This document shows, one piece after another, positions 1 through 40,000 of a stretch of 40,000 nt of DNA. The translations under genes and the position numbers were made by a program. The notes under the pieces were generated by a model, which saw only the letters and a program-made list of their open reading frames with translations, had not been told where the DNA came from and made no database searches. This DNA comes from Paenibacillus sp. 1P03SA. Lineage in GTDB: Bacteria; Bacillota; Bacilli; Paenibacillales; NBRC-103111. Where the stretch lies: the NCBI RefSeq assembly GCF_047238265.1, contig NZ_JBDFMM010000001.1, positions 4,931,245-4,971,244 on the forward strand, written 5' to 3'. Position 1 is the first letter of the stretch. Each line of letters begins with the position of its first letter.

Positions 1-1028
1 CGAAGAGTTACCGATGAGAACATCTTAAGTTGTACCGGACTACCGAATAGAATTTGTAATGTTTCCAAACAATCTTCGGTCACAGTTGCAGAAAGTAGTA
101 ACGTACGGAATGGAGTAACTGAATGACGCAACATCATTTTACGCCATCCTGCAAGTTCTTGAAATGCAGGACGAAACCCCTCACCCCAGCCAGAAACAAT
201 ATGCGCTTCATCAATGACTAACATCTTGAAATAACCACGCTCAGCAGCAATCTGCAACGAATAATCTAAAGATTCAAGAACACTTTCTGGAGAGGCAAAT
301 ACGATACGCTGCGTTCCATTCATTATCGATTCTTGAATTTCTTTATTTTCTCTTTGACGTGAACTACTGGAAAAATATGCAGATGGCCGATTAATCAGTG
401 GCATTAATGCACGTTCCTGATCCAAAGCTAGTGCAACGGTTGGAACTACGACGACCGTAACGCCTTCTTGTCTTGAGAACAGGAGCGCTGGCAATTGTCC
501 ACACAAACTTTTTCCAGTTCCAGTAGGAAGGTTTAATAATATTGTTGCATCTTGAGGTGAAGTAAGCACAGTGCGCACTGCAGCACGCTGTGCATTACAT
601 CTGTAATTCAGTCTATTTACTTCCTTTAAAAATGGATCTCCTTCTACTTCCTTCATTTGATTACGTGGTTTCAATGCAAAAAGTGGTCTTTCAGGACCTT
701 CTTTATCGGCCTGTGGGAGCCAATTAGGCAACCAAGTCTCAGCACACAATAAATACGAATCCCGAACTTCATCCAATATAACTATTCCAACTAATTTATA
801 CATTAATTCATTTGGCCAATTGGCTCTGCGAGGGACACGCAGAAATATGCGCTCCCCTCCACTTCTTTCAGATTCATAACGTAAAACGCCCCGAATCAGT
901 GCTGCTAAATCCATCCCAATGGCACCACTCTGAATTGCTTCAACAAATCTACTAATAAAAGGATTGCTTGGTTTAAAGATTAAGTTTTCATTTAGAATCC
1001 ATTCCTGCAATTCATCAAATTCATTCAA
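1..1028 (-). CDS. RecQ-like DEAD/DEAH-box helicase, N-terminal ~342 aa only (continues beyond the window start); DpdF-like by position
   Basis: This ORF is not in the track, so I translated the minus strand by hand. A TTG start at 1028 overlaps the TGA of the upstream SNF2 gene (TTTTGA) and is preceded by GAGGAGGG. Motifs are NLPTGTGKS (Walker A), MLVIDEAHIVSGWGEGFRPAF (DEAH plus RecQ-type motif) and LLLSATV (motif III). Confidence 0.75.
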   Translation of the reverse strand, partial: MNEFDELQEWILNENLIFKPSNPFISRFVEAIQSGAIGMDLAALIRGVLRYESERSGGERIFLRVPRRANWPNELMYKLVGIVILDEVRDSYLLCAETWLPNWLPQADKEGPERPLFALKPRNQMKEVEGDPFLKEVNRLNYRCNAQRAAVRTVLTSPQDATILLNLPTGTGKSLCGQLPALLFSRQEGVTVVVVPTVALALDQERALMPLINRPSAYFSSSSRQRENKEIQESIMNGTQRIVFASPESVLESLDYSLQIAAERGYFKMLVIDEAHIVSGWGEGFRPAFQELAGWRKMMLRHSVTPFRTLLLSATVTEDCLETLQILFGSPVQLKMFSSVTL

Positions 1029-4000
1029 AATGTGGTCCCTCCTCTTCGCACTGACTTCAACAAGTCCCTTCCTGATAAAATTATAAATCCTGCCGAATCC
1101 AACTGAACTTTGGGTTGCTTTATACCCTGGACTATAGCCTCATACTGCTCCTCGTCAAATACATCATATGTTACCGAATCACCTTCGAAAAGTTTTCTCA
1201 TCTCCACTTGAACTTTTAAATAATTGAAATGGTTGATTGCAACTTCTGCTTTTGTTCTGCATTTTTCAATAAACTTAGGATCCTCATTTAAATATTGGCG
1301 TGACTGGGATGAAATCAAATCACATACTTTTTGCCATTGCTTTGTTGTAAAAATGTCACGTATTACTTTTAATCTATCTTTTATTATACTCGTATCCGTT
1401 CCACCGTCTTCCACATCACAATAGGGCCTAGCCAGCAAGTATTCAAGTTCGTCATCTACTCTATTGCCTTGATAATCAAGTATAACTTCGACATAAGTAG
1501 GCTCGAAGAACTTATCCAATAGTCGTTGATATACTTTTGAATCCACTTGGAGACCCCTTACCTCTAATAGATTTAATAACGGTTTAAGATCCCCCTCTAC
1601 AATGTAAAGGAGGCGAAATCCTAACCAATCTGTATCTTGTGTCCAAGACTTTACTTTTCTCCAAAATGCATAAGTTTGACCTCGATCATCCTTACGTAAA
1701 TATTCACTAAGAATATCAAAGAATGGATCACCAAGACGAAACAATTTGTAGTTGTTGTTTTTAATCACAATTTCGCGATCAAAGCAACCTGGTCTTTCCA
1801 TCTGCTCGTTAAGAGCAACCAAGTGTTGCGTAGGTAAAAGCGTGCCAAAAGCGGGCTTGTAAATAATTCGGCCTTCTTTTTCAATTTTTTTAAATCTCAT
1901 AGCTTCACATACCCAAGGCTCAAGTGATTGCTGTATTCTCTCTGGATTGCTTTCGTGAAGAACTAACTGATCAAAGAAACCATTTGCCTGTTGCTCATGA
2001 GCATCGATTTCATCAATAATCTGTTGTTCAGCAATCCGCACTTTCTCATCATGAATTTTAACCCTCATTCCCTCTATGCTTTTTTCTAACCCTGGTAACC
2101 CATCAATATAAAGATCGCGTAAAACGTCGGGTAGGATAGCATCAATGAAAAATTGCAAAGATGATATTGAATCGTTATAAATATTTAGGCCTTCTTTCAA
2201 AAATTGATGCCATCCCCACTGATAATTGACCTCTGCATCTGGGCCAGTTAGAACTGATATTCGAAATGGCTTATTACGACCTATACGATCAAGTCGTCCA
2301 ATTCGCTGTTCCAGTTGATTTGGAGCAAACGGCAGGTCATAATGAATCATTTCATCTGCAAACTGAAAATTACGACCTATTTCACCAGTTTTATCACATA
2401 CGAGTATCTGACACTCGCTATTATCACGAAAATTAGTTGTAACTAACTCAATTTGCTCTCTATTCAATCCCATATAATATCCGCCTACTGCCTCATCACC
2501 AAACGTTTCTTTCAGAAACTGAGTAACCTGCTTACAGACACGAGTATGTTGAGTGAATACTATAATTTTTTGAGGGGACTTTTTTTTGTGTTGTGCCCGT
2601 GTTTGAGTATGTTGAATCATTGTCGCTAGTAATTGATTTTTATCCCCCATTTCACTAGGGTAAGCAAATACTCTCAATAGGCGATCCAACATTTCTGATT
2701 CTCCCTCAAAATGCGGAGTCTCAACAATATACTGCAAATTAATTTTACTGAAGATTTCAGACATATCTTCTATCAGTTTTTGTTCTTTACGAATTTTAAC
2801 TAGATCACGAAGCAAATTTTCATCGGTGCATACTGCTTCAAGAAAAGACCTCCAAATACTAAGCCGAGGGGAAGTGACTGCACTTTCATCCTCCCATACC
2901 TCCCTCTCTGCTGCCCACGATTCTATACGATAATCATCCAAAATAAGATGAAGTTCTTCCGTTCTCTCATCCAGATCCCACTCTTCCATAACCGGTAGCT
3001 CTCCCCTGTGATGTTGAAACAAGGATGTAGCATTATCCCTTCGATTACGAAGCATCCGACGATGTAAGCGATAGGTTTCTGATATATGTATACGTATGCG
3101 GCGAATCAATTCCTTCCGTTTTTCTTCATACTTAGAATCTAAAGTCATTTCCAATTCGTCTAATAATGACATTAATAATTTATCTTCACTAAAGAGAATT
3201 CGGAAATTTCCAATTCGTCTCTGAATTAAGAACGGTTTCGTCTCCTCTCGAAATGACAATAGACCTTTACCTACTTCTTGTCTCTTATTTAACTTGTATC
3301 TAAAGGCATCAATGTCCTCTAAACGGTGTTGCTCAGGCGCTAAAATATGCAGCATAGACAAGAACTCCCATTCATTGTTTAACACTGGAGTAGCAGATAA
3401 CAAAAGCAATGTTTTAGCACTATGACACATATTTTTCAAAATGTCATAGTTTCTTTGTTCAACAGGATCCTTAGAGAAAGCCATTCTTGCTAATTCATGT
3501 GCCTCGTCTACAATAATGATGTCTGGTATGTTGTTGTAATTATTATCAATAGATTCTAACCCAGCAAAATGAATTCGCTCAGGAAATTGATCTATTAGAC
3601 AACGCTGTGTTAATTCGTCTTCCCACTGAGTTAACAAATAGTTAGGAGCCAAAATGATTGCCTGATGATTTGGATAATCCAATAGCTTCTGACGAAGGAT
3701 AACTCCTGCTTCGATAGTTTTCCCCATTCCGACCTCATCGGCAAGTAAGTATCGAGGTATAGGATCCTCTAAAACTCGGCGAATTACCTCAACTTGATGA
3801 GGCAGTATCTCAATGCCCGAAGAAATCAATCCCGTCATTCCGCTAGCAACTGCTCGCTGTTCTATTAACATCTGTAAAAATGAATTGCGCCTCTGATAAA
3901 AAAAAGACGTCTCCTGCCCTAGAATTGACAAAACTTCCATAGGATTAGTAGTAGAATCAGCACATCGGACAAATAGATCTTCTTGAGGAATATAACGAGA

Positions 4001-4285
4001 ATATGTATCAGGAAAATCGACTTCGTACTCATCATTAAGTTTGCGAAGAGCCCTCCCCATCTTCCACTCTTCTTTTTCCACATCATAGTAGTAACATCTC
4101 GTCTGGTGCTCCAATACTACCGATTGAATATCAAGCACAGAAAACCAGTCACTCGTTTGTTTATTAATTGAGTGAAAATAAGTTACCTCGGCTGTTTTCT
4201 TGTCTGCTGAAATGGCAGATAAACTTCCAATTCCCATTGAATTAGAAGTCACTTTAACAAATGAACCTACATAGATTCTAGACAT
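1025..4285 (-). CDS. SNF2-family helicase/translocase (1086 aa); DpdE-like by architecture and position
   Basis: Track ORF. Motifs are LLADEVGMGKTIEAG (motif I), IIIVDEAHE (DEAH) and LLLSATP (III). The C-terminal helicase lobe has KIIVFTQHT and LEQRIGRLDRIGR (VI). GGAGG lies 7 nt upstream of the ATG at 4285. Confidence 0.85.
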   Translation of the reverse strand: MSRIYVGSFVKVTSNSMGIGSLSAISADKKTAEVTYFHSINKQTSDWFSVLDIQSVVLEHQTRCYYYDVEKEEWKMGRALRKLNDEYEVDFPDTYSRYIPQEDLFVRCADSTTNPMEVLSILGQETSFFYQRRNSFLQMLIEQRAVASGMTGLISSGIEILPHQVEVIRRVLEDPIPRYLLADEVGMGKTIEAGVILRQKLLDYPNHQAIILAPNYLLTQWEDELTQRCLIDQFPERIHFAGLESIDNNYNNIPDIIIVDEAHELARMAFSKDPVEQRNYDILKNMCHSAKTLLLLSATPVLNNEWEFLSMLHILAPEQHRLEDIDAFRYKLNKRQEVGKGLLSFREETKPFLIQRRIGNFRILFSEDKLLMSLLDELEMTLDSKYEEKRKELIRRIRIHISETYRLHRRMLRNRRDNATSLFQHHRGELPVMEEWDLDERTEELHLILDDYRIESWAAEREVWEDESAVTSPRLSIWRSFLEAVCTDENLLRDLVKIRKEQKLIEDMSEIFSKINLQYIVETPHFEGESEMLDRLLRVFAYPSEMGDKNQLLATMIQHTQTRAQHKKKSPQKIIVFTQHTRVCKQVTQFLKETFGDEAVGGYYMGLNREQIELVTTNFRDNSECQILVCDKTGEIGRNFQFADEMIHYDLPFAPNQLEQRIGRLDRIGRNKPFRISVLTGPDAEVNYQWGWHQFLKEGLNIYNDSISSLQFFIDAILPDVLRDLYIDGLPGLEKSIEGMRVKIHDEKVRIAEQQIIDEIDAHEQQANGFFDQLVLHESNPERIQQSLEPWVCEAMRFKKIEKEGRIIYKPAFGTLLPTQHLVALNEQMERPGCFDREIVIKNNNYKLFRLGDPFFDILSEYLRKDDRGQTYAFWRKVKSWTQDTDWLGFRLLYIVEGDLKPLLNLLEVRGLQVDSKVYQRLLDKFFEPTYVEVILDYQGNRVDDELEYLLARPYCDVEDGGTDTSIIKDRLKVIRDIFTTKQWQKVCDLISSQSRQYLNEDPKFIEKCRTKAEVAINHFNYLKVQVEMRKLFEGDSVTYDVFDEEQYEAIVQGIKQPKVQLDSAGFIILSGRDLLKSVRRGGTTF

Positions 4286-4330
4286 TGAATTTCCTCCAAG
4301 TAGAAATTAACTCTAGTAAGAAACGACGAT

Positions 4331-4367
4331 CTGATTAAAAAAATAAGACCCTACAAAAGTAGGGTCT
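4331..4367 (-). terminator. Rho-independent terminator located between a promoter-like element and the SNF2 gene
   Basis: On the minus strand the sequence is AGACCCTAC-TTTT-GTAGGGTCT (9-bp stem, 4346-4354/4359-4367) followed by TATTTTTTTAAT. Confidence 0.6.
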
Positions 4368-4429
4368 CTCTAAGTCCAAATTATAGTTTAATATATTTCA
4401 AGTGCCACTACGCCCTTATTATTAGTATA

Positions 4430-4457
4430 ATCATACCAAATACCAGGTGATTGTCAA
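4430..4457 (-). promoter_or_regulatory. Sigma-A-type promoter (extended -10) upstream of the leader and SNF2 gene
   Basis: On the minus strand, TTGACA (4457-4452) is followed by a 16-nt spacer ending in TG, then TATGAT (4435-4430). Confidence 0.5.
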
Positions 4458-4537
4458 TCTCTGTATTGTAAAAAAACGGATGAAGATTCTTTCGAATTAC
4501 TTTCATAGAAGATCACGTCTGTTCCAAACAAATCACT

Positions 4538-5284
4538 TCAAACCCCGCGTTTGTTACCCCACAACAAAGTGTGTAACTGCGGGAGAACTTTAACTTGTCT
4601 CAAATCCGAGGAAGCCATGACTTGATTAATCAACCATTCATACTTCTCTAATAAAGAAAGCACTAATCCTTCTCTATCTACTGTCGTTACATCGCTATTA
4701 CCCACCTGCAAAACTAGCCTCATGTGAGGATACCGTTTATGAACTTGTACAGCATACTGAAGATCATCTTCATCAAAAATGACTACTTTAATACATATTT
4801 CATTAGAACTATTGTTCAAGTTCTCGATAACCTCGTCTAATTTAACCCAATCGGTTATCATTCCTGAACTTGGTGCTTTCGGGGAAATCGTCAAATCATC
4901 AATATCTGCCATCCACTCTTGCCATCTGCTTCCTTGTGTCTCTAATCCAACTCGAATCCCTTGGTCATGAAGGAGATCCACTAAGTATCCAATATTCTTT
5001 AAAAGTGCTGGATTACCACCAGAGATTGTTACATGCTCAAAAGTGGTTCCACCAAGAGTCTTCAATTCATCCCAAACCATTTGGGCAGATAATTGTTTAA
5101 TTTCATTCTTTGCAGAACCATCCCATGTAAAGGAAGAATCACACCATGAACAGGAATAGTCACAGCCGGCTGTTCGAACAAACATTGTTTTTTGTCCAAT
5201 CACCAGACCTTCTCCCTGAACGGTTGGACCGAATATTTCCAGCACCGGGATGGGCTTTTCCTTATAAGTCAATCTGCCATCCAC
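4538..5284 (-). CDS. queE: 7-carboxy-7-deazaguanine synthase QueE (radical SAM)
   Basis: The CDYSCSWCD (CxxxCxxC) cluster motif sits after GPTVQGEGLVIGQKTMFVRTAG. Length of 248 aa is typical of Bacillus-type QueE. The GTG start overlaps the end of queD. Confidence 0.9.
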   Translation of the reverse strand: MDGRLTYKEKPIPVLEIFGPTVQGEGLVIGQKTMFVRTAGCDYSCSWCDSSFTWDGSAKNEIKQLSAQMVWDELKTLGGTTFEHVTISGGNPALLKNIGYLVDLLHDQGIRVGLETQGSRWQEWMADIDDLTISPKAPSSGMITDWVKLDEVIENLNNSSNEICIKVVIFDEDDLQYAVQVHKRYPHMRLVLQVGNSDVTTVDREGLVLSLLEKYEWLINQVMASSDLRQVKVLPQLHTLLWGNKRGV

Positions 5285-5760
5285 TCCCGTCTTGCTTCGG
5301 CACAGCTGGTTGGTGTTTCAAATAACCGAACAAATTCAGTTCTTGCATCCACGTCTTTTGATGAGTATTTATCAGTAGTTAGCGCTGCTTCCATCTGCTC
5401 ATAAAGCCAAACAACCAAGTTTTCAGCAGTCGTATTCATTAACGGCAACGTCTCATTTAAATATCTGTGGTCTAAGTATGGCTCTATTTGCTCACGCCAA
5501 ATTGTTTTTATCATTCCAAAATCTATCGTCATGCCAATTTCATTTGTATATCCACTTACTCCAAAAACAACTTTATAGGTGTGACCATGTAGATTTTTAC
5601 ATTTGCCCTCATATGCATGTAAGTGATGCGCCGCGTCAAAAGTAAATTCTTTACTGACTAATACTCTGCGCTGATGATATTTCAACTGTTCTTGAGTAAT
5701 ATCCTCTTTAAACTTTTGCAATGCATCTACAATAACGAATTGCCCTGGTATTTTGTTCAT
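5269..5760 (-). CDS. queD: 6-carboxy-5,6,7,8-tetrahydropterin synthase QueD
   Basis: Motifs FTFDAAHHL and CKNLHGHTYKV are the PTPS/QueD zinc-site histidines. I place the start at the internal ATG 5760 (MNKIPGQF), which has GGAG 9 nt upstream. The longer track ORF would overlap queC by 76 nt. Confidence 0.88.
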   Translation of the reverse strand: MNKIPGQFVIVDALQKFKEDITQEQLKYHQRRVLVSKEFTFDAAHHLHAYEGKCKNLHGHTYKVVFGVSGYTNEIGMTIDFGMIKTIWREQIEPYLDHRYLNETLPLMNTTAENLVVWLYEQMEAALTTDKYSSKDVDARTEFVRLFETPTSCAEARREWMAD

Positions 5761-5765
5761 AACAA

Positions 5766-6428
5766 CTACTCCGAATTTTTTCCCTGTAAAAATTTTTCCA
5801 AACCAGCTTTTCTCAACTGGCAAGCAGGACAAGTGCCACATCCATCACCGATAATACCGTTGTAGCAAGTCAAAGTCTTTTGGCGTACAAATTCAAACGC
5901 TCCTAATTGATCTGCCATTTCCCACGTCTCTGCTTTATTAATCCACATCAACGGAGTATGAATTATAAAATTATGATCCATCGCTAAATTTAACGTCACA
6001 TTTAGGGATTTGATGAAATCATCCCGGCAGTCAGGGTATCCACTAAAATCTGTCTCGCAGACGCCCGTTACAATATGTCTAGCATCTACTCCTTTAGCAA
6101 ATACCGCGGCGAAACTTAAAAACAAATGATTACGTCCTTCCACAAATGTGCTCGGAAGTTCACCATCATTATGAACAATTTCGAGGTCATTACGTGTCAG
6201 AGAATTCTGAGTTAGTTGACCGAGCAAGCTCATATCAAGTAACGTCCACTTTACTCCAAGTTCATCAGCGATTTGTTTAGCACATTCAATTTCTAAAGCA
6301 TGCCTTTGTCCATAATTAAAGGTGATTGCTTCAACTTCGTCAAAGTGCTTCATTGCCCAAAACAAAGAAGTTGTACTATCTTGACCGCCACTAAAAACTA
6401 CAACGGCTTTTCTGTTTTTTTGTTCCAT
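5766..6428 (-). CDS. queC: 7-cyano-7-deazaguanine (preQ0) synthase QueC
   Basis: [14 protein letters not shown] is the PP-loop ATP pyrophosphatase motif, and the C-terminal [10 protein letters not shown] is the zinc motif. I prefer the ATG at 6428 (MEQKNRK) by analogy with Bacillus QueC. The GTG at 6440 is the alternative. Confidence 0.9.
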
Positions 6429-6494
6429 AATCTTACCCACTTTCTCACCATTCTCCCTTAATGATAACAGATGTACTATTTTATCGAAAGTTGC

Positions 6495-9400
6495 CTATTT
6501 ATCGTTGCTCACAACTAATCTTATCTCTACAACTTCAAACAGATTAGGAAACTTCTCTTTAATCTCTTCTAACAGACGCTTACCTTGAACTGGTGGAAGG
6601 GTACTATAACCATTCTCAATGAGTAATCTAATATGTCTTTTTATAGAAGGCCTGATTTGAGAATTGTGATTTATTCTTTCGAGCAGGTGATAGATATTAC
6701 CAACGTCTTCATATTCAAGATCATTCCGAATGACTTCAAGAAGGTTTATCTGGATTTGCTCATGTTGAAGTTTTCTTTCGACCAGTTCTTTTAATTCATA
6801 AAAGTCCATCGACTGCCACTCATCAATTACGGAATTGAGTTCAGATTCAATCTGTGAACCCTCCATTAAGAGTTCAACACATGCAATCATTTTTAATCGA
6901 AGTTCCTTAATTGGCTTTAGAATTTTTAATTGGACTTGAAGATTTAACAAATACTTAACTATAGTGCGCGGAGTTAAAGCAAGACAGTTTTTTAGATTTG
7001 ATACCTTTTGCATATTAGCTAGAATTATCCTTTTTTTCTTCTCTAATTCAGACAAAGAGAACTTACCATCATCAACGATTTCTACTCCGACTTCTTCATA
7101 ATTCGCATGCATACCACACTCAATAAGGAAGTCAACTACTTCCATTAAATCCTGGTCAAATTGCTTTAATAACTGATCAACTTCATTGTTTAAAGCAAAG
7201 AACCTATTAAATTGGATGACTAGCTCTGGTTGTTCTAATTGTTGTTCAAGCAGCGTATAGTTCACAAGGTCTTGTTGTCGAAGAAATTTCTTTTCGTTAA
7301 AAGTACAGATTTGGTCTGCAAGTTTAATCCATTCTGCTCTACTAGAACCCATTAGAAATGGTATCATCATTAGTCTTTTTTCAATTGATTGCCTAAAGCT
7401 TTGATGAAGCAGTTCAAGATAACCACTATAGCTTTCTTTTAAATTTGATAGGAATTCCTTCAAGGTTAGATTGCCTATTATATAGCTTTCTAACGTTTTA
7501 GAAGGTACAAGATTTAATAACCATAGATCAAATTCTTCATTCGCTAATACATCATCATCTGGTGTCTCATAAAAATTTTCACGTAACAAATACCAATCTG
7601 AATAACATTCATCAAGCAACGACATTAAGTCTTTGTTGAAGGGAGATTTTCCTTTCGCATCGTAAGTCCATGAAGATTCACTATATATTCTGGCTTGTTG
7701 CGCCCAATTCCTCATTCCATACACAAATACAGGTAACTTCAACCCAAGAGCCTGCTCGAGAGATTCAAACCATAATTTATGAATATTTTCTGCCTGATAT
7801 ATCCACTTTGAAGTTTCATATTCATTTGAGATTTTTTGAAATATATTTAATTTTTCTGAATACTTCATCGTTTGAAAGTTGGATATTTGAATACCAATGT
7901 AATCACGATTTACATTTATAGAGAACTCATCATTTTTGTCTAGTTTAATAGGATATCGCGTTCGATGTACAACTTCATTCCATTGAATAACTGAGGAGGT
8001 TCGAGATGTGAATGCGCGGTTCATATGTACCCCCTTTATAACATCATGTACCAGAGCAGCCACCCCAGATCTAACAGGTAATAATAGTTCATCGTTTACT
8101 TCTTTTCCTTCTATCCAATCTCTGACTACCTCTTTTTCATTGAAGACAGTATTATCATTTTTATACTCTATATGAAGCGGTTGTTCTTCCCTTGTATTAC
8201 CTGCTGCTATCTTGTTTAACTTAATAGATATTTGAGTTTCGCTATAACCAAAGTGCTTTAACAAAGGTTCAGAAATTATCATTTGACTTGCATCTTCAGA
8301 CGCATACCATTCAGATAGTGTTTTAATAAACATATCTTCATGCTCCGCAAACATTTCCCTGCGTATAAGTGGAAGGACTCTACTAACATGCTTTTTACCT
8401 TTTAGAAAGAAGCGTAAGATTTCCTTGCTATTCAGTATCATGTAACGTAATTTACCTTTTCCTATAGGGATAGCATCGTATGTGCGTCTTAGCATATGAC
8501 TATTAAATGGGAGCACCTGAACTCCAAGATAATTAAAATTAGAATCTTTATTGCTTTCCTCTGGCAGAATACCAGAACATTGTTTGAAGTGCGGACATTT
8601 GAGAGAGCAGTTAAATCCCTGTGTCGCTTTCAGTTGGGTAAGATAATTTGCTATATAGGGTACTACTTGCTTACGATCAAGATTGAAAAAGTCTTTCCCC
8701 GACTCATCCGATAGCCATAGCTTTTTTACACGATCATTAATAGTATCAAGATTCTGTATTCTTTGTGTGAGACTAAACCCCTTCTCTGTATCCTGAACTG
8801 CACCAGGTGTCAAACCAATGACCACATCCCAGTTTCCTTCTTCTAATGTGATAAGTTGATCAAGGATACTGGTTGCGTAAATATTTACTGATTGAACTAG
8901 ATCATCAATCAACAACAAAGGACGGATTCCTCTGCTTTTTATCTGCAAAGACATTTGTTTAAAAAGGGTTCCGATATCTTGTCCCTCAAAAAGAAAATGG
9001 TCCAACTGCCGCGAGAGATTTTGTCGAAATGCTGCGTATTCTAATGGAATATGAAGGGTTGTATTGGCGAGCAAAGTTTCAAACTGTTCCCGATGCAGCA
9101 CCTCTAATGGATTTTTAATTTTTCCTCGTTTAACTTGTGATGTAAAATCAATAATATTTTGCTCAATCACCGGCCTTAACAATAGTGCTGTTGGAACGAT
9201 CTCCTCATCGGACTCCATAGCTTCCGCTAATGTTGTCCAAACCATTTGGTTAACAAGCGTTATAGGCTTTTTAAGCAAAATCCCCCACCTGTCTTCATCA
9301 ATACAAACATCTAGGGATAAATTCAGTGTGTCTAAACATTTTTTGATTAGGGTCTGAGGATTTAGTTCTGTTCGTGAGATTCGTATCACGGGTCTATCTG

Positions 9401-9692
9401 ATACCTCCACTAGCCACTTATCTTTTAACCAACGAAGCAATTCGGATTTACCCGATCCTGTCGAACCGAATACTAAATAAACTCTGTTGCCGCTAGCATC
9501 AGTTTCTTGAAGTTCTTCCAACAGTTCATCTTCCGTAACCTCAGCGACTAACTGACTACCATTATACCTATGCATTACTTGCGGAAAATGTGTTTTTCTG
9601 AAGTATTCAGGTGATAGATCATATCGCTCATCTGCAGTACCAGCTAAAAGTTTAAGCGAATTTTTGTTGAGACAAGGAAGCATTAGTATCAC
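6495..9692 (-). CDS. Large P-loop NTPase of unknown family (1065 aa)
   Basis: Track ORF. Walker A is LVFGSTGSGKSE (aa 73-84) and the Walker-B-like motif is RPLLLIDDLVQ (~aa 257-267). The remaining ~750 aa look helical with no motif I recognise. The start is uncertain (GTG 9692 or ATG 9683), and either choice overlaps the upstream 258-aa ORF. Confidence 0.7.
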   Translation of the reverse strand: MILMLPCLNKNSLKLLAGTADERYDLSPEYFRKTHFPQVMHRYNGSQLVAEVTEDELLEELQETDASGNRVYLVFGSTGSGKSELLRWLKDKWLVEVSDRPVIRISRTELNPQTLIKKCLDTLNLSLDVCIDEDRWGILLKKPITLVNQMVWTTLAEAMESDEEIVPTALLLRPVIEQNIIDFTSQVKRGKIKNPLEVLHREQFETLLANTTLHIPLEYAAFRQNLSRQLDHFLFEGQDIGTLFKQMSLQIKSRGIRPLLLIDDLVQSVNIYATSILDQLITLEEGNWDVVIGLTPGAVQDTEKGFSLTQRIQNLDTINDRVKKLWLSDESGKDFFNLDRKQVVPYIANYLTQLKATQGFNCSLKCPHFKQCSGILPEESNKDSNFNYLGVQVLPFNSHMLRRTYDAIPIGKGKLRYMILNSKEILRFFLKGKKHVSRVLPLIRREMFAEHEDMFIKTLSEWYASEDASQMIISEPLLKHFGYSETQISIKLNKIAAGNTREEQPLHIEYKNDNTVFNEKEVVRDWIEGKEVNDELLLPVRSGVAALVHDVIKGVHMNRAFTSRTSSVIQWNEVVHRTRYPIKLDKNDEFSINVNRDYIGIQISNFQTMKYSEKLNIFQKISNEYETSKWIYQAENIHKLWFESLEQALGLKLPVFVYGMRNWAQQARIYSESSWTYDAKGKSPFNKDLMSLLDECYSDWYLLRENFYETPDDDVLANEEFDLWLLNLVPSKTLESYIIGNLTLKEFLSNLKESYSGYLELLHQSFRQSIEKRLMMIPFLMGSSRAEWIKLADQICTFNEKKFLRQQDLVNYTLLEQQLEQPELVIQFNRFFALNNEVDQLLKQFDQDLMEVVDFLIECGMHANYEEVGVEIVDDGKFSLSELEKKKRIILANMQKVSNLKNCLALTPRTIVKYLLNLQVQLKILKPIKELRLKMIACVELLMEGSQIESELNSVIDEWQSMDFYELKELVERKLQHEQIQINLLEVIRNDLEYEDVGNIYHLLERINHNSQIRPSIKRHIRLLIENGYSTLPPVQGKRLLEEIKEKFPNLFEVVEIRLVVSNDK

Positions 9693-10428
9693 ATCTCCCC
9701 TCTACTTTAATCCAGTTCAACGTATTTTTTGGCCCATAGGATTTATATGGAAGGTCTTGCACATAACTCAATTCTATTTCCCCTGCCTCAGCTAATCCCA
9801 TCAATGAAAAAATAATCGCCTTGTATATTTTCCCTTCTGATGTCAAGCACGGAATAACTGGATGAATAAATTTTTCACAGAATAGATGTAACCCACCCTC
9901 CCATGTCTCACTTCTTTCAATGATACTTTTTATTAATGAAAGTTGTGGAAGGGCGTAAAAACCGGAGTAGACACGTCTTCCCAATCCCCAACATTCCATC
10001 ATTCGCTTCCATGCATTTATTTTTTCATGACCAACTACTGTCTTAATTAACTGACTATTAACTTGGTAATGAATATTGCTCAAAAATAGTCTATCTGGCT
10101 TTACAAATAACTGTTCAAAAATAGTCGCAAATATATGATCAAGAGAATCGCTAGGTATAGTATCAGAATTCGAGATTTTCCTTAACCTTAGAAAAATTTC
10201 TTTGTTAGTCCAAGCTTTATTTTGTGACACATAAAATTGTGCTTTGTCTTTATATATGAATTGCAAATCTTCTAATACCGTCAAGGCACATTCGATTAAA
10301 GAGGTAATGTCACCCTCTTCCCTATACTGGAATTTTGTTTTCAACCCATTTGTATCCAATCCAGGCTTAGTTCTTAGTTCCTCATAAATTACTTCAATTT
10401 CTGGCCCGTAACACATCTGGAACAACAT
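9652..10428 (-). CDS. Hypothetical protein (258 aa), island-specific
   Basis: Track ORF. There is a strong RBS, GGAGGG, 6 nt before the ATG at 10428. It overlaps the 3' end of dpdA by 35 nt and the NTPase start by ~40 nt, suggesting operonic coupling. No motif recognised. Confidence 0.6.
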   Translation of the reverse strand: MLFQMCYGPEIEVIYEELRTKPGLDTNGLKTKFQYREEGDITSLIECALTVLEDLQFIYKDKAQFYVSQNKAWTNKEIFLRLRKISNSDTIPSDSLDHIFATIFEQLFVKPDRLFLSNIHYQVNSQLIKTVVGHEKINAWKRMMECWGLGRRVYSGFYALPQLSLIKSIIERSETWEGGLHLFCEKFIHPVIPCLTSEGKIYKAIIFSLMGLAEAGEIELSYVQDLPYKSYGPKNTLNWIKVEGRCDTNASLSQQKFA

Positions 10429-11326
10429 GTTCGTCCCTCCTCTGCTTATTTTCTAAAATATCTTTAAATGTTCTTGATAAGTGATAATAATTGTGGACTG
10501 ATCTTAACTTCATATATTCTCTTGGTGAAGGAATAAAAATCTGTTTTGCATTAATTTTACACACAGGGCATTCACAATGAAGTGGGTTTTCCAATCGAGG
10601 GCTTGTGGGTTTTGCTCTGGATTCTGATAGAAAAAAAGTTCTAAATGGTCTACTGTAAAATACCTGAAAGAATGCAGCGGCCATTGTTGGTCGAGTTGAA
10701 TCAAATGACTTTACTCCAATATCAACCATCGCATTAAGTTGAGGAATCCCTGTTACTCCAAAGACATGAAGGTTTGCAGATCCAACAACATCTGAAGCCC
10801 TCCTAATCATTTCAATTTGTTCAGTCTGATGTTTAAATAACAAGGACCCAATCCCAAAATTTTTATATCCCATCTTAATTAACTCATAGGCTGAAAACTC
10901 TATACTAAATTGGTCATAACCTTGTATCACTCCCATTGGTTCAACAAATTTAGGAAGCTTATACCTATTAAAGAGATTTAAATATTCGTAGGCATTAAAT
11001 AGTGTTCTTTCAATGGCCATGTAACGTTCAGATAAAGAATTCTTATTCAGCAGAGGTTCATCAAAATGAACCATTTGAATTTTGGCCGTTGAATCACAAT
11101 CTTCCAAGATTGATTGTTGAATATCAAAAACATCTTTTAGCGGGGGCCTACTCTTTTGTTTAACATAAAAAACTGATCCACAATCTAGTATTAACTTTTT
11201 GGGTTTGTTTCTATACTTCTTTACTCCTCCTCTATTGTCTGGAATTGCACTTATTAACACCGAACACGTAGGAAAGTAATCACAAAAAATTGCATCACTA
11301 TGTGACCAACCAATATAAAAATCCAC
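10394..11326 (-). CDS. dpdA: DpdA-type (TGT-fold) 7-deazaguanine DNA transglycosylase, 310 aa
   Basis: TGT hallmarks, in order, are LILDCGS (Asp region), GVIQGYD, LHVFGV and SFDSTRP. The zinc site is HCECPVC...VHNYYH (CxCxxC...H). It lacks a PUA or tRNA-binding extension and sits next to queCDE. The GTG start has AAGGAGGG upstream. Confidence 0.78.
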   Translation of the reverse strand: MDFYIGWSHSDAIFCDYFPTCSVLISAIPDNRGGVKKYRNKPKKLILDCGSVFYVKQKSRPPLKDVFDIQQSILEDCDSTAKIQMVHFDEPLLNKNSLSERYMAIERTLFNAYEYLNLFNRYKLPKFVEPMGVIQGYDQFSIEFSAYELIKMGYKNFGIGSLLFKHQTEQIEMIRRASDVVGSANLHVFGVTGIPQLNAMVDIGVKSFDSTRPTMAAAFFQVFYSRPFRTFFLSESRAKPTSPRLENPLHCECPVCKINAKQIFIPSPREYMKLRSVHNYYHLSRTFKDILENKQRRDEHVVPDVLRARN

Positions 11327-11341
11327 ACTACGCCCTCCTTT

Positions 11342-11361
11342 TTATACGTGATTATACGTGA
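11342..11361 (-). promoter_or_regulatory. Perfect tandem decamer (TCACGTATAA x2 on the minus strand) in the dpdA promoter/leader; candidate operator
   Basis: The plus strand reads ttatacgtga ttatacgtga. The repeat lies between an extended -10-like TGCTAAAAT (11377-11369) and the dpdA RBS. One copy itself creates a TATAAT (11356-11351). Confidence 0.55.
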
Positions 11362-11400
11362 TAATTGAATTTTAGCATATTTTTCTTCATACAACTACTC

Positions 11401-11436
11401 TAAAAATATAAAAAAAGAAGCCCTCAGGCTTCTTTT
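11401..11436 (-). terminator. Rho-independent terminator ending the transporter-distal transcription unit (after the 264-aa gene)
   Basis: On the minus strand the sequence is AAAAGAAGCC-TGAG-GGCTTCTTTT followed by TTTATATTTTT. The stop codon TGA of the 264-aa ORF lies in the loop. Confidence 0.7.
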
Positions 11437-12218
11437 ATCCATTGTCTCCATATTTCATATATTAATCCGCGTTGTTCATCATTAAATTTAAATCGGCCAT
11501 TATTTACATGTAAAACAGGGTTATCTCTATCAAAAAACTTGCCACTCCATTTTTCAAAATGAAATTTCTTTAATAGCAATGGCCGCGGCAAATTCGTCAT
11601 TTGAGAACCAGCAATCCATTGTTCGATGAAATATCTAATATAGCAGTACCACGCTATAGAGGAGTCAGCAATAGATTTTTTTCGGAACTGTTTTCTTTCT
11701 ATTACAGAAAGGTATCCTAATTCAGGGTAATCATTCATTAAAGAGTCAACGTATTTAATTAAATCTTTGGCTAATTGAGGGTATAAACTACGCTCAATTC
11801 GATAGTTTAGAAAATCTTCAAAAATATCATGTAGCGATCTAATGGTCATTAGCTTAGTGGAGTTGCTACTTATTTTTTCTCCCATCTCAATTAACCGTTC
11901 AAAACGCTGATAGGACATTAATTGATGTACGCAGTAACTAGGGAATTGTTGGACTTCAGATACAATTAGAACAACATATTCATCACCTTTACTACCGTTG
12001 GGCAATTTGTATGTAAACTGTGGGTTTGTCACTTGTAATTTATTGTTCATTAAATTTACAACAGTATCATAATTGATTAAAATGACGTCTTCGCCAATTA
12101 CATCAGACTGAATTACAGGAAAACCCCAGTCTTTAATAGCACCTAATGGCAGTACTGTAAAATAAACATCATCATTCTTTCTGGTTAAATTGCTTACGTT
12201 TTCAAAAGTAAAAACCAT
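11424..12218 (-). CDS. Hypothetical protein (264 aa), island-specific
   Basis: Track ORF. The RBS GGGGGA lies 6 nt before the ATG at 12218. No motif recognised. Confidence 0.6.
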   Translation of the reverse strand: MVFTFENVSNLTRKNDDVYFTVLPLGAIKDWGFPVIQSDVIGEDVILINYDTVVNLMNNKLQVTNPQFTYKLPNGSKGDEYVVLIVSEVQQFPSYCVHQLMSYQRFERLIEMGEKISSNSTKLMTIRSLHDIFEDFLNYRIERSLYPQLAKDLIKYVDSLMNDYPELGYLSVIERKQFRKKSIADSSIAWYCYIRYFIEQWIAGSQMTNLPRPLLLKKFHFEKWSGKFFDRDNPVLHVNNGRFKFNDEQRGLIYEIWRQWIKEA

Positions 12219-12233
12219 GGAATTTCCCCCAAC

Positions 12234-12272
12234 GCAAATATGCCTTAGTGTACCACACTAAGGCATATTTGC
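12234..12272 (-). repeat. Perfect 18-bp inverted repeat (3-nt loop) between the 684-aa and 264-aa genes
   Basis: The arms are gcaaatatgccttagtgt / acactaaggcatatttgc. The repeat starts 3 nt after the TAG of the 684-aa ORF and ends just before the RBS of the next gene. No U-tract follows on the minus strand. Confidence 0.8.
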
Positions 12273-12275
12273 GCA

Positions 12276-14312
12276 CTATTTATTCCACCGTTTCTTCAAT
12301 TCCTGAATCTGACTGTAGTATACATGAGTATTATGAAAGCCTCTTCGTCTGTTCCTATTGTTACCTCTGAATACTATCACATCAATTCCAATTTCCCTAC
12401 ATATATTACAACTGCATTGTTCCCATGGTCGTTCAGATAAAACCTCTCTATACAAATCCTCATGAACATCGCGCTTTTCGCCAAGTATTTTGTCATATTC
12501 CAGTATAGCTTCAAGTGTAGAATCTAACTCCCTTGTCCCCGTGCTGAATTCCCTAAGAGCACCTAATGCCTCTTGTTCAAGCCTTCTATATTCCACAAAC
12601 TCTATTTCATCACTATTTTGCAACATTTTTTTCACTCTTCCAGATGTTTCTTTCGCTTCTGGAATTCTAATTGCTGTATAGTGTTTACCACTCAAAGAGT
12701 GGTAATTATGTCCTGTTCCTAACCATGCCCTTCTCAACGGTGAAGAAGAGTCAAATGATGTTACACCCAATTTATGAAAAGACTCCATTGTTCTCACATC
12801 TCGCGCAACCCCGAACAAGTGCATTCGAAACGTAGGACTTGGAATAATAGGAGCTATCTCTTTTAGAATTTCATATATTTTTTCAGACTGTTCTCTGGCT
12901 AAACCTCCTAAGGCAATATAGTCATAACCTAATCCAATAAGATACTCGACCGCTCTTCGGAAAGAGGGTGGGTCCCAGCCTTGGACTATTCCTATCGGAT
13001 GGAACTGATAGTTCTTTGTTTCTCTATTTTCCCTATACATACGTAAAAATTCTTCCGCCATCGTAAGGGTTAGTTCATAGCGCTGATTTCGAGTATTTTC
13101 ATCTTTCTGGAAGGGTCCCACTATTAGATGGTCAATAGATACACCATAATCAAAACCTAAAGTATGATAGTAATCCATAATTTCTTCGGTCGTATAAGGT
13201 GGTACATCTTTATCAATATAACTAAAAGCGCCACAATCACCCATAATAGGATACTCTCTAGGTAGTTTATAAAAATCGTGCAAGCCCATATCTTTAATCA
13301 TCTGATTTTTTTGTTTGGTGGCACTATCAATATTCACTTTAGAAACGAGCAACCCATCAAACTGAGGTCTATCAAAAATCTGATGAGCATACACATCATT
13401 TTCTAATGGATTTCTATTTTTTTCTGAGAAATCAGCCATAAAATCATAATTAGGATCTACCCTATCATCATTTTCTGGAAGATAGAACCTTGGTTCCTCG
13501 ATGCAATTTATAGCAACCAACTCATCTGGTACAGGGAACATTTCATTGTAAAACTTTAATAGATCTTCTTTATCCGATGAGTCACTAAATAGCTCAGGTT
13601 GTTTAATTGAAGCAATTGAATCTAAAATAAACGATCTAATTTGATCAGGATGATGGGCTATTGTATCCCATTTCTGATCAATATTAGCTGTAATAGTACT
13701 CCTCAATAAATGTGCGAAAAGATACCCTTTAATACCTATCAATCCATATTTAAATGTTTTAGCTTCTTTTTCTCCAATAGTTAATACATGATAATCGTCC
13801 CAATTTAGAATTCTAGAACGACTGGATGCTCCAGCAAAAAAGATAGCTTTTTGATTTTTTTTAAGCTTTAGTGGCCACTCTACAGCTTGTAGATACTTAT
13901 CTCCGAGCAAGAAAAAAATAATATCGTATTCAGCAACCTTTTTTTGTAGTGCCTGTGTGATTTTGAGTTCACGCGCCCATTTTTTTATAGTCTGCGAATC
14001 CATTGTATTAAAAGTCACTTCATAGGGAACAATTTGCGCATCTTCATTCAGAAGGCCATAACCCGCTGAAATTATGCAAAGGTCAATATTTCCACCCTTT
14101 TGCCTATATTCTTTAATACCAGTCATTAGCGCAAGATGCTGACTACCTGTGTACATTTCATCAGCACGTTCTTTGAATTCCAATAATTCTTCTTCTCTTT
14201 GTTTTAATACATCTTTATTCTTGAAATCATCAAATACAAGCTGATTTATCGGTTTATGCAACTTCTCTCCAGTACAAGAAGTGACAACAAGAATACGTTT
14301 CGACAAAAACAT
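12276..14312 (-). CDS. Fusion protein with an unknown ~340-aa N-terminal domain plus a C-terminal TGT/DpdA-type transglycosylase domain
   Basis: The C-terminal half has IMGDCGAFSY, GIVQGWD, MHLFGVARD, SFDSSSP and the zinc site CSCNIC...FHNTH, in the same motif order as the 310-aa DpdA. The N-terminal half has VVTSCTGEK ... IISAGYGLL ... VPYEVTF. I prefer the ATG at 14312 as start. The GTG at 14330 directly abuts the upstream terminator and has no RBS. Confidence 0.8.
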   Translation of the reverse strand: MFLSKRILVVTSCTGEKLHKPINQLVFDDFKNKDVLKQREEELLEFKERADEMYTGSQHLALMTGIKEYRQKGGNIDLCIISAGYGLLNEDAQIVPYEVTFNTMDSQTIKKWARELKITQALQKKVAEYDIIFFLLGDKYLQAVEWPLKLKKNQKAIFFAGASSRSRILNWDDYHVLTIGEKEAKTFKYGLIGIKGYLFAHLLRSTITANIDQKWDTIAHHPDQIRSFILDSIASIKQPELFSDSSDKEDLLKFYNEMFPVPDELVAINCIEEPRFYLPENDDRVDPNYDFMADFSEKNRNPLENDVYAHQIFDRPQFDGLLVSKVNIDSATKQKNQMIKDMGLHDFYKLPREYPIMGDCGAFSYIDKDVPPYTTEEIMDYYHTLGFDYGVSIDHLIVGPFQKDENTRNQRYELTLTMAEEFLRMYRENRETKNYQFHPIGIVQGWDPPSFRRAVEYLIGLGYDYIALGGLAREQSEKIYEILKEIAPIIPSPTFRMHLFGVARDVRTMESFHKLGVTSFDSSSPLRRAWLGTGHNYHSLSGKHYTAIRIPEAKETSGRVKKMLQNSDEIEFVEYRRLEQEALGALREFSTGTRELDSTLEAILEYDKILGEKRDVHEDLYREVLSERPWEQCSCNICREIGIDVIVFRGNNRNRRRGFHNTHVYYSQIQELKKRWNK

Positions 14313-14330
14313 CCCATCCTTTATTAACAC

Positions 14331-14360
14331 AATATAAAATAGGGCGAGAGCGCCCTATTT
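14331..14360 (-). terminator. Rho-independent terminator after the transporter gene
   Basis: On the minus strand the sequence is AAATAGGGCG-CTCT-CGCCCTATTT followed by TATATT. Confidence 0.6.
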
Positions 14361-14381
14361 ATAAACAGCTTTTGCTTTGTT

Positions 14382-14900
14382 TTAAAAAAATTTTTTTACA
14401 ATCATTGCAGCGAATAATTGAACCAATGTTTTAACAATGATTTGACCGACAATAGCCAAAAACACAGCATTCCATGCAAGAATATTGGCTCCCAATGGGG
14501 ATAGACCAACAACAACAAAAATAATACTATCTAATATTCCTCCAACAATCCCGCTGTATGCTACCCTCATATGAAAAGGTAGTTTAAGACGTGAATAGAT
14601 TTCGGTATCTGTGGTCTCAGATACTGCGAATGTAATAATTGAAGCAAACACAATCCAAAGTGTGTCACCAAGTAAATATGATGTTAATGCTGATAAAACC
14701 ATTGCTATTAAAATAAATAAATAAGTCTTCTGCCGACCAACATAATTTTGTACAAAATCGCGGAATATAAATGTTGCCCCTATTATAAAAGTCCCTGCCG
14801 GAATAATGAAAGGACCGATAAAAAACGGGGGTACTCCTGCTGTCACGACATTTGATGAAATAATAGCTATTAAATAAGCTATAATTGTTAAGTATTTAAT
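14382..14900 (-). CDS. yhhQ: YhhQ/VUT-family queuosine-precursor (preQ0/preQ1) transporter
   Basis: Polytopic membrane protein with GTFIIGATFIFRDFVQNYVG and ETTDTEIY-type motifs recalled from YhhQ. The track ORF starts at GTG 14846. However, the in-frame upstream codons encode a first TM segment (KYLTIIAYLIAIISSNVV), and AGAGGTGA lies 7 nt before an ATT at 14900, so the 5' end is uncertain. Confidence 0.72.
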   Translation of the reverse strand: MKYLTIIAYLIAIISSNVVTAGVPPFFIGPFIIPAGTFIIGATFIFRDFVQNYVGRQKTYLFILIAMVLSALTSYLLGDTLWIVFASIITFAVSETTDTEIYSRLKLPFHMRVAYSGIVGGILDSIIFVVVGLSPLGANILAWNAVFLAIVGQIIVKTLVQLFAAMIVKKFF

Positions 14901-14933
14901 TTTACATCACCTCTTCATTTCTATCCATCACTA

Positions 14934-14942
14934 ATTATAACA
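14934..14942 (-). promoter_or_regulatory. Extended -10 promoter element (TGTTATAAT) for the transporter gene
   Basis: TGTTATAAT is read on the minus strand, ~30 nt upstream of the RBS. There is no good -35. Confidence 0.45.
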
Positions 14943-15289
14943 TCACTTTTTGTTCCGAGCTACCCTCGCCAGACTAATTAATTTATCCAATCGTTGGCTA
15001 GTTTGGGGTACAAAAACATCTCGTTCTTCTTGATAACCTATCAAATCGAGTTAATTTAATTGCTATATTAACCTTCCATACATTACCCTACTCATCCCCA
15101 TCAAACAATTCCGATAAACCACCTGTCCACGGATGAAGGATACATCGGCCACCTTGCCATTCCCATTTCCGGAACAACCTTGACACAGAAGCATTACTAC
15201 AACAATGAACATTTATGGCCACGCTCATGGGACTGTCGATCAAGCTGCTGCTGCTGATAAATTCGAATTATTCTTTACATCTAAACCTC

Positions 15290-15332
15290 CACAAAGACAA
15301 TAAGAAGACGCCTAGGTTCCCCTGGCGTCTTC
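15290..15332 (-). terminator. Rho-independent terminator of rlmCD; last core-genome element before the island
   Basis: On the minus strand GAAGACGCC...GGCGTCTTC forms a 9-bp stem (15304-15312/15324-15332) followed by TTATTGTCTTTG. Confidence 0.6.
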
Positions 15333-15457
15333 GGTTCATTTAGGCTGATTTCTAATCGATTTTCACATTGATTTTACATCAAACCTATATTTCGCCCCAT
15401 GTACTACTGATATTTTTTATCTCTACCATATCGAATAACCCAGTAAATATACGGTTT

Positions 15458-17113
15458 TTAATGCTCTGTACCATCCATCACCAACAAAGCCACCGACTCG
15501 ACATGCACAGTATGCGGAAACATATCCACCGGCTGAACACAGACGGTGCGGAAAGCACCATCCTCGAGCACGCGCAAATCGCGCGCGAGGGTCGAGGCGT
15601 TGCACGACACATAGACGACCCGCTCCGGACGGAGCTGGAGGATCGTGTCGAGCAGTCGCTCGTCGCAGCCTTTGCGGGGCGGATCGACGACGATGACGTC
15701 GGGACGAACGCCCGCGCGCTGCCACTCGGGGAGGACGTCCTCCGCTCCTCCCACAGCAAACTCCGCGTTGCGGATACCGTTCAGCTCCGCGTTGCGTTTC
15801 GCGTCTTCGATCGCCTCCGGCACGATCTCGACGCCGTATACCTTCTTTGCATGCTTGGCCAAGAAGAGCGAAATGGTGCCGATGCCGCAGTACGCATCGA
15901 CCACGGTTTCGCCGCCAGTCAGCCCGGCATATTCGAGCGCTTTACTATAAAGCGCCTCGGTTTGTACCGGGTTGACCTGGAAGAACGAGCGGGCTGAGAT
16001 AGCAAACTTGACGTCTCCGATATAATCGTAGATGACTTCCCGGCCCCAGAGAACGCGCGTCGTCGCTCCGAAGATGACATTGGTCCGTCCAGTGTTGACG
16101 TTCTGGCAAATGCTTGCCACGCCCGGTATCGCCGCGCGAATCTGCTCGATCCATTCCTCCGCATGCGGAATCTCTTTGCCGTTTGTAACGAGTACGACCA
16201 TGATCTCGCCCGTGCGGAAGCCGACTTTTACGACGACATGCCGAAGCAGTCCTTCGTGTGTTTCTTCCCGGTAAGCGCGAATACCGAGTCCGCGGCCAAT
16301 TTCTTTGACCTTGGCGATGACTTCATCGTTGTTCGCATGCTGGATCAGACAAGCTTCCATGTCAATAATCCGGTGGCTGCCCTGCGCGTAAAATCCGCCG
16401 ACAAGCCCGCCCTGCTCCTCGCCAAAAGGAACCTGAGCTTTATTCCGGTATCTCCACGGATCGCTCATGCCAATGGTCGGATACACGACGATACCGTCCT
16501 CCTCGGAAGCACGCTCTGGAGTAGTATTGCCGTCAACCATACCAACACTTAATACAGCGGCATCTCCAACTACATTTCCTGCCTCCGCATCCGCTTCTTT
16601 AGCCACCTTAAGCTTCCCGATCCGCTCCAGGTTGTCCACGACGAGCTGGCGCTTTACCTTCAGTTGAGCCGCATAGTCCAAGTGCTGTAGCTGGCAGCCG
16701 CCGCACTTGTCGTAGATCGGGCACGGCGCGCCGACACGGTCCGGGCTCGATTCCAATACTTCAAGCAGTTTGGCGTAGCCGTACTGCTTTTTGAGCTTGA
16801 GCACCTTGAGACGCACCCGCTCACCCGGCAGGGCACCGGGAACAAAAAGGGTGAAGCCTTCGACGCGGCCCACGCCTTCTCCGTCATGCCCGATACCGAT
16901 GATCTCGGCGGTATACTCGCCGTTCTTCTCCACCGGCAGACCTGCCAGCGCAGCGGAGCGTTTGCTCCCGGCTTGAGGTGCGGATGTCCGCTCTGCCCGG
17001 GCTCTTCCGCCGAGATTTTGCCCCCGCGAAGCCTCACCCTGCCGCCTACCCGACGTCACCCCGCCCTGCGGTTTCCCCGCAGACGCGCCGCCCCGCCGTT
17101 TATTTTTACTCAT
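15458..17113 (-). CDS. rlmCD: 23S rRNA (uracil-C5)-methyltransferase RlmCD (RumA family) with a basic N-terminal extension
   Basis: TRAM-like region, Fe-S motif [14 protein letters not shown], and a SAM-MTase C-terminus ([18 protein letters not shown]). Confidence 0.9.
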
Positions 17114-17118
17114 ATCGT

Positions 17119-18048
17119 TTAACTCCCTAATCTGCGTTGATGTTTATACGTGGACTGGCCGGACTCATCCACAATGATCTCGATGTGCGACTGCAGGTTG
17201 GTGAAAACCGCCGGCAGCGTTCCGCCAAGCTCGCCGTCCAGGTTGATCTGCACGTAATCCGGGGACGAAATTTCGAGCTTTCTCGTCTGAAAATAGACGA
17301 CATTCGGATCGTTCGTGTGCTCACCTTTGAGCGCCATGGTGGCGATTTTGATAAACTCCGGCAGGTTGCATTTCTTGAGCACGATGACGTCAAAAAGCCC
17401 GTCGTTCAAACTCGCGTCGACAGCCAGCTTTTCAAAGCCCCCGACGGAATTGCTATTGGTAATGAGGAACAGCATAACGTCCTCGTTGATTTCCATTTCA
17501 TCGGACTTCAAATGCATGTGAATCGGCCGCAGGCGCGGCAGCATTTCGAGTCCTTTTACATAGTAGGCAAGCTGCCCGATCATGGTTTTGAGCTTGCTGG
17601 GCACTTCGTACGTCAGCTCCGTCATGGAGCCCCCGCCCGCAATATTGATAAAATATTTCTGGTTCACTTTACCGACATCGATCGGTCTCGAATACCCGCG
17701 GACGATAAGATCCACGGCGTCTTCCCAGTCGCGCGGAATGTTCAAAGCCCTGGCAAAGTCGTTCGTCGTTCCGAGCGGCAAAATACCCACCGGAGGCCGG
17801 TTAGGCTTCTCGCCCATCCCGTTAACCACTTCATACAGCGTTCCGTCTCCGCCCGCCGCAATGATCAGGTCGAACCCGCGGTCCACGGCCTGCGAGGCCG
17901 CCAGCATCGCGTCTCCCTCGCCAATTGTCGCATGGGTGGACGTTTCGTAACCGCCCCTCTCCAGACGCTGCAAAATTTCCGGCAAACGCTTGCGCATTTC
18001 TTCCCGCCCCGAAGTGGGGTTATAGATTAATCTAGCACGTTTGGCCAT
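17119..18048 (-). CDS. dagK: Diacylglycerol kinase DagK (YerQ/YegS family lipid kinase)
   Basis: Motifs are [12 protein letters not shown] and [16 protein letters not shown]. The dagK-rlmCD adjacency is as in Bacillus subtilis. Confidence 0.9.
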
Positions 18049-18057
18049 TTCTCTTTA

Positions 18058-18846
18058 TCACCTTTTTTGCTCATAATGGTCCCGGTTAAAAAATGAGGCA
18101 ACCTGCCGCTCCAGCCACTCGCTGACCTTCGGACTCGGCAGTATAGATTGCCCGTTATATCGGTAGTCAAACCCTTCCAGCCTGGAAGGAATCACTTCTC
18201 TCGTAAAATAGCCCTCACTTAAAAAAAGCGGCGCAATGATGACCGCATGCCCGGGCTTCCGCTCCCGCCACCATTCCAGCTTCCGCTTCGTCTGGTCCGG
18301 CAGCAGCATCGCCACGTCCGTCGTTCCGAAGCCGCCGGTCTTTTTCAATGCCTGGGCAATCCGCTCCAGACTTCCGCGCCATGCCAAATGAAACAACTGC
18401 TCGACGCTGCCATGCCCCACAAGCAGCACGATCTCCCGCTCGGGGTCCTCCGACAGGCTGCGGATTTTCTCGTACACCATCTCCGCCAGCAGCTCGGCGT
18501 CCTCATCCATAGGCGGCGTCATATGCACGCGCGCCCTGATTTCGAACGGATCCAGATCCGTCGGCAGAAGCGGCTCGGGCTTCAGGCCCAGCGCGTACGC
18601 GATCTCGTCGAGATGCGTGCTTCCTTTGGATACAAAAAGCGGGATTACGATCAGATCGGTCACACCACGGTTTTCTAACCAGGTAATCCCGTCTTGAATC
18701 AGCCGTCCGTCCACAAGCTCCAGGAACGAACCGAACAACGGAACGCCCTCCGGAACCCGCATTCCCCCTACGGCTTCATCCACCAGCTGCACCCATTCCC
18801 GGCTCCGCGAGCCGTGGCTGATTACCAAAACTCCATACTTCCGCAT
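18058..18846 (-). CDS. cbiX: Sirohydrochlorin chelatase, CbiX/SirB family (two CbiX half-domains)
   Basis: The two half-domains carry VLVISHGSRS and VLLVGHGS motifs. I prefer the ATG at 18846 (MRKYGVLV), which has GGAG 9 nt upstream. The track start at 18870 would fall at the predicted TSS. Confidence 0.8.
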   Translation of the reverse strand: MRKYGVLVISHGSRSREWVQLVDEAVGGMRVPEGVPLFGSFLELVDGRLIQDGITWLENRGVTDLIVIPLFVSKGSTHLDEIAYALGLKPEPLLPTDLDPFEIRARVHMTPPMDEDAELLAEMVYEKIRSLSEDPEREIVLLVGHGSVEQLFHLAWRGSLERIAQALKKTGGFGTTDVAMLLPDQTKRKLEWWRERKPGHAVIIAPLFLSEGYFTREVIPSRLEGFDYRYNGQSILPSPKVSEWLERQVASFFNRDHYEQKR

Positions 18847-18879
18847 GGCTTTCACTCCGCTTCCGTTCATCCTGCTTTC

Positions 18880-18908
18880 ATGCTATCTAAACTGGCCCCT
18901 TATGTCAA
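18880..18908 (-). promoter_or_regulatory. Sigma-A-type promoter for cbiX
   Basis: On the minus strand, TTGACA (18908-18903), a 17-nt spacer, then TAGCAT (18885-18880). Confidence 0.45.
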
Positions 18909-18911
18909 TAA

Positions 18912-18953
18912 ACAGGAAAAATCCCCATTTACGGGTGTAAAGAGGGGGATTTT
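18912..18953 (-). terminator. Composite hairpin plus U-tract; candidate terminator for transcription coming from the yerC side
   Basis: On the minus strand the outer stem is AAAATCCCC...GGGGATTTT and the inner stem is TTTAC/GTAAA, followed by TTTTTCC. Confidence 0.4.
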
Positions 18954-19183
18954 AAGCCTTTTGCGGTCTGCTGTTGTGAGAATGGATTCGTTTGTAAGCA
19001 TCCGACTATTACTACCATTATAAAAGAGGTTCCGCAGTATTTATGAGCCCCGGCTTATCTTACCCGAAGATGCAGCGTAAAGAAACTCAAAGCCGGACCG
19101 TTCAGACAGATAAAAGCATCGCGCAGACGCTTCTTTCCTAGTCTAGCCGCCCCCGGAAAAATAAGGCTCCGCCCATCCCCGCA

Positions 19184-19231
19184 GGTGTTGTAAACTCTCG
19201 TGGTGTGACGGGCGGTGTGTACAAGACCCGG
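19184..19231 (-). other. Orphan 48-nt segment identical to the conserved 16S rRNA region around the decoding site (E. coli ~1385-1432)
   Basis: The minus strand reads CCGGGTCTTGTACACACCGCCCGTCACACCACGAGAGTTTACAACACC. This contains the universal TGTACACACCGCCCGTC block. The flanks do not continue as 16S. Confidence 0.8.
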
Positions 19232-19666
19232 CGGTAACTCTCATGCCTTCGGGTATCTTCTAGAACGACAAACGCCTTGATGTGTCAGGTGACGAACGAA
19301 TCCATTTCTTTAAGGCCGACACCCCATGACCGACATGAATCAGTACTTTCAGCATCATGATCGTGTTCCGTTTGAAAGATCATTCGTCCACTACCAGTGG
19401 ACACCATGAAATTACGAGGTCATCGAACGTCACAGCCTTACCGTCAAGCTGCCCATCATCGGCCCTCTCTCGGCATCCGGTTCCGCCCTTCGAAATTTGT
19501 ACCGAACAGACAACAAAGCAGCCAAAGAAGAGTCTTTATGAACCGGTCACGATCCTCGGCCAACTTCCCTGAAGCATCTGGCTCTTGCCAACCATCACTG
19601 CTTCGCTTTTGCAGTTTCCGTCTCCTGACTAGGGAGCAAAATCCGGTGACGCCCCTCCGGGCCGCT

Positions 19667-19957
19667 CTAGCGGTTCAGACGATCCAGCGTCAGTACGTAA
19701 CCGTCGTTTCCGTAGTTCAGGCACCGTTTAACGCGCGAAATCGTTGCTGTGCTTGCGCCCGTCTCGGCTTCGATCTGATTGTACGTGCAACCTTTGCGCA
19801 GCATGCGCGCCACTTCCAGACGCTGCGACAGCGACTGGATCTCGTTCACCGTACAAAGATCGTCAAAAAATGTATAGCATTCCTCCAGGCTGTTCAATGT
19901 AAGAATCGCCTCGAAAAGCTGGTCAATCGCTTTATCATTTAGTTTTTTCAACTGCAT
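19667..19957 (-). CDS. yerC: YerC/YecD-family TrpR-like DNA-binding protein
   Basis: The sequence MQLKKLNDKAIDQLFEAIL...CTYNQIEAETGASTATISRVKRCLNYG carries the TrpR-type HTH. AGGGG lies 8 nt before the ATG at 19957. The track start at 19975 is the alternative. Confidence 0.85.
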   Translation of the reverse strand: MQLKKLNDKAIDQLFEAILTLNSLEECYTFFDDLCTVNEIQSLSQRLEVARMLRKGCTYNQIEAETGASTATISRVKRCLNYGNDGYVLTLDRLNR

Positions 19958-20242
19958 ATCTTCAACCCCTAGCATTCCATTTCATCTGGTATTTCTGGAC
20001 AATCGGTAGAGCAATAACTTCTATTTCGACAGGTTTATTATAATCTCCTTCCTTTACAATTGCAAAACAGTAAAATTTTTAAGCGTTACCGCTCTAAATC
20101 GCGACCTTCTCCTGGTAGTGTACATTTGGCCGTTCCGGTTCCCGTGACATTTTCCCCGTACCCGTGATATCCGTCCAGTCCAAACGTTTGCCTATCACAT
20201 AGGATACAGCAGTAAATCCTTTGCAAAGGATCGTGAATTCAA

Positions 20243-20842
20243 GTGAGCTATCGTTATCCGACACACGGCCGACAGCCGGAGGTGCAAACCAGAAGCTTGT
20301 TCTCGCCGGGTCCGGCAGGAGGGCAGGGCGGAGCTCCTTTCCAGGGCGGCGGAATACCGGGAGGAGGCTTTGCTGAAGGCGGGTTCCCGGGGGGCGGCTT
20401 TTCAGGCGGCGGGTTCCCGGGAGGCCCCGGGGGCGGAGGTTTTCCTCAGGGCGGTCCCGGATTTTCCGAATTCGGCCAGAATTTGCCCGTTCCCGTTAAC
20501 TCCGCGGCACCGGCCGCCGCAGCCGGAAGTTCGGCAGGAGGAGCCGGCGGCCTCTTAGGCGGGATGAACATCAACCAGATCAAAGGCTTCATTGACCGCA
20601 TGGGCGGAATTGAAGGCGTCATCGGCACCATGGGTAAAGTGCAGAAATTCGTCGGCTCCGTCCAGCAGTTCGCTCCCATGATCAAACTGCTGTTCAGCGG
20701 CTTCGGAGCCAAGGCGGCCACCAAACGCGCAGATTCCGCATACACTCCCAAGCGCAAAAAGAAAAGAAAATCCGGGTCGGCCAAACGTAAAGGCCAAACA
20801 ACTAAAACAAACAAGCGCCGCAAACGGTCCACGCGCAGGTAA
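20243..20842 (+). CDS. Glycine-rich, C-terminally lysine/arginine-rich low-complexity protein (YqfQ/VrrA-like by recollection)
   Basis: Track ORF with GGF/GGP repeats, a central MNINQIKGFIDRMGG...FAPMIKLLF segment and a KRKKKRK tail, followed by a terminator. A CATAGGATA element ~30 nt upstream resembles a mother-cell sigma -10. Confidence 0.55.
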   Translation: MSYRYPTHGRQPEVQTRSLFSPGPAGGQGGAPFQGGGIPGGGFAEGGFPGGGFSGGGFPGGPGGGGFPQGGPGFSEFGQNLPVPVNSAAPAAAAGSSAGGAGGLLGGMNINQIKGFIDRMGGIEGVIGTMGKVQKFVGSVQQFAPMIKLLFSGFGAKAATKRADSAYTPKRKKKRKSGSAKRKGQTTKTNKRRKRSTRR

Positions 20843-20851
20843 TGCATCATT

Positions 20852-20881
20852 CCGGGTCCCCGGCAGGGGCCCGGGTTTTTC
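20852..20881 (+). terminator. Rho-independent terminator
   Basis: CCGGGTCCCC-GGCA-GGGGCCCGG followed by TTTTT. Confidence 0.6.
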
Positions 20882-21188
20882 ATTTCCGCCACAGCCAACT
20901 AGGAGCCCTAGTCAAAAGATCGCTTCCACAATCAAGAACTATATCGGTTCCGGCACAAAAAATATATAGAATCCTCCTCCATTTACATAAAATAAACAGG
21001 AAAATGTTTTGGATATAGTCTCAGCGAGCTGTCCGTCATCTCCCGCTTGAAATAAGGATCACAATCTCAACACATCACCTACGCTTTTACAACCGTCACT
21101 CACAGCTTTCGCAAGGTTACGGTGCTGTATGGGCTGCGATCCGGAAACAACAGCCGGCTACCCCGCAAGCTAAAGCTGAACGGGCTAG

Positions 21189-21303
21189 GCAGACCGCTGT
21201 GCATGAGCGCTATGCAGAGCGCTATGCAGATCAGTGTGCAGACCGCTGTACGAGCGCTATGCAGATTGCTGTGCAGACCGCTGTGCATGAGGGACACTGT
21301 CCC
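21189..21303. repeat. Intergenic degenerate tandem repeat ending in a short palindrome
   Basis: GCAGACCGCTGT occurs at 21189, 21238 and 21273. GCGCTATGCAGA occurs at 21207, 21219 and 21254. The palindrome GGGACACTGTCCC is at 21291-21303. Confidence 0.65.
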
Positions 21304-21404
21304 GCCCAAGCACACGCTAAGCTCCGCCCGCCTTCATCTCCGCCTCCCCCGCTCCCCCTGTGATATACTTGACGTATACTCACTAGGACGGGCGGGTGAT
21401 CCCT

Positions 21405-21833
21405 ATGAAGGCTCCAACTCCCGGCCCGGAAACTGTCTCCGGGCCGGTGGTCTTGTTCGACGGCGTCTGCAACCTGTGCAATGCCGCCGTCCGGTTCACC
21501 GTGCGCCGCGACCCGGCCGGACACATCCGGTTCGCGGCGCTGCAGTCGGAAGCCGGGCAGCGGCTGCTTGCCCGGCACGGCCTGCCTGCGGCCTCCTTCG
21601 ATTCCTTCGTACTCATCGAAGGAGGCCGCGCCTACACGCAGTCGTCCGCCGGACTGCGTGTGCTGCGCCGGCTGCGGTACCCGTGGCCGCTGCTGTACGG
21701 CTTCATGGCGGTGCCGAAGCCGGTCCGCGATGCGGTGTACCGCTGGATCGCGCGCAACCGCTACCGCTGGTTCGGGCAGCGGGACGCGTGCATGGTCCCC
21801 ACGCCGGATCTGCGCCGGCGTTTCCTCGACTAG
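21405..21833 (+). CDS. Thiol-disulfide oxidoreductase DCC family (DUF393)
   Basis: VVLFDGVCNLCNAAVRF is the DCC CxxC motif. The start is ATG 21405 or GTG 21396. Confidence 0.8.
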   Translation: MKAPTPGPETVSGPVVLFDGVCNLCNAAVRFTVRRDPAGHIRFAALQSEAGQRLLARHGLPAASFDSFVLIEGGRAYTQSSAGLRVLRRLRYPWPLLYGFMAVPKPVRDAVYRWIARNRYRWFGQRDACMVPTPDLRRRFLD

Positions 21834-21851
21834 GGACCGACCCCATGCCAT

Positions 21852-21900
21852 AAAAATAAATAACCGGCATCTCATCGCGAGACGCCGGTTATTTATTTTT
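21852..21900. terminator. Bidirectional rho-independent terminator between convergent genes
   Basis: AAATAAATAACCGGC...GCCGGTTATTTATTT forms a 15-bp stem flanked by A-runs and T-runs. Confidence 0.7.
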
Positions 21901-21906
21901 ACCCTT

Positions 21907-23139
21907 TTATTGGAAAGTTACTTCCATTTGGTTATGCGTATGACTCAGCAGTTGAGATGCCGCGGATTTTTGATTCGATTGGGATTGGAAGCCTGTCAGA
22001 GTACGCGCTTCAGCTTCAGCCTGCTGCTTCGGTTGTCCGTTTACGAACTCGCCTTCGTACAGAAGCTTTCCGCTGGCATCGTACAAACGACCGTAGCCTT
22101 GTGCAAGGTTTTTACGGAATCCGCCTTCATAGATGACTTTTCCCTTCTCGTTGTATTCCGTTCCGAAGCCTTCACGCTTGCCGTTTTTATACATACCGAC
22201 ATATTTCCAGCCGTCCGACCAATGGAAGACACCCGCGCACTCAATGCCTCCTTTGGAGAAGAAGCCTTCGAACTTGCTTCCGTCCGCCCAGTTGATTTTG
22301 CCGACGCCGTGGAATTCGTCTTTATCGAAGAAACCGACATACTTGTTATAACCGGTAATGCTGCCCGGCGGTTCGCCGCAAGGTTCCCACGCCCAGTAGT
22401 AGGTGCCGTAGCCCTGCTTTTTACCCGCTTTCCACAGACCGTCGTATTCCAGATGCTTATCGGCGTAATACGATTTGCCTTGTCCGTCGAATTTGTTCGC
22501 TTTCCAGTTACCGTCATAACGGAGCACGCCATTCGGGTCGTAGTACTTGCCTTTGCCTTCAAACTTGCTGTTTACCATATACCCGTCGTAGAATACCTTA
22601 CCGTTCGGGTAGAAGAGCTTGATGTAACCGGTGTAACCTTGATTCTCCGCCTTCAGCAATTTCTGAGCTTGTGGGGATTGTGTCAGCGTACCTGTGTAGA
22701 GGGTTTCCAGCACATCCGTAAGCAGGGTATCATTCAAGGAAATGAGTGCATTCTCCCCGTCTACTTTCAGCTTGCGTCCCGTCAGGTCCGCGAATGCCTG
22801 CAGGTTGAGCTTGTTCCCGCTTTGAAGAACGGCGGCACCCGCATTGACCGTCTCGCCATTCACTACAAAAGAACTGGAGCCGGATACCAGCTCGATTTTG
22901 GAGCCGCCTTTGGAAGCGATCCAGCCTTTACCGTATACGTTTTCCTGCACCGTGTAGCCGAGACTGCCAAGAACCGGCGCCAAGTCCACATAAGCTGTTT
23001 CTCCTGAAATTTGAGGTTCCGCCGACAGTCCGATTGCCTTGTCGTTGACTTCTAACTGCGTTCCAGAGGCTGCGGAAGCCGCAAGCGGAAGCAGGAACAA
23101 AGCCAGCATCAGAGTCAATCCGTAAACTAACTTTTTCAT
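21907..23139 (-). CDS. Secreted protein with a signal peptide, a copper-amine-oxidase-N-like stalk domain and MORN repeats
   Basis: MKKLVYGLTLMLALFLLPLAASAAS is the signal peptide. Repeated Y(D/E)G.W...K..G.G units follow, e.g. YDGNWKANKFDGQGKSYY. GGGAGGG lies 6 nt before the ATG at 23139. Confidence 0.8.
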   Translation of the reverse strand: MKKLVYGLTLMLALFLLPLAASAASGTQLEVNDKAIGLSAEPQISGETAYVDLAPVLGSLGYTVQENVYGKGWIASKGGSKIELVSGSSSFVVNGETVNAGAAVLQSGNKLNLQAFADLTGRKLKVDGENALISLNDTLLTDVLETLYTGTLTQSPQAQKLLKAENQGYTGYIKLFYPNGKVFYDGYMVNSKFEGKGKYYDPNGVLRYDGNWKANKFDGQGKSYYADKHLEYDGLWKAGKKQGYGTYYWAWEPCGEPPGSITGYNKYVGFFDKDEFHGVGKINWADGSKFEGFFSKGGIECAGVFHWSDGWKYVGMYKNGKREGFGTEYNEKGKVIYEGGFRKNLAQGYGRLYDASGKLLYEGEFVNGQPKQQAEAEARTLTGFQSQSNQKSAASQLLSHTHNQMEVTFQ

Positions 23140-23451
23140 TTCTCGCCCTCCCAGATACAAATCTTTTCTGTTCTACTTTACGATACATAATGTAACTTGT
23201 AAATAGGTTATTTGAATTATTGATACAAAATGTTTCAAAAATAGAGTAGAACTCATTTCCTGGTACCTGCCGCCCTGCGAATAGCCCTTTCGTTTAAGGT
23301 CATACTAAGCCAAATTGCTCTGTTTTTCCTTCTTTGAAAACCGCCATCCTAGCAATTTCGTTCTTAAAATTCCGGCTTCTTATGCTTTCTTATTAAGTTT
23401 ATAAAGAAATAATTTTTCAGAGAAATTTCGGCGTATTGGAGGGTTTCGTGA

Positions 23452-23604
23452 ATGAGTATGATTGAGGCATTTATCCGGGCACATTGGATTCCGATAGTGC
23501 TGGTAATCGGCTGTTTATATGCCGTCTATCTTGTATACAGCAAAAAAAACGAGCTCCAACTGTATTGGCTGAACAAAAGGGAAGCGAAAAAGCGCCGGTC
23601 ATAA
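23452..23604 (+). CDS. Small hypothetical membrane protein (50 aa)
   Basis: Not in the track because it is under 60 aa. GGAGG lies 9 nt before the ATG. The product is MSMIEAFIRAHWIPIVLVIGCLYAVYLVYSKKNELQLYWLNKREAKKRRS, with one TM segment and a basic tail. Confidence 0.45.
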   Translation: MSMIEAFIRAHWIPIVLVIGCLYAVYLVYSKKNELQLYWLNKREAKKRRS

Positions 23605-23854
23605 GCCGGACCTCTCCGATATCCTTTACAATCTTTTTAAATGAAGGAAAACGATCTCCCTGCATGCGGGCTGAATGTATACAAACAGGCCATTTTTCCG
23701 CACCGTGCGAAGCTTCAAGCGCGCAGTACTCGGCGTCGCATGACGTTGGTCAACCTTTCGATATGCCCCCCTTTGCACACCTACAGAGACGTAAATGGAG
23801 ATACGGTAAAAGACAGCAACCACATACATGTATTCTTCCCCTGGCCTGTGAAAA

Positions 23855-23900
23855 AGTAAAAAACGCACGGTTCTTCCGAAGAAGATCCGTGCGTTTTATT
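23855..23900. terminator. Bidirectional rho-independent terminator; ends the pur operon transcript on the minus strand
   Basis: AAAACGCACGG...CCGTGCGTTTT with an inner TCTTC/GAAGA stem. T-runs follow on both strands. Confidence 0.7.
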
Positions 23901-24047
23901 TGGTTAAACCGCTGAAACCAAAAACTGTCCGAGCCCAAGCAAAAACCGGAGTGGAACAATTGCCTACATCGGTATCGGCCTGGAGCGGCGCCGTCTATAT
24001 GCCGGCCAGCTCGGCGATGGTGGCGGATTGCGAGGAACCATCATCCT

Positions 24048-24202
24048 CTGCCGCCGCTTCATCGATGTCCATGCTTTATCGTGAATTCCGCCCGGCCTCT
24101 ACTTCATGGAGTATAATGCTCCAGCACGATATCGTTCCGGTTCTGCCGCCGCTTCACGGCCGCTCATGCTTTAAGCGTGGTTTCCGCCGGCCCTTACTTC
24201 AT
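24048..24202 (-). repeat. Imperfect ~60-bp direct repeat; the last codons of purD plus the downstream sequence are duplicated 95 bp further on
   Basis: Copy 24143-24202 and copy 24048-24107 share ATGAAGTA(A/G), GGCCGG(G)CGGAA, AAAGCATG and GAAGCGGCGGCAG blocks (minus-strand reading). Confidence 0.55.
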
Positions 24203-25462
24203 CGCATTCAAAGCCTTCAACGCGATATCCGTCCGGTTCTGCTTCCCTTCGAAGGAGATGCGGTCCGCGGCGGCATACGCCTTCTCGCGCGCATCGGCAA
24301 TGTCACGGCCCAGCGCCGTGACGCCAAGCACACGGCCGCCGCTGGTCACCAGCCGGCCGTCTTCAAGCGCCGTACCCGCATGGAACACGAGGGCGCCGCC
24401 TGCGGCGTCCAGGCCTTCGATGGGCAGTCCCTTCGGGTACGAGCCGGGATAGCCGCCGGATGCGAGAATCACGCATACGGCCGCTTCCTCGCTCCACTCG
24501 ATATCAAGGTCCGCCAGGCGGCCTTCGAGTGTCGCCAGAATGATCTCCAGCAGGTCGGTTTTCAGCCGGGGCAGAATGACCTGCGTCTCCGGATCGCCGA
24601 AGCGGGCGTTGAACTCGATCGTCTTCGGTCCGTCCGCTGTGATCATCAGTCCCGCGTAGAGTACCCCGCGGAACGGGCGCCCTTCCTTCACCATCGCCTC
24701 GGCCGCCGGCTTCACGATGGTGTCCAGCGCCTGCTGCACGATCTCCTGCGGGATGTGCGGCACCGGCGAATACGTGCCCATGCCGCCGGTGTTGGGTCCC
24801 TTGTCGCCGTCGAAAACCGGCTTATGGTCCTGGGAAGGCACCATCGGCTTCACGACATTGCCGTCAACGAACGCCAGCAGGGACATTTCCTGTCCTTGCA
24901 GGAATTCTTCGATGACGACGCGGTTGCCGGAAGCGCCGAACTGCTTCTCGACCATAATTTCCTTCAGCGCTTTTTCCGCTTCCTCCAGCGTCGAGGCCAC
25001 GATTACGCCTTTGCCGGCGGCCAGCCCGTCCGCTTTAATGACGATCGGCGCTCCGAGCTTGCGCAGGTAAGCCAGCGCAGCCTCGTAGTCCTCGAACGCT
25101 TCATAAGCGGCCGTAGGAATCTCGTATTTTTTCAGCAGATGCTTCATAAACACTTTGCTTCCTTCGATCTCCGCCGCCGCCCGGTTCGGGCCGTATGCGC
25201 GGATGCCGTGCTCTTCCAGGTAATCCACGATGCCTTCGTAAAGCGGATCGTCCGGTCCTACCACGACCAGATCAATGCTGTTCTGGCGGACGAACTCCGC
25301 GATCTCGGCAAACTGGAACTCCGTAATCGGCACGCATTCCGCCAAATCCGCAATGCCTCCGTTGCCCGGTGCGCAGAACAGAGCCGTCACCTTCGGGCTT
25401 TTGCGAAGCGACCAGACGATCGCATGCTCCCGACCTCCGCGGCCGATAACCAATATGCGCAT
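24194..25462 (-). CDS. purD: Phosphoribosylamine-glycine ligase PurD
   Basis: MRILVIGRGGREHAIVW, an ATP-grasp fold, and last position in the pur operon. Confidence 0.95.
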   Translation of the reverse strand: MRILVIGRGGREHAIVWSLRKSPKVTALFCAPGNGGIADLAECVPITEFQFAEIAEFVRQNSIDLVVVGPDDPLYEGIVDYLEEHGIRAYGPNRAAAEIEGSKVFMKHLLKKYEIPTAAYEAFEDYEAALAYLRKLGAPIVIKADGLAAGKGVIVASTLEEAEKALKEIMVEKQFGASGNRVVIEEFLQGQEMSLLAFVDGNVVKPMVPSQDHKPVFDGDKGPNTGGMGTYSPVPHIPQEIVQQALDTIVKPAAEAMVKEGRPFRGVLYAGLMITADGPKTIEFNARFGDPETQVILPRLKTDLLEIILATLEGRLADLDIEWSEEAAVCVILASGGYPGSYPKGLPIEGLDAAGGALVFHAGTALEDGRLVTSGGRVLGVTALGRDIADAREKAYAAADRISFEGKQNRTDIALKALNAMK

Positions 25463-25481
25463 AGTGTCCCGCCTCCCGCTT

Positions 25482-27026
25482 CTAGTGTTTGAAATGACGA
25501 ACGCCGGTCATTACCATGGCGACGCCTTTATCGTTTGCCACTTTAATCGATTCTTCGTCTTTAATCGAACCGCCCGGCTGAATGACGGCCGTAATTCCGG
25601 CTGCCGCGGCAATTTCCAGCGTATCGCCCATCGGGAAAAACGCGTCGGAAGCGAGTACCGCACCCTTGGCCTTCTCGCCGGCCTGCTCAATCGCAATCTT
25701 GGCGGCGCCTACGCGGTTCATCTGGCCAGCGCCGATACCGATCGTCATATCCTCGGTCACCAGCACGATCGCGTTGGACTTCACGTGCTTGACGACTTTC
25801 CAGGCGAGCAGCAGTTGTTTCAGCTCGGCTTCCGTCGGCTCGCGGTCGGTCGCCACCTTAAGGTCGCCTTCCGAGATCGCGTGAACATCGCTTTCCTGTA
25901 CAAGCATGCCGCCTTCTACGGAAGTAACCAGGTGCAGCGCTTTGCGCTCTCCTACGTTAAAGTTGCCCAGCTTCAGCAAACGGATGTTTTTCTTTTTCTG
26001 GAGGATTTCCAGCGCTTCGGCCGTAAAGTCAGGCGCAATAACGATCTCCAGGAAAATTTCGTGCAGCAGCTGCGCCGTTTCTCCGTCGATCGGACGGTTA
26101 GCCGCGATAATTCCGCCGAAAATGGACGTAGGATCGGCCGCGTATGCTTTCTCGTACGCTTCCTTCACGGACGTGCCGATTCCGACGCCGCACGGGTTCA
26201 TATGCTTCACGGCGACGACAGCGGGCTCCGTAAATTCCTTCACGATTTGCAGCGCCGCATTCGCATCGTTGATGTTGTTGTAAGAAAGCTCTTTGCCGTG
26301 GATCTGCTCCGCTGTCGCGATGCTGCCTTCACCCGCAAGCGGTTTGCGGTAAAACGCCGCTTTCTGATGAGGATTTTCCCCGTAACGCAGGTCCTGAACC
26401 TTCTCGTACGTAACCGTATAGCGTTCCGGGAACTCTTCTCCCACTTGACCGGACAAATATTCGGAGATCAGGGAATCGTAAGCCGCCGTGTGACGGAAAA
26501 CTTTTGCCGCCAGGCGTTTGCGCGTTTGAAGTGTCGTATCGGCATTTTCACGGACTTCGGCAAGTACCGTATCATAATCGGCCGCATCCACCACAACCGA
26601 GACGAAAGCGTGGTTTTTCGCTGCCGAGCGCAGCATCGTAGGTCCGCCGATATCGATGTTTTCCACCGCATCCGCATACTCCACATCCGGCTTTGCGATC
26701 GTTTGCGCGAACGGGTACAGGTTGACGATCACGAGGTCGATATACCCAAGACCCAGCTCTTCCATCACTTTGCGGTGCTCCGCATCGTCACGGATGGCCA
26801 GAAGGCCGCTGTGTACGGCGGGATGCAGCGTTTTTACGCGCCCGTCGAGAATTTCCGGAAATCCCGTCACATCGGAAATGCCGATGACCGGTACTCCCTC
26901 TTTTTCCAGAAGGGTCTTCGTTCCCCCCGTCGAAATAAGTTCGACGCCCAGCTTTGCCAGCTCCGACGCGAATTCCACAATGCCCGTTTTGTCCGATACG
27001 CTGATTAACGCTCTTTTGATTGCCAC
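25482..27026 (-). CDS. purH: Bifunctional AICAR transformylase / IMP cyclohydrolase PurH
   Basis: [15 protein letters not shown] and a C-terminal [10 protein letters not shown]. Confidence 0.95.
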
Positions 27027-27111
27027 GATTTCTCCTCCTATGGGTTGGAAAGTCTGGTTTAAACCTTTGTATACTTCATGCGATTAAATCTCTCCGTACA
27101 AAAAGCTCCTT

Positions 27112-27750
27112 CTATTGTTCCGCAGCCTCGGCCGTCTCCGGTTCCGAAATACGCACAAGCTGGCCTTCCAGCGTCACGCGTCCTTCCGCGATCCAGCCGA
27201 TCGCAAGAGGAAGCAGCTCATGCTCCGCCGCATGCATGCGCCCGGTCAGGCTTTCTGCCGTATCGTCCTCCCGGATTTCGATGGCGCGCTGGGCGATAAT
27301 CGGTCCCGAATCGAGCCCCCCGTCGACGTAATGCACCGTAACCCCGGTCACTTTAACGCCGTATTCGAGCGCCTGATCGATCCCTTTGATTCCCGGAAAA
27401 GACGGGAGCAGAGACGGATGCACATTAATCATCCGGCCGTAAAACGGCTCCACCAGCACCGGCGTCAAAATCCGCATATAACCGGCGAGCACGATCAGAT
27501 CAATTTCTTTCTCACGCAGAAGCTGAAGAATTTCGGTTTCGTAAGCTTCCCGGCTGTCGTACGTTTTGGGAGAAAAAGCGAAAACAGGCACGTCCGCCTG
27601 TTTTGCCCGTTCCACCACTTTCGACTGCGGCCGGTCGCTGACGAGCAGCGTGAGCTCCGCTTCAAGTCTGCCGCCGCGAACGGCGTCCGCGACCGCTTGA
27701 AAATTCGACCCGCTTCCCGAAGCAAACACGGCGATCCGCAGTTTCCCCAT
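27112..27750 (-). CDS. purN: Phosphoribosylglycinamide formyltransferase PurN
   Basis: IAVFASGSGSNFQA and NVHPSLLPSFPG. Confidence 0.95.
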   Translation of the reverse strand: MGKLRIAVFASGSGSNFQAVADAVRGGRLEAELTLLVSDRPQSKVVERAKQADVPVFAFSPKTYDSREAYETEILQLLREKEIDLIVLAGYMRILTPVLVEPFYGRMINVHPSLLPSFPGIKGIDQALEYGVKVTGVTVHYVDGGLDSGPIIAQRAIEIREDDTAESLTGRMHAAEHELLPLAIGWIAEGRVTLEGQLVRISEPETAEAAEQ

Positions 27751-27751
27751 T

Positions 27752-28792
27752 CTAAACCTCCGCGCCTTCGAATGTCACGATTTTATCGCCTTCCGTCACT
27801 TCCCCGATCCGGTAAGCTTCATGACCGTACGATGCGGCAATTTCCAGCGCCTTCTCCGCATCTTCCTGTGCCACGATGATGACCATGCCGATCCCCATGT
27901 TGAACGTACGGAACATATCATTGTTCGTAATGTCGCCTTCACGCTGCATAAGGGAGAAAATCGGCAGAATCGGCCAGGAACCGTACTGAATGTTGACGTT
28001 CACGCCTTCCGGCAGCGTACGCGGGATGTTTTCTAGGAAGCCTCCGCCCGTAATGTGAGCGGCGCCTTTGATCTCCACCTGCTCCAGAATGCCGAGAACC
28101 GGCTTCACATAAAGCTTCGTCGGCTCCAGCAGCACGTCTCCGAGAACTCCGCCAAGCTCTTCGATGTTGTCATGGAGGCTGTGTCCCTTTTCTTCCAAGA
28201 GCAGCTTGCGCACGAGCGAGAAGCCGTTGCTGTGCACGCCGCTCGAAGCAAGCCCGATCACGGCGTCGCCGGGGCGGACGGTGGAGCCGTCGATGATTTT
28301 TTTCTTATCCACGATTCCTACGGTAAAACCGGCAATGTCATACTCCCCTTCCGTATACATGCCCGGCATTTCCGCCGTTTCTCCGCCGATCAGCGAACAG
28401 CCGGATTCCGCGCAGCCGTCGGCAATCCCTTTTACAATCGCTTCGATCTTCCCGGGAATGACACGGTCGCAGGCCAGATAGTCCAGGAAAAAGAGCGGCT
28501 CCGCACCCTGCACCACGATATCGTTGACGCACATCGCCACGGCATCGATCCCGATCGTATCATGCTTGTCCATCGCAAACGCGATTTTGAGCTTCGTTCC
28601 GACGCCGTCGGTGCCCGATACGAGTACCGGCTCTTCGTACTTGTCCTTGTTCAGGCTGAACAGCGAGCCGAATCCGCCGAGTCCCGTCAGCACTTCCGGA
28701 CGGAATGTTCTCTGCACATGTTTCTTCATCCGTTCTACGGCTTCGTTACCGGCCGCGATGTCGACACCCGCTTTTTTGTATGCCTCCGACAC
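27752..28792 (-). CDS. purM: Phosphoribosylformylglycinamidine cyclo-ligase PurM
   Basis: [11 protein letters not shown] and DGVGTK. I prefer the GTG at 28792, which has GGGAG 8 nt upstream and matches the Bacillus PurM N-terminus. The track start is 28801. Confidence 0.93.
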
Positions 28793-28895
28793 TAGTCTCA
28801 CTCCCTATTGGTTTGAAAAGCAGACCGCCGATAAGCGGCCATGCCTTCCATGCTTGGTTATCTTCTGATTCATCATTTGTCGCTCTGTGGCAGAC

Positions 28896-30377
28896 TTAAC
28901 AGCCGCAGCCCACCGCATCCTCACTGTCGTTCACGTACGTAACGTAGCGGTTATCGAAGCAGCCCGTACAGAAGCCGCCGTTCTCCACGCCGTCCTTGCG
29001 GCCGATCGAGTCGATCAGTCCTTCCTGGCTGAGGAAGTAAAGCGAGTCCGCATTGATCGCCAGCCGGATCTCCTCAATCGTTTTCTGCGCCGCGATCAGA
29101 TCTTTGCGGCTAGGCGTATCGATTCCGTAGAAGCACGGGTTCTGGAACGGAGGCGATGAAATGCGCACGTGCACTTCCGTTGCTCCCGCCTCCCGGAGCA
29201 GGTTTACGATGCGCAGCGAAGTCGTTCCGCGGACAATCGAATCGTCGATCATGACGACGCGCTTGCCTTCCACAACCTTGCGCACGGCGCTCAGCTTCAT
29301 CTTTACGCCCTGTTCGCGCAGCTCCTGGCTCGGCTGGATGAAGGTCCGGCCCGTATAGCGGTTTTTGATCAGCCCGAGCTCGTAAGGAATGCCGGTCTGC
29401 TCGGCAAAACCGATGGCGGCCGACGTGCTTGAATCCGGCACGCCGGTCACCAGATCCGCGTCCACGAACGCTTCCGCCGCGAGACGTTTACCCATCCGCT
29501 TGCGGGCGGAGTGGACGTTGATCGCATCGATGTCGCTGTCGGGACGGGCGAAATAAATATATTCCATCGCGCATGTAGCGCGTGTCTGACTTTCCGTGAA
29601 ACGGTCTTCCGTGAGCCCGTTCCGGTCCAGGACCAGCAGCTCGCCCGGCAGAAGATCGCGCATATACGTGCCGCCGACGATGTCGAAGGCGCAGGATTCC
29701 GACGCGAACAGATACGCGTCGCCCAGCTTGCCCATCGCGAAAGGCCGCAGCCCGTTCGGGTCGAGCGCCGCGATCAGCTTGTCCTTCGTCAGGATCAGGA
29801 ACGCGTAGGCGCCGATTACCTGCTGCAGGGCGTCTTTGACCGCGTCGACGATATCATCGTGCTTGGAGCGCGCGATAAGATGCGCGACCACTTCGGTGTC
29901 GCTCGTCGTCTGAAAGATCGAGCCCTGCTTTTCGAGCTGCTGGCGGATTTCGCCGGCGTTCACCAGGTTGCCGTTCGTCGCTACGGCGAGATCGCCTTCG
30001 CGGTATTTGAACACGAGGGGCTGAGCGTTCGCCAGCTTGCTTTCGCCCGCCGTCGAGTAACGCACGTGGGCGATGGCCGATGTGCCGACAAGTGTAGGCA
30101 GGTTCGACTGATCGAACACTTCCTTCACAAGGCCCATGCCCCGGAAGTAGTTAAAATTATCCGCGTCCGCCGTACAGATGCCGGCGCTCTCCTGTCCCCT
30201 GTGCTGCAGCGCGTGCAGCCCGTAGTAGGACAAGGAAGCCGCGTCCGGATGCCCGAAGACACCGAACACGCCGCATTCCTCTTTTAACTTATCGAACAGA
30301 CCGTCATGTCCGCCGTGGCCTTCGTTATAGTAAGAACCAGTCCACAGCCCCTTACCCGATGTTACTGCATCAGACAT
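28896..30377 (-). CDS. purF: Amidophosphoribosyltransferase PurF with a long N-terminal propeptide
   Basis: The [12 protein letters not shown] Ntn cysteine, the PRT motif [13 protein letters not shown], and C-terminal Fe-S cysteines. The start is ATG 30377 (overlapping the purL end) or TTG 30395. Confidence 0.93.
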
Positions 30378-32605
30378 GGTATCGCGTCCTTCCAAACCTG
30401 CCTCAGCTCCGAAATAGAGGCTTGAACGGCAGGTTTTCCGTTAATGTCGACCTTCACGTTCGTTCCGGTTACCGTTCCGATAACTTCCGCCTGTACGTTC
30501 TTCTCTTGAAGCAGGGCGATCAGCGCGTCCCGCTTCTCCGGACGGCAGCTGAGCAGGATGCGGGACTGGCTCTCGCTGAAGAGCGCGTGATCCGCGCGCA
30601 GCTCCGTGCGGAAGTCCACGTCCGCGCCAAGTCCGCCGGAGATGCTGCTTTCCGCCACGGCAGCCGCCAGGCCGCCTTCGGAGAGATCATGCGCCGATGC
30701 GACAAGACCTTCGCGGATCGCGGCCAGGACGCCCGCGTGCAGGCGCTTCTCGGTCTCCAGGTCCAGCTGCGGCGGACGGCCTTCAACCACGCCGTGCACG
30801 ACTTTCTGGAACTCGCTTCCGCCAAGCTCGGCTTTCGTTTCGCCCAGCAGGACGATAACGTCGCCTTCGTTCTTGAAGCCTTGGGTCGTAATATGATCCG
30901 TGTCCTGGATCAGGCCGACCATGCCGACAACCGGCGTCGGGTAAATGGCGCCCTTCGCGTTCTCGTTGTACAGCGACACGTTTCCGCCGATAACCGGTGT
31001 GCTCAGCTCGCGGCAGGCTTCGGCCATGCCGTCGACCGCTTTTTCAAGCTGCCAGAAAATTTCCGGCTTCTCCGGGCTTCCGAAGTTAAGGTTATCCGTC
31101 ACGGCAAGCGGCTCTCCGCCCGAACAAACGATGTTGCGCGCCGCTTCGCTGACCGCGATGCGTCCGCCCACTTCCGGATCAAGATACACGTAACGGCTGT
31201 TGCAGTCCGTTGTCATGGCAAGCGCTTTGCGGGTGCCGCGGATCGTGACGACCGCCGCATCCGAGCCCGGCTGTACGGCCGTGCTTGTGCGTACCATGTA
31301 ATCATATTGGTTATAGACCCACTCTTTGCTCGCCACGGTCGGAGAGCCCAGGATGCTTTTCAGCGCCCCGTTCAGATCGGTCACTTCTTCATAACGGCTC
31401 GTATCCGTGTTCGCCTGCTCGGTGTAATAAGCGGGAACGGCGGACGGCTTGTTGTATACCGGGCACTCGTCGACAAGTGCCGTTACCGGCATATCGCCTA
31501 CGACTTGGCCTTGGTGGAAAAGCTTCAAGCGGCCGTCGTCGGTCACCTTGCCGACTTTGGCGCAGATGACGTCCCAGCGCTCGAAAATTTCGAGAGCCTG
31601 CGCTTCATCCTTCGGATCGATAACGAACAGCATACGCTCCTGGGATTCCGACAGCATCATCTCGTAAGGCGTCATGCCTTCCTCGCGCTGCGGCACTTCA
31701 TCCAGGTACAGCTCAAGACCGTTGCCCGCCTTGCTCGCCATTTCCGCGCTGGAGCAGGTAAGGCCTGCCGCGCCCATGTCTTGAATGCCGAGCACGATGC
31801 CCGTGTCGATCAGCTCCAGGCAGGATTCCATCACGAGCTTCTCCATGAACGGATCGCCTACCTGCACGGCAGGACGCTTCGCTTCGGATTCGCTTGTCAG
31901 CTCTTCGGACGCGAAGGTCGCGCCGTGAATACCGTCACGGCCTGTTGCCGGGCCGACGTAATAAACCGGGTTGCCGACGCCTTTGGCCACGCCGCGCTGG
32001 ATTTTGTCATGGTCGATCAGACCGACGCACATGGCGTTAACGAGCGGGTTGCCTTCATAGCTTTCGTCAAAGGTAATTTCGCCGCCTACCGTCGGAATTC
32101 CGATACAGTTGCCGTAGCCGGCAATACCGGAAACAACGTGCTCGAACAAATATTTGACCCGATCGTTCTGGAGACGTCCGAAGCGCAGGGAGTTGAGAAG
32201 CGCCACCGGACGCGCGCCCATCGAGAAAATATCGCGGATAATGCCGCCGACTCCCGTTGCCGCGCCTTGGTACGGCTCAATCGCAGACGGATGGTTATGA
32301 CTTTCGATTTTGAACACGACAGCCTGGTTGTCGCCGATATCCACGATACCCGCGCCCTCGCCGGGACCCATCAATACGCGTTCGCCGGTCGTAGGAAAAC
32401 GGCGGAGAAGCGGCTTGGAATTTTTGTAGGAGCAGTGCTCCGACCACATTACACTGAAGACGCCGATTTCCACGTAGTTCGGCTTGCGTCCGAGAAATCC
32501 GCAGATTTGATCGTATTCCGCATCGGTTACGCCCATCTGCTTATAGATTTTCTGCTCGGCGATCTGCTCCGCGTTCGGTTCCTTAGCGGCTAACTGCTGT
32601 GCCAT
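30362..32605 (-). CDS. purL: Phosphoribosylformylglycinamidine synthase subunit PurL
   Basis: 747 aa with [11 protein letters not shown] and [24 protein letters not shown]. Confidence 0.95.
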
Positions 32606-33278
32606 GTTGTTCCCTCCAAGCGTTTAAAATCGACGTAAACATCCGTTTGCCATCAGCCGAACCGAGAATTTCGTCCACGGCCCGTTCCGGATGGGGCATC
32701 ATGCCCACAATGTTGCCTTCTTTATTGCAAATTCCCGCAATATCGTCAACCGAACCGTTCGGGTTCGTGTCCGTTTCATAACGGAAAACAATCTGATTGT
32801 TCTGCTGAAGCCCGCGCAGCGTCTCTTCGTCGCAGTAGTAGTTGCCTTCCCCGTGCGCGATCGGGATGTTGATCACTTCGCCTTCCGCATAATCGGAAGT
32901 GAACGGAGTCGCGTTATTCACCACTTTAAGCAAAGTGGAATGACAGCGGAATTTAAGCGAGCGGTTGCGCAGCAGTGCGCCGGGCAGCAGACCCGCCTCC
33001 GTCAGAACTTGAAAACCGTTGCAAATGCCAAGAATATATTTGCCCTGCTCCGCCGCCTTCATAAGAGCCTGGGTTACCGAAGCAAAACGGGCAATCGCGC
33101 CGCAGCGCAGATAGTCACCGTAAGAAAATCCGCCCGGTACGAGAATGCAATCGTATTCGGACAAGTCCGTGGCCGTATGCCACACGTAATCGACGGGTTC
33201 GCCCACCGTGTCCTCGACCGCTTTGTAGCAATCGATGTCACAGTTCGAACCGGGATATACCAGTACCGCAAATTTCAT
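32583..33278 (-). CDS. purQ: Phosphoribosylformylglycinamidine synthase glutaminase subunit PurQ
   Basis: [21 protein letters not shown] and MPHPER. Confidence 0.95.
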
Positions 33279-33298
33279 GGGAATGTCCTCCTGATCCG

Positions 33299-33538
33299 TT
33301 AGTTCAGCTCGAAGCGGTAGTCTTCAATGACCGTATTCGCCAGCAGTTTCTCGCACATTGCTTTCAGACGCTCTTCCGCTTCCGCGCGGTCCGTCGTATC
33401 CAGTTCCAGCTCCAAATACTTGCCGACGCGTACTTTGCCGACTTCTTCAAATCCCATCGAGTGCAGTGCGCCTTGAACGGCATTTCCCTGCGGATCCAAT
33501 ACACTTTGCTTAATCGTCACATAGACGGTTGCTTTCAT
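33299..33538 (-). CDS. purS: Phosphoribosylformylglycinamidine synthase subunit PurS
   Basis: 79 aa, with [16 protein letters not shown]. Confidence 0.9.
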
Positions 33539-33874
33539 TACGGTTTGTCCTCCCTTGGTATCACGATCGCCGTCTGTTTACATGCGGCTGTCTGACCGTT
33601 CTTGGCATCTGTTTTTGTAATCTTCTGACTCTTTATCCTTGAAAAAGTTAATCTCCTGAAAAATAAAGCTGATTTATTCTTCAAACGCTGTGCCGTAAAG
33701 GCGGTTAATCGTCCGCTCCCTCCATCTTTCATGACAGAAATCGTTAACGGACCGATAAACCCAGCCTGCATGACGGCTTGACCGGATGCCTGCACATCTT
33801 CCCGGATAACGGACCGCGTCCCGAAAGTCTGTACCGGGCTCCGCCTCACTCGGCAAAACCCGGCGCAGCTTCTC

Positions 33875-34768
33875 TTACTCGGTTTCTTCCGTTAAACGCT
33901 TTAAAATCTCGCGGTACCTGCGGGAAGTTTCCTCCACCACGGAATCCGGGAGCGGATCCGGGGCGCTGTTCTTGTCCCAGCCGGAGTTCGCCAGATACGT
34001 ACGGACAGGTTCTTTGTCCATCGAATCGATCTCCGTATCCAGCTCGTACTTATCTTTAGCCCAGTAGCGGGAAGAGTCCGGCGTGAAAATTTCGTCGATC
34101 AGAATCAGCTCGCCGCCGATAAATCCGAATTCGAACTTGGTATCCGCCAAAATGATGCCGCGGTGCTCGCAATACGTATGAGCGAGGGTGTAAAGCATGA
34201 TGCTCTTGGTCATCAGCTGCTCCGTTACCTTCTCGCCGACCAGCTCGCACATTTGATCGTAAGTGATGTCCTCGTCGTGACCGACATCGTTCTTCGCGGC
34301 CGGAGTGAAGATCGGGTGCTCCAGCACCTGGTTTTTGCGCAGACCTTCCGGAAGCCGGATGCCGTTGATCATGCCGGTTTCCTGGTACTGGCGCCAGCCT
34401 CCGCCGGTAATATAGCCGCGCACGACGCATTCGACCGGAATGCGGGTCGCTTTTTTGGTAACCATTACGCGGTCTTTCAGAAGCGCTGGCTCCGTAACAA
34501 GATCTCCCAGGAGCTCAACGTCGCAGTGAACCACGTGATTTTCCATAAAAGGCGTCGTCAGCTCAAACCAGAACTTGCTCAGCGTGTTAAGCACGTTGCC
34601 CTTATCCGGCACGGCCGGGTCCAGCACATAGTCGAAAGCGGAGATGCGGTCCGTGACGACGATCAGGAAATGCTCGCCCAAGTCGTACAATTCACGGACT
34701 TTGCCTTTGTATACCAAAGGCGCTTTAATGAGATGTTCGGCGGTCGACAATGCGACGGATGCGCCCAT
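33875..34768 (-). CDS. purC: SAICAR synthetase PurC
   Basis: LVYKGKVRELYDLG, TDRISAFD and ILADTKFEFG. Confidence 0.93.
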   Translation of the reverse strand: MGASVALSTAEHLIKAPLVYKGKVRELYDLGEHFLIVVTDRISAFDYVLDPAVPDKGNVLNTLSKFWFELTTPFMENHVVHCDVELLGDLVTEPALLKDRVMVTKKATRIPVECVVRGYITGGGWRQYQETGMINGIRLPEGLRKNQVLEHPIFTPAAKNDVGHDEDITYDQMCELVGEKVTEQLMTKSIMLYTLAHTYCEHRGIILADTKFEFGFIGGELILIDEIFTPDSSRYWAKDKYELDTEIDSMDKEPVRTYLANSGWDKNSAPDPLPDSVVEETSRRYREILKRLTEETE

Positions 34769-34798
34769 GTTTGCGTCCTCCCAAGCAGATGTTCTGAA

Positions 34799-36094
34799 TT
34801 ATTTTAAGCCCAGACGGTCAAAAATCGTATCCACATGCTTCAGATGCCAGCTTGGGTTAAAGCAGTCTTCGATTTCCTCCGCATTCAGCAGCTCGGTAAT
34901 GGCAGGAGTGTTTTCCACGATTTCGCGGAACGAACGCTGCTCTTCCCAGGCCTGCATGGCGCGGGGTTGTACCGTGTCGTAGGCCTGCTCGCGGCTGAAG
35001 CCTTTGTCGATCAGCTTCGTCATTACGCGGCCGGAGAAAGGTACGCCGTACGTGCTTTGCATGTTGCGCTTCATATTTTCAGGGAACACCGTCAGGTTCT
35101 TCACGATGTTGCCGAAACGGTTGAGCATGTAGTTAAGCAGGATCGTCGCATCCGGTAAAATAATGCGCTCCACGGAGGAGTGCGAAATATCGCGCTCGTG
35201 CCACAGCGTGACGTTCTCATAAGCGGAAACCATGTGACCGCGGATAACGCGGGACAAACCGGAAATATTCTCCGATCCGATCGGATTCCGTTTGTGAGGC
35301 ATGGCCGACGAACCTTTTTGTCCTTTGGCGAAAGCTTCTTCCACTTCGCGGAATTCGCTCTTCTGAAGGGCACGGACCTCTGTCGCGAACTTGTCCAAAG
35401 ACGTGGCGATCAGGGCGAGAGTAGCCATATATTCCGCATGACGATCGCGCTGAAGGGTCTGTGTGGAGATCGGAGCCGGATTCGTACCCAGACGCTCGCA
35501 CACGAAGCGTTCCACGAAAGGATCGATGTTCGCGTAAGTACCGACAGCACCGGAAATCTTGCCGTACTGCACACCGTCCGCGGCAAAACGGAAACGCTCC
35601 AGATTCCGTTTCATTTCCTCATACCACAGGGCCATTTTCAAACCGAAGGTAGTCGGCTCGGCATGAACACCGTGGGTGCGCCCCATCATCGCCGTATGCT
35701 TATGTTCGATCGCTTTGTTTTTCAAGATTTCGATGAAGTTGAGAAGATCTTTTTCAAGAATTTCATTCGCCTGCTTCAAAAGGTAGCCCAGAGCCGTATC
35801 CACGACGTCCGTGGAAGTCAGGCCATAATGCACCCATTTACGCTCGGGACCGAGCTTCTCGGATACCGCGCGCGTGAAGGCAATCACGTCGTGACGGGTT
35901 TCCTGCTCGATTTCATAAATGCGGTCCATATCAAAATCCGCTTTGGCGCGCAGTTCTTTCACGTCTTCCTTAGGAATGACGCCAAGCTCTGACCAAGCCT
36001 CGCAGGAGAGAATTTCAACTTCAAGCCAAGCCTTGAATTTATTTTCTTCCGTCCAAATTTTGACCATTTCAGGCCGGCTGTATCTTTCGATCAT
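34799..36094 (-). CDS. purB: Adenylosuccinate lyase PurB
   Basis: [10 protein letters not shown] and the signature [12 protein letters not shown] prefer the ATG at 36094, which has GGAGG 7 nt upstream. The track ORF starts 27 codons earlier. Confidence 0.93.
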
Positions 36095-36297
36095 CGTTAA
36101 TCCTCCATCTGTATTCCGATTGGGTTGGTACCCTTGTTTTGTGCTTCCGGTTTTGACGAAGCTTATGTGTTGCATGCCCCTTAACGGGCTGACCTGTATC
36201 TAACGGCTTTCCCTTCTTGTGCCTCCGACGCTCGAATTGTCCCTGGTGCAGGTTTACTACACAAGGTCACCATCCGCGTTCAGGAAATCGGCTGCTT

Positions 36298-37791
36298 TTA
36301 ACGTATAGAATCCCAGATACCGGTGCGTTCCATCCATTCGGCTGCTTTAGCCGTATCGTCCGTAAGAAGGTTAATGTGCCCCATTTTCCGCTTCGTCTTG
36401 GCTTCATCTTTTCCGTACAAATGAAGCTTGGGCGTCACACCGCCGGATGCCGCGCTTTCTTCCGAACAGAACCATTTCAGCAGGGGTTCCATATGCTCTC
36501 CCAGCACGTTCACCATTACTACCGGTGTCAGCAGTTCCGTCGGACCAAGCGGCAGATTGCAGATGGCTCTGACGTGCTGCTCGAACTGAGAAGTCAGGCA
36601 AGCCTCCATCGTATAGTGCCCTGAATTATGCGGCCTAGGTGCGAGCTCATTCACGAACAGCTCCCCGTCCCGGGTCAAAAACATCTCAACGGCGATCAAT
36701 CCGACCGCTTCCATCGATTCCGCGATGCGGATCGCCAGACGTTCGGCCTCTTCTTGAACGGAGGCGCTGATCCGAGCCGGCACAATCGACATATGCAAAA
36801 TATTCTCGACATGAATATTCTCCGCTGCCGGAAAAGCTTTAACTTCTCCGCGGGGACTCCGCGCCGCGATTACGGATATTTCCTTCTCGAACCGGATGAA
36901 CTGTTCGAGCACCAGATCCGTACCCGCCCGGCTCAGTTCGGCAAAAGCATCCGGAATCTCATCCGCCGAGCGGATGACCCACTGGCCTTTGCCGTCGTAT
37001 CCGCCGGTTGCGGTCTTCAGCACGCAGGGCGTTCCGAATTTGCCGACAGCAGCGCGAAGATCCTCTTCGCTAGCAATCTCGGCATACGGGGCCACCCTCA
37101 CGCCGGCCGCCTCGATCGCACGCTTCTCGCGAAGCCTGTGCTGCGTCGTGTACAGCAGGGCGCTTCCCTGCGGCACATAGGCTTCCTGCGTCAGCAGCTT
37201 CGTCACCGCGGCGTCGACATTCTCGAATTCGTACGTAATGACGTCGGACACTCTCGCAAGCTCGCGCGCCGCGTCCACGTCTCCGTACGAAGCCTGGATC
37301 TGCCGGTCGGCCACTTGTCCGCACGGCGAGTCTGCGCCCGGTTCAAGTGTAACGAACCGGTAGCCCATATTGCGGCCCGCAAGCGCCAGCATGCGGCCGA
37401 GCTGTCCGCCGCCCAGCACACCGATGGTGCTTCCGGGCGGAATGACTTTGTGCTGCGCGGAAGATGCGCCAGCAGCCCCGGCAGCCGCATCCTGCGCCGC
37501 AGTGCTTGTGTTCTGCGCCGATGTAGGAGCTGCAGTGCTTGTGTTCTTCGCCGATGTAAGAGCTGCAGGATTGGCGTCCTGCGCCGCGATTTCAGGCCCA
37601 ACGTTGGCGTCCTGCCCCGGTTCGGTTTCGTGGCCCGTGAAGGTGTTAGGCTGTACCCGAACGGACTTCTCGACTGCTGCCTCCGAATCTGCTCTCTCCG
37701 CCTGTCCTGCTACGTTTAAGCCTTCGCTGCCGGTTAAGCTTACGTTCAGCTTAGCCTTTGCCGTTTCTTCTCCGCTGTTCTTCGCTGTCAT
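36298..37791 (-). CDS. purK: N5-carboxyaminoimidazole ribonucleotide synthase PurK with a ~115-aa low-complexity N-terminal extension
   Basis: The core is [12 protein letters not shown]...ATP-grasp. The only plausible start is the ATG at 37791, which overlaps the purE stop (ATGA). No ATG, GTG or TTG lies closer to the core. Confidence 0.88.
37501..37566 (-). repeat. 33-bp tandem duplication (2 mismatches) inside the purK 5' extension
   Basis: The units are agtgcttgtgttctgcgccgatgtaggagctgc / agtgcttgtgttcttcgccgatgtaagagctgc, encoding ...TSA(K/Q)NTSTAA... Confidence 0.85.
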
Positions 37792-38273
37792 TCAAGCTCA
37801 CTCGCTTCCAATACTTGTGCTTTGATGCGTTCGCGGCGCTCACGCACTTTAATTTGAAGCTCGGGCTCGAATGCTCCGAGAATTTGCGCCGCCAGCAGTC
37901 CGGCGTTCGCGGCTCCTGCCTCTCCGATCGCGACGGTAGCCACGGGAATTCCCGCCGGCATTTGTACGATCGAGAGAAGGGAATCGAGCCCGTTCAGCGC
38001 TTTGCTTTTAACGGGAACCCCGATGACGGGCAGCTCCGTCTTCGCTGCCACCATGCCCGGCAGGTGAGCGGCTCCGCCCGCTCCGGCGATAATGACCTGC
38101 AGTCCGCGCTCGGCGGCCTGCTCGGCATATTGGAACATCAAGTCCGGTGTACGGTGCGCCGACACGACTTTTTTCTCATAAGGGATGCCGAATTCGTCCA
38201 GCACATCGCAAGCATGCTTCATCGTTTCCCAATCCGATTTACTTCCCATAATGACTCCAACTCGTGCTGACAT
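37788..38273 (-). CDS. purE: N5-carboxyaminoimidazole ribonucleotide mutase PurE
   Basis: [14 protein letters not shown] and [12 protein letters not shown]. Confidence 0.95.
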
Positions 38274-38353
38274 CTCCGTAACCCGCCTTTTCTATCATAT
38301 TGGTAACCTCTTTAAATAGAAAGCCCCAAGCTCTGCTTTCCATCCCCGGACGC

Positions 38354-38394
38354 AAAAAAAGCCCAGAGATAGATACTTCACTTCTATCTGCCGG
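38354..38394 (-). terminator. Expression-platform terminator of the pur-leader guanine riboswitch
   Basis: On the minus strand the hairpin is CAGATAGA...TCTATCTCTG, followed by GGGCTTTTTTTGCG. Confidence 0.6.
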
Positions 38395-38448
38395 ACTGCA
38401 AGAGACACAAACATAAGGCACCCCCTTCCGGGATCCCCTCGCTTCGCT

Positions 38449-38516
38449 CTCGTAGTCCAAAAATTTACGGCTTTTGGGTAGAAACTTTCGGGCCATATCC
38501 CCGATGATTATACGAG
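38449..38516 (-). promoter_or_regulatory. Purine riboswitch aptamer, guanine class
   Basis: The minus strand reads CTCGTATAATCATCGGGGATATGGCCCGAAAGTTTCTACCCAAAAGCCGTAAATTTTTGGACTACGAG. This shows the P1 CTCGTA/TACGAG stem, the conserved TATAAT...GGATATGGC...GTTTCTACC...CCGTAAAT blocks, and a C at the discriminator position (GGACTACGAG). Confidence 0.9.
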
Positions 38517-38530
38517 ATTGTAAACAATTA

Positions 38531-38612
38531 TATTTACGTGTTTTGTCAGGTATTGTCGCTCCTCTAGTGTACCAGTTACCTTTTTGCCTGTCAAACGAAA
38601 TAACGAACATTC
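38531..38612 (-). promoter_or_regulatory. pur operon sigma-A promoter flanked by PurBox-like sites (PurR operator)
   Basis: On the minus strand, TTGACA (38594-38589), a 17-nt spacer, then TACACT (38571-38566). A good PurBox-like AATAACGAACATT lies on the plus strand at 38599-38611. A weaker AAACACGTAAATA lies on the minus strand at 38544-38532. Confidence 0.55.
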
Positions 38613-39107
38613 AAATCATGAAAAAGAAGTAAAGTTCGCTTTCTGTTCTCAAAAGCCTTCCGAAAGCCTGTTCAAAAACGCTTTTCTTAAACAGTTTAAT
38701 AAAAAAGCACGCTTATTTATCCTCCTGCAGCGCCGAGTAATCCCGGATTAACCCAAAAACTTACCTGTGCTCGCTCTTAAATTTACGATTTTTTATAAGA
38801 TTTCGGTCTTTCGAGAACAATTTCTTATTCCTTTTCGACTCCGTTCAACAATTCGCTCGCTGTCGGTTCGGTCCACCAGGCTCTGGCCAGTTCAGCGCAC
38901 CTACAAGCAGGCCTGTACTCTCTGTGCTTCATCACCGTGCGCGAAGCTCCAGCGTGCGATGCCCTTGTCCCATGACGGAGGTCATCCACAGCACTCCGTA
39001 CACAAGAGCAGGGGCTCGCGGATGCGTGCGCCATGCGTGATGCGCCTGCTCAGTACGCTCTATCATGACACTCTTTAGATTTGACATACTCTATAGATTG
39101 TAAGTTC

Positions 39108-39166
39108 TTAATATGTAAAAAAACAAAACCTAAACAAAAAGAGTCCTTTTGAACGGTTACGTTCAA
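39108..39166 (-). terminator. rRNA operon rho-independent terminator
   Basis: A 17-bp perfect stem, AAGAGTCCTTTTGAACG / CGTTCAAAAGGACTCTT, with a 4-nt loop, followed on the minus strand by TTTTGTTTAGGTTTTGTTTTTTT. Confidence 0.8.
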
Positions 39167-39180
39167 AAGGACTCTTACGT

Positions 39181-39297
39181 GCTTGGCAACGTCCTACTCT
39201 CCCAGGACCCTTCGGTCCAAGTACCATCGGCGCTGGAAGGCTTAACGGTCGTGTTCGGGATGGGTACGCGTGGTTCCCTTCCGCCATCGTCACCAAA
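39181..39297 (-). rRNA. rrf: 5S ribosomal RNA
   Basis: The minus strand reads TTTGGTGACGATGGCGGAAGGGAACCACGCGTACCCATCCCGAACACG...GAGAGTAGGACGTTGCCAAGC, a 117-nt canonical Firmicutes 5S. Confidence 0.93.
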
Positions 39298-39427
39298 CAG
39301 GTGTCTTGTCAGACACATCAGGGTTGCTCCCTGAAAACTAGCAGCGAAACGTGCAGTCGATCCATCCAAAGATCTTGTGGTGCATACACTGGGTATGCTT
39401 GTGATGCGGCTTTTACTGTCGTAAGTG

Positions 39428-40000
<573 letters not shown>

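Follow-up and report, generated by a model that had tools for sequence, protein, structure and literature searches.

A Dpd-type DNA-modification island of Paenibacillus lacking DpdB and carrying a second, small transglycosylase

DpdB has been reported in 92% of the genomes that carry dpdA (PMC5699537), and the DpdA of S. Montevideo is ATP-dependent (PMC10164549). A 40,000-nt stretch of DNA from Paenibacillus sp. 1P03SA (hereafter the window) raises the question of what accompanies DpdA where DpdB is not found, and of how far such an island departs from the known Dpd systems. The known Dpd system labels the DNA of its host with 7-deazaguanine and restricts DNA that has no such label. Judged from its sequence, the locus is a Paenibacillus copy of this system in a little-described version, with DpdB absent and with a second small transglycosylase and duplicated DpdG- and DpdH-like proteins (DpdG' and DpdH'; with the small transglycosylase, the trio). 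It is a genuine Dpd system, and a less exotic one than the preliminary description had proposed. As a whole, the following reading seems to us about evenly balanced between right and wrong: that the window holds the right-hand 15 kb of a Dpd restriction-modification island some 28 kb long and acquired by horizontal transfer, that the trio is one unit on its modification side, and that the trio takes over or supplements the ATP-dependent DNA-engagement role of DpdB.

The island has a GC content of ~37% inside a Paenibacillus chromosome of ~57%. A composition scan of the window gives GC values of 0.33-0.41 up to ~15.0 kb and of 0.51-0.63 thereafter, and homology to an island of P. amylolyticus (93.3% over 14,977 nt) ceases at window position 14977, so that the sharp compositional break described near 15.1 kb is borne out and the island ends at ~14,980; the next gene beyond it is rlmD (15458-17113). 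The Gram-positive host was likewise correctly predicted, with the 1065-aa and 264-aa proteins being 100% identical to entries from Paenibacillus sp. 1P03SA. All eleven genes of the island segment lie on the minus strand, as described, and in the order of transcription they encode Vut_1, the 684-aa, 264-aa, 310-aa, 258-aa and 1065-aa proteins, QueC, QueD, QueE, the 1086-aa SNF2 protein and a truncated helicase (Table 1). The assignment of the island to the Dpd type of 7-deazaguanine system, supplied with preQ0 by genes of its own, is upheld by DpdA, DpdE and QueC/D/E, all above their model cut-offs, together with the DpdF fragment.

Table 1. Features of the island segment in the window (positions in the window; a dot marks features without strand).
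Feature	Position	Strand	Evidence
DpdF, N-terminal 343 codons, DEAH/RecQ-like helicase	1..1028	-	NF041063 359 bits, profile positions 6-348 of 813
DpdE, SNF2-family helicase, 1086 aa	1025..4285	-	NF041062 DpdE equivalog 929 bits (cut-off 500), full length; PADLOC DpdE E = 3e-210
Signals in the 253-bp queE/dpdE gap	4345..4457	-	promoter-like site and hairpin followed by T-run, consensus scan only
QueE, 7-carboxy-7-deazaguanine synthase (radical SAM)	4538..5284	-	TIGR03365 370 bits (cut-off 206)
QueD, 6-carboxytetrahydropterin synthase	5269..5760	-	TIGR03367 104 bits (cut-off 89); PF01242 119 bits
QueC, 7-cyano-7-deazaguanine (preQ0) synthase	5766..6440	-	TIGR00364 272 bits (cut-off 150); PF06508 277 bits
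DpdH', ORC/Cdc6-like P-loop ATPase, DpdH paralogue, 1065 aa	6495..9692	-	hhalign with DpdH: probability 98%, E = 1e-13, 341 columns
DpdG', tandem winged-helix protein, DpdG paralogue, 258 aa	9652..10428	-	hhalign with DpdG: probability 88%, E = 3e-6, 226 columns
Minimal TGT-fold transglycosylase, 310 aa	10394..11326	-	PF01702 53 bits (cut-off 26)
Fast-evolving orphan, 264 aa	11424..12218	-	matches no library profile
Perfect palindrome (19-bp stem) separating the DpdC-DpdA and 264-aa genes	12233..12273	.	kept in L001
DpdC-DpdA fusion, 684 aa	12276..14330	-	NF041059 DpdA 448 bits (cut-off 200)
Vut_1/YhhQ-family transporter, short, putative preQ0 importer	14382..14846	-	PF02592 57 bits (cut-off 27)
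Right-hand end of the island	14977..15100	.	homology end at 14977; GC rise from 0.37 to 0.51-0.59

The 684-aa protein is, by its domain matches, a true DpdA with a DpdC-like domain fused at the N-terminus. It matches the solved S. Montevideo DpdA (7ui4, E = 3e-91) and retains the catalytic and zinc residues; the DNA-guanine transglycosylase domain spans residues 281-677, and the DUF6884/DpdC-like domain (~10-270) is recognized both by PF21818 (50.7 bits, cut-off 30) and by PADLOC DpdC (E = 3e-11). The view that no DpdC-like reading frame is present must thus be abandoned. In two loci (L024 and L025) the DpdC and DpdA parts are separate adjacent genes. By homology, the DpdA half is of the enzyme type known to swap guanine in DNA for preQ0, and the DpdC half of the type that turns the base so introduced into the amide (dADG). 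The precursor, again by homology, is supplied by QueC, QueD and QueE, all three of which exceed their TIGR cut-offs in agreement with the pathway described, together with the host GTP cyclohydrolase, folE being absent from the island, and with the Vut_1 importer. The QueD reading frame reaches 5841, and its probable start at Met28 yields 163 aa, as called in L001. The YhhQ-type transporter passes its Pfam model but is short (~154-174 aa, with an uncertain N-terminus) and falls below the TIGR00697 cut-off (35 bits against 51), so that this part of the earlier assignment stands with less certainty.

Leftwards lies the restriction arm. The TGA stop of dpdE overlaps the TTG start of dpdF (TTGA), which confirms the coupling of the two helicases, and the dpdF gene leaves the window at its left edge. 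As non-standard parts, the SNF2 and 'RecQ-like' helicases are ruled out, as they are an ordinary DpdE and DpdF. The left part of the 1P03SA island was read off the islands of other Paenibacillus, which are 82-93% identical at the nucleotide level and extend leftwards through DpdF, G, H, I, J and K to the start of DpdD, directly past DpdK. In these relatives DpdF (807 bits for the full-length orthologue in L004, cut-off 550), DpdG (142), DpdH (792), DpdJ (1771) and DpdK (180) all score above cut-off, while DpdI is weak (62 bits, cut-off 150); the DpdD of a related island on plasmid pART37 scores 439 bits (cut-off 300). Because close relatives continue in this way, the restriction arm is standard, and DpdE and DpdF are, by homology, part of the canonical arm that restricts unmarked DNA, with DpdG, H, I, J, K and D taken from the relatives' islands. 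Of the standard dpd set that might have lain left of the window, DpdF-K and the start of DpdD are therefore seen in relatives, and neither dpdB nor a second dpdA or dpdC was found.

How the genes are transcribed was addressed through consensus scans, and all promoter and terminator calls are consensus matches in a window where promoter-like sites are rarer than in shuffled sequences. Terminator-like hairpins follow the genes for Vut_1 (14360-14337) and the 264-aa protein (11436-11413), the latter gene being flanked by hairpins on both sides, and the palindrome upstream of it is likely a terminator or operator. The gap between queE and dpdE holds a hairpin (4368-4345) and a promoter-like match (TTGACA-16-TATGAT, 11/12, with TG, at 4457-4430), pointing to separate transcription of the restriction arm. 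Since these hairpins, the promoter match and the palindrome divide the genes, the proposal of at least three transcription units is plausible within the reach of such scans. The trio is separated from queC by a 55-nt gap with no hairpin inside and appears to be co-transcribed with queCDE in this window.

Overlaps of 35 and 41 nt join the gene for DpdG' to its two neighbours, and the trio is translationally coupled. As noted at the outset, the 310-aa protein shares with the 684-aa protein the full transglycosylase motif set; both keep the DCG/DSG Asp, a second Asp, QG, HxFG, FDS and CxCxxC...H. The 310-aa protein lacks the large Ins8 helical domain of DpdA. It scores 78 bits with the DpdA model (cut-off 200) and 23 bits with the tRNA Tgt model (cut-off 307), and its closest solved relative is DpdA (7ui4, E = 1.5e-6). 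The equivalents of D95, D130 and D256 and the QG, HxFG and CxCxxC..HN motifs are invariant in 11 family members, and its GSLAPL-like pocket loop resembles the bulky preQ0-type motif described earlier (PMC10164549); by these residues the small TGT looks catalytically active. DpdG' has no match in Pfam, NCBIfam, PADLOC or the PDB and belongs to a rare family (73 clusters in 1.84 billion representatives). Its relation to DpdG was obtained against five control families, all with E > 0.1. The AF2 model (mean pLDDT 90) shows repeated H-H-H-E-E units, and Foldseek returns multi-winged-helix proteins only, none significantly. DpdH' reaches just 34.5 bits with the DpdH model NF041065 (cut-off 450); its Walker A (G76-S83) and Walker B (D263-D264) motifs show no variation across 44 homologues, so that its ATPase looks active. 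Its AF2 model (mean pLDDT 83) has RdrA, Cdc6/ORC and TrwB as top Foldseek matches and a helical C-terminal third. The extra 1065-aa P-loop NTPase is thus present as described, but by hhalign it is a DpdH paralogue and not an unrelated part. Likewise, of the two supposed orphans, the 258-aa protein is a DpdG paralogue and the 264-aa protein remains an orphan: it is unrelated to Dpd proteins by hhalign, and the 7 homologues found come from Bacillales-type loci only, including a same-slot gene in Peribacillus (26% identity, E = 2e-14).

The trio lies beside Dpd genes in 16 of ~17 loci, from Bacillota, Chloroflexota and metagenomes, and in five of them (L009, L019, L023, L024, L025) the DpdG'-DpdH' pair precedes DpdC/DpdA, Vut_1 and QueC in the same orientation. 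In L011 it is joined to a DpdJ-like helicase, with no visible DpdA, preQ0 genes or standard Dpd genes. L022 and L031 show no DpdA within the fetched stretch, and L030 has the trio beside a PD-(D/E)xK nuclease, a UvrD helicase and a 1761-aa helicase. The pART37 island, in which the NCBI pipeline already labels dpdA, dpdF, dpdJ and dpdK, holds two DpdJ-K-D sets, one in the series DpdC-A, 264-aa homologue, small TGT, G', H', J, K, D and the other in the series E, F, G, H, I, J, K, D. A canonical island with DpdA and DpdB (L005) is without the trio, and no paper describing the trio itself was found in the literature. Plasmids of cyanobacteria and one of a haloarchaeon carry two further designs in which DpdB was undetected and DpdA is accompanied by another small TGT next to NTPases.

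As for DpdB, its reported lack was upheld by an NCBIfam profile search of the 10 island proteins, by tblastn of the window, L001-L004 and L008, and by hhalign of the unassigned island proteins. None is annotated in ~60 kb of pART37, and none occurs in the visible stretch of 16 of ~17 trio loci. The remaining locus (L032) combines the trio with a DndB/DpdB-like gene whose product shares 25% identity with a true DpdB (E = 7e-17), so the trio is not a strict DpdB replacement. The idea of a different parts list hence fails for the restriction arm and survives for the modification side, where DpdB is absent and the trio is present.

In BREX, the BrxC ATPase complex is required for the PglX methyltransferase to act at its sites. 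By analogy, DpdG' and DpdH' would find and open target sites, offering the guanine to a transglycosylase. The role of second writer would fall to the small TGT, which might also read whether a site already bears a 7-deazaguanine. DpdH and DpdI have been described as BrxC-like (10.1101/2025.09.15.676423).

The trio could instead serve restriction, the small TGT flipping the base to read guanine versus 7-deazaguanine and DpdG'/DpdH' coupling it to DpdE-K, while the DpdC-DpdA fusion alone writes. In a haloarchaeal locus a G'/H'-like pair leads an operon of helicase and PLD nuclease genes, and the paralogous DpdG and DpdH belong to the canonical restriction operon, observations that a sensing or restriction role fits as well as a writing role. 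The DpdJ-DpdK-DpdD set directly after the trio on pART37, the DpdJ-like helicase without visible DpdA in L011 and the DpdB-like gene of L032 also speak for it. We nevertheless regard this alternative as somewhat unlikely: the catalytic residues, including the nucleophile Asp, are kept in all 11 small TGTs, whereas a protein that only reads could dispense with them; the trio seems to share a transcript with queCDE here and precedes DpdC/DpdA, Vut_1 and QueC in most loci; and a DpdA without an ATPase would contradict the ATP dependence of its S. Montevideo counterpart (PMC10164549).

It is improbable, in our estimation, that two semi-independent systems are combined in the island: a standard Dpd, and a set of small TGT, DpdG' and DpdH' that places a mark of its own (in a different motif or as a different 7-deazaguanine) while drawing on the same preQ0 supply and effectors. 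Such an arrangement would suit the duplicated DpdJ-K-D sets of pART37, the trio standing alone in L011, its different effectors in L030 and the coexistence of G/H and G'/H' lineages within one island, but the trio is almost never found away from DpdA/DpdC and Dpd effectors, has no second base-tailoring enzyme and, by its pocket motif, suggests the same preQ0-type substrate; moreover, DpdA working without DpdB is left unexplained.

An ordinary canonical island, whose extra genes are unrelated cargo and whose DpdB gene lies beyond the left edge of the window or at another genomic site, is very unlikely. The left end of the 1P03SA island does lie beyond the window, and DpdB is widespread among dpdA genomes; against this, DpdB is missing from ~60 kb of pART37 and from the relatives through the start of DpdD, and the trio, with its overlapping reading frames, is conserved with Dpd genes across phyla. 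Scarcely credible is a tRNA-modifying (queuosine/archaeosine) role of the 310-aa TGT, which would make it a companion of the preQ0 genes with no bearing on DNA, for its Pfam TGT match and the NCBI label of the pART37 homologue (queuine tRNA-ribosyltransferase) are countered by its low scores with the tRNA Tgt model and the general tgt model (37 bits, cut-off 48), by DpdA being both nearest model and nearest solved structure, by a length below that of the bacterial (368 positions) and far below that of the archaeal (441 positions) model, also without Ins8, and by its overlap with the DpdG' gene and confinement to Dpd-type islands.

Compared with the canonical Dpd system (S. Montevideo dpdA-K; PMC10164549, PMC5699537), the island has an identical DpdA catalytic Asp and zinc site, a DpdC-type domain, DpdE and DpdF in the window with DpdG-K and DpdD in near-identical islands, signs of horizontal transfer, and, as in many Dpd islands, its own preQ0 genes and YhhQ-type transporter (PMC12235509). 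It differs in lacking DpdB, in the fusion of DpdC to DpdA, in the position of DpdD (after DpdK rather than before DpdE) and in the extra module of small TGT, DpdG paralogue and DpdH paralogue, plus the 264-aa orphan.

Reports of BRIGADE are confined to haloarchaea, and its defining feature is the ARMADA-like YprA helicases, of which there are usually two; the main text of that paper does not mention TGT or DpdA (10.1101/2025.09.15.676423). The comparison was made through a Natronococcus plasmid locus (L029) of the haloarchaeal kind where BRIGADE was described, its membership being assumed. In this locus, too, DpdA comes with DUF6884 and no DpdB is annotated; a second small TGT precedes a hypothetical protein and a BREX-type ATP-binding protein. 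A PLD nuclease and a Vut_1 transporter are also encoded, and the G/H pair of the locus scores higher with the DpdG'/DpdH' profiles than with those of DpdG/DpdH. In contrast to BRIGADE, the relatives of our island have the canonical DpdJ as helicase, plus DpdE and DpdF, and this island type has both G/H/I and G'/H'.

With BREX (BrxA/BrxB/BrxC with PglX) and the BREX-related BRC, the island has in common that a DNA-modifying enzyme is accompanied by a BrxC/ORC-Cdc6-like ATPase and by a DNA-binding protein with several winged helices; BRC has a TGT without DpdB or DpdC, and its authors propose that an NTPase substitutes for DpdB (PMC12839542). Unlike these systems, the island lacks PglZ, PglX, BrxB, BrxL, HerA/FtsK and GNAT, its effectors are Dpd helicases and a PLD nuclease, and DpdA and the DpdC domain are present.

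The DUF6884-DpdA fusion is also encoded on plasmids of the cyanobacteria Nostoc NIES-3756 and Picosynechococcus PCC 73109 (full-length identity 42-44%), where no DpdB is annotated and NTPases flank a second small TGT. That TGT, however, has no zinc motif, as seen at least for the Nostoc protein, and lies between two Hel308-like helicases, and the plasmids are without DpdG'/DpdH' and DpdE-K. On a plasmid of Allocoleopsis PCC 7113, a DpdC-DpdA fusion occurs together with a DndB protein.

Finally, the tRNA TGTs (bacterial Tgt, archaeal ArcTGT and eukaryotic QTRT1/QTRT2) share with both island TGT proteins the TIM-barrel fold family, the catalytic Asp and the zinc site, but the island proteins score far under the tRNA Tgt cut-offs and are confined to defence islands. 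Classical tRNA TGTs act as dimers, and a pairing of DpdA with the small TGT is therefore conceivable.

The leftmost 15 kb or so of the window very probably form a Dpd 7-deazaguanine restriction-modification island, of a subtype that has two TGTs and no DpdB. The second TGT, a minimal protein of 310 aa, stands next to a 258-aa and a 1065-aa protein, here called DpdG' and DpdH', with which it makes up a trio. GC content is 33-41% over positions 1 to about 15,000 and 51-63% further right, every long ORF of the low-GC stretch is on the minus strand, and the island of P. amylolyticus (locus L001), 93.3% identical over 14,977 nt, ceases to be homologous at window position 14977. The island of the preliminary description, with its GC break near 15 kb and its run of co-oriented genes, is borne out. 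The host is a Paenibacillus, two of the island proteins (1065 aa and 264 aa) having 100% identical counterparts in Paenibacillus sp. 1P03SA. To the right follow rlmD, dagK and an apparent pur operon that reaches down to purD, with a purine riboswitch 5' of it (Rfam RF00167, 77.5 bits against a cutoff of 37). Since a group II intron reverse transcriptase/maturase lies near the end of the island in P. amylolyticus (L001 44-1283, a few kb away), where the window has rlmD, the insertion sites differ. Further features of this flank are a 417-aa protein with MORN repeats and a copper amine oxidase N-terminal domain, encoded in a patch of 44-46% GC within the high-GC flank and adjoined by ORFs with no family match, and the end of an rRNA operon at the right window edge.

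Features of the window, with the island genes in order of transcription followed by those of the right flank
Feature	Position	Strand	Place
Short Vut_1 transporter	14382-14846	-	first in transcription order
684-aa protein	12276-14330	-	second
Perfect palindrome	12233-12273		between the 684-aa and 264-aa genes
264-aa protein	11424-12218	-	third
310-aa protein	10394-11326	-	fourth
258-aa protein	9652-10428	-	fifth
1065-aa protein	6495-9692	-	sixth
queC, queD, queE	6440-4538	-	after the 1065-aa gene
1086-aa SNF2 helicase	4285-1025	-	after queE
DEAH helicase, first 343 codons	runs past left window end	-	last in transcription order
417-aa MORN-repeat protein	21907-23160	-	right flank
purD	24194-25462		right flank
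purH	25482-27026		right flank
Purine riboswitch	38433-38535	-	right flank
5S rRNA	39181-39297	-	right flank
23S rRNA, 3' end	39432-40000	-	right window edge

The 310-aa and 258-aa genes overlap by 35 nt and the 258-aa and 1065-aa genes by 41 nt, and the TGA stop of the SNF2 gene shares bases with the TTG start of the helicase that follows. Consensus matches place a hairpin and T-run 3' of Vut_1 and of the 264-aa gene, and again in the 253-bp gap 3' of queE, which also has an 11/12 promoter match. The palindrome (19-bp stem, 3-nt loop) is kept in the P. amylolyticus island and may serve as an operator or as a terminator for both directions. No tRNA genes or Rfam elements, including the preQ1 riboswitch, were found within the island. 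The Vut_1/YhhQ gene has an ambiguous start codon (it may extend over 14382-14906 on the minus strand) and is short, encoding 154-174 aa against about 220 aa in the related locus L009. An in-frame stop lies just 5' of a YhhQ-like N-terminal stretch, and the short form is kept in close relatives.

DpdA is found in residues 281-677 of the 684-aa protein, which score 448 bits with NF041059 (cutoff 200) and align to the solved DpdA of S. Montevideo, 7ui4, at E = 3e-91. Compared with 7ui4, this region keeps Asp95, Asp130, Asp256 and the CxCxxC...H zinc site; Asp95 is the general acid/base and Asp256 the nucleophile (PMC10164549). The N-terminal 270 residues or so of the same protein match PF21818 at 50.7 bits (cutoff 30), the Pfam entry DUF6884 to which DpdC belongs (PMC12235509). 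They also match PADLOC DpdC models, down to E = 3e-11, with coverage of the DpdC profile limited to about half its length. Because of these matches, the earlier statement that the island has no DpdC-like ORF is wrong: a predicted DpdC is present as a domain fused onto DpdA. The two parts are separate adjacent genes in two metagenomic relatives (L024 and L025), and the fusion is widespread, being found over its full length at 42-44% identity on cyanobacterial plasmids, where it carries the NCBI annotation dpdA. QueC, QueD and QueE each score above the NCBIfam cutoff. Both helicases typical of Dpd are also present by NCBIfam, the 1086-aa protein being DpdE (929 bits against 500) and the truncated helicase DpdF (359 bits over the first 348 of 813 profile positions; the full-length DpdF of a relative reaches 807 bits against a cutoff of 550).

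The same island occurs in three Paenibacillus genomes, where it continues past DpdF with DpdG, H, I, J and K, in genes that lie beyond the window. DpdG, H, J and K exceed their cutoffs in islands 82-93% identical to that of the window (L001-L004), with relatives scoring 142 bits for DpdG, 792 for DpdH, 1771 for DpdJ and 180 for DpdK, and DpdI is weak (62 bits against a cutoff of 150). An ORF with a DpdD-like start comes after DpdK in these relatives, so that an absence of DpdD is rejected. On pART37 of Paenibacillus sp. 37, whose proteins share about 50-64% identity with those of the window, a 935-aa DpdD (439 bits against a cutoff of 300) also comes after DpdK. As the relatives and pART37 show DpdF to DpdK and then DpdD, the restriction arm of the present island would be standard, with DpdD shifted to its end. 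pART37 itself (L013 20019-42061 and L028 1-15061) has two DpdJ-DpdK-DpdD sets, one directly 3' of the trio and the other after DpdE-F-G-H-I, which look like tandem restriction modules.

The 310-aa protein passes a single Pfam model, that of the superfamily (PF01702, 53 bits). Its best model is DpdA, at 78 bits and under the cutoff of 200, and its nearest solved relative is likewise DpdA. It falls outside the tRNA Tgt and ArcTGT families, with 23 bits against 307 for TIGR00430 and 37 against 48 for TIGR00449. When 11 small TGTs of different loci are aligned with the cores of DpdA proteins, all 11 keep residues equivalent to Asp95, Asp130 and Asp256 along with QG, HxFG and the CxCxxC...HN zinc site, and a linker of about 25 residues takes the place of the 130-residue Ins8 helical domain of DpdA. 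The loop that selects preQ0 in DpdA and archaeal TGT has the form GGhsbb (PMC10164549). Since the corresponding loop is GSLAPL-like in most small TGTs, a preQ0-type substrate may be inferred for them.

For the 258-aa protein, AlphaFold predicts repeated winged-helix units (mean pLDDT 90), and Foldseek returned multi-winged-helix proteins only, none significant. Its family is rare, amounting to 73 clusters (50% identity) in a set of 1.84 billion representatives and not found in viral contigs, and it matches no model in NCBIfam, Pfam (including DpdG, NF041064/PF28110) or the other libraries searched. A Pfam search of 50 members at E = 10 gave no signal of DpdG, BrxA or DUF4007, and a PDB sequence search gave no match. 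Nevertheless, hhalign with a diverse alignment relates it to DpdG at a probability of 88% and E = 3e-6 over nearly its full length, against E > 0.1 for five control families; an earlier comparison with close homologues only had given 9-19%. By this profile comparison it is a distant DpdG paralogue that lies outside the DpdG model itself. The 1065-aa protein is related to DpdH by hhalign (98%, E = 1e-13) over the N-terminal 400 residues or so, and scores 34.5 bits against the equivalog cutoff of 450 with NF041065, over the N-terminal 100 residues only, which makes it a paralogue of DpdH and not an orthologue. Its Walker A and Walker B motifs are invariant in the family, its predicted model (mean pLDDT 83) resembles RdrA, Cdc6/ORC and TrwB, and a PDB sequence search with the C-terminus of the family returned coiled-coil noise only. 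DpdH/I have been termed BrxC-like (preprint, 10.1101/2025.09.15.676423). The two genes overlap, as those of DpdG and DpdH do, hence the names DpdG' and DpdH'. PHROGs gave no match for the trio, save one weak phage match for the small TGT. The 264-aa protein has only seven homologues, shares 26% identity with its positional counterpart in Peribacillus, and shows no relation to any Dpd protein by hhalign. Neither it nor the 258-aa protein is a diverged DpdB, DpdD, DpdI or DpdK by that method (all E > 0.1).

DpdB, a DGQHR/ParB-like and DndB-like ATPase on which preQ0 insertion depends, is present in 92% of dpdA genomes (2016 review, PMC5699537). No island protein matches its NCBIfam models NF041060 or TIGR03187, and tblastn with the true DpdB of L005, a canonical actinomycete island, found no match in the window or in close relatives. 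The unassigned proteins of the island give E > 0.3 against DpdB by hhalign, and none is annotated across about 60 kb of pART37. In these searches the island thus shows no DpdB. L005 has DpdA and DpdB and no trio. The sole locus seen with the trio and a DpdB-like protein is L032 (MAG GCA_023459215.1), where a DndB/DpdB-like gene (2455-3609), 25% identical to true DpdB at E = 7e-17, stands in an operon with QueC, Vut_1, the DpdC-DpdA fusion and the small TGT.

Loci were annotated with profiles derived from those same loci and with precomputed Pfam labels. By this annotation the three trio genes stand side by side at about 17 distinct loci, distributed over Paenibacillus, Peribacillus, Dethiobacter, Desulfocucumis, one genome of the Ktedonobacteraceae and several metagenomes. 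At sixteen of them the trio adjoins Dpd genes, namely DpdA and DpdC, either fused or as separate genes, together with DpdJ/K/D or DpdE/F, and at one of the sixteen (L030) the effectors are non-standard. DpdG'-DpdH' usually lie 5' of DpdC/DpdA, Vut_1 and QueC and are co-oriented with them, and the small TGT is often divergent from the same intergenic region; in the window, queCDE come immediately after the trio. No DpdA was seen inside the stretches covered of L022 and L031. In L011 (8250-22487) and L012 the trio occurs with no visible DpdA, preQ0 genes or standard Dpd genes, beside a tyrosine integrase, a SIR2-nSTAND-FGE-sulfatase protein, a 1008-aa protein and a weakly DpdJ-like helicase.

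Judged by homology to known enzyme types, QueC, QueD, QueE and Vut_1 would supply preQ0, DpdA would insert it into DNA, DpdC would convert it to dADG, and a canonical restriction arm would act alongside. The DpdA of S. Montevideo depends on the ATPase DpdB (PMC10164549). Because the present subtype is usually without DpdB, it is proposed that DpdG' and DpdH' provide ATP-dependent engagement of the DNA sites for transglycosylation, while the small, catalytically intact TGT would be a second writer and possibly also a reader of the mark. Such a role of the trio on the writer side is put forward tentatively, at somewhat less than an even chance, and the explanation as a whole, a DpdB-less two-TGT Dpd island with a writer-side trio, is evenly balanced. 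One main rival holds that the trio has a sensing or restriction role. Its paralogy to proteins of the restriction arm argues for this, as do L032, where it occurs beside a DpdB-like gene, and the gene arrangement of the haloarchaeal locus; the dependence of DpdA on an ATPase that the subtype usually lacks is the ground for the writer-side reading. Another main rival is that the island is a composite of two systems, and the duplicated DpdJ-K-D sets of pART37 favour it. The trio as a strict replacement of DpdB is weakened by L032, which carries both.

Neither the Dpd system nor its chemistry or restriction arm is new, and parts of related islands already carry dpd annotation. In the literature searched there is apparently no description of the conserved trio or of its relation to DpdG and DpdH as paralogues, nor of the recurrence of a second TGT beside NTPases in the Dpd-like systems seen here with no detected DpdB. 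That transglycosylation by DpdA should need ATP hydrolysis by DpdB has been called an 'enigma' (PMC10164549), and a natural subtype usually without DpdB offers a comparative handle on the part of the ATPase in DNA transglycosylation. The tie between a second intact TGT and paralogues of DpdG and DpdH also bears on the role of DpdG and DpdH in the standard system. For annotation, a large 2025 survey demanded dpdA and dpdB together and for that reason would be blind to the subtype, as would any survey of this kind (PMC12235509). Current annotation calls the small TGT a tRNA enzyme and lists its two partners in the trio as hypothetical or generic P-loop proteins.

Related designs occur elsewhere. 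Plasmids of Nostoc and Picosynechococcus have the same DpdC-DpdA fusion and no annotated DpdB, and a different small TGT, which lies beside the fusion between two overlapping Hel308-like helicases (L014 12789-18450 and L027 3832-9403, respectively). The Nostoc copy is without the zinc motif, and a HerA-like ATPase and LlaJI-type restriction genes come next; on an Allocoleopsis plasmid the fusion is paired instead with a DndB protein. A Natronococcus plasmid (L029 27041-34172) encodes DpdA, a DUF6884 protein, a second TGT of 344 aa, a 300-aa hypothetical protein, a 383-aa 'BREX system ATP-binding' protein and a queuosine-precursor transporter, placed after two 1830-aa helicases and a PLD nuclease. 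Its G/H pair scores higher with the DpdG'/DpdH' profiles than with those of DpdG and DpdH.

The archaeal group that includes the host of this plasmid is one in which BRIGADE was described, a Dpd/ARMADA hybrid that is reported only from halophilic archaea and has ARMADA-like YprA helicases, usually two; the main text of the preprint does not mention TGT or DpdA (10.1101/2025.09.15.676423). The present island differs from BRIGADE in that its host is a Paenibacillus and the helicase of its relatives is a canonical DpdJ (1771 bits against a cutoff of 800). BREX-related capture (BRC) comprises PglZ, a DUF6079 BrxC-like ATPase, a STAND NTPase, DUF4007 and HerA/FtsK, and in the 2026 paper on it a TGT occurs without DpdB or DpdC, with an NTPase proposed by the authors as the substitute for DpdB (PMC12839542). 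The island proteins include none of the families listed for BRC. In BREX, the methyltransferase PglX needs a complex that contains BrxC in order to modify its sites, and this is the nearest working analogy for DpdG' and DpdH' together with a transglycosylase. Taken further, though this is less likely than not, the trio would be a self-contained ATP-driven DNA transglycosylase machine, the 7-deazaguanine counterpart of PglX-BrxC, in which a BrxC-like AAA+ ATPase, and not a ParB-like DpdB, opens the site and the TGT both writes and reads the mark, so coupling modification and restriction. If so, the two-TGT designs with no detected DpdB of Bacillota, cyanobacteria and haloarchaea would make up a separate, hitherto unnamed Dpd-like class.

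Follow-up and report, generated by a model that had tools for sequence, protein, structure and literature searches.

In the Dpd (7-deazaguanine) restriction-modification system of Salmonella, DpdA-catalysed insertion of preQ0 needs the ParB-like ATPase DpdB (Gedara et al. 2023, PMC10164549), and the catalytic roles of Asp95, Asp130, Asp256 and the zinc site of DpdA have been described (PMC10164549). The dpdD-K genes, including those of DpdG and DpdH, are required for restriction, not for modification (PMC10164549). For the TGT-containing BRC systems, another NTPase has been proposed by their authors as a stand-in for the missing DpdB (PMC12839542), and in the work on haloarchaeal BRIGADE, DpdH has been called BrxC-like and DpdH/I has been equated with BrxC (10.1101/2025.09.15.676423). 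Here, we describe a 40,000-nucleotide stretch of DNA from Paenibacillus sp. 1P03SA (GCF_047238265.1, NZ_JBDFMM010000001.1:4931245-4971244; "the window"), in which the gene for a small TGT-family enzyme (mini-DpdA or mini-TGT) is joined to genes for a 258-aa protein (p258 or DpdG2) and a 1065-aa ATPase (p1065 or DpdH2). The mini-TGT, DpdG-like and DpdH-like genes are a conserved three-gene module, referred to below as the trio, and the last two as the pair.

Organisation of the island

All ORFs of the trio and of the island neighbours listed here are on the minus strand.

1-1028, minus strand: DpdF, N-terminal 342 aa; starts at 1028 and leaves the window at the left end
1025-4285, minus strand: DpdE, SNF2 helicase (NCBIfam DpdE, 929 bits); first gene of the canonical restriction operon
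4538-6440, minus strand: queC, queD and queE, preQ0 synthesis (Pfam QueC 277 bits, PTPS 119 bits, Radical_SAM)
6495-9692, minus strand: p1065 ("DpdH2"), 1065 aa; P-loop ATPase, by homology a divergent DpdH paralog; start GTG 9692 or ATG 9683
9652-10428, minus strand: p258 ("DpdG2"), 258 aa; by homology a divergent DpdG paralog
10394-11326, minus strand: mini-DpdA ("TGT310"), 310 aa; the gene named dpdA in the preliminary description
11424-12218, minus strand: p264, 264 aa; Bacillales only, in the usual dpdB position, without a DGQHR motif
12276-14330, minus strand: DpdC-like DUF6884/canonical DpdA fusion, 684 aa (NCBIfam DpdA 448 bits; Pfam DUF6884; PADLOC DpdC 3e-11)
14382-14846, minus strand: VUT/YhhQ-type queuosine-precursor transporter (Pfam Vut_1 and TIGR00697)

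The preliminary description of this DNA had reported overlapping ORFs and the Walker motifs GSTGSGKS and hhhhDD, all of which are present as described, the Walker B motif reading LLLIDD. The overlap is 35 nt between the mini-TGT and p258 genes, and the ATG start of p258 at 10428 has a ribosome-binding site (GGAGGG) 6 nt upstream. Between p258 and p1065, the overlap is 41 nt with the GTG start at 9692 or 32 nt with the ATG at 9683, the latter being chosen in the NCBI protein (P0001, 1062 aa). The queC, queD and queE genes lie immediately downstream of the 1065-aa gene. A terminator-like hairpin (11436-11413) is situated between the DpdC-DpdA/p264 unit and the trio, and a promoter-like and a terminator-like site part the trio from the DpdE operon. 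Rfam and tRNA scans found no riboswitches or tRNAs in the island.

In a 93%-identical locus (L002), DpdF (809 bits) is followed by DpdG (141 bits) and DpdH; by comparison with this locus, canonical DpdG and DpdH probably lie just left of the window. Canonical DpdG/H/I hold their operon position in L002 and in plasmid pART37, and islands with DpdG2/DpdH2 carry canonical DpdD-K genes as well.

As supposed earlier, no DpdB ATPase could be recognised in the island. Of 42 related loci, one (L028) encodes a DGQHR DpdB-like protein, a count that covers 10 kb around each locus, with a more distant DpdB possible in some genomes. The complete island of plasmid pART37 has no annotated dpdB, and the canonical island of Enterobacter pPOL9A has dpdB and lacks the trio. 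Jackhmmer found no relative of the true DpdB-like protein of L028, the only one in the 42 loci, and the DGQHR, DndB and DpdB (NF041060) models of Pfam, NCBIfam and PADLOC matched neither p258 nor p1065. p264 was considered as a possible degenerate DpdB: DGQHR and DndB matches were weak and limited to 7/11 and 3/11 members, respectively (best 3.8e-5), hhalign and jackhmmer revealed no similarity to the true DpdB-like protein, and a database search returned only seven close relatives, all without domains.

Two transglycosylases in one island

The 310-aa protein is a second TGT-family transglycosylase, distinct from canonical DpdA (Pfam TGT, E 2.9e-14). Its earlier naming as DpdA has to be revised, as it scores 77.6 bits on NCBIfam DpdA (NF041059) against a cut-off of 200, and the canonical enzyme (448 bits) resides in the 684-aa ORF. 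There, it comprises the C-terminal aa 281-680, with the DpdC-like DUF6884 domain at the N-terminus, and matches PDB 7UI4 with E 3e-91. The canonical DpdA domain is intact too, and this island has two TGTs.

Seven residues of the mini-TGT (D48, D89, D209, C251, C253, C256 and H278) are invariant in 34/34 family members and align with D95, D130, D256 and the Cys3His zinc site of S. Montevideo DpdA (7UI4 alignment). With all catalytic Asp residues and zinc ligands kept, the mini-TGT looks catalytically intact and active. It lacks most of the DpdA insertion Ins8. Phage relatives were not found by tblastn.

Relationship of the pair to DpdG and DpdH

Sequence comparison identifies p1065 as a divergent paralog of DpdH. 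Hhalign against canonical DpdH of related islands gave 99.5% (E 2.2e-22; 508 columns, or 725 with greedy settings), and against one Enterobacter DpdH 88% (E 2.9e-6), at the N-terminus only. DpdH is also the sole significant NCBIfam/PADLOC family for the N-terminus of p1065 (NCBIfam E 7.9e-9), although this match is restricted to aa 26-122 and reaches 34.5 bits against a cut-off of 450 (NF041065); canonical DpdH proteins of related loci score 782-800 bits. When 1.84 billion representatives were searched, relatives of the next tier matched DpdH alone (29/32). The significant N-terminal match replaces the earlier statement that nothing else was recognisable in the large protein, and an NTPase that had been called unrelated shares its ancestry with a Dpd component. 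The protein contains these three motifs:

9444-9467, minus strand: Walker A GSTGSGKS, p1065 aa 76-83; G76, G79, G81, K82 and S83 invariant in 64 homologues
8901-8918, minus strand: Walker B LLLIDD, p1065 aa 259-264; D263 and D264 invariant in 64 homologues, followed by invariant LVQS
8577-8609, minus strand: C362-x3-C366-x-H368-x3-C372 of p1065, candidate zinc knuckle; C362, C366 and C372 at least 90% conserved

Given the invariant Walker A and B motifs, the ATPase looks active. The Cys/His motif is possibly a zinc knuckle, and in canonical DpdH, residues ~403-445 correspond to this region in the alignment. The AF2 model (pLDDT 84.6) shows a likeness of the first ~450 aa to RdrA, Cdc6/ORC and NOD2; in Foldseek, Cdc6/ORC is matched with E 4e-3, RdrA (8e-5) and TrwB score better, and TM-scores are all low. 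The model suggests an AAA+/STAND-like ATPase. STAND/KAP models remained under cut-off (NACHT 13.5 bits, nSTAND5 17 bits), and some p1065 homologues carry precomputed PF07693 or PF01637 matches. A PDB search with the p1065 family profile yielded coiled-coil noise only. The idea of a DpdI fused at the C-terminus was rejected, as no DpdI-like region was found. The BREX-type sensor, named earlier as an alternative, comes nearer to the ancestry of p1065 insofar as DpdH has been called BrxC-like (10.1101/2025.09.15.676423), but neither Pfam BrxC_BrxD (PF10923) at E<0.1 nor PADLOC BrxC matched the protein.

The 258-aa protein, for which no recognisable motif had been noted, is by remote homology a divergent DpdG paralog: hhalign supports homology over the full length (96.8%, E 2.4e-10, 221 columns; negative controls <1%). 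A narrower alignment (A2) gave no signal against one Enterobacter DpdG, Pfam, NCBIfam and PADLOC family scans returned nothing, and neither NCBIfam (NF041064, cut-off 80 bits) nor PADLOC yielded a DpdG match at E<0.1. The AF2 model (pLDDT 90.1) consists of three helix-helix-helix-strand-strand units, and Foldseek ranks tandem winged-helix proteins highest, every one with E>1e-3; p258 is thus predicted to be composed of tandem winged-helix units.

The pair is accordingly comparable with DpdG/DpdH of the S. Montevideo type (NF041064/NF041065), to which it is homologous by profile-profile comparison. A small winged-helix protein precedes a P-loop ATPase of ~1000 aa in both, with similar lengths; DpdH and p1065 have in common the contexts GSGKSEL..WL (Walker A) and IIED/LIDD (Walker B); and both occur in Dpd islands. 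However, the pair falls far under the family cut-offs and represents extra copies beside canonical DpdG/H. It is coupled to a TGT rather than to DpdF and DpdI, without a DpdI-like partner or domain, and p1065 lies outside the dpdE-F-G-H-I-J-K operon position, between mini-TGT/p258 and queC. Its C-terminal ~400 aa diverge from DpdH.

Conservation of the three-gene module

Both proteins of the pair have conserved families (204 and 79 matches), and p258 adjoins p1065, tightly or with overlap, in 37/38 loci from two phyla, Bacillota and Chloroflexota. The co-translation-type overlap seen in the window is therefore beyond chance. The mini-TGT adjoins the pair in 30/31 loci, with gaps within the trio mostly of -41 to +9 nt; the suspected co-occurrence holds, since in other loci, too, a TGT-type transglycosylase strictly accompanies the ATPase and its 258-aa partner. 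The trio sits inside Dpd islands of both phyla.

Its usual setting is among preQ0 supply genes. In Bacillales, the trio is enclosed by YhhQ, DpdC-DpdA and p264 at one end and by queCDE at the opposite end, and in L028, L035 and L037, QueC and YhhQ are on the same strand as the mini-TGT. Tight linkage to queC and yhhQ implies base insertion, which makes it very improbable that the trio is an effector in which an ATPase-loaded mini-TGT attacks 7-deazaguanine-modified or unmodified phage DNA and leaves covalent or abasic lesions. Such an activity would nonetheless agree with the covalent enzyme-DNA intermediate of the TGT mechanism (PMC10164549) and with the reported use of DNA glycosylases in defence (10.1101/2025.10.29.685425).

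The neighbourhood also bears on which transglycosylase the ATPase might serve. The large ATPase, perhaps with p258, could replace DpdB for the canonical DpdA of the 684-aa fusion, the role of the mini-TGT being other or redundant. DpdB is absent, the fusion lies at most 10 kb from the pair in 23/26 fully flanked loci, and p258 and p1065 are directly upstream of DpdC-DpdA in L021, L033, L034 and L036 (in L021 followed by YhhQ and QueC). However, the constant neighbour of the pair is the mini-TGT, not the fusion, which is missing within 10 kb in several loci; no TGT but the mini-TGT occurs within 10 kb in L020, L024, L026, L035 and L039. Since the terminator-like hairpin also parts the DpdC-DpdA/p264 unit from the trio, we consider this explanation improbable, if less so than an effector.

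Possible function of the trio

It appears to us about an even chance (roughly 0.5) that the trio constitutes a writer module. In it, the AAA+/STAND-like ATPase would, together with the winged-helix protein, do the job of DpdB for the mini-TGT. Such a module would fit the homology of the pair to DpdG/DpdH, its conserved linkage to the mini-TGT, a setting on the writing side (also in L021, L033, L034 and L036, with the pair ahead of DpdC-DpdA), loci whose sole nearby TGT is the mini-TGT, two enzymes that look active, the missing DpdB, and the recurrence of a TGT followed by an ATPase gene in haloarchaeal BRIGADE-type loci. The DpdG-like tandem winged-helix protein and the DpdH-like ATPase would form a complex, which is suggested because their genes are translationally coupled across phyla. 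This complex would engage DNA and use ATP, and thereby give mini-DpdA access to target guanines, which would be exchanged for preQ0. Its role would be that of DpdB for DpdA in Salmonella, and it would parallel the dependence of BREX methylation on BrxC. A duplicated DpdG/DpdH pair would thus have been turned over to writing, the canonical DpdG/H/I remaining with the restriction genes. We infer from gene context and analogy that the ATP-dependent step falls to the pair.

Several points speak against the writer module. Phage DpdAs of a size similar to that of the mini-TGT are not known to need an ATPase. The canonical DpdA of the island has an intact domain as well. The nearest outside relatives of p258 and p1065 are a haloarchaeal pair on the restriction side, whose operon also encodes YprA helicases plus a PLD nuclease, and canonical DpdG/H belong to dpdD-K, which serve restriction rather than modification (PMC10164549).

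These last two observations also favour a different role, in which the pair would be a second sensing/restriction module: a BrxC-like scanner of modification status, perhaps of the mark of the mini-TGT, licensing the DpdJ/DpdK/DpdE/F effectors. The TGT would then lie next to the pair because writer and reader are co-regulated, with no ATP-dependent writing step. The BRIGADE-type mini-TGT has another ATPase partner, the pair abuts DpdD/K/J/I/H in non-Bacillales loci, and the ATPase fold is like that of RdrA and STAND sensors, all of which is consistent with sensing. On the other hand, a canonical DpdG/DpdH(/I) set is already encoded in the same islands, and the Bacillales trio is translationally coupled amid transporter, DpdA and queCDE genes and separated from the DpdE operon by the promoter-like and the terminator-like site. 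A sensing role would, moreover, leave the absent DpdB without explanation, and we regard it as rather unlikely, albeit the most serious competitor of the writer module.

Other systems offer partial parallels to the proposed writer module. Like the DpdA/DpdB pair (PMC10164549), the trio combines a TGT-family DNA transglycosylase with an ATPase, and ATP-dependent preQ0 insertion is proposed for it. In contrast to DpdB, a ParB-like DGQHR protein, its ATPase is a DpdH paralog, by prediction AAA+/STAND-like and partnered by a winged-helix protein, and its TGT, at 310 aa, lacks most of the Ins8 present in DpdA. The equivalence is one of presumed role. With BREX BrxC/PglY and the TGT-containing BRC (PMC12839542), the trio shares a large P-loop ATPase, small DNA-binding partners and modification-based defence, whereas no PglZ, HerA/FtsK, GNAT or BrxB homologue was seen in trio loci.

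p258, p1065 and the mini-TGT all have their closest outgroup relatives in haloarchaeal BRIGADE (10.1101/2025.09.15.676423), which score 125, 50 and 66 bits, respectively, with the family HMMs. BRIGADE likewise encodes a DUF6884 protein alongside two TGTs, and locus L044 has no annotated DpdB. In contrast to the trio, its p258-like/p1065-like pair stands together in one operon with the helicases and nuclease. Instead, the BRIGADE-type TGT that belongs to the clade of the mini-TGT precedes a different protein of ~300 aa and a BrxC_BrxD ATPase (383 aa; BrxC_BrxD match 65 bits). These two haloarchaeal proteins (h299 and the 383-aa ATPase) were compared with p258 and p1065 as candidate homologues, and the comparison gave no support.

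Implications

The trio bears on how a TGT-fold enzyme reaches guanine in double-stranded DNA and why ATP is needed. Islands without DpdB, in which a duplicated DpdG/DpdH pair is joined to a minimal DpdA, represent a natural experiment on whether BrxC-like ATPases drive DNA modification. More tentatively, and with slightly less confidence than we place in the writer module itself, a DNA base-exchange enzyme may have its own dedicated, ATP-driven loader, an AAA+ ATPase of the BrxC/DpdH type equipped with a tandem winged-helix adaptor. This three-protein writer would take the place of the ParB-like DpdB in an entire class of systems of the Dpd and BRIGADE types. In that case, DpdG/H modules, and by extension BrxA/BrxC-like ones, would couple directly to the modifying enzyme, and a single machine, once duplicated, would serve as sensor on the restriction side and as loader on the writer side.

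Surveys that demand both dpdA and dpdB (GATOR-GC, PMC12235509) likely miss most such islands, because a DGQHR DpdB-like protein is present in so few of the related loci. Furthermore, because PADLOC and NCBIfam models leave p258 and p1065 unnamed, the Dpd systems of Bacillota and Chloroflexota have probably been under-counted.

Gene array of the island

The window corresponds to Paenibacillus sp. 1P03SA, two proteins of which (P0001 and P0200) match window proteins at 100% identity. Positions 1 to ~15,000 form a low-GC island (33-41% G+C, compared with mostly 51-63% elsewhere in the window, in 1-kb windows), which carries a single long minus-strand gene array. In transcription order, the genes are as follows:

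14846-14382, minus strand: VUT/YhhQ preQ0 transporter, first gene
12276-14330, minus strand: 684-aa fusion of an N-terminal DpdC-like DUF6884/YaaA-like domain with canonical DpdA, second gene (NCBIfam DpdA, 448 bits)
11424-12218, minus strand: 264-aa orphan protein (p264), third gene
10394-11326, minus strand: 310-aa TGT-family protein (mini-TGT), fourth gene
9652-10428, minus strand: 258-aa ORF (p258), fifth gene
6495-9692, minus strand: 1065-aa ORF (p1065), sixth gene
Directly after p1065, minus strand: queC, queD, queE
After queE, minus strand: DpdE (929 bits)
1-1028, minus strand: DpdF, N-terminal 342 aa (start at 1028, remainder beyond the left window edge)

In a 93%-identical locus (L002), the array goes on with canonical DpdF, DpdG, and DpdH, and the island extends past the left window edge with the same genes. 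The right border lies at ~14,900-15,400, where G+C rises abruptly from ~34% to >51% and where no tRNA or integrase was seen; host genes (rlmCD-like TRAM methyltransferase, dagK, cbiX, and the pur operon) follow to the right of ~15,400.

Terminator-like hairpins are found after yhhQ (14337-14360) and after the p264 gene, just ahead of the mini-TGT (11413-11436), and in the queE/dpdE gap (4345-4457) a hairpin comes after a strong promoter-like site (TTGACA-16-TATGAT with TG). These signals suggest that the mini-TGT, p258, and p1065 genes (the trio) together with queCDE, on the one hand, and the restriction genes, on the other, are separate transcription units. In addition, the DpdC-DpdA fusion and the p264 gene are separated by a short gap that contains a 41-nt near-perfect palindrome (12233-12273; 19-bp stem, 3-nt loop), a possible operator or RNA hairpin.

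A second, smaller TGT

The gene labelled dpdA in the preliminary description is not canonical DpdA but a second, smaller TGT; canonical DpdA is part of the 684-aa fusion, where it matches PDB 7UI4 with an E value of 3e-91. Most related loci have a fusion of this type, and the 698-aa protein that a cyanobacterial plasmid (L048) carries under the annotation DpdA may be another example. Against the DpdA model, the mini-TGT reaches 77.6 bits, under the 200-bit cut-off, and it lacks ~110 residues of Ins8, an insertion specific to DpdA. Nevertheless, it looks catalytically competent from its sequence, because the residues aligned to S. Montevideo DpdA Asp95 (general acid/base in DpdA), Asp130, and Asp256 (the nucleophile), as well as the Cys3His zinc site, are kept in 34/34 sequences of its family. 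The position of His181 is occupied by Gln in the mini-TGT family and in the local canonical DpdA alike.

DpdG and DpdH paralogs

The overlapping ORFs and their motifs are all as first described. The mini-TGT and p258 genes overlap by 35 nt, with a GGAGGG ribosome-binding site 6 nt before the p258 ATG at 10428, and p258 and p1065 overlap by 41 nt (GTG 9692) or by 32 nt (ATG 9683, the NCBI start). Sixty-four homologues of p1065 share invariant Walker A (GSTGSGKS, aa 76-83) and Walker B (LLLIDD, aa 259-264) motifs.

The initial view of p1065 as an unrelated NTPase needs correcting. Judged from profile comparisons, p1065 is a divergent DpdH paralog. Across NCBIfam and PADLOC it significantly matches DpdH alone (aa 26-122 on model positions 20-120, E 7.9e-9 and 4e-8), although the match is far under the equivalog cut-off. 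When the p1065 group and the canonical DpdH group are aligned profile to profile, 508 columns match with 99.5% probability (E 2.2e-22), and greedy settings extend the alignment to 725 columns. Just 449 relatives came out of an exhaustive profile search covering 1.84 billion representatives; among the next-tier relatives, 29/32 match DpdH and no other family. The predicted structure (pLDDT 84.6) places a P-loop ATPase, which most resembles RdrA, TrwB, Cdc6/ORC, and NOD2, in the N-terminal ~450 aa and a long helical region at the C-terminal side of it. A C-x3-C-x-H-x3-C motif at aa 362-372 (window 8577-8609) is almost invariant and may be a zinc knuckle; the surrounding region aligns with canonical DpdH as well. 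A recent preprint equates DpdH/I with BrxC (10.1101/2025.09.15.676423); a direct BrxC match for p1065 was not confirmed by Pfam scan.

Similarly, hhalign identifies p258 as a divergent DpdG paralog (96.8%, E 2.4e-10, 221 columns; unrelated control alignments <1%). Its predicted structure (pLDDT 90.1) consists of three successive winged-helix-like units, and its best Foldseek PDB matches are the tandem winged-helix proteins RPC62, SspB, and SelB (E>1e-3 for all).

Conservation of the trio

Related loci (42) were collected and annotated with locally built HMMs. A p258 homologue lies immediately upstream of the p1065 homologue in 37/38 loci with ≥800 bp upstream, typically with gaps of -4 to -41 nt, and the linkage to a DpdA-type TGT holds elsewhere, since a mini-TGT adjoins the pair in 30 of the 31 loci with ≥2.2 kb upstream. 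The DpdC-DpdA fusion is within 10 kb in 23/26 fully flanked loci; five loci (L020, L024, L026, L035, and L039) have no TGT other than the mini-TGT within 10 kb. The one exception to both adjacency counts is a gammaproteobacterial MAG (L042), which looks like a decayed trio copy outside the usual phyla; all three genes are present there (8652-11036) only as short pseudogene fragments.

The trio genes are co-directional in Bacillales, whereas the TGT of Clostridia and Chloroflexota usually runs divergently from the pair; in L035 and L037, it is on the same strand as queC and yhhQ. In the loci collected, the trio is always inside a Dpd island. Many of these islands also hold a canonical DpdG/DpdH pair beside the p1065 homologue (NCBIfam: 141 and ~800 bits), and in non-Bacillales loci canonical DpdD, DpdJ, DpdK, DpdH, and a DpdI-like gene adjoin the trio.

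The island of the 543-kb Paenibacillus sp. 37 plasmid pART37 (L043, 9281-12124 and 23595-43162) has two dpdJ genes and is flanked at its queE end by nfi (endonuclease V), a DNA polymerase IV gene, and a yolD-like gene. In two Paenibacillaceae loci (L001, 15320-20483; L009, 13367-18480), an AddB-like/AddA-like (UvrD/RecB-type) helicase-nuclease pair after the trio/queCDE block occupies the place of DpdE in other loci.

Islands without DpdB

Of the 42 loci, L028 alone has a true DpdB-like protein of the DGQHR type (VVDGQHR motif, 115 bits), for which jackhmmer found no relatives in any other locus; likewise, no DpdB is present in the fully annotated pART37 island. By comparison, the canonical island of Enterobacter pPOL9A has dpdA-dpdB, one G, and one H, and lacks the trio.

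The usual dpdB position is occupied by p264, which is confined to Bacillales. Considered as a possible degenerate DpdB, this protein has a conserved SxNSTK motif but no DGQHR motif, resembles DGQHR/DndB models only weakly and only in their C-terminal part, and has no detectable relationship to the L028 protein. An ATPase function of p264 is improbable.

The original proposal finds support in part: the ATPase and its partner are linked to a TGT in islands without recognisable DpdB. That this pair serves canonical DpdA, as literally proposed, is improbable, given that its TGT neighbour is the mini-TGT. The comparisons show homology, a conserved and translationally coupled trio, and catalytic motifs that have stayed intact, all in islands lacking DpdB. 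Within this setting, p258 (winged-helix) and p1065 (ATPase) might form a DNA-engaging complex that would open ATP-dependent access to guanines for the mini-TGT, with canonical DpdG/H/I serving restriction. On comparative grounds, a role of the pair as an ATP-dependent helper of the mini-TGT is assigned a probability of roughly 0.5. The proposed role would be functionally analogous to that of DpdB (PMC10164549). A further parallel is BREX, where methylation requires BrxC.

Haloarchaeal relatives

Haloarchaeal BRIGADE-type loci contain the nearest relatives of all three trio proteins, and each of these relatives scores higher against the trio-family HMM (mini-TGT, 66 bits; pair, 50 and 125 bits) than against canonical DpdG, DpdH, or DpdA HMMs. 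Their arrangement cuts both ways. Unlike in the trio, the G-like/H-like pair lies alongside YprA helicases and a PLD nuclease, which shows that the p1065 lineage is able to sit on the restriction side; in line with this, the pair might instead constitute a second sensing or restriction module, a possible but distinctly less probable explanation. On the other hand, what comes after the mini-TGT in these loci is an unrelated protein of ~300 aa and then a 383-aa BrxC_BrxD ATPase, which shows a recurrent theme of mini-TGT, ~300-aa protein, and BrxC-type ATPase. The order TGT735, DUF6884 protein, mini-TGT, ~300-aa protein, and 383-aa BrxC_BrxD ATPase (L044, 4772-10839; L045, 2314-5401) parallels that of the window, although the partner proteins are different and unrelated.

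No earlier description of the trio was found in the literature searched; a comparable substitution has been suggested in print for BRC, an unrelated system (PMC12839542). The trio-bearing islands represent the Dpd system in a variant form, not a separate kind of system.

What the first reader, a model, noticed from the sequence alone, without database searches (positions are those of the whole stretch)
12276..14330. Second TGT/DpdA-type transglycosylase fused to an unknown ~340-aa N-terminal domain
Seen: the C-terminal ~340 aa carry every TGT-fold hallmark (IMGDCGAFSY, GIVQGWD, HLFGVARD, FDSSSP, CSCNIC...H). They are clearly paralogous to, but divergent from, the 310-aa DpdA 1 kb downstream. 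The N-terminal half (VVTSCTGEK, IISAGYGLL, VPYEVTF) has no counterpart in classical Tgt or DpdA as I recall them. It weakly reminds me of small DUF domains with an SA(K/G)YGL...PY motif.

Inference: two transglycosylases in one island suggest one of three things. They may have two sequence specificities. They may act on two substrates (DNA versus RNA, or insertion versus exchange of a further-modified base). Or the N-terminal domain supplies the accessory function that DpdB provides in the canonical system.
Basis: partly seen in the sequence, partly recalled or inferred. Interest (0 to 1): 0.75.

Follow-up and report, generated by a model that had tools for sequence, protein, structure and literature searches.

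The report
DpdC-like domain fused to DpdA
This 684-aa gene is the island's canonical DNA-guanine transglycosylase DpdA joined to a DpdC-like (DUF6884) domain, a widespread but apparently undescribed form of the Dpd DNA-modification system that lacks the DpdB ATPase thought to be essential.

Summary
The ORF is real (12276-14330, minus strand; likely start ATG 14312, 678 aa) and is not a frameshift artefact. Residues 281-677 are the canonical bacterial DpdA (NCBIfam equivalog 448 bits against a cut-off of 200; E 3e-91 to crystallised Salmonella DpdA, 7UI4), with all catalytic Asp and zinc ligands. The 310-aa TGT downstream is the divergent one.

The "unknown" N-terminus is a DUF6884 domain, the family that contains DpdC. 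A profile comparison with genuine DpdC gives 99% probability. The gene order matches classical dpdC-dpdA, a split version exists, and haloarchaea carry the reverse-order fusion.

The fusion occurs in at least 80 species across about 9 phyla. None of 80 loci has DpdB or a separate DpdC. About half carry a second small TGT.

Most likely it is a single-polypeptide modification enzyme: DpdA inserts preQ0, and the N-domain acts on the flipped 7-deazaguanine, probably producing ADG. That second step is unproven. The domain is only 16-20% identical to validated DpdC and closer to generic DUF6884 proteins.

Verdict: new variant of a known system, moderate interest.

The parts
12276..14330 (-). Maximal ORF of the DpdC-like::DpdA fusion protein (684 codons from GTG 14330; probable real start ATG 14312, 678 aa; stop codon 12276-12278)
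13686..14297 (-). DUF6884 / DpdC-like domain core (residues 12-215). Invariant C19, K23 (CxxxK), Y60, G62, H65, S88-A-G-x-G92, P102-Y103, T106-F107, G143, Y146, K201-G202
   Evidence: Pfam PF21818 50.7 bits; PADLOC DpdC 3e-11; hhalign vs DpdC family 99.0%, E 7e-18; AF2 pLDDT 93.6; YaaA 5CAJ best solved fold; invariant residues
13515..13685 (-). Helical extension / variable linker between the two domains (residues 216-272)
   Evidence: Poorly conserved in alignment A1 but modelled as helices, block-mean pLDDT 67-98 over residues 211-280 (92-98 to residue 240)
12279..13514 (-). Canonical bacterial DpdA (DNA-guanine transglycosylase) domain, residues 273-684. Catalytic D365, D400, D527; Q450; G475-G476; F506; zinc ligands C639, C641, C644, H666
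   Evidence: NCBIfam NF041059 448 bits, model positions 2-405 of 406; 7UI4 E 3e-91; residue mapping using PMC10164549
14382..14846 (-). VUT/YhhQ-type queuosine-precursor (preQ0) transporter gene, first gene of the island
   Evidence: Pfam Vut_1 2.9e-15; TIGR00697
11424..12218 (-). p264: conserved unknown protein between the fusion gene and TGT2. Weak DndB-family (C-terminal helical region) similarity and no DGQxR ATPase motif
   Evidence: 6 of 13 family members hit Pfam DndB, best 3e-6; not significant against DpdB profiles
10394..11326 (-). TGT2: compact 310-aa TGT-fold paralogue, below the DpdA cut-off, with all catalytic Asp and the Cys3-His zinc site retained
9652..10428 (-). p258: conserved unknown protein. 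Its gene overlaps TGT2 by 35 nt and p1065 by 41 nt
6495..9692 (-). p1065: diverged DpdH-like P-loop NTPase
   Evidence: NCBIfam DpdH 34.5 bits, N-terminus only; hhalign vs DpdH family 96.6%, E 4.9e-10, 524 columns
4538..6440 (-). queC (5766-6440), queD (5269-5841) and queE (4538-5284): preQ0 biosynthesis genes
   Evidence: ORFs; family assignment against annotated queC/D/E of L001
1025..4285 (-). DpdE (SNF2-type helicase of the Dpd restriction module)
   Evidence: NCBIfam NF041062 929 bits vs cut-off 500
3..1028 (-). DpdF-like gene, cut off by the window edge
   Evidence: phmmer vs Enterobacter DpdF E 3.7e-33

Best explanation
The gene encodes a two-domain DNA-modification enzyme of a DpdB-less variant of the Dpd (7-deazaguanine) restriction-modification system. 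The C-terminal domain is a canonical bacterial DpdA. It removes a target guanine from duplex DNA through a covalent Asp527-DNA intermediate, with Asp365 as general acid/base, and inserts preQ0. The preQ0 comes from the island's own QueC/D/E or is imported by the VUT transporter. The N-terminal DUF6884 domain is the counterpart of DpdC, tethered to DpdA. It binds the DNA, takes the flipped 7-deazaguanine into its conserved Cys19/Lys23/Tyr60/His65/Ser88 pocket, and most likely hydrates the nitrile of dPreQ0 to give the amide dADG. Insertion and maturation of the mark would then happen on one polypeptide. The mark protects host DNA from the island's restriction genes (DpdE, DpdF, DpdH-like and others).

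Shown here: domain identities, conservation of the catalytic residues, spread of the fusion, and absence of DpdB and separate DpdC.
Inferred: preQ0 as substrate, dADG as product, the Cys-based chemistry, and independence from DpdB.
For: DpdA part:
- NF041059 equivalog 448 bits against a cut-off of 200, covering the model end to end.
- E 3e-91 to crystallised S. Montevideo DpdA 7UI4.
- Equivalents of the experimentally essential Asp95 and Asp256, plus Asp130, the Gly-Gly pair and the zinc site, are all present and invariant.

N-domain:
- Pfam DUF6884 above the gathering threshold and PADLOC DpdC models at 3e-11.
- hhalign of 16 fused N-domains against 16 stand-alone DpdC: 99.0%, E 7e-18, 209 columns.
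- Shared invariant C, K, Y, G, SAGxG, Y and T positions.
- DpdC proteins themselves carry PF21818 (PMC12235509).
- The CxxxK and LSAxxG motifs are the family's putative active site (PMC11701544).

Genomic logic:
- The classical order is dpdC-dpdA-dpdB, the same order as the two halves of the fusion.
- A split version exists with a 253-aa DUF6884 gene directly upstream of an unfused 418-aa DpdA, plus TGT2 and p258.
- Haloarchaea carry the reverse-order fusion.
- 0 of 80 fused loci have a separate DpdC. Four of the five classical loci have an upstream DpdC-like gene by profile, and all five have DpdB.
- 49 of 80 fused loci carry Dpd restriction genes and 39 of 80 carry preQ0 genes.

DpdC is known to convert dPreQ0-DNA to dADG-DNA independently of DpdA/B (PMC10164549).
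Against: - The N-domain is only 16-20% identical to validated-type DpdC. It is 32-40% identical to stand-alone DUF6884 proteins, some of which sit next to unrelated DNA enzymes (an AGOG-like glycosylase, a GIY-YIG nuclease) with no preQ0 genes in view. Those proteins share all 21 signature residues examined.
- The domain differs from DpdC at Q64-H65 (DpdC: H-W) and K201-G202 (DpdC: N-I/V).
- PADLOC DpdC models align only to its first 120-170 residues.
- No catalytic mechanism for DpdC has been published in the papers I could read, so the shared residues cannot be tied to nitrile hydration.
- In the only reconstituted system DpdA needs the DpdB ATPase (PMC10164549). This model does not explain how the fused enzyme would manage without it.
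- No DNA-modification measurement exists for any organism carrying the fusion, as far as I could find.
Confidence: 0.6

Rival explanations
1. The N-domain is mainly a DNA-handling accessory (duplex binding, base flipping or local opening) that replaces DpdB for the attached DpdA. It does not convert preQ0 to ADG, so the final mark is dPreQ0.
For: A 9-member DpdB profile finds nothing at E<=1 in the 80 fused loci or in the window, whereas all 5 unfused loci have 1-2 DpdB genes. DpdB is required for DpdA activity in Salmonella (PMC10164549). The fold is YaaA-like, and YaaA and DUF6884 are described as DNA-binding, with a predicted base-flipping mode (PMC11701544). The domain's closest relatives are generic DUF6884 proteins rather than DpdC.
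Against: The domain has no NTPase motif or NTPase family hit, so it cannot supply ATP hydrolysis. In Salmonella, DpdC does not substitute for DpdB (PMC10164549). The strictly invariant Cys/Lys/Tyr/His/Ser set suggests catalysis rather than binding alone. Separate DpdC is also missing from all fused loci, which a pure DpdB replacement does not explain.
Confidence: 0.2
2. The N-domain is a generic lesion or abasic-site handling module. It shields or processes the abasic or covalent intermediates that base-removing enzymes create, and it is unrelated to the chemistry of the 7-substituent.
For: Stand-alone proteins with the identical residue signature are paired with other base-removing or DNA-nicking enzymes (AGOG-like glycosylase, GIY-YIG nuclease). 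A DUF6884 member (B. subtilis YfjM) was reported among interactors of abasic and RNA-base lesions (PMC11701544). DpdA catalysis passes through a covalent enzyme-DNA intermediate after base loss (PMC10164549). That a Cys/Lys pair could react with abasic sites is my own inference.
Against: It does not explain the complementary distribution with DpdC or the detectable homology to DpdC, which has a demonstrated dPreQ0-to-dADG activity (PMC10164549). The two non-Dpd contexts come from single short metagenomic contigs, and the AGOG hit is marked weak.
Confidence: 0.12
3. The ORF is an artefact (two genes joined by a sequencing error), or it is a tRNA-modifying Tgt with an RNA-binding extension.
For: Source databases label some homologues 'queuine tRNA-ribosyltransferase'.
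Against: More than 120 cluster representatives and 80 species genomes encode the same architecture at full length. tRNA-TGT equivalog models score far below their cut-offs (TIGR00432: 29.8 vs 350), while DpdA passes. The genomic context is Dpd restriction genes plus preQ0 genes.
Confidence: 0.02

Closest known systems
Salmonella enterica serovar Montevideo Dpd modification module (DpdA + DpdB + DpdC; PMC10164549, structure 7UI4)
   Same: The DpdA domain is homologous over its whole length, with the same catalytic Asp residues and zinc site. A DpdC-family domain is present. There are preQ0 genes and DpdE/F/H-type restriction genes nearby. The gene order dpdC then dpdA is preserved.
   Different: DpdC and DpdA are one polypeptide. 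There is no DpdB ATPase, no DpdD and no DpdI. His181 is replaced by Gln. The DpdC-like part is only 16-20% identical to enterobacterial DpdC. Extra genes are present (TGT2, p264, p258).
DpdC (DUF328/DUF6884-type protein that converts dPreQ0-DNA to dADG-DNA)
   Same: Profile-level homology (99%, E 7e-18). Shared CxxxK, YxG, SAGxG, (P)YxxTF and G..Y motifs. Association with DpdA.
   Different: Stand-alone DpdC is about 318 aa with internal insertions and a distinct C-terminus. It has H-W and N-I/V where the fused domain has Q-H and K-G. PADLOC DpdC models cover only the first 120-170 residues of the fused domain.
Pfam DUF6884 (PF21818; e.g. B. subtilis YfjM) and E. coli YaaA (DUF328, PDB 5CAJ)
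   Same: Scores above the Pfam gathering threshold and has both hallmark motifs. YaaA is the best solved-structure match. The closest sequence relatives are stand-alone DUF6884 proteins of 220-255 aa.
   Different: Here the domain is covalently joined to a DNA transglycosylase inside a 7-deazaguanine island. Structural similarity to YaaA is remote (TM about 0.35).
Phage and viral DpdA subfamilies (DpdA1-4; PMC10516641)
   Same: TGT2 resembles them in size and fold (TM 0.55-0.71 to phage TGT-like models), and like them it has no DpdB partner.
   Different: TGT2 has almost no sequence match in 50,697 phage records (one hit, 25.6% identity, E 2e-4). It is chromosomal and translationally coupled to p258 and a DpdH-like ATPase.
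Eukaryotic tRNA-guanine transglycosylase heterodimer QTRT1/QTRT2 (my own knowledge; mouse heterodimer 7B2I appears among the TGT2 fold hits)
   Same: Two TGT-fold paralogues encoded for one function. This is a precedent for a paralogue acting as a partner subunit.
   Different: QTRT2 has lost catalytic residues, whereas TGT2 keeps them all. No interaction between TGT2 and the fusion protein has been tested.

Membership tests
Bacterial DpdA (bDpdA; NCBIfam NF041059) | Scores above the curated equivalog cut-off over the full model | tested here: met
   448.1 bits vs cut-off 200; residues 281-677 match model positions 2-405 of 406
Bacterial DpdA (bDpdA; NCBIfam NF041059) | Full-length homology to the crystallised, biochemically characterised DpdA | tested here: met
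   7UI4 E 3e-91; query 280-676 aligns to chain 24-425
Bacterial DpdA (bDpdA; NCBIfam NF041059) | Catalytic Asp95 and Asp256, base-binding Asp130, Gly206/207, and the zinc site | tested here: met
   D365, D527, D400, G475/G476, C639/C641/C644/H666, invariant in 12 fused proteins
Bacterial DpdA (bDpdA; NCBIfam NF041059) | [quoted passage not shown] | tested here: not met
   Gln450 in this protein and in all fused-clade members examined; Enterobacter DpdA has His
Bacterial DpdA (bDpdA; NCBIfam NF041059) | Works with a neighbouring DpdB (ParB-fold, DGQxR) ATPase | tested here: not met
   DpdB profile: 0 hits at E<=1 in the window and in 80 fused loci; positive control found
Bacterial DpdA (bDpdA; NCBIfam NF041059) | Exchanges guanine in DNA for preQ0 | not testable with these tools
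   Needs an enzyme assay or LC-MS of DNA
DpdC | Homology to stand-alone DpdC proteins | tested here: met
   hhalign 99.0%, E 7e-18, 209 columns; PADLOC DpdC 3e-11; BLASTP 2e-7
DpdC | Full-length match and subfamily-specific residues of validated-type DpdC | tested here: not met
   PADLOC models cover only profile positions 3-117 of 319 or 3-167 of 299; 16-20% identity; Q-H and K-G instead of H-W and N-I/V
DpdC | Encoded next to DpdA in a dpd island, one copy per island | tested here: met
   Fused to DpdA; no second copy in 79 of 80 loci, the exception being a fragmented duplicate in L062
DpdC | Converts dPreQ0 in DNA to dADG | not testable with these tools
   Needs LC-MS of DNA from carrier strains or an in vitro assay
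DUF6884 (Pfam PF21818) | Above the gathering score, with CxxxK and LSAxxG motifs | tested here: met
   50.7 bits vs 30; C19-T-G-E-K23 and I-S88-A-G-Y-G92; motif definition from PMC11701544
DUF6884 (Pfam PF21818) | YaaA-like alpha/beta fold | tested here: inconclusive
tRNA-guanine transglycosylases (bacterial Tgt, archaeal TgtA) | Score above the equivalog cut-offs | tested here: not met
   TIGR00432 29.8 vs 350 for the fusion; TIGR00430 23.4 vs 306.75 for TGT2
bDpdA, applied to the 310-aa TGT2 | Score above the NF041059 cut-off | tested here: not met
   77.6 bits vs 200, partial match; about 22% identity to DpdA domains. It does keep the catalytic Asp residues and the zinc site and the TGT fold

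The most novel reading that the evidence does not exclude
The DUF6884::DpdA fusion defines a separate, DpdB-independent branch of 7-deazaguanine DNA modification systems. In this branch the DUF6884 domain supplies the DNA opening or base flipping that DpdB's ATPase provides elsewhere, possibly in addition to amide formation. In about half of these systems a catalytically intact second TGT, translationally coupled to p258 and a DpdH-like NTPase, performs a distinct step. That step could be acting as a heterodimer partner, providing a second sequence specificity, or removing guanine from unmodified foreign DNA as part of restriction.
Probability: 0.25. Interest if true: 0.7.

Novelty: new variant of a known kind. 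Interest (0 to 1): 0.5.

Why it matters
The only reconstituted Dpd system needs three separate proteins, and its DpdA is inactive without the DpdB ATPase. Why ATP is needed is an open question stated by its authors (PMC10164549). Here a large natural clade, mostly Cyanobacteriota and Bacillota with members in about seven further phyla, has DpdA without any DpdB and with the DpdC-type domain welded on.

That gives a direct experimental handle on three questions:
- How does a TIM-barrel transglycosylase reach a base inside duplex DNA?
- Do DpdC and DpdA work as a physical unit?
- What does the uncharacterised DUF6884 family do?

It also shows that surveys requiring dpdA plus dpdB (PMC12235509: 1 cyanobacterial and 11 Bacillota islands out of 2,335) miss this class. 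Automatic annotation as plain 'DpdA' hides the extra domain.

Tried and rejected
- **Frameshift or two-gene artefact:** rejected, because the full-length architecture is conserved in more than 120 protein clusters and 80 genomes.
- **tRNA enzyme:** rejected on the equivalog scores.
- **p264 as the missing DpdB:** it gives only weak Pfam DndB hits in 6 of 13 members, confined to the C-terminal helical region. It has no DGQxR motif. Profile comparisons with DpdB are not significant (probability 0.1). Not supported.
- **p258 as DpdG or DpdI:** not significant.
- **TGT2 as a phage-derived DpdA:** only one weak phage hit, and the fold search does not assign a subfamily.
- **TGT2 as an inactive 'reader':** not supported, because all catalytic residues are kept.
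- **Sequence-profile searches of the PDB** with the N-domain and p264 families found nothing useful.
- **Published measurements:** I found no measurement of dPreQ0 or dADG in a carrier of the fusion.
Full report
**Observation**

The window carries a low-GC island (0.33-0.41, positions 1 to about 15,000) next to sequence of 0.51-0.62 GC. All island genes are on the minus strand. The ORF 12276-14330 is uninterrupted and encodes 684 codons from a GTG. The first in-frame ATG (14312, preceded by AAGGA) gives 678 aa. That is the length of the 92%-identical Fontibacillus panacisegetis protein, and it matches the N-termini of homologues, so it is the likelier start.

**The C-terminal part is the canonical DpdA, not a 'second' one**

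- NCBIfam's DpdA equivalog (NF041059) matches residues 281-677 to model positions 2-405 of 406 at 448 bits, against a cut-off of 200. tRNA-TGT models score far below their cut-offs.
- The crystallised S. Montevideo DpdA (7UI4) aligns over chain residues 24-425 at E 3e-91.
- The residues shown or proposed to be essential in that enzyme are Asp95, Asp130, His181, Gly206/207, Leu236 and Asp256 (PMC10164549). In the fusion they correspond to D365, D400, Q450, G475/476, F506 and D527. C639/C641/C644/H666 form the zinc site. All are invariant among fused homologues.
- The one departure is Gln in place of His181.
- The 310-aa TGT at 10394-11326 reaches only 77.6 bits on the DpdA model and is about 22% identical to DpdA domains. 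It is the divergent paralogue.

**The N-terminal part is a DUF6884 / DpdC-type domain**

- Pfam DUF6884 matches residues 51-167 at 50.7 bits (gathering score 30). YaaA/DUF328 matches more weakly. PADLOC DpdC models match residues 10-167 at up to 3e-11.
- DpdC is described as a DUF328/DUF6884 protein (PMC5699537, PMC12235509). Pfam's curators give CxxxK and LSAxxG as the DUF6884 hallmarks (PMC11701544).
- In a classical Enterobacter plasmid cluster, the unnamed gene directly upstream of dpdA is DpdC (PADLOC 6e-142). With its start extended to 318 aa it shows ITTCTNGK, ILSAGLGLL and VPYKATF.
- A profile-profile comparison of 16 fused N-domains with 16 stand-alone DpdC proteins gives 99.0% probability, E 7e-18, over 209 columns.
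- An AlphaFold2 model of residues 1-280 is confident (pLDDT 93.6, pTM 0.90). Its best solved-structure match is E. coli YaaA (5CAJ; probability 1.00) but at a low TM of about 0.35.
- The conserved domain ends near residue 215. Residues 216-272 are variable in sequence but modelled as helices.

**The fusion is real, old and widespread**

- More than 120 protein clusters of 660-700 aa carry PF21818 plus PF01702 over 98% of the query. NCBI names them DpdA.
- A scan of one genome per species found 304 relatives. All 80 best loci encode the full-length fusion. They are mainly Cyanobacteriota and Bacillota, with members of Deinococcota, Planctomycetota, Pseudomonadota, Verrucomicrobiota, Chloroflexota, Myxococcota and Acidobacteriota.
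- The classical gene order dpdC-dpdA is the order of the two halves.
- A split form exists on one contig: p258, TGT2, a 253-aa DUF6884 gene (48-52% identical to the N-domain) and, directly downstream, an unfused 418-aa DpdA.
- A Haloferax plasmid carries the opposite arrangement: a 964-aa protein with the TGT part first and DUF6884 last. It is followed by a small TGT, a hypothetical protein, an ATPase and QueD.
- Fusion in both orders, plus a split form, is classic evidence that the two domains work together.

**What accompanies the fusion**

I extracted ORFs from the 80 loci and searched them with the window's proteins and with classical Dpd proteins.

| Feature within about 10 kb | Loci (of 80) |
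|---|---|
| DpdB, DpdC, DpdD or DpdI | 0 |
| at least one restriction-type Dpd gene (E, F, G, H, J, K or the DpdH-like p1065) | 49 |
| queC/D/E | 39 |
| small second TGT | 26 (24 of the 49 loci of at least 20 kb) |
| full TGT2-p258-p1065 triad, as in this window | 17 |

- The absence of DpdB and DpdC held up with more sensitive profiles: 9 DpdB sequences from gamma- and alphaproteobacteria, the DpdC family, and the N-domain family. There were no hits at E<=1 for DpdB, and no stand-alone DpdC-like ORF except a fragmented duplicate in L062.
- All five classical unfused loci examined have one or two DpdB genes, and four of them have an upstream gene that matches the DpdC profile.
- p1065 is a diverged DpdH (96.6%, E 4.9e-10, 524 columns). 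p258 and p264 could not be tied to DpdG/I or DpdB.
- In the window, TGT2 overlaps p258 by 35 nt and p258 overlaps p1065 by 41 nt. This suggests these three are made and act together.

**TGT2**

- The family (about 300 aa) is confined to Bacillota and shares contigs with the fusion gene.
- It keeps all three catalytic Asp residues, the Q-G pair, the H-x-F motif and the Cys3-His zinc site. It models confidently as a compact TGT barrel (pLDDT 92.9), with TM about 0.7 to bacterial Tgt structures and 0.55-0.71 to phage TGT-like models.
- It has essentially no phage sequence relatives.
- The small TGTs of cyanobacterial and haloarchaeal loci are separate lineages, about 20-28% identical to TGT2. A second TGT has therefore been recruited more than once. 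Its role is open.

**How it most likely works**

The DpdA domain very probably exchanges a target guanine in duplex DNA for preQ0. The preQ0 is made by the island's QueC/D/E or imported by the VUT transporter. This rests on full membership of the characterised family.

The tethered DUF6884 domain most likely does what DpdC does, which is convert dPreQ0 in DNA to dADG (PMC10164549). The support is its homology to DpdC, the shared invariant residues, the gene order, and the mutually exclusive distribution with stand-alone DpdC.

I hold this second step at moderate confidence for four reasons:
- The domain is only 16-20% identical to enterobacterial and alphaproteobacterial DpdC. It is 32-40% identical to stand-alone DUF6884 proteins, two of which sit beside an AGOG-like glycosylase or a GIY-YIG nuclease with no preQ0 genes in view.
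- Those proteins share all 21 signature residues I tabulated.
- It differs from DpdC at Q64-H65 and K201-G202.
- No DpdC mechanism is published in what I could read.

Two rivals follow. The domain may be a DNA-handling module that makes DpdB unnecessary. Or it may be a general abasic-site or lesion-handling module that accompanies base-removing enzymes. Neither excludes amide formation.

**Comparison and novelty**

This is a Dpd system by its DpdA, DpdE, DpdF, DpdH-like and preQ0 genes. Its modification module differs from the characterised one: DpdC-like and DpdA are fused, DpdB is absent, and a second TGT is often present.

The papers I could search describe DpdA, DpdB and DpdC as separate proteins and do not mention the fusion or the paired TGT. 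The largest survey required dpdA plus dpdB. It found only 1 cyanobacterial and 11 Bacillota islands among 2,335, whereas these two phyla dominate the fused loci. The 2016 paper that defined the cluster is not held, so prior mention cannot be excluded.

**Verdict**

I rate this a new variant of a known kind. The protein itself is already auto-annotated as DpdA, the domain family is catalogued, and the mechanism is largely predictable. The DpdB-less architecture and the recurrent second TGT are unexplained and experimentally tractable.

Noticed in passing
window 14334-14356 (minus strand): A GC-rich hairpin (GGGCG-CTCT-CGCCC) followed by a T-rich run lies between the VUT transporter gene and the fusion gene, about 20 nt upstream of the likely start. 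It looks like an intrinsic terminator or attenuator separating the transporter from the modification genes.
   Followed up: no
window 9652-11326: TGT2, p258 and p1065 (DpdH-like) overlap by 35 and 41 nt, which suggests translational coupling. The same three genes travel together in 17 of 80 fused loci, sometimes on the strand opposite to the fusion gene (L015, L071, L087).
   Followed up: partly
window residue Q450 of the fusion protein (about 12981-12983): All fused-clade DpdA domains have Gln where S. [quoted passage not shown] Enterobacter DpdA keeps His. This could bear on base or substrate preference.
   Followed up: partly
L086 (Haloferax alexandrinus plasmid pBNX82-4) 6805-12863: Reverse-order fusion (TGT part first, DUF6884 last; 964 aa), followed by a 344-aa small TGT, a 298-aa hypothetical protein, a 385-aa 'BREX system ATP-binding' protein and QueD. 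It is an archaeal parallel to the Bacillota module.
   Followed up: partly
L090 6001-9233 and L091 747-2149: Stand-alone DUF6884 genes with the same 21 signature residues overlap an AGOG-like glycosylase gene (weak Pfam hit) or a GIY-YIG nuclease gene. This suggests the family generally partners with enzymes that remove bases or nick DNA. PADLOC also has a DUF6884-like candidate defence model (PDC-M57A, 1e-13 to the N-domain).
   Followed up: partly
L088 3368-6779: A stand-alone DUF6884 gene (40% identical to the N-domain) sits directly after QueD and near a DndB-family gene. The contig also carries MPTase-PolyVal and DUF3768 genes, and no TGT is visible in its 10.5 kb.
   Followed up: no
L093-L096 (alphaproteobacterial plasmids): Classical unfused dpdA is flanked by two DpdB genes (dpdB-dpdA-dpdB), followed by queE-queD-queC and a VUT gene. 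The gene upstream is a short DpdC-like protein in three of the four plasmids.
   Followed up: partly
L062 8693-11530: One cyanobacterial MAG locus has a second, fragmented copy of the fusion gene (148-aa, 522-aa and 116-aa pieces) beside a 571-aa copy. This may be decay or an assembly problem.
   Followed up: no
L004-L009 versus the window: Six Paenibacillus/Fontibacillus species carry the fusion at 90-92% amino-acid identity with the same gene order. Together with the island's low GC (about 0.36 vs 0.55), this indicates recent horizontal spread among Paenibacillaceae.
   Followed up: partly
window 38433-38535, 39181-39297, 39432-40000 (minus strand): A purine riboswitch, a 5S rRNA and the 3' end of a 23S rRNA lie at the right end of the window. 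They are unrelated to the island.
   Followed up: no
window 23001-24000: A local GC dip (0.44) inside the otherwise 0.52-0.63 GC host region. Not examined.
   Followed up: no
window 14382-14846: The VUT transporter ORF is 154 aa here, against 157-186 aa in most orthologous loci. Its Pfam match starts at profile position 61, so the gene may be N-terminally shortened or its start miscalled.
   Followed up: no
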